Shown here in pieces: positions 1 to 64,000 of a DNA stretch of 64,000 nt. The notes under the pieces were generated by a model, which was not told where the DNA came from, did no database searches, and was given only the letters and a program-made list of their open reading frames with translations. How positions within the stretch are numbered: the first letter of the stretch is position 1; every line of letters starts with the position of its first letter. Source of the stretch: Octopus vulgaris (taxonomy: Eukaryota); NCBI GenBank assembly GCA_951406725.2, contig OX597838.1, positions 23,250,001 through 23,314,000 of the forward strand. Direction: 5' to 3'. The position numbers and the translations under genes are program-made.

Positions 1-242
1 GACTTTCATTTTCCTGAGTGTCAAACTAATACACTTGCTTGTTGTTCATACACCTGTCTTCGTCTTTTGTTTCTCTATAAATTTCAACTACATGTATGTA
101 TATATATATATATATATATGTAGTAAGCCTAGTACTTATTTTATCAGTCCCTTTCGTTGAACTGCTACATTACGGGGACTTAAGCATACCAACATCAGTT
201 GTCAAGCGATGGTAGGGGGACAGACAGACACACACACACACA

Positions 243-284
<42 letters not shown>

Positions 285-2044
285 ATGGGACTGAACCTGG
301 AACCATGTGGTTGGGAAGCAAGCTTCTTACCACACAGTAATATCCAGGATTTTTTTTTTCCTGACAAAATTCTGATTAATGTTTTCACTTTCCCTCTTCA
401 TGTGGTCTTCGAAGGGGTAACACTCCGCTTCTCTATACTATACTCAAATACCTCTTCAAGTGGTACTTTAAGGCATGACAATTGCCATTTCCACCCTGAC
501 TTTCCTCTTTAAGTGGCACTCAGAGACAGCACTTCTGTCACACTCACATGTGTCTTCAAGTGGTACTTTTGAAGAAGTAACATTCCACCTCTCCGTTCAG
601 CTTCCTCTTCAAGTTACACTTGAACTGGCAATATACCCCCAGCTTCACTCTTACCAGCATCAAGTGGTACCTGAAGTTATTTGTTTGCCTAGTGTTCTAT
701 CCAGGGGGTGATTTATTCTGTGCCATCATAAGTACATGAGTACATTAGGCTGTTGTTCGGGGGTCTCACAGGTCTGGGAACCCAGTTCTGATCTATGTCG
801 ATTGTTGTGGATGGATGAAGACAGTTTCATAAAGAAGTGCTGATCACTTAAAGTGGAGGAAAGTTGTGGAAGAGGGAAACCCAGGAAGACATGGGACGAA
901 GTAGTGAAGGCCAAGATGAAAATGCTGAACCTTATGAAGGAGATGACGGAGGACCAAGATACGTGGAGCATTGCTGTACTCAAAAAGACCTTCCTGTTAA
1001 AACAGAACTGAAATCCTAAACTAAGATGCCATGTAAAAAAGCATTGGTGTGGGTGCTGGTTCCATGTAAATAGCATTGGTGATGGTGCCACGTAAAAAAG
1101 CACCCAGTACACTCTGTAAAGTGGTTGACATTAAGAAGGGCATCCAGCTGTAGAAGCCACACCAAAACAGACTACGGAACCTGCTGCAGCCCCTGATCTT
1201 GCCAGTTCCTGTCAAGCCATCCCATAAAGATGTCTGTCTTTATGTTCTGAGTTCGAATTCCACCAAGGTCGACTTTGCCTTTCATCCTTTCAGGGTCGAT
1301 AAATTAAGTACCAGTTGTGTACTGGGATCAATCTAATCGACTGGCCCCCTCCCACCAAAATTTCAGGCCTTGTGCCTAAAATAGAAAAAAAATATTCCTT
1401 GTGTAGTTCGATGATTGGTAGGGGGTGGTGGATGTTGTCTTCCATGGAGGGAGTACAGGTAATGGTGGTAGTGATGGTGGTGGCAGTGATGGGTGCTGGT
1501 GGTGACAGTGACGATGGTAGTGATGATGGTGGTTGTGACAGCGGCGGTGGTGGTAGTGATGATGGTGGTGGTGGTGGTAGTGATGATGGTGGCAGTGGTG
1601 GTGTTGATGGCATTATCTAGACTTCCAGTGCTTGCTTACTCACTAAGTACTCAAGTTGTACTATTGTGCGTACCTGCGCACGCGTATGTGTGTACATGCG
1701 TGCCATGTGGTTTGGTCTGTATGTATGTCAATGGCCACTGTGTCCGTATGTTGTCTGTATATTCTTTCTGTCTGTGTCACTAGATGGCTTCGTACTGCCT
1801 GTGTGTATGTGTGTCCATGTATACGTTTATGTATGTGTGTGTGTAAGCCAGCTCGTTAGATCAGCTGAAGTCATGTGAGAGAGACTGCTGTTAGCGCCCA
1901 GACAGCAACAGCGAAATAAAACAATAGAACAACACTGTTGTAGACAGCAGCAGCAGCAACAGTAGCTGTTGTAGTATTGGTGGTAGTGGTGGTGGTGGTG
2001 GTGGTGGTATTGGTTGTGATAGAGGCATTTGAGGTCAGAGTGGT

Positions 2045-2470
2045 GTTTTTCAGTGGTGATGGTCATGATGGTGGTATTTAGTGGTGGCGGTGATGTTAGT
2101 GAGGTTGGGGACGTCTGTGATGGTAGTGGTGCTGATGATGATAGTGATGGTAGTGTTGGTGATAGTTGTAGGGATGGTGATGATGGTTGTACGGATGGTG
2201 GTAGTGGTGGTGATAAAGGCGTTTGAAGTCACAGTGGTATTTTTTAGTGGTGATAGTCATGTTTGTGGTCATGATTGTGTTTTTCAGTGGTGATGGTCAT
2301 GATGGTGGTATTTAGTGGTGGCGGTGATGTTGGTGAGATTGGGGACGTTTGTGATGGTAGTGGTGGTAATGATGATAGTGATGGTAGTACTGATGATGGT
2401 TGTAAGGATGGTGGTGGTGTTTGTGGTGTTGATGGTGGCAGTGTTAATGGTGATGATGGTGTTAATGGCA
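2045..2470. repeat. GAT/GGT-rich low-complexity DNA with an about 234-bp tandem duplication
   Basis: ttttcagtggtgatggtcatgatggtggtatttagtggtggcggtgatgtt occurs at about 2047 and 2281. Confidence 0.8.
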
Positions 2471-3086
2471 ATCATGGTTGTGGTGGTGGTTTGATACCCC
2501 CAACTCCACAACCGTCTCCTTATTCTCCTTCGGTCCTTTATGTTGAAGCTACCGTTGTCCCTGTAGTTGTAATAGTAGTTGTGGTCAGAATTGTTGTTTA
2601 ACCCCCGGGTTGACTCTCTTAAAGTTTATCTATGATCAAAAGCTATCCAACCATGATCATCCCATTGTTTTTCCGTAAAGTGGTTGGAATCAGGAAAGAC
2701 ATCCAGCTGTAGAAATCAAACCAAGATAGACTATGGAACCTGGTGAAGCTCCTGGCTTCGCCAGCTCCTGTTAACCCTTTTGATACCAACCTGGCTGAAA
2801 CTGCCTCTGGCTCTAGTACAAATGTCTTGTTTTCATGAGTTTTGAATTAAAATCGTCCACCAAACCTTAGTCACAATTTATGTTCCTAATTCTCACAGCC
2901 AGTGTGGGCATGTTTACATTCCTTTAACTAAGAAATGGGAATAAATCTGTTTGACTAAACCCTTCGAGGCGGTGCCCCAGTTATGGTCACAGTCCAATGA
3001 CTGAAACAAAAAACAAAAGGTAAAAAAAATTTTTTTTTCTTTTACACTTTACTGATTTTTCTTTTTTGTGTTTTTCTTTTATCCAG

Positions 3087-3222
3087 TGCAATTTAGAATC
3101 ATTATGTCCAAGAGGTCGAACTCCCCTTCATTTGGCAGTCACTTTGGGTCACCTCGAAAGCGCTAAGATTCTTATGCAGCATGGTGCCAACGCAAATGCC
3201 GAGAATGGAGCATTCTGGTCAG
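3087..3222 (+). CDS. ANKRD13: ANKRD13 exon (ankyrin repeat)
   Basis: atccag|TGC...TCAG|gtgagt; [45 protein letters not shown]. Confidence 0.93.
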
Positions 3223-5456
3223 GTGAGTTATTCACTTTATTCTCTAAAGAGACAAAGAATCCTTTAGACTTTGTCTTACATCAACAACAGTTGTTGTTGT
3301 TGGTGTTGTTGTTGCTTAGCTCCAGTTTAGCCCTGATTCAATAAATGCTGTATGATCTTTCTCTCTCTCTCAAGATTATAAGATCTTTGTTCTTACTCTT
3401 TCTCTCTCTTTCACTCTTTCTTTCCCTCTGTCTCTCAAGCTTCTAAGACCTTTATTCTTAGTCTCTCTCTCTCTTTCTCTCCCTCTCTCCCTCTCTCTCT
3501 CTTTTAAAGATCTTAAGATCTTTATCACTCCTTTCCTTTTTCCCTCTCTCATCCCCTGCCTCTCTTAACCTTTCAATCACTGTCATCCCCTCTCTCTCAT
3601 TCCCTTTCTCTTGTCCTCTCTCTCAAGACCCTAATATCTCTCTTCTTACGCTCTCCTTCTTTGCTCTCCTTTTCTCCCTTTGCTCAACTATTTGTTACTC
3701 CAGTTCTTCATGAAATGACAGGCACAAGAAACCCTGTCTTGAAGTAAGCGTTCAGTAAATACCTTACAAAGAAAGGCATTCTTGCCATGGCCACCCTATA
3801 TCTATGTAGGTTAGTCATGGGCAGACTGTAGTCTGCAAGACTTTCTGAAAGGCACACCTAACACAAAAATCTCCTCCAAGTTTTTTAGTAGTGTGGCCTG
3901 CCTGGTGAGCTACATCTTGTGTGCTTTGTTTCTTGATAAAGGTTGCCCTTGCCTAATCAAGTTCTTTGGGTGCTTTTAAAGGAGTCCACTTTGTTGCAAA
4001 CACTCAGCCCAGGTCTAAAGGATATTGTCCTCTCTTCCTCTCGCCAATGAAATTTCATTCTGTTTGTTCCAGATCCTAGCTTAGTATCTATCATATGGCA
4101 TAGTGGTTAAGAGTGTAGACTACTAACCCCAAGATTCCGAGTTCAATTCTAGGCAGAGACCTGAATAATGATAATAATAAAAACATCGAAAAATACCCTA
4201 GGAATGAGAACCCAGGTTTGAAATTCCACCAGGACACCTGATGAAGGCTGGAGGGGGTACATCAGTCAAAACGTGTTAACAACAAACAAGATGAGGATAA
4301 ATATCCATCAAATGTAAATAATGTACATAATTCCTCATCTCTTAAATATAGAACTGTATCAGCAACATACCTCAGGAATGAGAACAGTGTTTCCTTTTAG
4401 TCAAATAAAGGGCTGGCTTTGAAATTCCACCAGGACACCTGATGGAGGCTGGAGAGTACACCAGCCGAAATGTTGTGATAACAACAAACAAGATGAGGAC
4501 AAATATCTGTCAAATGTAAATAATGTAGTATCTACCTACCTCTCTCCCCACCCTCATAAACTTACTCATACCACTTATATTTACCTTTCTCGGATTTGAG
4601 GGTAGCCCATGACACATTTCCCCCACCATCTTCTTTCTATTTCAGCTGGGGTAATCCTAAATCTCCCTACAGCAAGACGCCTGTCTCTGTCCGTCTTATC
4701 ATACTTTAACCTTTCGTCACCTAGCATAAAATCACTCCCTCAATAACCCGTCTCCGTCAATTGAAGGGGCCCTTGGCTTGCATTCGACTTGTTGACTGCA
4801 TTAGTACCAATGTTATGTAAAAAGCACTTAATACACTGTGAAATGGTTGGCATTAGGAAGGGCATCTAGCCTTTCCAAACCATGCCAAAACAGACATTGG
4901 AGTATGGTGCAGTTGTGTGCCTCACCAGCTCCTGTTGAACCTTCCAACCCATGTCAGCATAGAAGACATGTTAACCCTTTCATTACCAACCTGGCCAAAA
5001 CCGGCTCTGGCTCTGTAGTATTAATGTCTTGTTTTCATAGGTTTTTCATTAAAATCTTCCACCTTAGTTAAATTAAATTGCAACCTTAGTTGCAATTTAT
5101 GTTCCTAACACTAGCTTAATAATAACTAAGTTATTTTACTAAATTCCTTATTATATTTAAAATAATTGGAAGAAACACAGAGCATCTCAAAATAGATACA
5201 GTAACGAAAGGGTTAAATGATGATGACGACAACGATGATGAACTTTTATGACCAAAACAGATAGAACAATTGCAGGCACTTCTGAGACAGAACTCTTTAC
5301 CTTTGATTGCCTCGTTTCGCTTCACTTGTCTGTCAGTATGTCATGAGTTATCAGAGCATCTGCTTACCATGATAGATTGACATTTTATTCCAAAGGTGAT
5401 ATCTCTCCATTTTTATTCCCCACTTTTTCCTTCTCTCACTTTTTCCTCCTATCTTT

Positions 5457-5505
<49 letters not shown>

Positions 5506-8500
5506 TCTCTCAGACTATCTTTTGCCTGTTTCTGCTTCATTCTCTCCATTCCACCATTCCTCGTTGATGTTTGTTCTTTCTCTCTTCTTCTCCAATTCCT
5601 CTTCTTCCTGTCTTTTATTTCTCAGTCTCATTTTCCGTTCCTTTGTCTCATTCTCTCTCTCTTCCTCTGTCTCTCTTTGATGTTTGTTTTTACTCTCTCC
5701 TTCTCTCTCTCTCCAACTACGTTTCCAGTTCTTCATGAAGCAACTGGCACAGGGGACCCGGAATTGGTACAGTTAGCTCTGAAATACAGAGACTATCAGC
5801 GCTACAGTAAACGGTCGGCTGGAATACCGGACTTACTGCAGAAGCTAAAAGAAGTAAGTATCATCATTCTTTTATTCCCTTTTTGGAATAGCATGAACTC
5901 CACAGATGTATTATGAAGAAGAAACAGGATGAACTCCACATCATCCTGTTTCTTCTTCAGAATACATTTATAGCATTATCATGACTCCCATATTTGATAG
6001 CTCTTGGTAGTTATGATGATGTCATAGATTTTGCTTCAAAAACTGCCCAGGGCCTTATGTGCAATGTTGGCCCTCCCATAAGCTTTAATGGGCAAAAAAC
6101 AATTTTTTCTTGACTATGTTCCGGGTTCAATCCCACTGCGTGGCACCTTGGACTAGTGTCTTCTACTATAGCCTCAGGCTGACCAAAGCCTTGTGAGTGG
6201 ATTTGGTAGACGGAAACTGAAAAGAAGCCCGTCGTATATATGTGTATATATATATATGCGTGTGTGTGTTTGTGTGTCTCTGTTTGTCCCCCTAGCATTG
6301 CTTGACAACCGATGCTGGTGTGTTTATGTCCCCGTTACTTAGCGGTTCGGCAAAAGAGACCGATAGAATAAGTACTGGGCTTACAAAAGAATAAGTCCTG
6401 GGGTCGAGTTGCTCGATTAAAGGCGGTGCTCCAGCATGGCCGCAGTCAAATGACTGAAACAAGTAAAAGAGTAAAGAGTATGTGCTACTGAAATTGAGGT
6501 GCATCTAATATGCCTATGCATCTTTTATACCATCAAGTACAGTAGAAGGGTGTGTTGGAAAGTTCCTGGCTTTAAGGGTATCACAAAAGGCCTTGTTGGA
6601 GACCCAACCTTCCAAGTTCTTTTACAATGCTTAGAAAAACTCAAGGACTACTACAATGTGTGTGAATGTGAGAGGGAGGAATATGTTGAGTAAAATCATA
6701 ATTAACTGATCCTCCTCTATTTTCTTTTACCCAAAGCCAGGAACTTTTCAACACCACCTCGTATATAGGTGGCTCGATGGTAAAATTAATTGCGATTAAT
6801 TTACTGCGATTAGTCTTTGGGACAGCTGTCTTCCCACCCTGAGTAAGTGCTGACTCTGTCCAAAGCTCAAGCAAGACTCACCAAGATGCACTCCTCCCAA
6901 ATATAAATCTTCACGTAGAAATCTTTTGGACTGCAGCGAAAGGAAAGCCACCTGGCTGATAGGCAAGGATTTTCTCATCAACAAACTCCGACCTGTAACC
7001 CACAGTCATGTTGGGTTTCTCCCTGTGGCTCTTCTACTGCTACTACATTGGCTCCTGCTCCATCAGAGCTGGCTAATTGCATAGCACTTCACTTGTACCT
7101 CATCTCTCTCTACCTCTTGTCACCCATTCTCTGTCTGTTCTTCCAGACCCTGTGTCCATCATCCTGCCCAATTCTTCCTTCCTTTCTCAGAATGTCAGTT
7201 CTATGAAATTGTTGTTCTGTGCATATTTTCCCCACAGATATCAACTCACAACTGTCAAATTGAGCATCAACTGCAACAGTCTTACCAGTCCTGGAGGGTC
7301 TGTACATGCCTCAAATGTCTTGGAGTACAATCACTTTCTCCTGATTAAAACCTGTGTGGGCAGCCACAACTATGGTAGGAAGTTTGCTTCAAGTTCAATC
7401 TCACTGCGTGGTACCTTGAGCGAAGTGTCTTCTTCTAAAGCATATTAGTGAAGTGATACACAAAATTGGACAGGGTGTGAGGTGTGTGGGCAGGGAAATT
7501 TGCGAGAGTGGAGATGGTGGGGAGGGTAACGCTGTGCATGGACACCCGTAAAAAGCACCCACTACACTCACGGAGTGGTTGGCGTTAGGAAGGGCATCCA
7601 GCCGTAGAAACACTGCCAGATCAGACTGGAGCCTGGTGCAGCCTTCTGGCTTCCCAGATCCCAGTCGAACCGTCCAACCTATGCTAGCATGGAAAACTGA
7701 CGTTAAACGATGATGATGATGACACAGGTTTTATAAAACAGTTTGGTAAGTCCAATTGCTGCAAGGAGCAAAGGCTCCAGTAATCTGGTCCATTGCATTT
7801 CGTCTGGAAATTTCTTCCTATTGTTTAGCCAGTCTACAACACTTGGCATTTTATTGTTTTATTTTGTTAATGTTTTGTTTTTCTTATAGTGCAGTCATTG
7901 ACCTTCTCCAACTAAAATTAAATATTCAGTTTCTGTCTTTTATTCCAAAGCTGTTCAGCCATTGTTGGCTTACATATCAGCTCACTTCCTCTCTGTCCTC
8001 ATGGTAATTTACCACAGATAGGTGGTTTTTGTTGTTTTTGTTGTTGTTGTTTTTAATGTTTTACATTTTGTTGTTTTATTTTTTGGAAGCTTTCTACTAT
8101 GTTTTTGCTCATCCCCGTTTTAATTTTTTGTTTTTGTTATTGTAAGCATTGTGTGTACATGAATGGGGTGATATTTTTTTCCTTGTAATGTCACCTTGTC
8201 CATCACCTTTGAGGAAAATACATCATCACTATCATCATCATTATTATGGGCCGATAATTAGCAGAATCGATCGTTAGCATGCCAGACAAAATGCTTAGCG
8301 GCATTTCTTTCAGATTTGCATTGGGCTTAAATTCTTCCAAGGGCAACATTGCCTTTCATCCTTTCAGAATCGATAAAGTATTCTTTTCTACTCTAGGCAC
8401 AAGGCCTAAAGTTTTGTGGAGGAAGGGGGGGGGAGTCGATTAGATCAACCCCTGTATGCAACTGGTACTTAATTTATCGACCCCCAAAAGGATGAAAGGC

Positions 8501-10019
8501 AAAGTCACGGTACTTAATTTATCAACCCCAAAAGGATGAAAGGCAAAGTTGGGGTACTTAATTTATCGACCCTGAAAGGATGAAAGGCAAAGTTGGCCTT
8601 TACAGTTTTCGTACTCCAAATTCTTGCAGTTTCAAATTTTAAAGGATTGTATTCTTTTAATTTTTCATCCTCTTTCTTCGTTATCTCCGCCTTAGCAAAA
8701 GCGGAGGTATTGTTTTCAGTTGTGTTTGTTTGTTTGACCGTTGACAAGATATCTCAAGAACCACTGGATGCATTTGGATGAAACTTTCAGAGACGTTTAA
8801 CCATGTGACTGGCACAAGCTGATTAGATTTTGGGATCAATCCAGTACTGGACAAGGATTCTGGATTATTTTTCGGTTTTTGTTACTTAATTTTTGAGAGC
8901 AGTTGGGTTCATTTTTAGTATTCTTGTTTGTGAGAGCAGTCAAGTTTATTTCAGAGATTCTCATTTTAAAAATCATCTCTGGCTAATCATTGAGAGGACA
9001 TTGGTGTTGCCTTGGCAGAGGTTTGTGCTCTCTGAGTGCACTTGTTATTTATATTTTTATTATCATCTTGATTTAGTATTTAGTATTCTTGGTAGAATGT
9101 ATATGGGTCACGGGTTACACCCTGTAACCTTAGACCTCCACATGATTTCAATAAGCCATCAAGTGCTCAAAACACTTCTTATGATTGTTCCTGTTCCTAG
9201 GAGACAAACCTTCTGTAGAAGCTCTACTAGACATTCCAATCGAGTCTCCTTTTTCCACTTGTTTGTTCCGTGACTCACTGCATCAATTATATTGTGTAAC
9301 AAAATTCTAATATTTTCTTTCTTTCTTTCTTTTTTTTTTTTTTTTTTTTTGTCTTTGGTCAGTAAGTGTTGTTTCCTATTTGCTTCTATCTGGAAATCAA
9401 AGGAAACGACTACTATTCCCTTCAAACATTGCTTTTGCGACTTGAACATCAATGTTTTGAAACTGACCTATTTTCCATTAACATTTCACACAGATTCAAC
9501 ATTGAGCTGCTGAAGCAGAAATATCATTATAGCAAATATTCTGCTCAATATCACAGATTTGCTTGTCAACTGGTTGACCTTAATCACTTGAGTATAAAAC
9601 CTTAGTGGCTGACAATATGTGCATCTCTGATGATGAGCAGAAGTAGTGGGAAGCATCATAGCCATGTTTTGAGAGAAATTCTTTGGGGCTTGAATAAATG
9701 TAACAAGAACATAGTTTGAAGGAAATATTAGTCCGTTTTTCGTAGTTTCTAGGGGTAATCAAACAAGAAATAACAACTGCTGCCCAAGGACAAAAATCAT
9801 GTTACACAGTGTTATGACCAATACAATCTTTACAGATTTCATGTTCCGAATCTTTACAAATTTTAAGAGGTTATATTTTTTCAACTTTTCCCCTGTTTTT
9901 TTTTTCCACAATCCCGGCATTTAATGGGCATGATGGATCAATCACTAAGCAAATTTGATGTTCTTTTGTCTATTACTGTTATATCTGGTTTATTATATTC
10001 CATCTTCTTAACTATTTGA

Positions 10020-10077
<58 letters not shown>

Positions 10078-10776
10078 TATGTTTGACTTTTGCTTTGCAT
10101 TTGTACAAGTTGGCTCCAAGTCTCACCCAGAGACCTCAAGAGACAACATGTTGGAAGTTCATGTTGTTGTTATGCCTAGTGTGCCATATATTTTTTTTTT
10201 GTGTTGTACTAGTGAATGTCAAAAAAAAAACGAAAATTATGTTTGTTTTAAACCTTGAGATTACATAGAAAGTATTTTGCGTAGGATATGAGCAGTTCCC
10301 ATGAGCACTATCTTTTGAATTTCTGCCATATTTGGGTTTCCTGGTATCTGAGTTAGTTATTATTATTATTATTATCATCATCAACTTCTTCAAGTTCGCT
10401 TAAAGAGGAAAATAAGGGTGGTGAAGGAAGTGTTGCCATCTAGCTATTCTGTTAAAAGGTGGATGAGACCGGCAAGAATGGTGCGAGTGAATAGGCCTGC
10501 CCTGAGCATACACCTCAGATGAGGAACTGAGGAAAGGCACCTGGCCCAGAAGTCAGGGCGTCTGTGGTTTCAATGGGTTCATCTATGGGCAACCCTTGAA
10601 CATCTACCTATTGAGGATTATACATTGTTAAAATTGTTTTTTTCTTTTTTCTTTTTTTTTCCCCCGTTCAACCTGTTTACACACAAAACCCTTAAAACAT
10701 ACACATATACATACCCTCTACCATCCATAATGTTTATCTTGATGTAAACCTTTTATGATCAATGAAGAAATCACCA

Positions 10777-10812
<36 letters not shown>

Positions 10813-11898
10813 TATGTTTGACTTTTGCTTTATATTTGTACAAGTTGGCTCCAAGTCTCACCCAGAGATCTCAAGAGACAACAGGTTGGAAGTTCATGTT
10901 GTTATGCCTAGTGTGCCATATATTTGGTTTTGTATTTAGTGTTGTACTAGTGAATATCTAAAAAAAAAACATACGAAAATTATGTTTGTTTTATTATTAT
11001 TATTATTATCTATTATTATTACAGTCCCCTGACTTCTATGTTGAAATGAAATGGGAATTTACAAGCTGGGGTAAGTACCTTCTTATGATTATTGTTCTAA
11101 TATTTTTCCTGTGTTGTAAAGGTCAGTCTATTGGCAAACGTCCTGCTGGAGCAGTACACTAAATGGCAGCATTCATTTCTATCCATCCAGCTTTTCCTTT
11201 TTAGATATAGATTTCCATCCATGGCAATGCCAGTTGATACACTCGACTGCAACAGTAGTAAGACACAGAGTGGGTCTCTAAATGTATATTTTGACCTTGT
11301 AGAAGTAGCAGCTAAACCCCTTGTCTCAAATCATAGTCTTTAACAAAAAATACCATCAAAGTGATGCTGGGGTACAAACGTACAAAGCCCAATATACCCA
11401 TCATGACTACCCATTTGATAAAGGTACACCAGGCACATGCACCACAACCATATGTGCATGACATAGTGACCTCGTCTCAAGATAAATGGTGCATGACCTT
11501 GCAGGTGGGGGCCTAGTTTGAATTTTCTTTAGGTCAAGTAGCCCATTGTGCTCAAATGCTCCCTGAATAAGGGTTGTTTAAGGATGATGAGCGAACTGCC
11601 CATGTTTCCTGAGGTGTGTTACTAAAGCCCCAAATAATTCCTCTCGACATATGGTTGTGTTGCTTCCCCACTTCTCCTATTGCATCAGGGCATGATGCTG
11701 TCCCATTACTCCTGCTTGTGATCAGAGATACACTTAGACACAGGAGTGGCTGTGTGGTAAGTAGCTTGCTTCCCAACCGCATGGTTCTGGGTTCAATCCC
11801 ACTGCATGGCACCTTCGGCAAGTGTCTTCTACTATAGTCTCGGGCTGACCAAAGCCCCATGAGTGAATTTGGTAGACGGAAACTGAAAGAAGCCCATC

Positions 11899-11952
<54 letters not shown>

Positions 11953-14900
11953 ATATATGTTTGTGTGTCTGTGTTTATCACTTGACGACCAATGCTGGTG
12001 TGTCTACATCCCCATAATTTAGTGGTTCAGCAAAAGAGACCAATAGAATAAGTACTAGACTTACAAAGAATAAGTCCTGGGGTTGATTTGCTCAACTAAA
12101 GGCGGTGGTATTGAGCAGAATATTTGCTGTAGCCCATCTTTGACACCGAGCCTAAGCATACATAATAACATTTCCAATTAGTTAAGATCAGAAGCCACAA
12201 GAGCCACTGCCTGGTACTGCATCAAGGCCTAAGGCCATGAGCTGGCGGAACCGTTAGTATGCTGGACAAAGTGCTTATTGACATTTCTTCTGACTCTTTA
12301 TATGCTGAGCTAAAATGATAAGATAAAGTACCAGTGAAGTACTGGAGTTGTTGAAATCATCTGAACCCCTTCCCATTAAAATTATTGGTTTTGTGTCGAA
12401 ACATGAAACCATTATTGTTGTTATTACGATTAATAAATTCTGTTTTTTCTAATTATAATTAGTTCCGCTGGTATCTAGAGTGTGTCCAAGTGATGTATAC
12501 AGAGTTTGGAAAAGTGGTAAGTAGTTTTTTTTTTTTTGTTTTGTTAAGATTATCTTTTGAGTCTAGAAAATAATTGTCAACTCTATGTCCCTTTCTATTT
12601 GTCATATTTTGATCACTAACACACTTGAATTTAGTAACAGATGCTATCCAGGTTCAGTCCCACTGTATGGCACCTTGAGCAATTGTTTTCTTACTACAGT
12701 TGCCCCAGGCCTACCAAAGCGTTGTGAATGGAAGCTCATTGCATATGTCTACATACAAGGTTGAATCAGAAAGGAATATAGTTTTTATTTGCATCACTTT
12801 CTGATTCTCCCTCTAAGTACATCAACATCAAAATCAAAATCAAATGGATATTGTAGTTGTGATACCCGTGCCGGTGGCGCGTTGGGCCTCACAGAGGCAA
12901 TGACGAAAGACCGAGACCTGAGATGTACCATGTTTGTATGTATGGATGTGCATCTCTATATGTGTGGATCCATGTCTCCATATGTGTCCTTGTGTGGAGT
13001 AAAGTGTGTGTGTGTATATATGGTCATGTGTTTCAGTCTCCATTTGCGTATGTGTGCTTGTCTGTTCTTATAAATTATGCACCTATCCGTCTGTATGTTG
13101 ATCTGTTTAACAATCGACATATCATAGATTCTGTAGCCTTTCTTCATTCCATCTTCTTCCTCTTGTTCATGTATTTTCAGGCTCCAATGTACGTATTGAC
13201 ACAACACTGCTGGGCTTTGACAGTATGAAATGGCAGAGAGGCAGCAGAAGTTATATTTTTAAAGGCAGATGTAAGCAGCAAATGATTCAGCTTCTATTAT
13301 TTTTCTCACGTTTACCTCTCTATCTGTCTGTCTGTCTGTCTCTCTATCTCCCTATCTGTCTGTCTCCTTATCTATCTACTTATCTCAGACGTTGTGGTGA
13401 TTTGCTGTACTTGAGAAGATTTGTCAAGCTAACTAAAATCGCTGTCATCCATACATACAGGCTGGTCCTTTACATGTGCTGGTGCCACATAAAAGAAAAC
13501 CCAACACCCTCTGTAAAGTGGTTGGTGTTAGGAAGGGCATCCAGTCGTGGAAATCATGTCACAAGAGACAATTGGAGTCTGGATAACTGGCCAGCTCCTG
13601 TCAAACTGTCCAACCCATGCCAGCATGGAAACCGGAAATTAAACAACGATGATGATGATGATTTACTTATCTATCTATCCATCCATCCATCCATCTATCC
13701 CCCTTCTCTTTCTCTCCTATTTTCTAGCATCTCTTTTTTTTTCTCTTCATTGGACATATTTACATGCAAAAAGCACCATCCAAATGTGGTCAATGCCAGG
13801 CCCGCCTGACTGGCTCCTGTGCTGGTGGCACGTAAAAAGCATCAACCGACTGTGGTCGATGCCAGTACCCACTGACTGGCTCTTGTGCCGGTGGCATGTA
13901 AAAAGCACTATCCGAACGAGATCGATGCCAGGCCCACCTGACTGGCTCCTGTGCCAGTGGCACGTAAAAAGCACCCAGTACACTCTTGTAGTGGTTGGCA
14001 TTAGGAAGGGCATCCAGCTGTAGAAACATTGCCAGATGTTCTCAGATCCATATAAGATTTTTAGGGATCCACACAAACAAAATAAATTCTCAAATCCATA
14101 TAAGATTTTTAGGGGTCCATACGAGCAAAATAAATTTTCAAATCCATGAGATTTTTAGGGTCCACAGACGCAAAATAAATTCTCAAATCCATACAAGATT
14201 TTTAGGGTCCACAGGAGCAAAATAAATTCTCAAATCCATACAAGATTTTTGGGGATCCACATGAGCAAAATAAATTCTCATATCCATATAAGATTTTTAG
14301 GGGTCCACCCGAGCAAAATAGTAAATTGAGTACCCACAGTAGTATATAAAGTATCCTTGAAAAAAATGTTGCTTCTTTAGATGTATTTATTGCAAGAAAC
14401 GACTTGGTTTCCTTCTCTGATGTTTTACATAACCAAACCTACATGAGTGAATGTGTAAAAAAAAAAACAAAATAGGAATTTTGAAAGAAGTATCTATAAA
14501 AGCAGTTTTTAAACATCGAATGGCGATGAGGATGAAATAGTCATCAAAGGGGTCCATAGGTAAAGATTGGTTTTGAACCACTGGTCTGTCTCTTTGTATC
14601 TCCTACTGAGATCATTTCTCTTCTTCCTTCTCTCTCTCCTTCTAAATGCGAGTAGCCTTGGAGACCCTCCACAAGAACTTGCTCTGACCACCTTCCACGT
14701 CTCTCATACTTTAACCCCTTGTCTTCCCTGAACAGTGAGATGTCAGTTTACCTGGAAAGAGACAATGCAAAGTATTAACGAGAAGAGTTGAAATTCATGC
14801 GTTCAAGATTTCACAGCCCTAGCATCACTCCTTCATAGTCAGCCTATGAAATTTTCAGCCCACCCTCATATAATAATAAAAAAAAAGAGATTCATAACAA

Positions 14901-15095
14901 GCTAGCAAAATATGACATGGTGTCTTCTTGTCTGCTGGTCATGTGACATATCGTCTGCTTAGTATATCAGTGCAAAGTCTGTCTCTCCCTCTCTCTCCCC
15001 CTCTCCCTCCTGTTCTGTCTCTTGTTCTCTCTCTTCCCCTCTTTCTCCCTCTCTCACTTCAGTGACATTTCTTCCTTCTTTCAGCTCTTCTTTGT

Positions 15096-15173
<78 letters not shown>

Positions 15174-17758
15174 TCTTCTTCTTCTTCTTTCCAGCTTCTG
15201 AACACTCTTTCACCCATTCAGAAGCTCTCGCACATGCCCACGCTCAAACATATGCACACACACAGAACACACATACGTGCACACACATCCCCACACTCAA
15301 ACATGCATGTGCACACACTCAATATGTGTGCGCATGCATGCACACACATCCCCACATTCAAGCATGCATACACACACACACACACACACAACACACATGT
15401 GCACACACTCAAAAATGCACGCACCCAAACCTGTATGCACTTATACATGCACACACTCAAATACATGCACAAACACACACCCACATAAATCCTATTTTGT
15501 CACAACTGTCACCTTCAATGTTTCCCCCTTTGTTTGACCCCTGTCTCTTCCCTGTTTAACCTCTGACACAGGTCAAACTGCAACAGTGATGGAAGTTGAT
15601 CATGACAACCAGGAAGTCTATTCAGAAACCATACAAATTCAGCAGATGCCACTCATGTCCTCCATCCTTGAGCCGACTGCAGAGGAAGTTGCCGCTCGAC
15701 TTACCTCTCCCATCATGACCACTTTTATAGACACCGATAAAATAGCTTTTGAAAGGTACGTATGAGTCCCCATCTTTATCACATTCACTTGCATGTCATT
15801 GATGAATTTAGTACAAAGAGACTGTGTGGAGGCCTGACATATCTGTCTATCTATCTGTGTTTCTCTTTGTGTTTCTCCCCCCCCCCCAACTGACAACCAG
15901 TGTTAGTTTGTTTATGTCCCACCATAACTTAGTAGTTTGATAAAAGAGGCCAGTAGAATTACAATAACAATTTACAAGTCCCTTAACCCCTTGGGAGTCA
16001 TTGGGGTCCTGCAGTCATGTAGGATATATTGGGTGAGGAAACCTGGCAGAGCCCAATCCTCTCCAGGCTAAACTCATTTTTGCCATCTGAATGGCTTGGA
16101 GCAACATGAAATGAAGTGTTTTGCTCAAGAACACAATGCATCGCCTGGTCCAGGAACCAAAACCACAATCTTATGATCATGAGTCCAACATCGGTTGTCG
16201 GGCGATGTTGGAGGGACAAACACAGACACACAAACATGTATATATATATATATATACACATATACATATATACGACAGGCTTCTTTCAGTTTCCGTCTAC
16301 CAAATCCACTCACAAGGCTTTGGTCGGCCAGAGGCTATAGTAGAAGACACTTGCCCAAGGTGCCACACAGTGGGAATGAACCCGGAACCATGTGGTTGGT
16401 AAGCAAGCTACTTACCACACAGCCACTCCTGCGCCTTCAGTAAATTTCAGTGAAATGTCTTTAAAAGCCAAAATATGTCGCAAATTTATTTGAACCAACC
16501 TAAAGTGTGTGTGTGTATTGGTGTCCTTCCATACAGGCATGTCCACTGCATCCCTCTTCAGCTGAGTGTTTCTAATTTTGCAGGCTCCTGGGGGCTAGCA
16601 CCATGTGAAAAGCACCTGTGCCAATGCTGTGTAAAAGCACCTAGTACACTCTGTAATGTGGTTGGCATTAGGAAGGGCATCCAGCTGCAAAAACCATGCC
16701 AAAACAGACATGGAGCTTGGGCAGCTCTCTAGCTGATCAGCTCTCCAGCTGAGCAGCTCTCTAGCTGACCAGCTCCTGTCAAACCATCCAACCCATGCCA
16801 GTCTGGAAAATGGATGTTAAATGATAATGATAATGTGTGTGTGTATGTATATACATCTGGGTAATGCTAACTGGTCACAAGATGGTGTTTGGTCCTACCT
16901 GGCTGGGTTACCTGGGTGAAGGTGTCTGATGTTGAAAGATCCAAAACACGTAATGACCCCACCAACACCAGGAGACATTGATAATGATGTATAGAATAAG
17001 TGATGTAGTTTTAAGTTTCTCTCTCTTCCACATCCCCTTACTATATCATGTCTTACATCTTATTTCACTTCATTTTTGTTTTCAACAGGAACAAGTCAGG
17101 TATATGGGGTTGGCGAAGTGATAGATCTGAGGTTATCAACGGATACGAAAGCAAGGTAAGATTTCAAAGGTGTTCTTTTCTCAGGTGTGGAAAGGAGGTG
17201 TGGCTTCTGAGAAACATAGTAGCCAGACTGAAAACATGGTTGGTAAAATTCCAGCAACTTTAATAATTTTCAATCCTGTGTTTAAAACTTTAAAAATTCG
17301 GTAGTTTTACATATCCAATTAGGGAAGTTTGCTAATCAGTTTGGAAACCTCATTTTAAAGTTACTGGTTGTTGACAAATTTTTGTGCCTTGTAAGAATAA
17401 TTTACCCAATGATTCTGCTGTTCTAACGGTGTCTCTGCATTCAAAAATAAATTATCATCTTCTTTGTATCTATATACACATTTCATTGCTTATAAAAAAA
17501 CAAATGTTAGTTTATATATATATATATAAATAGGCGGCGAGCTGGCAGAAACGTTAGCACGGCGGGCGAAATGCGTTACCGTATTTCGTCTGCCGTTACG
17601 TTCCGAGTTCAAATTCCGCCGAGGTTGACTTTGTCTTTCATCCTTCCGGGGTCGATAAATTAAGTACCAGTTACGCACTGGGGTCGATGTAATCGACTTA
17701 ATCCATTTGTCTGTCCTTGTTTGTCTCCTCTGTGTTTAGCCCCTTGTGGGTAGTAAAG

Positions 17759-17797
<39 letters not shown>

Positions 17798-19633
17798 TAC
17801 ATACTTACACACACACATAATGTATATAAATTATATATTTTACACACGCATGTATAATGTATATTGTATAAAAAGTTATATATATATATATATATATATA
17901 GCGTTATGTATTGTATATGTATAATATGCATGTATGACAAAATTGTATATATTTTATTGTTTAACAATGAGAACATATTAAACTCAGTTGAATACTGTGT
18001 TTTAGGTTTTCAGTGCCTCTAACGTGGAATTGATAACAAAGACTAGAACAGAACATATGACCGAAGACGACAAGGAACGCTGTAAGAAAGTGAACAAGAC
18101 TCCTTTAGTATCCTTCCTAGGGGTCGCTGAAGAAGAAAACAAAGCCCAGGGAGCCACCAACGGTGTAAGTATATTTGTCTGTAAATATATATGTGTGTGT
18201 GTGTGTGTAAGATATATCATCATCTTCATCATCATCATCGTTTAATGTCCGCTTTCCATGCTGGCATGGACTGGATGCTTTGGCATGGGGTTGGCTAGCA
18301 GGGAGCTATCCAGACTCCAGCCGTTTGCTGGATGCCCTTCCTAAGGCCAACCACTTAACAGACTGGATGCTTTTCACATGCTGCTGACATGGATGCGTTA
18401 ACGCAGCACTGGCACAGTGGCACTGGCACCTGAAAGGACAAGCCTGTATGTGTGGAAGACAGCAGTTTTACCTAGCTTAACATTTCTTATCAAGTACAGC
18501 AAATTGCCACATCTCCTGGTCCCTTGTCATTTCCTCAGTGAGGCCTAGCATCCGAAGATCCTTACTCGCCATTTCATCTCACATCTTCATGGGCCTACTC
18601 CTTTCGCAATTAGAGCTCAGCACTTCTTCATGCAGCTGTCCTCATCCATATGCAACCAAACCAGTGCAGTCTTCTCTCTTGTGCACAACATCTGATGGCT
18701 CATTTACTCAGTTTTCCTCTTTTAAAATGTCTTTTTTCCATCAACATACATATTAATAGATTACTGGTGATGTGTACCATCATCATCACAGAAATCACCA
18801 ATAATATTTTTAAATTTAACTTAATATATAGAATAAATTATTGTGTAAAATGTAGTATTTAAATGTAATCTAAAATCGATCATCATCATCATCATTTAAT
18901 GTCCGCTTTCCATGCTGGCATGAGTTGGACGATTTGACTGAGGTCTGGCAAACCAGATGGCTGCACCAGACTCCAATCTGATCTGGCAGAGTTTCTACGG
19001 CTGGATGCACTTCCTAACACCAACCACTCTGAGAGTGTTGTGGGAGCTTTTACGTCCCACCGGCATGAGGGCCAGTCAGGCAGTACTGGCAACGGCCATG
19101 CTCAAATGTTGCTTTTTATGTGCCACCTGCACAGGAGCCAGTCCAGCGGCACTGGCAATGACGCCACTCGAATGTTTTTTCACGTGCCACCAACACAAGT
19201 GCCAGTAAGGTGATGCAGGTAACGATCGTGCTCGAATGGTGCTTTTTACGTGCCATCTGCACGGAGGCCAGCTTGTTGCTCTGTGTATAATATTCTATAT
19301 TTTTGAGATGAGGAATTATGTACATTATTTACTATGGACGGATATGTGTCCTCACCGTGTTTGTTGTTATCTCAACATTTCGGCTAATGTACTCTCCAGC
19401 CTTCATCAGGTGTTCTGGTGGAATTTCAAACCCGACCCTTTATTTGACTAATGGGGTACTCTGTTCTCATTCCTAAGGCATGTTGCAGGGACTTGAAAAA
19501 TAACATCAGCAACATACATTATTTACATTTGACTAATATTTGTACTCCTTTTGTTTGCCCACGGGCATATAGCATAGTGGTTAAGAGTGTGGGCTACTAA
19601 CCCCAAAATTTCGATTTAGATTCCAAGCAGTGA

Positions 19634-19670
<37 letters not shown>

Positions 19671-20665
19671 TAAGAAGAAGAAGACCAACAACAACAACAA
19701 CGAAAAATACCTTAGGAATGAGAACCCAGTTTCGAAATTTCCCCAAGACACCTGATGAAGGTTGGAGGGTGTATCAGCCAAAATTTTAACAGCAAACAAG
19801 ATGAGGGCAAATATCCATCAATTGTAAATAATGTGAATAATGTCAATAATTCTTCATTTTAGGTTTTAGGTAATTGTTGTTTCTTTTTAGTTGTATGGTG
19901 AAACTAGCTTGCTGTTGTCATTGATGTATTATAACTGCTTCAGATGTTTCCTGTTTTTAAAGGGTTTTTTTTTTAACCCCGCCAAGAAGATTATGTTTTT
20001 GCCGGTGTTGGTTCGGAAAATTTGGCGATTTTTCAGCATGCATGTATATGGGTGGAAATGAGCTGCTTGGCGGAGGTCTGCGCTCTCCTACTGCTTTTTT
20101 AGTTTTGACCTATATTTTCTTCTGTTTTTATTCTATGTGCTCCTTGGCCATGCTACAGCCAGACATCCAGACCCTGTCTTACAATCCATCATCAATCAAA
20201 CCGGAAGAATACTTCGACGAAGAATGCAACCTTGGCGACCGTGACATCGGACGTCCAATCGAGCAGAGTAGCAAAGCACAGCGTTTCAAAGCCACCTTGT
20301 GGTTGTGTGAGGACTACCCCTTGTCTCTACCAGAGCAAGTTGTACCCATCATTGACCTCATGGCTGCCAGCAATGCTCACTTCAAGAAGTTACGGGATTT
20401 TGTCACATTGCAGTTGCCAGCAGGATTCCCAGTGAAAATTGGTAAACACAGAAATTTCTTTTATCTCCCATTTTTGATCTTTTACTTGTTTCAGTTATTG
20501 AATTGCGGCCATGCTGGAGCCCTGCTCTGAAGGGTTTCGTTGAACAAATCAACCTGCAGTACTTATTTTTTTCTGTCTAGTACTTATCCTCTTGGTGTCG
20601 TTTGCACACTGCTAAGTTATGGGGATTTAAACAAACCCACACCAGTTGTGAAGCTGTAGCTGGGA

Positions 20666-20700
<35 letters not shown>

Positions 20701-20888
20701 GCTTCCACACAGTTTCTGTTTACCAAATTCATTCACAAGGCCTTGGGTTAAAATAGAAAAGACACTTGCTAAGGTGCCATGCTGTGAGATTGAACCCAAA
20801 ACCACATGGTTGTGTAAAGTGAACTTTTTAACCACAGACCCATGATTGTCCCTGCAAAGCAAGCGTCTGTACTCATTTTACAAACACA

Positions 20889-20922
<34 letters not shown>

Positions 20923-21383
20923 TACATAATTTTCACCCGTTCTTATTGTCCTGCAATTATTATATACATTTTTTGGTATTTTGTCCTCTACTCATCTCAT
21001 GTGTTTACGTATTTTTCACTCGTTGGTTATGTCCTGTACTTGATGTATTATATATATATATTACGGAGATGTACTCGCATAGCAAGTAATTTGATCTGAG
21101 ATCGTGTGCTGAAACGAAAACAATTGCAGCGTGGCAGGTGTTTATAAGCCATTTAAGAAACACACGAAAGCCGTTCGATTCACTTCAACATTTAAGTTTA
21201 ATTTGTCAAAATATTTTCGTCGCTAAAATCCGTGACCTGTTCACTGACAAAAATCCGTGCTGAACAGGTCGCAGATTTTAGCGACGAAAATATTTTGACA
21301 AATTAAACTTAAATGTTGAAGTGAATCGAACGGCTTTTGTGTGTTTCTTAAATGGCTTATAAACACCTTCCACGCTGCAATTG

Positions 21384-21424
<41 letters not shown>

Positions 21425-22175
21425 CATATACACACACACAGAGGGAGAGAGAGAGTTATTACCACGGGATTATCATTCCTAGTAAAATACTTTATAAGCT
21501 CTCTGTTAGTACAACAGTTAACAATATTGTTTAGATTAATAAAGAGGTCTGCATATTCTTGTGGCAGAGTCAAAGGTTATAATTCATTACCATTTTATAT
21601 TGTTAATCCATAGTTGTGTTCCAGTTATACTGTTTTTTATTTTTACACAGTGATATATAAGACAAGGCGTAAATACTGGTTATTACTTCTATGAGATGAC
21701 AATTTTTTATGCCTTGTCTTGTGTGTGTGTGTGTGTGTCATCATCATCATCATCGTTTAGCGTCCGCTTTCCATGCTAGCATGGGTTGGACGGTTCAACT
21801 GGGGTCTGAGAAGCCAGAAGGCTGCACCAGGCCCAGTCTGATCTGGCAATGTTTCTACGGCTGGATGCCCTTCCTAATGCCAACTACTCCGTGAGTGTAG
21901 TGGGTGCTTTTTACGTGCCACTGGCACAGGTGCCAGACGAGGCTGGCAAACGGCCACGATCGGATGGTGCTTTTTACGTGCCACCGGCACAGAGGCCAGG
22001 CGAGGCTGGTAACGGTCAAGATTAGATGGTGCTTTTTATGTGCCACCAGCATGGAGGCCAGTCGGGGCGGAGCTGGCAACGGCCACGTTCGGATGGTTCT
22101 CTTACATGCCACCGGCATTGGTATCACAGCTACAATTTCCATTGATGTTGATCAATTTCAATTTTGATTTTGATT

Positions 22176-22210
<35 letters not shown>

Positions 22211-25200
22211 GTGAATTGCAAAATTCCTGATGTGAATTAATGGACTAAACTGAACAGAAGACACATGAGATGGAAGAGTTGCTGAAGAGGTTACAGGTGT
22301 GTGACAAAAGATTTCTAGACAATGAACATAAGATAAAATAAGACCAATAATAAACAAGTGAAGAACAAATATACAGTGCCTGTATTTATTTGGCAAGTAA
22401 TCGAAAAAAAATTGCCATCCTAAAATATACATACATACATGTATATGTATGTGTGTATATATATATCCTATTTCTGGTTTTTAACTTGACACCTCTTTCA
22501 GTACATTCTAATACTCTTTTTCTTTTTTCTTTTATATTCAGAAATTCCTTTGTTCCATGTCCTTAATGCAAGAATCACTTTTGGAAACATCTTTGGAGTC
22601 GAGAGCCCAGTTGGAGGTGTCACATGTATTCAAGACGAGAAAATGTCCTGCTCCATCGATGATTCTGTATTTGACTTGCCGGCCAACTACAGCCGAGGTG
22701 GTGAGTCACCCTGTTTCACAACTGTTATATTCGGCATTGGAAATAAATGGTGGTGATGGTGGGGGCAGTTGGAGGTTATTGAAGAATGACAATGATGAAG
22801 ATCTGTTGTGTTAATTAGGTTAATGAGTGCAAGTGTGTGTGTGTGTGTGTGTGACCTTGCATTTGTTTATCTCTTCAACATTTCAAACAGGTCTTAGCCA
22901 GCGATAATATTTTACCTGTTATATGCTGCTTCCTGCCAAATCCAATCTCGCACATGTCTGGCAATGTCATTCCGAAAAATAAAGTCACAATGCTGAAATC
23001 TCAAAGCTATGAAATAAAGCTTGATTAATTCAAAACAATGTGAATGAAAAAAAACATTACATTTGACTGGGTAATGTGGATGCTAAAGATATCAGCAGGT
23101 TTTGTTTTTAATATCGATTTTAGATTACATTTAACCCTTTAATGTTTAATCCGGCCATATCCGGCCAAAATATTCTACCTATTTTATGTTCAAACTAGTC
23201 AGGTATGGTCATTCATAGCTATCTTATTGTGTCATTTTAAAAATAAACAATCACATTATTGGAATCTCAAAGCCATGAAATGATGCAAGATTAATTTTAC
23301 ATGGTGTGAATACATAAGCTTTACATTTTACAGAATAATCTGAATGCTAAAGAGTTAAATACTACATTTTATACAATAATTTATTCTATATATTAGTTAA
23401 ATTTTAAAATATTATCCAACCCATGCCAGCATGGAAAGCAGATGCTAAATGATGATTTGACCAGAAAACATATTTGAGATCTGATCACTAATTTGTGCAA
23501 GGTGATTAAACATGCAACACAGGTTTAATTCTTTGTTAATTTCATTATTTTTATGTTGTTTGCCAAAATTAATGTGTCGTGAAAAATTGTTTTGAAAATG
23601 TGTCACCAATGTGGAGAGTTTGGGAACGAAAGAGGATATTGAAGAAGAGTGTGTATGCGTTGGTGTATGACTTGCTGGTTGGAGTGTTCAGTTTGTGATT
23701 GTTGGGTTGGCAGTTCGATTCTCAGCAGTACTTCATCTCCTTGAGCAGGACACCTTGTTTCGCATTGCTGTAGTCCAATCAGCTGGCAAAAATGAGCAGT
23801 ACTTGTATTTCAAAGGGCCTGCTTGTCACATTCTGGGTTATGCTGAATCTCCTTCAGAACTACGTTAAGGGTATACATGTCTGTGGAGTACTCAGCCACT
23901 TGCATTGTTAACTTCAGGAGCAAGGTGTTTCATTGATTGGATCAACTGGAACACTCATCGCCATAACAACTGGAGTGCCTGTATAGTCAGTGTGTGTGTT
24001 TGTGTGTGTGTGTATGTGGTAGTTGCGGCATTGTGTGTGTGGGTCAGTATATATGTAGTAATGTGTGTGGCAGTATGTGTGTGTGTGTGTGTGCATGTCA
24101 ACTGGATCACCTGGATCTGCCAGGCTTTCTACTGCCGAGTCGGCCCCCACTGTCCACAGCATTTGCTCCATTCCCCTCATGCTTTCACCATTCTCCTCCA
24201 CATTATTCCAAACATCTTTCTAAAACCATCTTCCCACCTGATTGGAATTCTTCTGAGTGGTCCCTTCCATTCGTGTGGCTACCAATCAACAACTGCATGG
24301 GTCCACCAATAGTCTGTGCACCTTGCGACATGGTCGGCCCTTTGTAGCTTTGCGTGGTGGTATTCTGTGACAACGTCCTTCACTCCAGTTCTATCCCTGG
24401 TCTCCTCGTTCCGGATGTGATCTCTTAGCGAGATGCCTAGCCTTGACCTTTCTATGGCTGTGTGTGTGTGTGTGTGTGTATGTGTCGCAATGTGTGTGTG
24501 TGGTATTGTGACTAATGAAGGTGGCGAGCTGGCAGAAACGTTAGGACGCCGGGCGAAATGCATAGCCGTATTTCGTCTGCCGTTACGTTCTGAGTTCAAA
24601 TTCCGCCGAGGTCGACTTTGCCTTTCATCCTTTCGGGGTTAATAAATTAAGTACCAGTTACGCACTGGGGTCGATGTAATTGACTTAATCCGTTTGTCTG
24701 TCCTTGTTTGTCCTCTCTGTGTTTAGCCCCTTGTGGGTAATAAAGAAATAGGTATTGTGAATAATGTTAGCATCTTATAATGCTATTATGTTATTATAAT
24801 TGATAACGAGAATGAAATCTCTGTCTGTCTGTCTGTCTTTCTGTCCATGCAGGTGATGCCAACCATGAGCGCTTGACCCTGCGTTCCGATGATGAAGAAT
24901 TGCTCCAATATGCCATCCAACAGAGTATGATTGAAGTCGGCACGGAAAACGACCAGGTAAATTGCCCGATTGAATCTCCTGCTGATCCTTATGTAAGTGA
25001 ATAACTTCTGTAACTAACAATCCATCCATCAATCATCAATCAATCAATCAATCAGTCAGTCAGTCAGTAGAGCTTGTTGGGTTTGTCTTTTGTTCTTTAA
25101 TTTTGTTTGTTTTAATTTTTCTGTAACCCTCCAACCCCCCTTTTTTTTTTGTCTTTTTACTCCCAAGTTTCCCTTTTTGTATTTCTTTTTCCTTCATCAG

Positions 25201-25846
25201 TGAATATATTTTGGTTCTGTTCTTATTTCATTCTTCAAATTCTTTGACCATTTTCTTTTTTATTTTTTTCACCAATTCTCATCTCTGTCTTTTGACGTAT
25301 TCGCCGTGGGTGGCGGCTGCATGGTTTATTTTCCCCCCTCCCTCTCCTCTCTCCCATGCCTTCCCTGTTCCTTGAACCCTAAACCAGCTTCTCTGTTCCG
25401 CTCTGTGCAGTACCGTTCTGTATTCCCTGTTTATCAATACCAACTGTACCAACAGCTTTGTCCTTTTTTTTTTTTGTTTGTTTGTTTATATTATTTTGTT
25501 TGGTGTCTGTCTGTCTGTCCTTTCTATTCATGTTTGTTCAGGGCCCTTTTTTAAACTCTTATTATTATTATTATTATTATTATTATCATCACTAGGGCAA
25601 CGAGCTGGTAGAATTGTTAGCATGCCGGGCAAAATGCTTAGTGGTATTTTGTCTACCTTTATGCTCCGAGTTCAAATTCTGCCAAGGTTAACTTTTCCTT
25701 TCATCCTTTTGAGATCAATAAAATGAGTACTGGGGTCAGTGTAATTGACTTATTCCTCTCCCCTGAAATTGCTGGCCTTGTGCCAAAATTTGGAATTATC
25801 ATTATTGTTATTATTATTATTATTAAGTTAGTGAGCTGAACAAGGG

Positions 25847-25901
<55 letters not shown>

Positions 25902-28900
25902 GAAAAATACAAACTGGGACAAGAACGTAAAACATTTAGAAGACGATACAAAAAAACGGACGGGACATTCGAAGCCTTCAATCTTCAGTCAAGAACCGGA
26001 TCATCCTCGCAATTTCGGCTGATTATATATATATTGTTTATTTATTTATTGCCCACAGGAGGCTAAACATAGAGGGGACAAACAAGGACAAAGAGATTAA
26101 GTCAATTACATTGACCCCAGTGCGTAACTGGTACTTATTTAATCGACCCCGATGGGATGAAAGGCTAAGTCGACCTCAGTGGAATTTGAACTCAGAACAT
26201 AGCAACAGACGAAATACCGCTAAGCATTTCACCCAGCATGCTAACAATTCTGCCAGTTCGCCTTTATATTATTATTATTATTATTACTATTATTAAGGTG
26301 GTGAGATCACAGAATTGTTAACATGCCGGGCAAAACACTTACCATTTCATACGTCTTTGTTTTGGGTTCAAATTCTACTAAGGTCAACTTTGCCTTTCAT
26401 CCTTTCAGGGTCAATAAGTTAAGTACCAGTGAAATGCTGGAGTTGATGTAATCAACTGGTCCCCTCCCTTAAAATTTCAGACCTTGTGCCTTTAGTAAAA
26501 AAGATTATTGTTGTTATTATTATCATTATTGAGTGAGAGAGCAGTGCATGCCATCAAAGTGACACTGGAGTAAAATATACGAAGCCCAGTATACCCATCA
26601 TGATAACCTGTCTGATAAGGGTACACCAGGCACATGCATCACAACCATATGTGCGCAACATGGTGATCTCATATCAAGATAAACAGCACATGACCTTGCA
26701 GGGGAGGCCCAGTTAGAATTTTCTTCTGATCGAGTAGCCTATCCCACTCAAAAGGGCCTTGAATAAGAGTTGTTTAAGGTGGTTGAACGAAGCAGCCATG
26801 TTTCCAAAGGTGAATTATCCAAACTGCAAAGAATTCCTTTCAAACACATGGCTATGATGCTCCCCCACTACTTCTGCTCGTGATCAGAGATGCACATATC
26901 GTCAGCCAAAAGGGACATGCTCAACTGGTTACGGTCAAACAACTGACAAGCAAATCTGTGGTATTGGGCAGAATATTTACTGTAGCCCATCTTTTTATAC
27001 CAAGACAAAACAATGTACATGATAACACTTCCAATCAGTTAAGATCAGAAGCCACGAGAGTCACTGCCTGGTACTGCATCAGGGCATTTATTATATTTAT
27101 TATTATTATTATATTTATTATTATTATTATTTTTATTATTATTATTATTATTGTCATTTTTATTGTTGTTGTTGTTATCATCAGCTTAGTCTTAGCTTTT
27201 TAATCTTTCTTTTCTTGTCGTTCATGCCTCACACTAATATATGTGCAATTGTTATTCTATTCAGTGTATCATGCTGCACTTGTGCAACTATTACCACATT
27301 CAGATGCATCTGGCATCTTGCACCTGTAAAGCTTTTATTATATATGATTTGAGTTACCGTGTATAAGTGTAATGACTGAATGGACTGGGTCGGGGTGTAT
27401 ACTGTTCCCACACACCTGGGACAATGCTTGGTGTTATACCATGGGTTACTGCCCCACCCCCGTGTCTGGGATACCACTGATATTCATACCCAGTAGTGTT
27501 GCCCCTGAATGTGGGACATTGCTGCTTTTACACAACAGTATATTGCACCCTGTATCTGGAATGGTACTGCTATTCTACATGCATGCAACTTTGACCCACA
27601 TCTAATAAAATGTCCATCCAACCGATTAACATTGAGTCACCCTCAACCTCTCTCGCCCATAGACAAGCTGCCTTGTCACTCTGCCTTTTTAACCACCTCC
27701 GCCTCTGTTTCTCTCTTTCTCTCTCTCTCCACTACTACCCTGTTACAACTCTATATCTGTTTATTCCATCATGCTACACTCTCAGAGTGGTTGGCATTAG
27801 GAAGGGCATCCAGCTGTAGAAACTCTGCTAGATCAAGATTGGAGCCTGGTGCAGCCATCTGGTTCACCAGTCCTCAGTCAAATCGTGAGGGAACAACAAG
27901 CATGTGGTATTAGTTTGACGCTCTGGAAAAATGAAAGAGTCTTCAACATTTTGAGCCTATGCTCTTCAACAGAAAAGGATAAGAGAGAAAAAAATCAGAA
28001 AGAAACAAAAATAGTGTCGAGATTAACAGTTGCACATGTTGAAATGACCCTAAAGAAGAGACCAATGGGAAGGGAGGTAATTGTGTGTCTGTTTGTGTGT
28101 ACATGTCCCCCCCCCCTCACTGCTTGACAACTGGTATTGGTTTGTTTATGTCCCAGTAATTTAGCAGTTCAGCAAAAAAAAATAAACAGAAGGTGCAGGA
28201 GTGGCTGTGTGGTAAGTAGCTTGCTTACCAACCACATGGTTCCGGGTTCAGTCCCACTGTGTGGCACCTTGGGCAAGTGTCTTCTACTATAACCTCGGGC
28301 CGACCAAAGCCTTATGAGTAGATTTGGTAGATGGAAACTGAAAAAAGCCCGTCATATATATGTATATATATATGTATTTTTGTGTATATGCTTGACAACC
28401 GATGGTGGTGTGTTTGCATCCCCGTAACTTAGCGGTTCGGCAAATGAGACAGATAGAATAAGCACTAGGCTTACAAAGAATAAGTCCTCGGGTCGATTTG
28501 CTCGACTAAAGGCAGTGCTCCAGCATAGCCGCATTCAAATGACTGAAACAAAAGAATAAAAAAGAATTGGCACCAGGCTTGGGAAAATAATTTCTGGGGT
28601 CAATTTGTGAAACTAAAAACCCTTCAAGACAGTGCCCCAGCATGGCTGCAGTCCAGTGTCTGACACGAGTAAAAGAGAACATCAAGCCCTAATGTATTAC
28701 TGGTATATACATGTGTTTTACGTGCCAGAAAAAGATGAAAATCAGCATTGCTTGTGGCAAAAGCAGAACTCTGAGCCATGGGCCTGCCAGAGATAGACAA
28801 TATCAGTAACAACAACAACATGAATAATGATAGCGATACTTTGTCACATTGACTGTGTAACATGAATATGGAGAGAAGATATGGAATCGGGTGAATTGAC

Positions 28901-31218
28901 GTAGTGTATGACTGGTATTCATATGTACATGTGTGTCTGTATGCATATGTGTGTTTATTTCTCTTTTGTCTTTAGCTTGTTTCAGGCAGTTGAATGTGGC
29001 CATGCTGGGGCACCACCCTCAAGGGTTTTAGTCAAACAGATCGAGCCGAGTGCTTTTTTTGTTTTGAAGTCTGATAGTTAAGCTATTGGTCTCTTTTGGC
29101 AAACTGCTAAGTCGCAGGGACATAAACAAACCAACATCAGTTGTCAAGCAGCTAGAGGGGACAAGCAAGTATTGGATGTGATTATACACCGCTAGTCACA
29201 GTGCACTTGCTCGCATTGTTGTAGCCTTTAGATGATGCCAATCTGCTTGTTAGGTGGGCAGGGCTACAGTCCATGTAAACGAGATACCAGCCCATTGCAG
29301 GGTCACCCATTTACAGCTGACTTGACAGAAGCAACATGAAATGAGTGTCTTGCGATCGTGAGTGCGACACCCTAACCACTAGGCTACGTCTTTACACACA
29401 CACATTTATAAATAGGTTTCAACACAGTTTCCATCTACCAGATTCATTTGAGGTTTTGGGTTGTCCTGGAGCTATAGTAGAAAACACTTTCCCAAGGTGC
29501 CACACAGTAAGATTGAACCTGAAACCAGACAGTTGTAAAATGAGCTCCTTGACCATTCAGCCACATAAAAAGGGGGAAAAGGGTAAAGACCCCCTTCAGT
29601 TATGAATAACCATGGGATTGCGCCTAGAAAGTTACCCTCTGAGGCACAAGTCTGAGCAAGGTTGTTTGTGGAAGGCTAGCAGTTGCCCATGCATACCAGC
29701 TTCCACTCTCCACGCTGTTATATGTACAGAGAGTAAAAGCCCCTTCTATCATAAATGACCAAGGGATTGAACCTAGAAAGTTACCCTCCGAGGCACAAGT
29801 CCGGGCAAGGTTGTTTATGGAAGACCAGCAATCGCCCATGCATACCAGCCTCTTCTCTCCACACCACTGATGTTACCCAAGGGAAAGGCAAAGGCTGATA
29901 CAGCTTGGCACCATTGATGTCACAACTCACTTCTATAGATGAATGAACTGGAGCAATGTGAAATAAAGTGTCTTGCTCAAGAACACAACATGCAGCCCTG
30001 TCTTGGAATCGAACTCAATACCTCATGATTTTGAGCAAGACACTCTAACCACTGTACCATTATGCACCTATTATACATCTGCATAGTGATTCTCTCATCG
30101 CTTCTTGTCATTTAGTTCCTGGTCAGCCCCAGCTGAGCAGACCTATCTTATATCTATGATCAGTAGCTTTCCCAATATGACCGTCCCACCTATTTTATGT
30201 GCAAGGATTCGAAGAACCCAAATATTTTTCCCAAACTGCCCTTTTTTCTAAGGTATAGGAATGTGATTTGAAGGAGATTTCTAGCAATTTAACCCTTTCG
30301 TTACCATATCTCTTTTGAGATGCTCTGAATTTCTTTCAATGAATTTAAAATATAACAAAGAATTTAGTAAAATAATTTAGTCATCATTAAGCAAGTGTTA
30401 GGAACAGAAATTGTGACTAAGGTTTGGGGGAAGATTTTAATTCAAAACCTATGGAAACAAGACATTTGTACTACAGAACCAGAGCTGGTTTCAGCCGGGT
30501 TGGTATCAAAAGGGTTGAAAATATCATGGTGACGTTAACCCTTTTGTTACCATATTTCTATTGAGATGTCTGTGTTTCTTTAAATTAATTTTAAATACAA
30601 CAAAGAATTTAGTAAAAGAACTTAGGTATCATTAAGCTAGTGTTAGGAACATAAATTGTGACTAAGATTTGGTGGAAGATTTTAATTCAAAACCTATGGA
30701 AACAAGTCATTTGTACTCAGAGCCAGAACCAGTTTCAGCTGGGTTGGTATCAAAAGGGTTGAAAATATCAAAATATCATGGTGATGTTAACCCTTTTGTT
30801 ACCATATTTCTGTTGAGATGCTCTGTGTTTCTTTCCATTAATTTTAAATATAACAAAGAATTTAGTAAAATAACTTAGTTATCATTCAGCTAGTGTTAGG
30901 AGCATTAATTGTGATTAAGGTTTGGTGGAACATTTTAATTCAAAATCTATGGAAACAAGACATTTGTACTACAGAGCCTGAGGCGATTTCAGCTGGGCTG
31001 GTATCGAAAGGGTTAAACCAGCAACCACATAGAAGCATGGGGAAGCCTATGTTTTACTGAAGGGGTCTATTATGACCAAAATATATCCAGAGTTATATTC
31101 GAGTGTTATATATTTACATGCGTGTGTGTGTGTGTATTTATAGGTGTGTATATGTATATTGATGTATGTGTGTGCTGTGTTTGTTTTTTTTTTTACACTC
31201 ACTGCTTATTTCTTCTTT

Positions 31219-31275
<57 letters not shown>

Positions 31276-32611
31276 GACACACTCTCTTGCGCTTTCACAA
31301 GCTGCTACTTTCTCCCTATTCCTCCTCTTCCTTTTCCCCACCTTGCTTCTCTTTGTGCCTTAACTCCCCCACCCTTTGCAACACCCTTTCTCTCTGAGAA
31401 TGATACCCACTCACCCCGCCTTCTCTTCTAGCCACTTCCCCTCCCTCACTATGAGTTATTCCAGTCCCGGTTTATCTCCTCCCACCTTCACTCTCTCCCA
31501 GTACAACCCTTCTCCCCTACAACCCCCCTCTTTAATCAGTCTCCTCCACCACCACCACTTTGCTCATGCCCCCCCCCCCGCAACCTCTCTCCCTTCCTCC
31601 CACTGCAATCATTCTTTTCTTCCCTCTACTCTCTCTTACTACTCTCTCCTCCTCTCCCCAATATTACCACTCCCTCAGTGCCTCTATTCCCCTTCTCCAA
31701 CCACTACCATCAACACCACCACCACCACCACCACTCACTCTCTTTCTCTTCTCTCTCTCTCTCTCTTTCTATTCTATCTTCTCTCTCCCTCCCCCTTCTC
31801 TCCAGTTTTCTGTCTCTCTGTCTGTCTGTCTGTCTCTGTCTTTTTTACTCTTCCATCTTCTCTTCTGCAGGTCACATTCTGGGAAGCCCTCAACAAGAGT
31901 CGGCCTTCTACCAATAATTCAAGCATTGAAGAAGAACGCTGGCTACAGAGGTAAGTTGTATTTCGGGTTCTTCGACCACGCTCCTGACAACTTCGCTCAC
32001 GAGAAGCTTGCTTGTGACAGCATACATATGTACATATATAAATATGTTCATATCTAACTTGAAAACACTTGAGGCTCTGATGAAGCAGTAAGGTGTTACT
32101 CAGGTACTCAACAATGAGTTCACTGCATCTGATAGCAGAAACAGCAGTAAGCTAATGAAGTTCATAAGATAATCAGTTATTCCTTTGTCATCTCATTTTC
32201 TTATATGTAGTGTGTGTGTGTGTATATATATGGAAGCACTCCGTCGGTTACGACGACGAGGGTTCCGGTTGATCCGATCAACGGAACAGCCTGCTCGTGA
32301 AATTAACGTGTAAGTGCTGAGCACTCCACAGACACGTGTACCCTTAACGTAGTTCTCGGGGATATTCAGCGTGACACAGAGAGTGACAAGGCCGGCCCTT
32401 TGAAATACAGGTAGAACAGAAACAGGAAGTAAGAGTGAGAGAAAGTTGTGGTGAAAGAGTACAGCAGGGATCACCACCATCCCTGCCGGAGCCTCGTGGA
32501 GCTTTAGGTGTTTTCGCTCAATAAACACTCACAACGCCTGGTCTGGGAATCGAAACCGCGATCCTATGACCGCGAGTCTGCTGCCCTAACCACTGGGCCA
32601 TTTCGCCTCCA

Positions 32612-32657
<46 letters not shown>

Positions 32658-33094
32658 TCATCATCATCATCATTTAACGTCCGCTTTCCATGCTAGCATG
32701 GGTTGGACAGTTCAACTGGGGTCTGAGGAGCCCGAAGGCTGCACCAGGCCAGTCAGATCTGGCAGTGTTTCTACAGCTGGATGCCCTTCCTAACGCCAAC
32801 CACTCCGAGAGTGTAGTGGGTGATTTTATGTGCCACCGACACAGTGCCAGACGAGACTGGCAGACGGCCACGCTCGGATGGTGTTTTTATGTGCCACCGA
32901 CACAGGTGCCAGATGAGGCTGGCGAACGGCCACGATCGGATGGTGTTTGTTATGTGCCCACAGCACGGAGGCCAGTCGATGCGGTACTGGCTACGGCCAC
33001 GTTCGGATGGTTTTCTTGTATGCCACCGGCACTGGTACCACTAAGTGGTACCACAAAGATACAAATTCCATTGATATTCATCTATTTTGATTTG

Positions 33095-33147
<53 letters not shown>

Positions 33148-35439
33148 AGGCACACGGCTTAGTGGTTAGGGGGTTGTACTCAGGATCATAAGATTGTGGT
33201 TTAGATTTTTGGACTGGGCAATGTGTTGTGTTCTTGAGCAAAACACTTCACTTCATGTTGCTCCAGTCCATCCAGCAGTCCACTAGTGGCTGAAACTTCG
33301 AAGTCACTGTCAACAACATTCATGTATAAGAATATTAAATTTGGACTCTACAAAAGTATAAAGTAGCCCATCAGAATAATGTAAAACTTTTTTATTACAA
33401 CTGAACATAAAAGCAAACAATATATATAGGCGCAGGAGTGGCTGTGTGGTAAGTAGCTTGTTTACCAACCACATGGTTCCGGGTTCAGTCCCACTGTGTG
33501 ACACCTTGGGCAAGTGTCTTCTACTATAGCCTCGGGCCGACCAATGCCTTGTGAGTGGATTTGGTAGACGGAAACTGAAAGAAGCCTGTCGTATATATGT
33601 ATGTGTGTGTGTTTGTATGTCTGTGTTTGTCCCCCTAGCATTGCTTGACAACCGATGCTGGTGTATTTATGTCCCCGTCACTTAGCGGTTCGGCAAAAGA
33701 GACCGATAGAATAAGTACTGGGCTTACAAAGAATAAGTCCCGGGGTCGATTTGCTCAACTAAAGGCGGTGCTCCAGCATGGCCGCAGTCAAATGACTGAA
33801 ACAAGTAAAAGAGTAAATGTACATACGTACATACATATAGTTTATATGTTAGAGACAGGTGTTCTCTATATAGAATACACTTTGAAGTGCTCAAGAGATT
33901 TGAACTTAAGCAGGTACATTTTTTTTCTATTAAATGTATTTTGATATACTGTGTAAATCTATTTGCCTAACTTCTCATTACATTTACTCATACACACACA
34001 CACACATATTTTTATTTTGGTTGAGTCGGTATCTTGCTGCTCTTGGTTTTGTCTGTTTTAGCAACTTGCAGTTCGAATTTTAATGAAACAATTAAATTCC
34101 AACCTGAATTTACATTTAAGAATGAAATAATTTTTCAAATTGCATTTGAGTAGGATTTGATGTGTGTAACAGATGTTTTAGTGGGTTTTAAAAAAATTTA
34201 TCGAAGATAATGTAAAATAAATTGGAAAGACTTCCGCCCATTCCCCACCCTCAAATTTTCTCCCAAATTTGTTTATTTAAAAAAAATTTTTTTTGCCAAA
34301 AAACCCCTGTTTTCGGATACGGGAGTTCTGGAAAATTGCCAAAAATCTGCATTGTGAAAAGTTCCCCCCAATTCTTCAATTTTGACTTTGAAAAAAGTAA
34401 AATATGAAGGAAATGGTGGTGGTGGGGAGGTAATTTAAAAATGCCAAATTTTGGCAATTTTTTTGCAGATTCATATTCCCTGTAGCCAAAAAGTGGGGTT
34501 TATGTCAAAAAAAAAATTTTTTTTTTAAGGGGTGGCTTTTCAGGGGAACAGGTGGAAGTCTTGCCAATAATTTTTCCTTCATCGTCATTTTTGGCTTGTG
34601 AAAGCGATTGATATCTGAGAATTCTTGAATAAATCTACAGTTATTTTTGTTTGTATCTGTATATATAAGTATGTGTATGTATGTATGTATGTATATATAT
34701 ATATACATATATACATATATATATATATATGTATGTGTATCTTTAAAGTAGTTTTTGCAAAGAATTCTTGATACATTCAGAATATTTTAAAGGAAGATTT
34801 TCTTAAGTTAAAAATTATTAATTATGTAAAAGCAATCTTGGAAAAAAATTAGAATGAAGTGAAACTTTAGGAAGGAACTTTTCATATTATGTAATTGCTT
34901 TCACTATTTATAGCTTTTCAAACACACATGTTATGGGATAATCCATTTGTTTGAAAAGTTGTAAACTATGAAAATGTTTACACAATACATAAACATCCTT
35001 CCAAAAGGTACAAAAGGTAAGCATTGTTCTGATTTTTTTTTTCTTAGATTTTATATAATTAATAATTTTTTAATTGAAGAAAATCTTTTTTCATATGTGT
35101 GTGCGCGTGTGCATGCATGCATGCTCATGACTTATAATGCATATGTACATGTATTTTTCAAGAGCCATTGCCGAAAGTATCCGTTTGGCAAATCTCGAAG
35201 TTGACGGCGGAATCATCCGGACAAACTGCCCCGAGCCGTTGCCATCGTCCACGCCGACAGTAACGCCCCTGGTGACTCCCAGCTCCGACGAAGACGACCA
35301 ACTGAGGATAGCCATGGAAATGTCACAGAAGCAACAGCAGGAGGATGAGGTTCGACGGAAAGCCGAGGAAGAGGTGCGGCAGAAAGCCGAGAAGGAAGAG
35401 CTTGATCGCATCCTGCAGCTATCACTAACCGAGAAATAA
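3087..35439 (+). CDS. ANKRD13: ANKRD13-family protein (13B/13D-like), 5'-partial; join(3087..3222,5729..5853,11025..11070,12463..12516,13181..13270,15572..15755,17089..17155,18006..18164,20159..20441,22542..22700,24853..24956,31871..31950,35163..35439)
   Basis: 13 exons with GT-AG boundaries and consistent phases give 1764 nt (587 aa plus stop). Recognisable motifs: [92 protein letters not shown], and C-terminal ILQLSLTEK. The start exon is not in the window. Confidence 0.95.
3701..3750 (+). pseudogene. Degenerate duplicate of the ANKRD13 5729 exon start (pseudo-exon)
   Basis: cag|TTCTTCATGAAatgACaGGCACAaGaaACCC versus cag|TTCTTCATGAAgcaACtGGCACAgGggACCC; reads [14 protein letters not shown]. 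Confidence 0.7.
4097..4528 (+). mobile_element. tRNA-headed SINE with hammerhead-containing (Penelope-like) tail; tail present twice
   Basis: A box ggcatagtggttaag and B box gagttcaatt; CTGATGA-ggctg/cagtc at 4238 and CTGATGG-ggctgg/ccagcc-GAAA at 4439-4470; homologues at 19295-19480 (-) and 19564-19857 (+). Confidence 0.62.
4971..5216. mobile_element. piggyBac-type MITE (family 1) with TTAA target-site duplication
   Basis: TTAA-ccctttcattac...gtaacgaaaggg-TTAA, inserted at the TTAA of a SINE tail (gacatg TTAA...TTAA atgatgatg); partial copy at 2771-2890. Confidence 0.8.
5729..5853 (+). CDS. ANKRD13: ANKRD13 exon
   Basis: ttccag|TT...GAA|gtaagt; [42 protein letters not shown]. Confidence 0.93.
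6543..6763. mobile_element. Mariner-type MITE
   Basis: TIRs gggtgtgttggaaagttcctggcttt / aaagccaggaacttttcaacaccacctcg with TA ends; relatives at about 47275, 56420 and 58397-58600. Confidence 0.65.
6800..7330 (+). mobile_element. Highly decayed CR1/L2-type LINE 3' fragment
   Basis: Frameshifted remnants resembling LTLxKAQ.R...S.I / LLD...RKA..LI / LFYxYYxGxCSxEL. Confidence 0.45.
8681..9046 (+). mobile_element. Helentron-associated (HINE/DINE-like) non-autonomous element
   Basis: ttatctccgcc...(gttt)n...ccttggcagagg subterminal IR with 3' hairpin gtgctctctgagtgcac; shorter copy at about 19972-20103. Confidence 0.55.
9810..10019 (-). mobile_element. Restriction-like endonuclease fragment of an R4/Dong-like LINE
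   Basis: [15 protein letters not shown] [frameshift] CLVIDPSCP...[10 protein letters not shown]; related fragment [21 protein letters not shown] at about 8597-8680. Confidence 0.65.
10076..10356 (-). mobile_element. 3' end of an R4/Dong-clade (RLE) non-LTR retrotransposon in a (TAA)n tract
   Basis: Minus strand encodes [31 protein letters not shown] (typical R4-clade C-terminus), followed by a 3'UTR running into (TAA)n; TAA repeats on both sides. Confidence 0.7.
10811..10992 (-). mobile_element. Second, shorter 3'UTR-only copy of the same R4/Dong-like element
   Basis: High similarity to 10076-10250; (TAA)n on both flanks. Confidence 0.7.
11025..11070 (+). CDS. ANKRD13: ANKRD13 exon (46 bp)
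   Basis: ttacag|TCC...TGGG|gtaagt; [15 protein letters not shown]. Confidence 0.93.
12463..12516 (+). CDS. ANKRD13: ANKRD13 exon (54 bp)
   Basis: aattag|TT...AGTG|gtaagt; [18 protein letters not shown]. Confidence 0.92.
13181..13270 (+). CDS. ANKRD13: ANKRD13 exon
   Basis: tttcag|GC...AGAT|gtaagc; [30 protein letters not shown]. Confidence 0.93.
14040..14320. repeat. Minisatellite, about 45-bp unit, about 6 copies
   Basis: ctcaaatccatayaagatttttagggtccacannagcaaaataaatt repeated. Confidence 0.9.
15572..15755 (+). CDS. ANKRD13: ANKRD13 exon
   Basis: acacag|GT...GAAAG|gtacgt; [19 protein letters not shown]...[25 protein letters not shown]. Confidence 0.9.
17089..17155 (+). CDS. ANKRD13: ANKRD13 exon
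   Basis: caacag|G...AAG|gtaaga; [22 protein letters not shown]. Confidence 0.93.
18006..18164 (+). CDS. ANKRD13: ANKRD13 exon
   Basis: ttttag|GTT...GGT|gtaagt; [25 protein letters not shown]...GATNG. Confidence 0.92.
19564..19857 (+). mobile_element. Second copy of the tRNA-head/hammerhead-tail SINE
   Basis: Collinear with 4097-4345; CTGATGA at 19752. Confidence 0.62.
20159..20441 (+). CDS. ANKRD13: ANKRD13 exon
   Basis: ctacag|CCA...ATTG|gtaaac; [19 protein letters not shown]...[27 protein letters not shown]...LPAGFPVKI. An in-frame alternative acceptor at 20171 is possible. Confidence 0.9.
21062..21385. mobile_element. Fold-back insertion, probable Penelope-like remnant with inverted pLTR
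   Basis: 125-bp near-perfect arms at 21119-21243 and 21261-21385, 17-nt spacer, one-sided extension, (TA)n on both flanks. Confidence 0.7.
21202..21251 (-). ncRNA. Variant minimal hammerhead (G3:C8 core)
   Basis: tttgtca GTGAACA g gtcac-[loop]-gcgac GAAA ATAT TT tgacaaa; 7-bp stem I, palindromic ATAT. Confidence 0.5.
21738..22172 (-). mobile_element. Non-autonomous retroposon family D with internal tandem units and (GAT)n tail
   Basis: gtgccggtggcacgtaaaaagcacc units, then ggcattaggaagggcatccagc...ggacgctaaacgatgatg; copies at 32656-33097 (-), 18880-19270 (-), 13765-14040, 7548-7720, 16580-16833 and 59435-59593. Confidence 0.75.
22542..22700 (+). CDS. ANKRD13: ANKRD13 exon
   Basis: attcag|AA...GGTG|gtgagt; [19 protein letters not shown]...[10 protein letters not shown]. 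Confidence 0.92.
23131..23358. mobile_element. piggyBac-type MITE family 2
   Basis: TTAAcccttta...taaagagTTAA; empty-site paralogue at 18801-18880; tandem partial copies at about 61405-61906. Confidence 0.75.
24097..24458 (-). mobile_element. RTE-clade LINE 3' fragment
   Basis: [27 protein letters not shown]...[16 protein letters not shown], with stop codons. Confidence 0.75.
24520..24750 (+). mobile_element. tRNA-derived SINE family A with target-site duplication
   Basis: A box gagctggcagaa, B box gagttcaaattcc, core ctttgcctttcatcctttcgggg; 16-bp TSD ggtattgtga(c/a)taatg at 24502 and 24751; near-identical copies at 17533-17762 and 60242-60475. Confidence 0.85.
24853..24956 (+). CDS. ANKRD13: ANKRD13 exon (UIM1)
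   Basis: atgcag|GT...CAG|gtaaat; [35 protein letters not shown]. Confidence 0.92.
26531..27086. mobile_element. Unclassified interspersed repeat bounded by (TTA)n
   Basis: Homologous to 11352-12228, where it is split by a SINE B insertion; shares a segment with 9510-9690 and 47960-48120. Confidence 0.6.
30289..31016. mobile_element. Tandem triplet of piggyBac-type MITE family 1
   Basis: Three ~228-bp units starting TTAA-cccttt at 30289, 30535 and 30787. Confidence 0.82.
31871..31950 (+). CDS. ANKRD13: ANKRD13 exon
   Basis: ctgcag|GTC...CAGAG|gtaagt; [27 protein letters not shown]. Confidence 0.92.
32073..32153 (+). ncRNA. Degenerate hammerhead motif
   Basis: ggct CTGATGA agc...gca GAAA cagcag TA agct; stem I intact, stem II and loop III palindrome decayed. 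Confidence 0.42.
32231..32611 (-). mobile_element. tRNA-derived SINE family C, CpG-rich young copy
   Basis: tggcccagtggttaggg A box and ggtttcgattccc B box; older copy at about 23655-23980 (+). Confidence 0.75.
33429..33816 (+). mobile_element. tRNA-derived SINE family B (CORE-like segment, internal TA/TG microsatellite)
   Basis: ggcgcaggagtggctgtgtggtaag...gggttcagtccc...ccttgggcaagtg...gaaacaagtaaaagag; copies at about 6115-6480, 11740-12107, 28192-28565, 39285-39670, 41745-42172 and 60958-61400 (+), and 120-338, 16220-16435, 20480-20843, 52811-52969 and 55552-55882 (-). Confidence 0.85.
35163..35439 (+). CDS. ANKRD13: ANKRD13 last coding exon (UIM2 second half, UIM3, UIM4)
   Basis: ttcaag|A GCC ATT...; AIAESIRL...[16 protein letters not shown]...[16 protein letters not shown]. 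Confidence 0.93.
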
Positions 35440-35534
35440 ACCAGCTCAGCATCACTATCATTGCTATTGCTATCATTATTATTACTATTATTATTATTAT
35501 TATTACTATTATTATTATTATTACTACTACTATA

Positions 35535-36513
35535 GGGTGTGGTTGGCAGAATTGTTTGAACATGGGGGTAAAATATTGCCTTGCAGCATTTCTTTTGGAT
35601 CTTTACATTCTGGGTTCATATCTCAACAAGGTCAACTTTGCCTTTCACCCCTCCAGGGGTTGATAAAATGAAGTACCAGTCAAGTACTGGGGGCCGATGT
35701 AATCAAGTAACCCCCTCCTCGCAAAATTGCTGGTCTTGTGCCCAAATTAGAAACAGTTGTTGTTGTTGTTAGTATTATTATTATTGTTATTATTATTATT
35801 ATTATTATAATACCTAAGGTGGTGAGCTGGCAGAATCGTTAGCATACTGGACGAAATGCTTAGCGGTATTTCACCCGCCACTACATTCTGAGTTCAAATT
35901 CCGCCGAGGTCGACTTTGCCTTTCATCCTTTCCGGGTCGATAAATTAAGTACCAGTGAAACACTGGGGTCGATGTAATCGAGAAGTCCCTTCCCCCAAAG
36001 TTGCTGCCCTTGTGGCAATATTTGAAACCATTATTATTATTATTATTATTATTATTTATTATTATTATTTATTATTACTGAGGCGGCGAACTGGCAGAAT
36101 TCTTAGCACGCTGGACGAAATGCTAAGCAGTATTTCACCTGTCTCTTTACATTCTGAGTTCAAATTCCATCGAGGTCGACTTTGCCCTTCATCCTTTCAG
36201 GGTTGATAAAATAAGTACCAGTTGAAGATTGGGGTCGAAGTAATCGACTAGCCCCACCCCCCATCTCAGGCCTTGTGCCTATAGTAGCAAGGATGATGAT
36301 TATTATTATTATTATTATTATCATTATTAAGGCGGTGAACTGGCAGAATCGTTAACGTACTGGGAAAAATGCTAAGCAGCATTTTGTCCATCTTTATACA
36401 TTCTATGTTCAAAATCAGGGTCGATAAAATAAGTACCAGTTGCATACTGGGGGTCGATGTAATTGACTTACACCCTGTCCCAAACTTGCTGGCCTTGTGC
36501 CAAAATTTAAAAC

Positions 36514-36550
<37 letters not shown>

Positions 36551-37284
36551 TATATATTTATTTATTTTCATTGTTGTTGTTCATATTTATTTTCATTGTT
36601 ATCATTATTTTTATTTTTTTTTGATTATTATTAACAAGGATAGTGGTGGATTGGCAGAATCTGTTGAGCATCAGACAAAATGCCCTGTGCTATTTATTTG
36701 ACCTCTTTCTAAGTTTCTGAATTAGAATTTCACTGGGTGGGGTGGGGCTGGGGGAAGTAAAGGTGGGGGGGGTCAAATTTGTCTATCATCTTTTCAGGTG
36801 TGTGGGGGGGGGGCGGTGGTTCTCGGGGGAGGGGGGATGGAAATAAAATACACAGTTAAGCGGTCATTAGTACTGGCAGAGGAGAGGGACTGATTTCAAT
36901 GACTGCTCTCCTACAAAAAGCAGAAAAATTTTAAAAAAACAACCAAACAAAAAATTGTGGCTCTGTATGTTAGAGAAAAAAAAAAATTGATTATTATTAC
37001 CATTGATATTTTTTAATATTTATTATCATATTATTATTATTATTATTATTTGTCATTTTTATGGTTATTATTTTTATTACTATTATAATATAAAAAGAAA
37101 TGAAACAGCCAAAAAATAAACTTGTGAAAAAAAATGCAAAAACAAATTTAAAAAAAAAAAAGCAACAACATTCTTGATTTCAATAAAACTATAAACAATT
37201 TTAAGTTTCAAGCTGAAGTGGTGTCCCTTACAAATGTCCATAAGTCCCTTTGTATTTATTGTTATTATTATTATTATTATTATG

Positions 37285-37332
<48 letters not shown>

Positions 37333-37545
37333 GAGGTGGTAAGGTGGCAGAATTTTTAGCATGCTTGACAAAATGTTTGGCAACATTTCATCTGTTTTTG
37401 TTCCGAGTTCAAATTTTGCAGAGGTTCACTTGCTTTTCATCCTTTTAGGGGTCAATAAAATAAGTACCAGTTGATCACTGGGGTGTCAAGGTAATTGACT
37501 CATCCCCTCCCCACAGATTTCAGGCCTTGTGCCAATATTTGAAAC

Positions 37546-37590
<45 letters not shown>

Positions 37591-40340
37591 AGGTGGCAAG
37601 CTGGCAGAATCGTTAGCATGCTGGACGAAATGCTTAGCAGTATTTCAACCGTTGCTACATTCTGAGTTCAAATTCTGCAAAGGTCGACTTCACCTTTTAT
37701 CCTTTCAGGGGCCAATAAAATAAGTAGCAGTATTATTGGATTGGTGTAATTGTTACAGTGTCTTCCAAGATGCTTTGTGACATTTGTGTCAGCTCTTTAC
37801 GTTCCAAGTTCAAATCCTGCCACGGTAATCTTAGCCTTTCATCCTTCCAAGGTTGATAAAGTAACAGCCAAGATTTAATCAACTGTAGCCCTCCACACAC
37901 AGATACACAAATTTCTAGCATCATCATCATCATCATTATTATTATTAGTATTAAGGTGATAAGCTGGCAGAATTGTTAACACACTGGACAAAACCCTTAC
38001 TAGTATTTCGTCTGCCACTATGTTCTGAGTTCAGATTCCGCTGAGGTTGACTTTGCCTTTCATTCTCTCAGGGTCGATAAAATAAAGTACCCGTGAAACA
38101 CTGGGGTCAATGTAGTTGACTTAATCCCTTCCCCCTTGTGACAAAAGTTTGAAATCATCATTATTATTATTATTCGGCGGCGAGCTGACTGAATTGTTAG
38201 CACGCCAGGTAAAATGCTCAGTGGTGTTTCACCTGTATTTGCATTCTGATTCAAATTCCAGCGGGGTTGGCTTTACCTTTGATCCCTTCAGGGTCAATAA
38301 AATAACAGTTGAGTACTGTTCCTTAAAATTTTGGGCCTTGTGCCTATAATATGAATGATTATTATTATTACAGTAGAAATCATCATCGTCATCATCATCA
38401 TTATTATTATTATATAATGTGGTGAGCTGGCAGAATCATTAGCATGCTGGATTAAATGCTTAGCTGTATTTCACCCATCACTACGTTCTGAGTTCAAATT
38501 CCACTGAGGTCAACTTTGCTTTTCATCCTTTCAGGGTCGATAAATTAAGTACCAGTGAAACGCTGGGGGTCGAGGTAATCGACTAGTCCCCCTCCCTACA
38601 AATATGAGGCCTTGTGCCTCCAGTAGAAAGGATTATTATTATTATTGGTGGTAAGGTGGTGAGCTGGCTGAATCATTAACATGCCAGACAAAATGCTTAG
38701 TGGCATTTCGTATGTCTTTATGTTCTGAGTTCAAATTCCACCGAGGTTGACTTTGCCTTTCATCCTTTTGGGGGTCAATGAAATCAACTATCCCCCTCCA
38801 CCAAAATTTCAGGCCATATGCTTATAGTAAAAAGGGCCATTATTATGGGTGTTGAGAGTAGAAGTATCATTAGAGCATCAGACAAAACAGTTTGCAGGTT
38901 TTGTTCCAGCTCTCTGTTCTGAGTTCAAATCTTACCCAGGTCAACCTTATGTGTTATCCCTCCAGGGTCAATAAAATAAAGTACTGTCCAAGTACGGAGG
39001 TCGATGCTGTAGACTGACTCCTTTACTGCTTCCTCACCCCACTTGTGCGTGAATTAAAAGCAATTATTTAGGGTGGGTGGGTATATGGAATCATTAGTGT
39101 ATCAGGCAAGATGGCTCGTGGCATTTGTGTGTTCAAATCCTGCTGAGGTTGACTGCCTTTTTAAGGACAATGCAATAAAGTACCAGCCCAGTACCTGGCT
39201 AAATGGCATCAACTAACCCCTTTCCCATCAAAATTGTCAACCTTGTATCTTAATTAGAAATCATTTCAACATTAATGGCATTGTAGGTGTGGCTGTGTGG
39301 TAAGAAGCTTGCTTCCCAACCACATGGTTCTGGGTTCATTCCCACTGCATGGCACCTTGGGCAAGTGTCTTCTACAGTAGCCTTGGGCGGACCAAAGCCT
39401 TGTAAGTGGATTTGGTAGATGGAAACTTAAAGAAGCCCATCGTATATATATATAAATATATATTTGTGTGTCTGTGTTTGTCTCCCCCCACTATCACTTC
39501 ACAACCGATGTTGGTGTATTTACTTCCCCATAACTTAGTTTGTTTGGCAAAAGACCCCGATAGAATAAGTACTAGGCTTACATAGTCCTGGGGTCGATTT
39601 TTTTTTTTTTTTTTTTACTAAAGGTAGTGCTCCAACATGGCCACAGTCAAATGACTGCAACAAAAGAATATTTTGACACTGGCCCAGTAGTTTCTGATGA
39701 GGGGTGAGTTAATTACATTGACCCCCAGCATCTAAATGGTAAGGATGAAAGACATAGTCAACCTCAGCTGAACTTGAACCCAGAACATAAAAACAGAATA
39801 AATGGCGTTAAGGATTTTGTTCAACACACTAATGATTCTGCCCGTTTGTCACTTTAATGATAATTATAAAAATCCCTTCTGCTAAAAAAAGTACAAGGCT
39901 TGATAATTAAGGGAGGAGGTGGGGATAGTCAATTACACCAACCCCAATGCTCAACTTGTACTTATTTTATTTCCACCCCCACAAAATGATAAAATAGAAA
40001 GTCAACTTGGTAGGATTTGAACTCTGAATGTAAAACTGGAAGAAATAATGCTGAGCATTTTGTCCAGTGCATTAACAGTTGTGCCAGCTCAATTTAATAA
40101 TAATAATAATAATAATTGTTGTTGTTGAGTTGGCAGAACTGTTAGCATGCTGGGTTAAATGCTTAGCAGCATTTCATCTGTCTTTACGTTCTGAGTTCAA
40201 ATCCTGTCAAGGTTGACTTTGCCTTTCATTCTTCCAGCGTTGATAAAATAAGCACCAGTTGAACACTGGGGGGCGTCAATGTAATCAACATACCCACTCC
40301 CACCTGAATTTGCTGGCGTTGTGCCAAAATTTGAAACCAT
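35535..40340. repeat. Dense cluster of SINE family A copies separated by (TTA)n
   Basis: About 15 plus-strand copies (e.g. 35818, 36082, 36330, 37334, 37592, 37954, 38418, 38654, 40127) and two minus-strand copies at about 39680-40090. Confidence 0.85.
37182..37187 (+). promoter_or_regulatory. Candidate ANKRD13 polyadenylation signal
   Basis: AATAAA in a non-SINE, A-rich stretch, followed by a T/GT-rich segment; other AATAAA hexamers lie nearby. Confidence 0.3.
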
Positions 40341-41003
40341 TATTATTATTTATTATTGTTGTTATTATTATTATTATTATTATCCCTGATTCTCACATAT
40401 TTGACAATCGTTTTTTTTTTTTTTTTTTTTCTGTCACACCTGTCAGTGGTCCCTTCCTCCTCCCATGTTGATATACCCCCACCCTGTGCTCTTTTCAAGT
40501 TAAAAAATGCAAAATTGAAACCCCTGACTTCTTTTGTTTCAGGAATCCCTTTTCCCTACCAACTCCACCCCCCCCCTTTTTTTAAAAAATTTATGCTTTG
40601 AATATATTTATAATTATTTCTCCCTCCCACATCACCTTCCATGTAAGCCCTGTACCCCCCCTCTTTTTTTTGTTAGTTTGTTGCTTTCCCCCCTGTCTCT
40701 TCTTGTGTTTCCCACTCTGTACTGTGTGTGTGTGTGTGTGTGAGCAAGGTAAGGTCATCTCCAGTATAAGTGATCCAAGGTAGTCATAGGTGTGTCATAT
40801 ACAGTGTATATGACACACATGTATGGCTCTTCTCCAAGAAGATTCTCATTCTCAGTACCTCATTTGATTTTTTTTTTTTTTTTTTTTTGGGTTTTAGATT
40901 GAAAGAGATAAAGGCTTCAATTAAAAACGTATTCAAAACTAGAATTCATAATTGGTTGAAGTGATCCAAAAATTTCATAAATGAATACACACACACATGC
41001 ATC

Positions 41004-41036
<33 letters not shown>

Positions 41037-41692
41037 TTTGAAATTCAGTTTCCTTGATCTGATGTATCCAAGTAGACTGTTCCGAGTTTTGTTTTTTCAA
41101 GTTCATCTTAAGTGTGTCTTTCTATCTCCCCTTTGGTTTACCAAGTCATTGGAAGCCACACATACACATTTGTATATATGTTATGTATAGGAAACAGTGC
41201 TTCAGTATGCTGTTAGCCACGATGAAAAAGCTAACTCACAAACATACAAACTATAACCACTGATGTATCATACTTTTTGTCTGGAGATAGAGATAATATC
41301 TTCAGATGAATACCCTGGTAAATTTGCCTTTTTGCAATGTATTTGCATTAAGTATGATACACAGATGACTCTTTTAATCTAAAACTGCTTCTGTTGCATA
41401 TAAGGGATTTATATATATGTATGTATGTGTGTAAATTTTGATCTCCATTTGTTTTTTATACCTATTTCACACCTGGAATCATCCTTGAGTCAGATCTACA
41501 ATCTAAATTGGATTTGGTACTTAGATATCTACATACCTATGGTATGTTACAAACACATAATACCTCATGGTTGTTATAGCTCTCTGTGAATCCTATGTTA
41601 TGGTACCTAGCCAGTTCTGGCATCCTATCTGCTGATGCACCTAGATTCTAATGAATTCTATAACTATATATATATATATATATGTATGTGTA

Positions 41693-41732
<40 letters not shown>

Positions 41733-41898
41733 CATACATACGTGCAGTTGTGGCTGTGTGGTAAGAAGCTTGCTTCCTAACCACATGGTTCTGGGTTCAG
41801 TCCCACTGCTTGGAACCTCGGGCAAGTGTCTTCTACTATAGCTTCAAGCTGCCCAAAGTCTTGTGAGTGGATTTGGTAGACGGACTCTGAAAGAAGCC

Positions 41899-41937
<39 letters not shown>

Positions 41938-42188
41938 TGTTTGTGTGTCTTTGTGTCTGTTTATCCCCTCACCATCATTTGACAACCGATATTGGTGTGT
42001 TTTGCATCTCCGTAATTTAGCGGTTCAGCAAAAGAGACCAATACAATAAGTAGTCGGCTTACAAAGAATAAGTCCTAGGGTCGATTTTTTTTTTTTTTTT
42101 TTTTTTTTTACTATGACCCTTTAAGGCGGTGCTCCAACATAGCCACAGTCAAATGACAAACAAGTAAAAGAATATGTGTGTGTGTGTG

Positions 42189-42220
<32 letters not shown>

Positions 42221-42221
42221 C

Positions 42222-42478
42222 ACAGTATATGTACGTATATATATATATACAGTATATGTACGTATATATATATATATATATATATACAGTATATGTACGT
42301 ATATATATATATATATATATATACAGTATATGTACGTATATATATATATATATATACAGTATATGTACGTATATATATATATATATATACAGTATATGTA
42401 CGTATATATATATATACAGTATATGTACGTATATATATATATACAGTATATGTACGTATATATATATATATATATATG
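42222..42478. repeat. Compound satellite cagtatatgtacg(ta)n
   Basis: Nine units with variable TA length. Confidence 0.9.
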
Positions 42479-43699
42479 TGTGTACATATACTGTATACAT
42501 ATTGTATAGAAAACACGTTCTCCCACAGTTACTGAGAGGTCCTCAGCTCACACTTGTAAACATGTTTAGCATCCCCCCCTCCAGCACAACTACCCCTCCC
42601 TCCACTACCACCACCACCACCATATCAACAAACCTCCTGCCAGGACCACCTCTTCTCTTTCTATGCATTTTCCTTTTCTACCAGACATTTCAACTAAAAC
42701 TCTACGACAATACTCAATAACCATTGTATTGTTACCAATGCACTTCTGCTTGCAAGAAATTTGTTGTGAAGTGTGAGTCGTTGCTGTTGTTGTTGTTGTT
42801 GCTTTTAGCCACAATCAAGTGGGGGCGGGGGTGGATAAGATATATGAATTTCTGAAGAGAAAAGCGTAGTTTCATATTTTGTGTGTGTGTGTGTATGTAT
42901 TAAGCTTTTCAAATGTTGTAAAATTCTGACAAATCATATAGGTATATAAGTAGTATGCATGTATGTATACGCATGTTGAAATATACATCCATGTACATGT
43001 TTGTGAATGAACATAGGAACATATACACATGTACAAATATATATACTCTTTTACTTGTTTCAGTCATATATATATATATATATATATTTATATTTTGTGA
43101 AATTTGATTTAGTATTTCTAAATTGAATTTTTCCCTGTAAATTTGGAATAATATTCTCTCAAATTATTATATATATATATATATATATATACCCACACAT
43201 GTATGAACATATATGTACATATTAAATTAAAAATTTTTTTTCTTTTTATAAAAGCCAAAACAATGCAAGTTATAAGAAAAGATATATAAGTCAATGGTTT
43301 GTACTTTTACCTTGTATTTCAATATTTCGGTTTTAGGAGCCCTTTGTCAGGAAATCTTCAGTTAAAATGGTGTTGTTGAACACACATGCTACAGAACAGA
43401 CAGCCGTTCAAGAATTTGGACCTGGAGATTTCCATTTCCAGCGACAGAACAGACAAGCCAGCTCACAATGCCATTTTTCCAAAGATTTCCCGAAGGAGAG
43501 AGAGAGAGAGAGCTCCTAACCCTGAAATAGTGAAATACAAAGTAAAAATTACTAATCATCGTTACATGACTAATCATCAACTTGCATTGTTTGGTTTTAA
43601 AAAACAATCATTAAAAACACTAACACACACATATATAACCATTTATATACTACATGTATAGATGTGTATGTGTGGGTGTACATGTATGTATATATATAA

Positions 43700-44199
43700 T
43701 AAAATATTAGGGAATAAATCCAAACTTACAGGGAAAAATCAGATTTAAGATTGAATCCAATTTTATAGTAAAATATTATATTAAATTAGAGATAAAACCA
43801 CTATTAGGCAAATCATACAATGAAAAACTTAAGCCAATACATAAGATTAATTAATTTATATTATTTAAATATATATCAAAATTATTAAAAAAGATAATTA
43901 ATATAACACTACGATCGTTTCATGGCTGTTCAATTCTTAAAATTTTCGAGTTACAGTCATTCTTCAGGTGGTTTAAATATTTAACTTGGCGAGGTTTAAA
44001 CCACCTGAAGAATGACTGTAACTCGAAAATTTTAAGAATTGAACAGCCATGAAACGATTGTTGTGTTATATTAATTATCTTTTTTAATAATTTTGATATA
44101 TATTTAAATAATATAAATTAATTAATCTTATGTATTGGCTTAAGTTTTTCATTGTATGATTTGCCTAATAGTGGTTTTATCTCTAATTTAATATAATAT
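43700..44199. mobile_element. Fold-back insertion, probable Penelope-like remnant with inverted pLTR
   Basis: About 205-bp arms at 43773-43977 and 43995-44199, 17-nt spacer, a hammerhead motif in each arm, (TA)n flanks. Confidence 0.75.
43907..43970 (-). ncRNA. Minimal type I hammerhead ribozyme (Penelope-like element type)
   Basis: cac CTGAAGA atgactgt-[loop]-acagccat GAAA c-GATC-g TA gtg: both conserved boxes, stem II 7/8 bp, palindromic loop III, GUA cleavage triplet, stem I cac/gtg. Confidence 0.72.
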
Positions 44200-45404
44200 A
44201 TATATATATATATATATTTTGTATGTTTCTGCCCTAAGGCTGTGGCCATGCTGGGATATATATGTATATGCTATGTTTGTGTGTATCTGTGTATGAGTGA
44301 ATGTATGTATGCGTGCATGATATTCATCTTCACTGCCTGGTATCCATCCACTTCTGTTTGTGACCTCCAACCCCCCACAGCTGAAGTTACTGTTTGCACT
44401 AATGTGGAAGTAAGGTATCCTATCTATGAGTGTTACATGCAGCCTGTTGAAAGAGGTGGGGACATTGTAAGACATGTTAATAATAATAACGATGACGATG
44501 ATGATGATGATAATAACAATAATAAACAAAATGTGTGAAAGTCCCTAAAACCTGACAAAAAACAAGCTGATGTCATGCCGAATTGTAAAATTGTTTAAAA
44601 AAAAAAGACAAAAAAAGTAAAATAACAGAAAAAAAAAACAACTTTTGCACCTTTTGTGAGGTTTGAATTGTTTTTATTGATGTTTTGATGTTTTTTGCAA
44701 TGTTGTTGTGGATTGGTAGAATGATGGGCAAAATATCTTGGGATATTTCATGTCTGTATTCTTTTATTATTTTACCTGTTTTAGTCATTTTGACTGCGGC
44801 CATGCTGGAGCACCACTTTTAGTTGAACAATTCAACCCCTAGGACTTATTCTTTGTAAGCAATGCACTACATGTCTCAGTCCTCTATCATCTCCATCTGA
44901 AGGCCCAGCAATTTGAGATCGGCCTTCAGTACCCCATCCTAGGTCTTCCTGGGTCTCCCCCTTCACCTGCACTTTACATTAATACATTAACATCATTATA
45001 TAATAAGGATTGCTATTCAGACTTGTGATTCTCAGAACAACAAGACACAAATACTCCAAGACATTGTGTCCAACCCTCTAAGCAATTCTGCCAATGGACT
45101 GCTCTGTAGATGGACTGAATAATAATTATTCTATTGTTTGTTTTTCTCTGTTGGCATGGGTTGTATAGGTCTACATAAGTGTTGCAGTCTCATATCACTA
45201 GGAGCCTTTGTATGTGGTTGTTCAACCTGCTAGAAATAGCAGTCAAGTCACCTCCTCCCTCTTGCATACCACCATCTTAAAAAACTGATTTGACACTGTG
45301 ATCCTGGATTATTTGCTGTTTAGGAAAAGAGAGGCTGTTCAAAGTTGTGCTCAGTCACGGTTGGAAAGCAAGAAGAAATGCTAAAATGAGATCATATATA
45401 TATA

Positions 45405-45705
45405 TATAATCAAAATTAGCAACAAGAATGACTCCGGTAATTTGGTACGATCGTTTCATTCTACATCATTTTATTAAATGTTGTGAGTATTACAACAGAT
45501 TTAAAATGCCAAGTACTGTTGTAATACTTACAACATTTAATAAAATGATGTAGTACGAAACGATCGTACCAAATTACCGGAGTCATTCTTGTTGCTTATT
45601 TTGATTATAATCACCCCACGGATTTTTATGGATAACACCATACAAAATTCTGGTGCATTTAAATTAAGTACCATATTTATTTGAATCTAAATTTTTGCTG
45701 AACTT
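45405..45705. mobile_element. Fold-back insertion, probable Penelope-like remnant
   Basis: About 94-bp arms at 45405-45498 and 45516-45609, 17-nt spacer, GAAA-CGATCG-TA hammerhead 3' half, one-sided extension, (TA)n flanks. Confidence 0.68.
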
Positions 45706-45749
45706 ATATATATATATATTTATTTACACAGCATATTTCCAAAAGTCTC

Positions 45750-46272
45750 GGTCACTAGTCATTGCCTTGGTGAGGCCTAATGTTTGAAGGTCATACTTCA
45801 TCCCAGGACTTCCTGGGTCTACCTCTTCCACAGGTTCCCTCAACCGCTAGGGTCTGGCACTTTTTCACACAGCTATCTCCATCCATTCTTGCCACATGAC
45901 CATACCATCACAGTCGTCTCTCTTGCACACTACATCTGATGCTTCTTAGGTCCAACTTTTCTCTCAAGGTATTTACCCTCTGTCGAGTATGCACACTGAC
46001 ATTACACATCCATCAGATCATACTGGCTTCATTCCTTGCGAGCTTATGCATATCCTCAGCAGTCATGGCCCATGTTTCACTGCCATGTAGCATGGCTGTT
46101 TGTACACACGTGTCATACAGTCTGCCTTTTACTCTGAGCGAGAGGCCCTTTGTCCCCAGCAGAGGTAAGAGCTCTCTGAATTTTGCCCAGGCTATTCTTA
46201 TTCTAGCAGCTACACTTTCAGCACACCCTCCCCCGCTACTGACTTGGTCACCTAGGTAACGGAAGCTATCAA
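45750..46272 (-). mobile_element. RTE-clade LINE C-terminal fragment
   Basis: LGDQVSSGGGCAESVAARIRIAWAKFRELLPLL...MLHGSETW...WYGHVARM...GRGRPRKSW; shorter relatives at about 800-1000 (+), 18520-18720 (-) and 44860-44975 (-). Confidence 0.8.
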
Positions 46273-46347
46273 CTACTTCAAGTTTTTCTTCCTGGAATGT
46301 GGCAGAAGCTGTTTTTCACTCTCGCTACACACACATATATATATATA

Positions 46348-46616
46348 CTGTTGTGTCTGGGCAGAGTCATTCTCTTCTGGTACCCTACAACTCAACACAC
46401 TCACCAGTAACACTTCCACCCACTTCCACCCTATTCCTCCAAAATTCCTGCCACATCCTGCAACCCTCTCAATAGTTTTGAGACTCAAAACTATTGAAAT
46501 GGTTGCAAGACGCAACAAAAATTTTAGCAAAATAAAAAAAATAAGTGGAAACTCCACCGGTGAGTGTGTTAAACCACAAGGCACCAAAAGAGAATGACTC
46601 TCCCCAGACACAACAG
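46348..46616. mobile_element. TA-flanked MITE with long imperfect TIRs
   Basis: ctgttgtgtctgggcagagtcattctctt... / ...aagagaatgactctccccagacacaacag. Confidence 0.7.
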
Positions 46617-46680
46617 TATATGCTTCAACACACAAGCTCACATAAAGAATCTTGCAAACCAAATCCAAAAATGAAATATA

Positions 46681-47234
46681 TTGTGTTCTCCGGAAAGTTT
46701 GTGCCGATTTTTAAAGGAAAGAAAAAGTTCAATAAATACTTGGCAATCAACCAAATCTGAACCATTTTGTTGCACAATGCGTCTCCATCTTACCTTTATC
46801 TTGAAAATACCCTCTTCCCAGAATTGAGGTGGTTTCATGGCAAAGAATTCATCAAGGTATCTTTTTACGTCATCCAAGGAATTGAAATTTTTACCATTAA
46901 GACTATTCTGCAGAGACCTGAATAAGTGGAAATCCGATGGAGCAATATCTGGTGAATACGGAGGGTGGGGACACACATCCCAGCCGAGCTGCAGCAATAT
47001 TTGTCTGGTTCCCAAAGCATCAAGTGCCGAAAATAAACTTTCTTATCTTCCATTTTAAAGGGTTACAGAATTAACACAGGTTATAGGAACATAAACCTTC
47101 TTCCATGAAAAGATAGCTTAAATTGTGCACTAAATGGAGGTGTAGTCAAATCCTATTTTATGGACTCAACCATGTTCTAAAATAAGTCGAAAGGTAAGCT
47201 ACTATAAATCGGCAAGAACTTTCCGGACATCCCA

Positions 47235-47235
<1 letters not shown>
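46681..47235 (-). mobile_element. Internally deleted mariner transposon with both TIRs
   Basis: TA-flanked TIRs (ttgtgttctccggaaagtttgtgccgattt / aaatcggcaagaactttccggacatcccaa); N-terminus MEDKKVYFRHLMLWE joined to C-terminus HPPYSPDIAPSDFHLFRSL; 3' remnant at 63419-63550. Confidence 0.88.
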
Positions 47236-47273
<38 letters not shown>

Positions 47274-47374
47274 CACAAGGGGAGGGGCTGAAAAGTTCTT
47301 GGCTTTGGGTAAAAGGAAATATAGGTAGATCAGTTACTTAAAATTTTATTCAGCATATTCCATTCTCAGATTCG

Positions 47375-47910
47375 CATGTCAGATTTACCAGAGGGGCAGG
47401 TAAACCCATAACATTAAATGACATGTCAGATTTGCCAGAGGGGCAGGTAAACCCATTACATTACATGACTTGTCAGAGGGGCAGGTCCAACCAATAACAT
47501 TACATGACATGTCAGATTTGCCAGTGGGGCAGGTCCAACCAATAACATTACATGACATGTCAGATTTGCCAGTGGGGCAGGTCCAACCAATAACATTACA
47601 TGACATGTCAGATTTGCCAGAGGGGCAGGTCCAACCAATAACATTACATGACATGTCAGATTTGCCAGAGGGGCAGGCTCAACCCATAACATTACATGTC
47701 AGATTTGCCAGAGGGGCAGGGACAACCCATAACATTACATGACATGTCGAAGATTCGCCAGAGGGGCAGGTGCAACCCATAACATTACATGACATGTCAG
47801 ATTCGCCAGAGGGGCAAATCCAACCCAATAACATTACATGACATGTCGAAGATTCGCCAGAGGGACAGGGCCAACCCATAACATTACATGACATGTCGAA
47901 GATTCGCCAT
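47375..47910. repeat. Minisatellite, about 48-bp unit, about 11-12 copies
   Basis: gacatgtcagatttgccagwggggcaggtccaaccaataacattacat repeated. Confidence 0.92.
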
Positions 47911-50900
47911 TACATTTCAGTCAGATCCAGTGCCGAGTTGCTGAAGCAGAAATATCGTTATAGCAAATATTCTGCTCAATACCACAGATTTGCTCATCGG
48001 TTGCTTGACCGTGACCACTTGAGCACGTCCCTTAGTACCCGACACTATGTGCATCCCTGATGATAAGCAGGAATAGTGAAGAAGCATCAAAGTCGTGTGT
48101 TGAGAGGCATTCTTTACAGTTTGAATAAATGTAAGAAAAGTGAAATTTGAAGGAAATATTAGTAATTTTTCATACTTTCTAGGGGCAAGCAAATAGGAAA
48201 TAACAGTTGCTGCCCAAGGGCGAAAATCATGTAACACACCGTTATGGTGACGGGGATAGTGGTAATGACGAAGGCAGTTAATGATAATGATGGTGGTGGT
48301 TATGATGATGATGGTGATTATGATTATGGTGGTGGTGGTGACAATGGTATTCATGGCAAGAAAGAAAAGAAAATAAGAAACAACAATAGAAAAATACTTT
48401 ATCTTTATTATTCAATCATAATAGATTTCTGCTTTTGTACCTTGGTTAAAACTGATACCCCTGGGTGGAGGTAAATAAGAGAAACAACAGGGTAAGATTG
48501 AAAAAAAGCTAAATAGGTAAGGGGGAGGGGATGAGTGTATGTGCTTGATATATATATACATATACACACACACACACACATATATATATGTATGTATGTA
48601 TATATATACACACACAGAAATTTACATGTAGATTGTATGTGTATGCACATATGCTCATATATACACAAATTATAGTTCATTTGTTTTACATAGTGGGATG
48701 GGCTGGACATACACACACATATATATATACACACACACACATACATTAATATATATATACATACACACATATATACATACATACACATATACATTAATAT
48801 ATATATATATATACACACACACATATACATTTATATATATATATATATACACATGCATTTTTATATATATACATACACATACTTATATACATACCTATAT
48901 ATATATATACACACATATACATACATACACACACACATTTATATACATATCTATGTATATACATATATATAGATAGATAAATATGCATGTATATAAATAT
49001 ATATATATATATAAGCATACATATAATATTTATACGAATATTTGTGAGTTTGATGTAGATGCATATATACATCTGTTATACATACATAGATATTTACACA
49101 AACTTCATGGAGGAAAAATTTTCTTTTTTTCATTAACAACTTCCCCCATCAAAACTGCAAATTTAATTTGTGGAGAGCAAAATGGCACAAATTATCCTCA
49201 TTGATGTTGTCATCATTAGTTACATATATATATTTTTAAAAATTTGTTTCTGCCTCCGAGTCACCATGCTTGGCCATATGTGGAGGGAGCAAAAGGAGTT
49301 TTCTTTTTGTTTTTGTTATTTTTAGATTATTTTACCAAATTGGTTGCATTCTACTGTTTTCAGGTTTTCCTGACTTTACAATCATCAGTCGTCTGTCCAA
49401 GCAATGAAAGTGCTGGTCATCTTGTTCTTACTTAGAAAGTGACCAATGATGCTTCTAGTGAGAGCCATGTAGGGAAGAGAGATAAGGAAGGAGAGGAAAA
49501 TAGAGAAGGAGACAGGGGGTGAGATGCAACTAATAGCATACAATGCAGTAAAGATAAGCAAGATAGTGAGAGAGAGGGAGGAAGAGAGAGAAAGTAAATT
49601 ATTAAACCCTTTTGAGAGACGCAGTGTTTTGTCTATTGAGATACATCTACTGAAAGAAGGTCTCTGATTAGCTATTACACTTCAAAACCAACCATTCACA
49701 ACATTTGTTCCATCGGGCTGATGGATTAGCCTCAAAGTCCTATCAGCTTGTATCACTTGGGTCGATCAATTGGCCTGGGCATTCCGAGAGGGTTAAAATA
49801 TAATCAAATATACTTCGACTCCTCTCCTGAATTGTGGGGCCCTTGGGCCTACATTAGGATATTAACGTTATTAATGGGTTCAAATTCTGGCACAAGGCCT
49901 GCAATTTCAGGAGTAGGGGATAAACTGATTATGTTGACAACCCACCCCAGCCTGTGCTTAATTGGTAGTTGTTTCATTGATCCCAGAAGGATGAAAGGAA
50001 AAGTTGACCTCAGTGGAATTTGAACTCAGAATGTGAAGATGGACAAACTACCACTAAGCATTTTGCCTGGTACGCTAACGATTCTGCCAGCTCACTGCCT
50101 TAGAATTATCATCTACTATGATAAAATTCTTGTGTTTTTCTCTGTCACAACATATGAATGAGAAAGGAAGGGGTGATAGGTGAATAAAGAAGGAAGGGGT
50201 GATAGCAAACTGGAAGTGGGAGCGTTTCAACTCTGCATGAGTATATGTGTGTGTATGTAAAAGGGAGGTATGTGAATGTGTGTGTGTGTGCAATGGAAGT
50301 GGGATGCTGAAAAGAAAAATCAAACAGCGTTTCAACTCTGTGTGAGTATATGTGTGTATGTGTACAAAGGAAGTATGTGAATGTTTGTATGTGTGAACCA
50401 GCATTCTTTCAGTAACAAACAATGGTTGATATTACATCTCAAAAAACAACCACAAGATAACACTGACAAGTGTATTAATTTGATTTACCATCCATATTTA
50501 TATATATAAAATACTACAATTAGCTGTTATTTTTGACAGCATGGGCCCAGCTAGTAATAATATATAATGGTTTCAGATTTTGCCATAAGGTTTTCAATTT
50601 AAAGGGAGGCGGATAGTCGATTACTTCAACCCATGCTCAACTTGTATCAACCCCAAAAGGATTTTAAAAAAAGGCAAAGTCATCCTCAGCAGCATTTGAA
50701 CTCAAAACTGTAAAGAGCCAGAAGAAATGCTATTGAGCATTTTGTCCAGTATGCTAACGATTCTTGCCAACTTGTCTTATTCATCAATAATAATAATAAT
50801 GGCGAGCTGGTAGATGCATGCCTACACCAGAGAAAATACTCGGTGGCATACCTTCCAACTCTTCATGTTCTGAATTCAAATGCTACCAATGGTCTTTCAT

Positions 50901-51894
50901 CCTTTTGGAGTCGACAAAATAAGTACGAGTCAAGTGCTGGAGTCAACTTTCCCCCTAAAACTTCTGGCCTTGTGCTAAATTTTGAAGCAGTTATCAACAT
51001 CATTATCATTATTATTACTATTACTATTAAGGCATTTCATTTGTTTTTATGTTCCGAGTTCAAATTCTGCCGAGGTCGACTTTGCCTATACACTCTGTGG
51101 AGTGGTTGGTGTTAGGAAAGACATCCAGCCATAGAGACCATGCCAGAACAGACACGGAACCTGGTGCAGACCCTGGCCTTACCAATTCCAGTCAAACTAT
51201 CCAACCCATGCCAGCATGGAAAACAGACATTAAATGATGATGATTATATATATATATATATTATACTTTATATATATATATATATAGCACTGTACATCCC
51301 TCCAATTACCCACATGCTTTACATCATCTTTGCTGCGGACTTACCCCTCTCATAACACACCTACTACTTCTGCTTCTCTCTCTGCCTTTCACCTTCCCAT
51401 CTACTTACTTATCCCCCATGCCCTCCATACCACTTCTCTTGTGTCCACCTACCTCTTAATTGAGGGTACTCTTTGACACACTATCATCATCATCATCCTT
51501 CTCCTCCTCCAGCTGAGGTAACTGATGTTTCCCTAAAGTAAAACACCTATTACTGTCCCTCTATCATATTTTTTTAGTCTCATAATCTGGCATAAAAAAA
51601 AAAAAGATAAGAAATGAGAAGAAATAGTCCGGGGAACAAGAGAAAAAGAATAAAAAGCTAATTATTCAACCATCTGCTTTGCAATAATAGAAATAATTTA
51701 TTTTAATCCAAATAATCAATTCTTTAAAAAAAAAAAGTGATAATGAGAAATTGTGGTGAGAAAAAAAAAGAAAAAGCTACAACAAGGCAAGAAATACACA
51801 AAAACAAAAGAAATCTCTGTGATATGATGAAACAGAATAACAACTATTTACAGGTTTTTCAGAAAAATAAGTGATTTAGAGATAGGGTCAACAA

Positions 51895-52282
51895 AGTAAG
51901 TACCCCTATTTAGGTGCAGAGATGGCCATGTATCACATTTTCTAGTAGAGATGACACTATTAAGTACCCTGTCTCCGATAAGAAGGTCCCAGTTAAGTAT
52001 CCTATTTCTGGTACGAATACCCCAAAAGAGTAACCTGTCTTGCAGAGATGAAACATTCGAGTACCTTGTTTCTGGTAGGAATACTCCAGAAAAGTACCTT
52101 ACTGTGTAGATATGGTACAGTTAAGTACTGAGTTTCTCGATGGAATATCTCAGAAAAGTAGCCTGTTTGGTAGAAATTACCCCGTTTCTGGTAGGAATGG
52201 TCCAGTAAAGAACCCTCTCCGAAATAAATGCATCAATTAAGTACTCTGTCTCTGATAGAAGTGACCAGGTCAAGTAACCCCA
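51895..52282. repeat. Degenerate minisatellite, about 33-bp unit
   Basis: Recurrent aagtaccctgtytctggtagraat motif. Confidence 0.6.
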
Positions 52283-52673
52283 TCCTCTCTCTCTCTGGAA
52301 GATGAGTAAAGAAGCATATTTCATTCCTCAACTCCAAGCCCACTGCCACATGCTGTTATATCTGACCACCAACACTAATCTAATCTTAAGAAGTCCCATT
52401 TAATGGCAATATGAAGTAGATAGCAGAAGAAAAGGGAGTGGGGGGGGGGGAGAACAGTTTGTTCTTTTTCTTTTTTTTCTTACATTCTTGCTATCAAAAC
52501 GTTGAAGAATTTAAAAGAAAGAACACGACAAAATACTACATGTAAGTTCCATACACACAAACACGTAGCAACAATTTAGCAAAAAGCATTGAGACGATAG
52601 AAGGCTCAACTTTGCCTCTCTTTTTCTTGCTACTCACACATGATTATACACACACAGAAACAATTTCATATAT

Positions 52674-52704
<31 letters not shown>

Positions 52705-52710
52705 CATACG

Positions 52711-52752
<42 letters not shown>

Positions 52753-53276
52753 TATTCATACATACATATATACATACATAAACATATACATACATACATA
52801 TAATTCTTTCAGGCTTCTTTCAGTTTCCGTTTCCCAAATCCACTCACAAGGCTTTCGTCGGCCCGAGGCTATAGTAGAAGACACTTGCCCAAGGTGCCAC
52901 GCAGTGGGACTGAACCCGGAACCATGTGGTTGGTAAGCAAGCTACTTACCACACAGCCACTCCTACGCCTTTTTCAGTTTTTATTCACCTTTTGTCTTCT
53001 CATTGCACTTTTTGTATCAAACCTTTCGTTTTATTTTTCCCATGGACCAGCATCTTGGTTTTCAAACAAAACTAATTATGTGCACTGAACCAGAAAAAAA
53101 TTGCTAGGAGACACAAAACACATCATATAAATCTGCCAAATTATTGTCGTCTCCGTGGCATGAAATTATCAGTAGCTCTTTATCTAAATACTCATCATCC
53201 CTCTCTGTTAGGAGACACAGAGTACAGTTTTGTTGGTGATTCTACCTATAGTGGAACAATAAACTAAACATACATG

Positions 53277-53320
<44 letters not shown>

Positions 53321-53506
53321 CATATATACACAGACACGACTGTTCGAATTTTCGCTTCGTTCCGTCTTCTTATCCTCCCAGTATTGTTTTATTATATATA
53401 CACACACAAACTATATATATACACACACACACGACTATATATATATATATACACACACTCAAATTATATATATATGTAATATATGTATATGCACACACAT
53501 GACTAC

Positions 53507-53550
<44 letters not shown>

Positions 53551-54103
53551 CATGTATGTATATATGTATGCATGCGTATGAATATACATGTATGTATGTA
53601 TATGAATATACACATTGTATACACACACGACTGTGTGTGTGTGTGTGTTTGTGTACTCAGTACAAACTTATGAAGTTCAAATGGAAAGCAGTCCAAGCCC
53701 CACTGGTGAAGTGTGTGGTGTGTGTGTGTGTGTATGAGTGTGTGTGTGTGTGAGTGAGAGAAAGAGAGAGAGTACAAACCATACACCAATTGCATATGAG
53801 TGACAGAATCTGTGGTAAAAAAAAAAGAAAAAGAAAAAAAGAAACAGCAGAAAGAAGTTTCAACAGCTCTTTGTGGTAGGAACAAGACGGTGGTGGTGGT
53901 GGTGGTGGTGGTTGGTCCTGACAATTTGGACTGGCTACTTGGTAAGTCTTTAGTCACATAGCAGCTTAGCGCAACTGGTTGCACTATCAGTTCAAGTGGT
54001 TGCATGTATCTAGCAGCGAGTTGTGCTAGCTTGAAGCGAATTGTGATCGAGTGATTGGGATTCGCGAGTGGTGGTCGCGGTAGGGGTGGTGACCAACTGT
54101 TCC

Positions 54104-54518
54104 ATGGTTTGGCGAGGTGCCTTGCCCTTGTAGTGGAGTGTGACGTCTGCGGTTGTAGTGCAGTGTAATGTAATATGTAACAGCAATGACATATGTATTA
54201 TTAGAGCGGCTGTGATTACGATGGAGCGATTTTGTGATGTAGTGGCTATAATGCAGTTCTGAGTTAATTGAAAACAAAAGAAAAAAAACCCAGAAAAACT
54301 CCAGACTGCTGAAATGGTTTGGCGAGGTGCCTTGCCCTTGTAGTGGAGTGTGATGTCTGCGGTGTAGTGCAGTGTAATGTAATATGTAACAGCAATGACA
54401 TATGTATTATTAGAGTGGCTGTGATTACGATGGAACGATTTTGTGATGTAGTGGCTATAATGCAGTTCTGAGTAAATTGAAAAAAAAACCCAGAAAAACT
54501 CCACTGACTGCTGAAATG
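54104..54518. repeat. Tandem duplication with about 210-bp period in the probable USP48 3'UTR
   Basis: atggtttggcgaggtgccttgccc... begins at both 54104 and 54314. Confidence 0.9.
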
Positions 54519-54745
54519 GATTCTATGTAATGCCACAAGGTCCCGTGGCAGGGGAGAATGGGGGTTAGTGAGATATGTCACAATGGAGAGTGGTGGTAGT
54601 GCCAGAAGAAGGGGCGGAGCGGGGCAGTGAAAGGAATTGTGATATATCCATCATCGCCTTGGGAGTCTCCAAAGTTGTTTATACAATGATAGAATCGAAT
54701 TGTGGGGAAAGCAGGAGAATTAACCAATAACAGCAGCAGCAAGAG

Positions 54746-54798
54746 CTATCCACTCAACAAGCCAGTTCCTTTGAAACCTTCTTCTCCGTAATTTGAGG
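54746..54798 (-). CDS. USP48: USP48 last coding exon
   Basis: tttcag|CC TCA...GGA TAG; [17 protein letters not shown]. Confidence 0.92.
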
Positions 54799-57700
54799 CT
54801 GAAATGAAGAAATTAGAGGTCAGTGATATCAACATAGTATGCACCATATTACGTCAGCAGGTATCATACATGATATTATTATTATCATACAGCAAACCAT
54901 AACACCTTAAGAGAGTATTTTTTTACTACAGCCATGGGTCAACCAAAGCCTGGTAAGTATATACAATATTTCACAGAAGTATGTACACCCCTAAAAAAAT
55001 TTCAGCAAAGTTGCTATTACTCTGATAATACCTATATAAATCAAACTTTAAACTGAATAAAATATATTACACATGTAAATGTTATACAAATTTGGAACAC
55101 AAAACAATAAACATTTTCAAAAAATTCAAATATTACTGATAATTTCATTTCTAATAAATTATATCTTCTGGCATTTTTGCACCGGTCATTGTTATTGCAT
55201 CTGCAGGAATTTTGATTTGTATATCGTGGTGAAAATCTTCTTCATTGTAATTAAAATGGCACAAAAAAGAAAAGAATTGTCTGAAGATTTGGAACTAAAT
55301 AGCAACACCCCAAAACCAACACACACAGACACGAACTAAATAAGACAATAAAACTTACTTGTTAAGATTTCTTCAACAACCATGGGGTCTTCAGAAGGTT
55401 CATCAGCCTAGGAACAACAACAAAGGGTTAAAGTAGAACAAAGGAGGATAATGGGTGGCTTAAGTGGTTAGTGCAACAGACAACAAATGGAGGAGTCGAT
55501 GGTTCAAATAGTTTTATTGCATTTAGACCAGGGTTTATTTTCTTTTATTCTTCTACTTGTTTATCATTTGACTGCAGCCATGCTGGAGCACTGCCTTCAA
55601 AGTTCTTTTTAGTCAAAGAAACCACCCCCAGCACTTATACTTTCTAAATCTAGTATTTATTCTATCGGTCTCTTTTTGCAGAACTGCTAAGTTACGGGGA
55701 CGTAAATACACCAATATTGCCTATCAAATGACGGGCTTCTTTCAGTTTCTATCAACCAAATCCATTTACAAAGCTTTGTTCAGCATGAGGCTGCAGTAGA
55801 AGACACTTGCCTAAGGTGTCATGCAGGGGGGCTGAACCTGGAACCATGTGGTTGGGAAGCAAGCTTCTTACCACACAGCCACAGACAAGAGTTTACAAGC
55901 ATTATTTTCTTTTTTTCTTTTTTTTACTTGTAGCCCACTTTAGAGTCATATTTCTCATACAAGAAATGCGTTAGGATTGAAAAGTGGATAAAACACCATA
56001 TTTAATAAAAATTAAAGGAGTGTCTGAGGGAATATGAAATAACGTGATAGAGCATAAAATATGGTTTTTCTGTTGTACAGTTCACTGTTGTAGGGAATTA
56101 GTAATAATGGTACACTCTTCCTACATGACGAGTGGAATGAGAGAGTCACTATAAGTAACATGACGTTGGCCAGTATGAAGTGAGTACAGGTCAATTGTGT
56201 TAATAGTCGTGTCTGTGCTGATATAGTAATTATACTGTGATACTGAGTTATAACGATCCAATCTTTTGAGAATAACACTGTACGACTGGTGGGGGGGGGG
56301 TCGTACAGTGCCAGATAGAAACATCCTATCAACAACTTTGGAATATAACAATATCTGTCAGAGCGACAACCACTGTACAAAGACAGATACAACATTGGCA
56401 ACAGACCGCTTTATAACATTCACAAAGCCAGGAATTTTTCAGCACCCATCCTCGTATATGAACAGTGAATGAGGCTTTCATTTTCTCTCCATTGAAAGAA
56501 TTTCTGTGTGAATGAGTGGTTTTTTTTTTTGGTTTTTTTTTAATTTGAAAATTTTTTTACAATGTAGTGTTGGCTCAAAATGGCAATATTTACAAAAACG
56601 AATTGCTCTAATAGGAGTGTTCCTAGAGGCTGAAAATAGTAACTTCTACATCGTTTGTGTAAATGAGGTCCACTGAAATACATTATTAACCCTTTTGTTA
56701 CCGTATTTATGTTGAGATGTTCTGGGTTTCTTTCAATTAATTTTAAATATAACAAAGAATTTAGTAAAATAGCTTAGTTATCATTAAGCTAGTGTTAGGA
56801 ACGTAAATTGTGACTAAGGTTTGCTGGAAGGTTTTTATTCAAAACTTATGAAAACAAAACATTTGTACTACAGAGCCAGAGGCGGTTTCAGCCAGGTTGG
56901 TAATGAAAGGGTTAATACAGCTGTCACAAATGCCATTAGAAACTACTAACCTTGAGAAATATTAAACAACCAGGTGATATCCTTAGTTGACCTAGGGTGG
57001 CTGTCTCGTCCAGTAGACAGGTCCCATTGAAATGAAGGTTCTGATCAAACGGAGGCACAGAAAACAGTTTCATGATCTGAGAATGGTAAATATATACATA
57101 CATAGATATAGAGACGTATATATACACATATAGACATACACAAATATAAATATTTAAATACATATACAAGTAGACCTATGTAGGTACATATACAGGGTGG
57201 CCAAAAGTCGCCTGACAGTAAATCAAAAACCATTTAATTCCAAGATTAAAACATAAAAATTATTTCATGAGACTTTGCTAATAAATAGATAAAAGTTTTT
57301 AAAAAAACGGTGATTTTAACTCACAGCATTCAATTATTAAACATTCAGTAGAATAGAAATCAAAGGGAATCCATAGACAAAAAATGAATGGCTGAGAATC
57401 ACTGATCTAATATAAGTATAAGTATAGGTGTGGCTGTGTGTGTGTGTGAGAGAGGGAGAGAGAGCAAGGGGAAAGAGTAAAGGGAGGGAGAGTGCAAGGG
57501 GGAGAGAGAGGAGAGGGGAAGGAGTGAAAGTAAGGGGGAAAAGGGAGAGCCAGGGGAAGGAGAGAGTGAGGGGGAAGGGGGAGAGAGCATGAGGGAGGAG
57601 AGCGAGAGAGAGGAAAGGAGAGACGGAGTGAGTGAGGAGGGAGAGGAAAAAAGGGAAAGTGAGAGGGAAAAAGAAAGGAGAGAGGAAAAGAGAAGGTGAG

Positions 57701-58750
57701 GAAAAGAGCAAGGAGGGAGGGGGAAAGGGAAAGGGAGAAGGAAAAAGAAAGGAGAGGGAAGAAGAGAGAAAAAAGGAAGAGAGAGAGAGATAAAAGAGTA
57801 CAGAGACATTTACCTGAAGCTTCAAGTCTCTCAGTGTGTCCGTGGACGAGACGACCACCTCTTTCTCACCCCGCATTCTGCGATGACGATGGCTCCGTCG
57901 GACAGAATTATCCACCGATGCCGTAACCTTGGCACCATCTCCAGCCGGCAATGATGATGATAATGATAAAGAAGCTGATGAAGACAAAGACGATGATAAT
58001 GATGATGACGATGATGATAACGAAGCATCTGGTACTGATGTACTACTAGTGGTAGTAGTAGAACTAGTAGTAGTAGTAATCACTGTTGCTGCCGTAGCAG
58101 TAGTAGTATTAGTGGTACTTGTGTTAGCAGTAGTATTTGTTGTTGTTGTGGTGGTAGTAGTGGTGGTGGTGCCCATACTGTTAACAATGTTATTCGTGGT
58201 GGTAGCTGAAGTGTTGCTTGCAGTAGAATTAGTGATGATGGCGGTGTTGGTGCTTGTGGTGGTCACATCTGTTGATGGGGCAACTTTGAGACGTTTACCT
58301 CCAGCCTGAGAAAATACAAAAAGAGAAAACATATAAAGAAGTTTGCTTCTCAACCGCATGGTTCTGGGTTCAGCCCCACTGTGTGGCACCTTCGGTGAGG
58401 GTGTGCTGAAAAGTTTGGGCGAAAGAGAATACAGGAGGATCAGTTAATTATGATTTTATTCAACATATTCCCCTCTCAGATTCACATACTTATTGCAGCA
58501 GTCCTTCAGTTTTTCTTAGCTCTGTAAAAGTACTCGGAATGTTGGACCTCCAACCAAGCCTTTCTGGAGACCCTTAAAGACAGAATTTTTCAACAGCTGC
58601 ATGTTATGATGGATCTATATATATATAGACTTATATATATATGTGTGTGATCTATCTATATATATATATATATATATAGACTTATATATATATGTGTATA
58701 TATATGTGTATATATATATATATATATAGACTTATATATATATGTGTATA

Positions 58751-58796
<46 letters not shown>

Positions 58797-61122
58797 TTCT
58801 TGTATATGTGTACCTTGTTTAATATTTATATTTGCATTTTATATCTTCATAATTGTACTTTATAATCTCTGACGAGGCCTTGAGATATATATATATAAGT
58901 AACTGACTTTTAACTGCATATTACCTCAATACATCTGACTAACATGGGCATAATGAGATACCCTTATCTACAGGCTGAAACAGCTGTAAGATCCATTTTA
59001 TATGTATCATTTTTATGGTATTATCTTACTTATTGATGTATATTGTTTTATTCTGTCTTATTCTGTTGGATTTGGATGTTCCTATTTAATTAATTAGTTG
59101 ATAAATTATATGAATTGGTATTATCTGGAAGTTGATGATTGAAAGGAATCTATTCCTCCATTTTCTTATTTTATATATATATATATATATATTTCACCAT
59201 GATCACTGTGACCGACCAGGCTATCAGATGTTGCTACACATTGCTGGTCACAATGCAAAGTGCATTGTTTTAGCCTTCAAATGATGCCACCCCACTGGCT
59301 AAGCAAGCAGGCCAACAGAAGAAAGAGTGAGAGAAAGCTGTGGTTTTTGCTCAATAAACAGCAGGTGAAATATCACACCTTACATACTGTAGCACCGTGG
59401 TTCCTTTTTTTTCTTTTATATTTTACATATTGGATGTGGAGTGGTTGTCATTAGGAAGGGTATCCAGCTGTAGAAACTCTGCCAAACCAAGATTGGTGCC
59501 TGGTGCAGCCATCTGGTTCGCCAGCCCTCAGTCAAAATCGTCCAACCCATGCTAGCATGGAAAGCAGACGTTAAACGATGATGATGATGATGATATAGGT
59601 CAGAGAGGGACAAGTTTACCTGAAAGTCAAGGTCCTTTGGATCGGAATCATCAACAGATCTTGCTGCTAGTGCTGCTGCCACTGTTGGTGTGGCATTGGG
59701 AGTGGTGGTCGTACAGAGGTTGGTGTAACCCATGGTGGTTTTCAGCTGTTGCCAGTCCTTCAACACCTTCCGGACGTAGATCTTGGCCCCAGTGTACTCA
59801 AAGCGTTGCTGTTCTTCCTGCTGTAGTCGGGACAGGAAACAGTCCTGACACACCGCTGAAATGAGACAGACGAGAGATAGAGAGAGAAAGAGAGAGACTG
59901 AGCAAGAGAGGGAGAGAAAGAGGGAAAGAAAGACAGAAAAAACAGTGAATGATTGAGTGAGAGTAAGAGCAATGAGGAAAGATAGTGTGAGAAACAGTGA
60001 CTGAATGAGAGAGAGAGAGAGAATGAGTGAATGAGAGAGAAGTGAGAAAAGATAGTTCAACAGTAAGAGAGAGGGGGGGGGGGAAGAATCAAGTCTCTTA
60101 ACTATAAGCACCAACAACACTGTGATACCAGAATGAATTCACTGAGCTAAAGAAGAGTGAGAGAGAGTAAAAGAGACAGATACATGAATAATAGAGAGTA
60201 AGAGACATAGATATACAGATAATAGAGAGAGAGATAATGAAGGCGGCGAGCTGGCAGAAACGTTAGTGCGCCAGGCGAAATGCGTAGCTGTATTTCGTCT
60301 GCCGATACGTTCTGAGTTCAAATTCCGCCGAGGTTGACTTTGCCTTTCATCCTTTCGGGGTCGATAAATTAAGTACCAGTTACGCACTGGGGTCAATGTA
60401 ATCGAGTTAATCCGTTTGTCTGTCCTTGTTTGTCCCCTCTGTGTGTAGCCCCTTGTGGGCAGTAAAGAAACAGGTGAGAGAGAGAGAGAGAGAGAGACCA
60501 TAGATACATAAATAAGAGAGAGAGAGACCGTTGATACATAAATAAGAGAGAGACAGATGCATAAATAAGAGAGTCAGAGACATAGATACATAAATCAGAG
60601 AAAGAAAGAAAGAGAGAAGGTGAGAGAAAGAAAGAGAGAGGGAGAGAGAGAGAGAGAAAGTGTGTGAGAGAGAGAGAGAGAGAGAAATCAGAGAGGGAAA
60701 AAGACTTACCAGGTTTACAGACAAAGACAGGCTGTCCATCATCAGGCTGAACTGGTTCCTTATGGACAGTAATCTCTATATCAACTGTACAGCTGGCCTC
60801 AATGAATGTCCACTCCTCTGGCCACAGGTAGGTGATACTGAACAATGACAACACAAAACACACATATTAAACAATTATTTCATCTCTCTCCCCACTGCAT
60901 ATTATTTATTATTAACCCCAATAAAAGACAACATACTGAAGTTTAACCCTTTAAATAGGTGCAGGAGTGGCTGTGTGGTAAGTAGCTTGCTACTCAACCA
61001 CATGGTTCCGGGTTCAGTCCCACTGTGTGGCATCTTGGGCAAGTGTCTTCTGCTATAGCCTCCGGTCGACCAAAGCCTTGTGAGTGGATTTGGTAGATGG
61101 AAACTGAAAGAAGCCTGTCGTA

Positions 61123-61173
<51 letters not shown>

Positions 61174-62509
61174 TTGTATGTGTTTGTGTGTCTGTGTTTA
61201 TCCCCCTAGCATTGCTTGACAACCGATGCTGGTGTGTTTACGTCCCCGTCACTTAGCGGTTTGGCAAAAGAAACCGATAGAATAAGTACTGGGCTTACAA
61301 AGAATAAGTCCCGGGATCGATTTGCTCAACTAAAAGGCGGTGCTCCAGCATGGCCACAGTCAAATGACTGAAACAAGTAAAAGAGTAAAAGAGTAAAGAG
61401 TAATATCTAAACGGGCCATGTATAGCCCAAATACTCGTGTTATGTTCAAACCAGCCAGGTCTGGCCTTTCATACTGACCCTACAATGTTGTTCTAAAAAT
61501 TATACAATCACATCATCAAAGTGAATAAATAAGCATTACATTTGACAGAGTAACCTGAGTGCTAAAGGGTTTAACTAGCCAGACCTGGCCTCTCACACCT
61601 ACCCTACAATGCCATTCTAAAAAGCAAAATCACATCATCAAAATCTCCAAGCTACAAGATAATGCATGATTAATTCAAAACAACGTGAATAAATAAATAA
61701 GCATTGCATTTGAGAAGGTAATCTGAATGCTGAAGGGTTTAATCAACCAGATCTGGCCTTTCACACTTACCCTACATTGTCATTCTAAAAATAAACATTA
61801 ACATCGTCAAAATCTCAAAGCTACGAAATAATGCAGGATTAATTCGTAACAATGTGAATATATAAAGCACTGCATTTGAGAGAATAATCTGAATACTGAA
61901 GGGTTCAAATCAAAGAAGTTTGAGATTTCTGCGAATGTCACAACTATAGGGTCCTCAAACTAAATAATGATTTTTTAACGTAAGTACAGGGTTAGAAATA
62001 GGGGTGAGATGATGGTGTTGGTGTCGGTAGTGGTCGCAGCAGTTGATGGGATAACTTTGAGATGTTTACCTCCAGCCTGTAAAATGCAGTAAAATTATAG
62101 AAATTATGGGGACAGCTGACACCTGAAACAGCTGTAAAGGAGTGTGGTGGCAGTGGTGGTGGAGTAGAAAGGTTTAGAGTGCTGGCAAGGAGGAAAGGAA
62201 AAGAGAAAGGTTAAAGAGATGGTGGACAGGTATTATAATGGAGTCGGGAAGGAGGGGGCAGTAAAGAAAAGGAGACACAGAAAGTAGTGGGGGGGGGGGA
62301 GAAAGTACAAGATATAATTGATTTGTTTCACAATGTGGCATACGTTGATTATATGAATTACATAACATCTTAATTTCTTTAAAAAAAAATTTATTCTATT
62401 TGTGGATAAAACATATGAGAAAGAAGATAAGAGCATACATTAAGACACACACACAGAGGAACAGACATAGGGACATAAATACACACACACACACACACAT
62501 ATATAAATA

Positions 62510-62562
<53 letters not shown>

Positions 62563-62889
62563 GACACACACACACACACACACACACACAAAGACAGATA
62601 CACACACACATAAAGGAACAAACAGCCAGACTCACAAACACACACACACAGATACATACAGGTATACAAATGGAGAAAGATATACAGGAACAGATATATA
62701 TAGACAGAGAGAAAGAGACACACAGGAGCATGCTTGCATCAACAAACTAAACACACATAGGAAATAGGTACAGACCACTGACTGGCAAGGGCTACAGCAT
62801 TGAGATCTGGTTCATACAACATCCCGCCATGGACGCAAATCAGAGCTGAATTTCTAACTGTGATCACTGGACTGCGTCGTATAGGATCT
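54746..62889 (-). CDS. USP48: Ubiquitin carboxyl-terminal hydrolase 48, 3' part (DUSP/UBL region); complement(join(54746..54798,55359..55407,56951..57076,57814..58305,59620..59855,60710..60837,62776..62889)), 5'-partial
   Basis: Seven GT-AG exons with consistent phases. Motifs match the USP48 C-terminus as I recall it: [74 protein letters not shown]. Confidence 0.93.
54963..55292 (+). mobile_element. Tc1-like transposon 5' fragment
   Basis: TA-caatatttcacagaagtatgtacacccct TIR-like start; transposase-like start [12 protein letters not shown] at 55256. Confidence 0.5.
55359..55407 (-). CDS. USP48: USP48 exon (49 bp)
   Basis: tcctag|GCT...ACA A|gtaagt; [16 protein letters not shown]. Confidence 0.9.
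56686..56915. mobile_element. piggyBac-type MITE family 1
   Basis: TTAAcccttt...aaagggTTAA. Confidence 0.8.
56951..57076 (-). CDS. USP48: USP48 exon (UBL domain)
   Basis: tctcag|ATC...AAG|gttagt; [42 protein letters not shown]. Confidence 0.93.
57814..58305 (-). CDS. USP48: USP48 exon with Thr/Ser low-complexity insert
   Basis: tctcag|GCT...CAG|gtaaat; 164 codons, AGGKRLKV...(T/S-rich)...[30 protein letters not shown]. Confidence 0.88.
58865..58992 (+). ncRNA. Minimal type I hammerhead ribozyme with long loop II
   Basis: atct CTGACGA ggcct-[~90 nt]-aggct GAAA c-AGCT-g TA agat; lies in an AT-rich insert (about 58795-59172) flanked by (TA)n. Confidence 0.68.
59620..59855 (-). CDS. USP48: USP48 exon
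   Basis: tttcag|CG...CAG|gtaaac; [31 protein letters not shown]...DPKDLDFQ. Confidence 0.9.
60710..60837 (-). CDS. USP48: USP48 exon
   Basis: gttcag|T ATC...CCT G|gtaagt; [42 protein letters not shown]. Confidence 0.9.
61975..62079 (-). pseudogene. Degenerate, out-of-order duplicate of the USP48 58305 exon start
   Basis: ttacag|GCTGGAGGTAAAcatCTCAAAGTT..., [23 protein letters not shown] versus [24 protein letters not shown]; stop after 33 codons. Confidence 0.75.
62776..62889 (-). CDS. USP48: USP48 exon
   Basis: tttcag|A GAT CCT...CAG TG|gtctgt (weak donor, chosen because the phase fits); [37 protein letters not shown]. Confidence 0.85.
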
Positions 62890-64000
62890 CTGAAATGGAA
62901 GAGAGACAGAGATGAAGAAATAACTGGAGACAAAGTAATCTAACACAGCTTAAACAAACTTGCAGTAAATATAAATTTGAAGGAAGGTGGTGAGCTGGCA
63001 GAAATGTTAGCACGCTGGGCAAAATACTGAGCGGCATTTCGTCTGTTTTTATGTTCTGAGTTCAAATTCTGCTGAGGTCGACTTTGCCTGTCATCCTTTC
63101 AGGATCGATAAAATAAGTACCAGTTGAATACTGGGGTTGATGTAATTGAATAACCTCCTCTCCAGAAGTTAATGGCCTCGTGCCAAAATTTGAAACTACA
63201 GTAATTCCTCACCATATCATGTTTCAACTATCACGGTTTATTATTTAAGCTTACATTAATTCCTCTGTGGTATTGCTTTACATTTATAATAAAATAAATA
63301 TATACAAATAAAAATAATTTTAAAATACACAGTGCAGTACTGATTCTACTTCATGGATTTTCACCTATCACGGGGGGTTTTGGAATGTAACACTCACGAT
63401 AGTCGAGGGATTATTGTATTGGGTTGTCTGGAAAGTTTATGCCGATTTTTAAAGGAAAGAAAAAGGTCAATAAATACTTGCCATTACATTTTTAATCAAC
63501 CAAATATGAACCATTTTGTTGCACAATGCGTCTCCCTCTATCCTTTAACTTTAATTCAAAACAATGGGAATAAATAAGTATTACATTTGTCAGAGTAATC
63601 TGAATGCTAAAGAGATAAAGAAATCCCCACCATAATAATGGTTTCAAATTTTGGCACAAGGTCAGCAATTTTGGGAGAGGGGTGAATTGATTATATCGAC
63701 CCCCCACAATATTCAACAGGTACTTATTTTACTGACCCCAAAAGATGAAAGACAAAAACCAACCTCGGCTGAATTTGAGCTCAGAACATAACGACGGACA
63801 AAATGCTGCTAAGAATCTTGCCTGACGGTGAGATTTAAGGAGATTATAAGGTGGCGAGTTGGCAGAAATGTTAGCACACCGGGCGAAATGCTTAGCGGTA
63901 TTTCGCCTGACTTTACATTCTTAGTTCAAATTCTGCCAAGGTCGACTTTGCCTTTCATCCTTTCGGGGTCGATAAATTAAATACCAGTTAGGCACTGGGG

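What the first reader, a model, noticed from the sequence alone, without database searches (positions are those of the whole stretch)
21119..45609. Three unrelated hammerhead-associated fold-back insertions share an exact 17-nt spacer
Seen: long near-perfect inverted repeats at 21119-21385 (125-bp arms, spacer ctgacaaaaatccgtgc), 43773-44199 (about 205-bp arms, spacer tatttaacttggcgagg) and 45405-45609 (about 94-bp arms, spacer atttaaaatgccaagta). Apart from the hammerhead motif, arm sequences and lengths differ, yet each spacer is 17 nt. Each sits in a (TA)n tract, has one arm with an unpaired outer extension, and inverts in or next to a hammerhead motif. Established: Penelope-like elements (PLEs) carry minimal hammerheads and often leave inverted pLTR copies. 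Inference: a fixed spacer across families points to a mechanistic ruler, such as the RT footprint during fold-back or template switching. I do not know of this being described.
Basis: partly seen in the sequence, partly recalled or inferred. Interest (0 to 1): 0.85.

Follow-up and report, generated by a model that had tools for sequence, protein, structure and literature searches.

The report
Two-ended Penelope insertions; spacer is chance
Three mirror-image insertions of Penelope-like jumping genes each have a 17-base gap in the middle, but across the genome that gap takes any length, so the match is a coincidence; what the copies do share is one tailed and one tail-less end, which likely means both cut strands of the target start a DNA copy.

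Summary
The three inverted repeats and their 17-nt centres are exactly as reported, but 17 is not a ruler. Of 174 other independent head-to-head junctions, 4 are 17 nt (2.3%); the range is 0-197 and the modes are 0-2 and 10. Three equal centres in one window are expected a few times in this genome by chance. Each centre is the extra length of the longer arm, joined to the shorter arm at a 2-5 nt microhomology. The structures are head-to-head, 5'-truncated insertions of Penelope-like elements in (TA)n, an architecture already published. Family C is linked to a Hydra-type GIY-YIG ORF; parents of A and B were not found. The real regularities lie elsewhere: 169 of 175 pairs carry the 'tail' on exactly one arm although solo copies are half tail-less, the tail is as often on the short arm as on the long one, target duplications are 11-13 bp, and 7 of 47 family-A pairs have arms from different sub-lineages.

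The parts
21047..21060 (.). Family A: left (TA)n target
21061..21118 (-). Family A tail (3' extension, about 58 nt), on the left arm only
21119..21243 (-). Family A left arm (long, tailed), element sense on minus (sense inferred from the hammerhead-like motif and the tail)
21202..21251 (-). Family A hammerhead-like motif with swapped 3-8 core pair (G3/C8) and one extra G before stem II; complete only in left arm plus centre; activity untested
21244..21260 (-). Family A 17-nt centre = continuation of the left arm; 2-nt microhomology at 21261-21262
21261..21385 (+). Family A right arm (short, tail-less)
21385..21430 (.). Family A right (TA)n tract
43698..43772 (-). Family B tail (about 75 nt), left arm only
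43773..43977 (-). Family B left arm (long, tailed)
43907..43970 (-). Family B minimal type I hammerhead motif (core at 43967-43961, GAAA at 43921-43918, palindromic stem III); mirrored at about 44002-44065 on plus with one change
43978..43994 (-). Family B 17-nt centre = continuation of the left arm; 5-nt microhomology at 43995-43999; same junction at L036
43995..44199 (+). Family B right arm (short, tail-less), followed by (TA)n to about 44217
45405..45498 (-). Family C left arm (long, tail-less), preceded by (TA)n at 45395-45408; holds the 3' half of the hammerhead
45499..45515 (-). Family C 17-nt centre = continuation of the left arm; 2-nt microhomology at 45516-45517
45516..45609 (+). Family C right arm (short, tailed)
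45610..45704 (+). Family C tail (about 95 nt) on the SHORT arm, followed by (TA)n at 45705-45719

Best explanation
These are three independent head-to-head, 5'-truncated insertions of Penelope-like retrotransposon ends into (TA)n, each likely made by two reverse-transcription events, one from each nicked target strand, and the shared 17-nt centre is a coincidence. Inferred steps: the GIY-YIG endonuclease nicks both strands about 11-13 nt apart; one nick starts a cDNA at the outer RT start site (tailed arm), the other at the inner site (tail-less arm); the two cDNAs stop independently, often near a fixed 5' end in families A and B; their 3' ends pair at a few complementary bases and are filled in. 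The centre is the difference between the two stop points, so it has no fixed length, and it lies near the hammerhead because the hammerhead lies near where most cDNAs stop. Whether the two cDNAs come from one RNA or two is open; most pairs look like one source, a minority like two.
For: Shown: centre lengths 0-197, 4 of 174 at 17. Centre = family sequence of one arm, with 2, 5 and 2 nt overlap in the window copies. 685 head-to-head hammerhead-motif pairs in the genome (reversed-pattern control 0) against 0 tail-to-tail pairs at 20-80 nt. One tail per pair in 48 of 50 family-A pairs and 121 of 125 hammerhead pairs (one more by eye), while solos are 16 tailed and 17 tail-less. Tail on the short arm 16 vs long 14 in A and 31 vs 28 in the hammerhead set. 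Target duplications of 11-13 bp in 8 family-A pairs with non-TA flanks. Arms with different stem-II-loop lineages in 7 of 47 A pairs. Two insertions seen by eye whose second piece is only an inverted tail fragment (L057; L180 flank). Family C arm lies downstream of a GIY-YIG C-terminus in 12 of 12 loci. From papers: a purified PLE protein cuts and extends both target strands, starts at two internal RNA sites that bound the tail, and is predicted to be a dimer (PMC11167929).
Against: All of this is read from finished insertions; no intermediate was seen. Most pairs have arms of the same lineage, and arms share private variants in 7 of 47 A pairs and 19 of 72 B-like pairs, as copying of one arm from the other would also give. 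Discordant arms could come from later gene conversion; in A the discordance is mostly at one loop. In vitro the start site did not depend on the strand, so the one-tail rule is not explained by that work. Near-perfect centres (0-3 nt) are somewhat commoner in the youngest pairs (8 of 23 vs 13 of 81, Fisher p=0.07), a hint that some asymmetry arises after insertion. Microhomology was not tested against a null, and many junctions have inserted or unresolved bases. No coding parent was found for A or B, so their PLE status rests on architecture. Long/short calls are automatic and a few are wrong (e.g. L231, L246).
Confidence: 0.6

Rival explanations
1. Fold-back then erosion: one cDNA started at the outer site folds back near the RNA 5' end, copies itself as far as a fixed nick at the tail boundary, and the near-perfect palindrome later loses centre bases from either arm by microhomology-mediated deletion.
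For: Most arm pairs are same-lineage and share private variants; modes at 0-2 nt; slightly more perfect centres among young pairs (p=0.07); PMC8557442 suggests the tail comes from endonuclease resolution.
Against: Half of the solos and 5 of 11 endonuclease-reaching C copies start at the inner site, so fold-back should give many pairs with no tail; only 4 of 175 are. No trend of centre length with arm divergence (rho 0.01, n=104). Arms of different lineage are unexplained without conversion.
Confidence: 0.22
2. Self-priming on an antisense transcript, as proposed for rotifer Penelope elements: the RNA 3' end folds back and primes its own copy.
For: Proposed in PMC3846280 for head-to-head junctions with palindromes; compatible with same-lineage arms and with a tail on either arm.
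Against: Junctions are scattered over 200 nt, not tied to a built-in palindrome; it predicts identical arms at birth; it does not explain the one-tail rule or the 11-13 bp duplication around both outer ends; the in vitro enzyme uses sense RNA.
Confidence: 0.08
3. One reading: an RT footprint fixes a 17-nt loop across families.
For: Three of three long pairs in this window are 17 nt; the B junction recurs once elsewhere; 3 other A pairs are 17 nt.
Against: 0 of 121, 0 of 47, 4 of 174 pooled, no higher than neighbouring lengths (12-22 nt: 7,8,4,0,2,4,3,3,1,3,4). The recurring B junction sits on a 5-nt microhomology.
Confidence: 0.02
4. Assembly or sequencing artefact (chimeric fold-back reads).
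For: No read set strictly bridged any of the three junctions.
Against: Arms differ by 2-4 bases, ends are fixed family sites with target duplications, hundreds of loci share the design, and short-read contigs of other runs hold other head-to-head joints of family A and match across the C junction.
Confidence: 0.03
5. Non-autonomous DNA transposons (MITE or foldback type) whose arms are terminal inverted repeats.
For: Long inverted arms in TA-rich targets.
Against: Unequal outer ends, a different inner junction at almost every locus, many single-armed copies, and for C a link to a GIY-YIG/RT ORF.
Confidence: 0.02

Closest known systems
Inverted, 5'-truncated PLE insertions with pseudo-LTRs and an optional tail (Craig et al. 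2021, PMC8557442; Arkhipova et al. 2013, PMC3846280)
   Same: Inverted truncated copy joined at the 5' end, tail often at one end only, (TA)n targets, target duplications of about 8-10 bp in rotifers, head-to-head polarity (passages).
   Different: Those papers give no junction statistics; tails here are 58-95 nt rather than 30-40; they favour endonuclease resolution or antisense self-priming, not two priming events.
Hydra clade of C-terminal-endonuclease PLEs (PMC8557442)
   Same: Family C parent: C-terminal GIY-YIG, CxCX5C linker, no CCHH, CxxC and CxH around the conserved E and N, canonical hammerhead, (TA)n target.
   Different: No intact ORF recovered, no tree built; long asparagine-rich insert between RT and endonuclease as in rotifer Penelope; A and B are not assigned.
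Minimal type I hammerheads of metazoan PLEs (Cervera and de la Pena 2014, PMC4209133)
   Same: Short stem I, palindromic stem III, extra base before stem II; that paper already notes pairs of motifs 100-700 bp apart on opposite strands.
   Different: Family A has G3/C8; the passages I read report only the U3-A8 swap in nature.
Twin priming and the proposed 'dual priming' of LINE-1 (Meyer et al. 2010, PMC2837659)
   Same: Second nick primes a second, inverted cDNA; duplication flanks both; internal junction by microhomology or end joining (passages).
   Different: In L1 twin priming the two pieces are non-overlapping parts of one RNA and inversion is a minority outcome; here both arms copy the same stretch from two fixed start sites, and about half or more of A and B copies are inverted (19 of 29, 16 of 27).
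Poseidon element of the green anole in vitro (Frangieh et al. 2024, PMC11167929)
   Same: Two RT start sites bounding the tail, both strands cut and extended, AT-rich target, uncleaved hammerhead in the template (arms here run through the cut site).
   Different: That paper does not discuss inverted insertions and saw no strand bias in start site.

Membership tests
   0 of 121, 0 of 47, 4 of 174
Penelope-like element, family C | GIY-YIG endonuclease in cis, at the ORF C-terminus | tested here: met
   PF01541 23.5 bits over cut-off 22.6; C arm downstream in 12 of 12 loci
Penelope-like element, family C | Telomerase-like RT in cis | tested here: inconclusive
   A catalytic-motif-like and thumb-like stretch by eye in one broken copy (L329; motif recognition recalled); no Pfam RT match, no match to the 781-aa PLE; full upstream region not obtained
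Hydra clade, family C | CxCX5C linker, no CCHH, CxxC and CxH near conserved E and N | tested here: met
   against the description
Hydra clade, family C | RWK and DKT motifs; placement in RT tree | not tested
   N-terminal RT part not held
Penelope-like element, families A and B | RT plus GIY-YIG ORF in cis | tested here: inconclusive
   No linked ORF in the loci held; copies stop at a fixed 5' end, so they may be non-autonomous or 5'-end products
Penelope-like element, all three | Optional 3' tail, inverted 5'-truncated partner, (TA)n target, target duplication | tested here: met
   (clear duplications shown for A only; B and C flanks too TA-rich)
Minimal type I hammerhead, B and C | Canonical core with stems I-III | tested here: met
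   by eye; no Rfam match; folding energy not better than shuffles for B
Minimal type I hammerhead, A | Canonical C3-G8 core and covarying stems | tested here: inconclusive
   Core is G3/C8 in 97 of 107 copies; stems 94% paired vs 32-58% when slid, but no covariation above shuffles
Hammerhead ribozyme, all three | Self-cleavage | not testable with these tools
   needs an in vitro assay, as dimer
MITE / foldback DNA transposon | Identical fixed termini on both sides and a constant internal structure | tested here: not met

The most novel reading that the evidence does not exclude
Head-to-head insertion is a main route of Penelope-like transposition: a dimer nicks both target strands and starts two cDNAs, using each of the two RT start sites exactly once, sometimes on two different RNAs. 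This would be genomic evidence for dual priming, so far only postulated for LINE-1, and would explain the tail and the inverted pLTR in one step.
Probability: 0.5. Interest if true: 0.6.

Novelty: new member of a known kind. Interest (0 to 1): 0.33.

Why it matters
The headline, a 17-nt ruler, is not real, and the architecture is published. The value is in the by-product. How PLEs form their inverted ends and tails is called an open question in PMC8557442 and PMC11167929. This genome holds hundreds to thousands of young pairs, and their one-tail rule, arm-length independence and mixed-lineage arms make a sharp prediction that the existing in vitro system can test with two marked RNAs. It is also a caution for spacer histograms: one family-A pair carried inside a Helitron-like element would give a false sharp peak at 21 nt.

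Tried and rejected
Rfam at E<=1: no hammerhead family matched, only microsatellite-driven miRNA matches. Pfam GIY-YIG search found an intact 781-aa RT+GIY-YIG family, but none of its loci links to A, B or C. First attempt to measure arm extents against other pairs ran through shared junctions and was discarded (redone in 43); one search timed out; one search stopped part way through the C-like group, so lineage discordance is complete for B-like pairs only. ESM Atlas and the protein search gave nothing for the family C ORF end (weak evidence). No RNA holder listed for certain. Read laying did not strictly bridge any junction. A splice-junction reading of the fixed 5' stop was tried: acceptor-like sequence upstream in 3 B-like hits against 107 of the common form, and in 2 A hits, but the proposed first exon of A occurs at one locus only and no donor site was found, so it is unproven. 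Longer stretches around the family C ORF and a systematic count of tail-only second pieces were not obtained; full-length parents and the frequency of such pieces stay open. Literature: searches found no paper on a fixed spacer or on twin priming in PLEs; subscription papers and supplements were not seen.
Full report
Observation. A centre-out scan of the window finds the three long short-spacer inverted repeats at the reported coordinates, each with a 17-nt centre. All lie in (TA)n and each has one unpaired outer extension. The window is G000:C25:23250001-23314000 in a 2.8-Gb genome; that it is a cephalopod is my recalled guess and was not tested.

What the pieces are. Searches with each arm gave 977, 1322 and 553 first-look candidates, of which 40 each were scored and 30 fetched. 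In all three families the outer ends are two fixed sites, one with a tail and one without, while the inner junction differs from locus to locus. The 17-nt centre is in each case ordinary family sequence continuing one arm, and the other arm joins at a 2-nt (A), 5-nt (B) or 2-nt (C) overlap. B and C carry a minimal type I hammerhead motif; A carries a look-alike with G3/C8 in 97 of 107 copies, 94% paired but without covariation support. Walking family C upstream reached, 0.46-1.36 kb before the hammerhead, the end of an ORF with a GIY-YIG domain over the Pfam cut-off; the C arm lies downstream in 12 of 12 such loci. Its cysteine motifs match the published description of Hydra PLEs, and one broken copy shows RT-like motifs and an asparagine-rich insert. 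No parent was found for A or B.

The 17-nt test. A pattern for two facing hammerhead halves counts 85, 251, 250 and 99 loci at gaps of 0-59, 60-120, 121-180 and 181-240 nt, with 0 for the reversed control; the back-to-back pattern has 0 at 20-80 nt. I sampled 15, 50, 42 and 15 of these in genome order, dropped one with N, and found 0 of 121 centres at 17 nt, median 16, range 0-197. Among family searches, 19 of 29 A, 16 of 27 B and 10 of 30 C loci are inverted, with only the window copies and L036 at 17. A family-blind scan of 1,076,608 bases (two fixed 100-kb blocks plus flanks) gave 47 inverted repeats with arms of 50 bp or more, 0 at 17 (not all are PLEs). With a further family-A sample the pooled, de-duplicated set is 174 junctions: 4 at 17 nt (2.3%, 95% interval 0.6-5.8%), modes 2 and 10 (12 each), 1 (11), 0 (10). 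Dropped before that count: the window's own A and C, four non-pairs, six pairs whose outer sides did not align, one with N, and all but one copy of the Helitron-borne pair. The family-A pattern favoured short centres, which helps the ruler idea. Three equal centres have a chance of about 0.0004-0.001; at 2.8 such repeats per 64 kb, about 2-5 windows in this genome should have exactly three, all equal. The three window copies also differ in age (1-4% arm divergence).

Mechanism. Exactly one arm has the tail in 48 of 50 A pairs (1 both, 1 neither) and 121 of 125 hammerhead pairs (3 neither, 1 both that by eye is a flank match; 5 dropped). Solos are 16 tailed and 17 tail-less (one duplicated locus included), and endonuclease-reaching C copies 6 and 5, so both sites start first strands. 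Fold-back would then give many tail-less pairs and independent choice a quarter of each homogeneous class; neither is seen. The tail is on the short arm in 16 vs 14 A pairs and 31 vs 28 hammerhead pairs; a second method gives a family bias, B-like 26 long to 15 short and C-like 5 long to 23 short. A cDNA cannot copy from itself a tail it lacks. Target duplications of 11-13 bp are clear in 8 A pairs of the 15 listed; the rest are TA runs or unclear. Arms differ at lineage-marking sites in 15 of 47 A pairs, at two or more in 9, and in the stem II loop type in 7; discordance is 8.4% at polymorphic against 3.4% at invariant non-CpG sites. Against this, arms share private variants in 7 of 47 A and 19 of 72 B-like pairs, and only 4 of 72 B-like pairs show lineage discordance. 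Centre length does not track arm divergence (rho 0.01, n=104), though perfect centres are 8 of 23 in the youngest class and 13 of 81 in the rest. I therefore favour two priming events (0.6) over fold-back with later erosion (0.22). The steps of nicking, priming and joining are inferred; the in vitro support comes from another PLE clade.

Literature seen. PMC11167929: main text parts 1-2 and passages. PMC4209133: parts 1-2. PMC8557442, PMC3846280, PMC3088659, PMC2837659 and bioRxiv 10.1101/2024.12.14.628481: passages only. bioRxiv 10.64898/2026.07.22.740005: part 1. No supplements. The inverted truncated partner, the one-sided tail and opposite-strand hammerhead pairs are all in print. Searches found no fixed spacer and no twin-priming model for PLEs.

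Artefact check. Short-read contigs match across the C junction with 26 nt on the short side, do not bridge A, and show six other head-to-head joints of family A in three runs. Together with arm mismatches and target duplications this makes an artefact unlikely but is not a strict proof for these three loci.

Verdict. Observation confirmed, ruler refuted, family identification largely right. Ordinary architecture; the one-tail rule and mixed arms are a testable lead. Interest 0.33.

Noticed in passing
L261:3869-5705 (also L232, L242-L244, L262-L265): One family-A head-to-head pair with a fixed 21-nt centre sits inside a 1.85-2.1 kb element with a 3' hairpin and CTAG end, by recall a non-autonomous Helitron. 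It makes up 24 of the first 50 of 1984 pattern hits, so perhaps 900 copies, and would give a false ruler peak at 21 nt.
   Followed up: partly
window 21202-21251 (minus): Hammerhead-like motif with the 3-8 core pair swapped to G3/C8 in 97 of 107 family-A copies; the loop of stem II varies between lineages. The passages read report only U3-A8 in nature; the lab double mutant is partly active.
   Followed up: partly
L020:1481, L016, L052:2036, L202:1563 and 1670: A few A and B-like copies continue upstream of the usual 5' stop with branch-point and acceptor-like sequence, as for the intron next to the Drosophila virilis Penelope hammerhead; donor not found.
   Followed up: partly
L289:3626-5968 and many loci: A young PLE family with an intact 781-aa RT plus C-terminal GIY-YIG frame at many loci, with a long repeat-containing 3' region; not linked to A, B or C.
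   Followed up: partly
L329, L327, L332, L335, L337 upstream of 1500: Long asparagine-rich (AAT)n-coded insert between RT and endonuclease in the family C parent, as described for rotifer Penelope.
   Followed up: no
L057; L180 about 3700-3900: Insertions whose second piece is only an inverted tail fragment, so there is hardly any inverted repeat; the L180 case has an 11-bp target duplication by eye.
   Followed up: partly
L027 second pair; L230 flank: 2 of 50 family-A junctions fall at stem I / the predicted hammerhead cut site; stem I microhomology explains them as well.
   Followed up: partly
C-like vs B-like pairs: The tail-less arm is the longer one in about two thirds or more of C-like pairs and the tailed arm in about two thirds of B-like pairs; borderline significance, unexplained.
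   Followed up: partly
   Followed up: no
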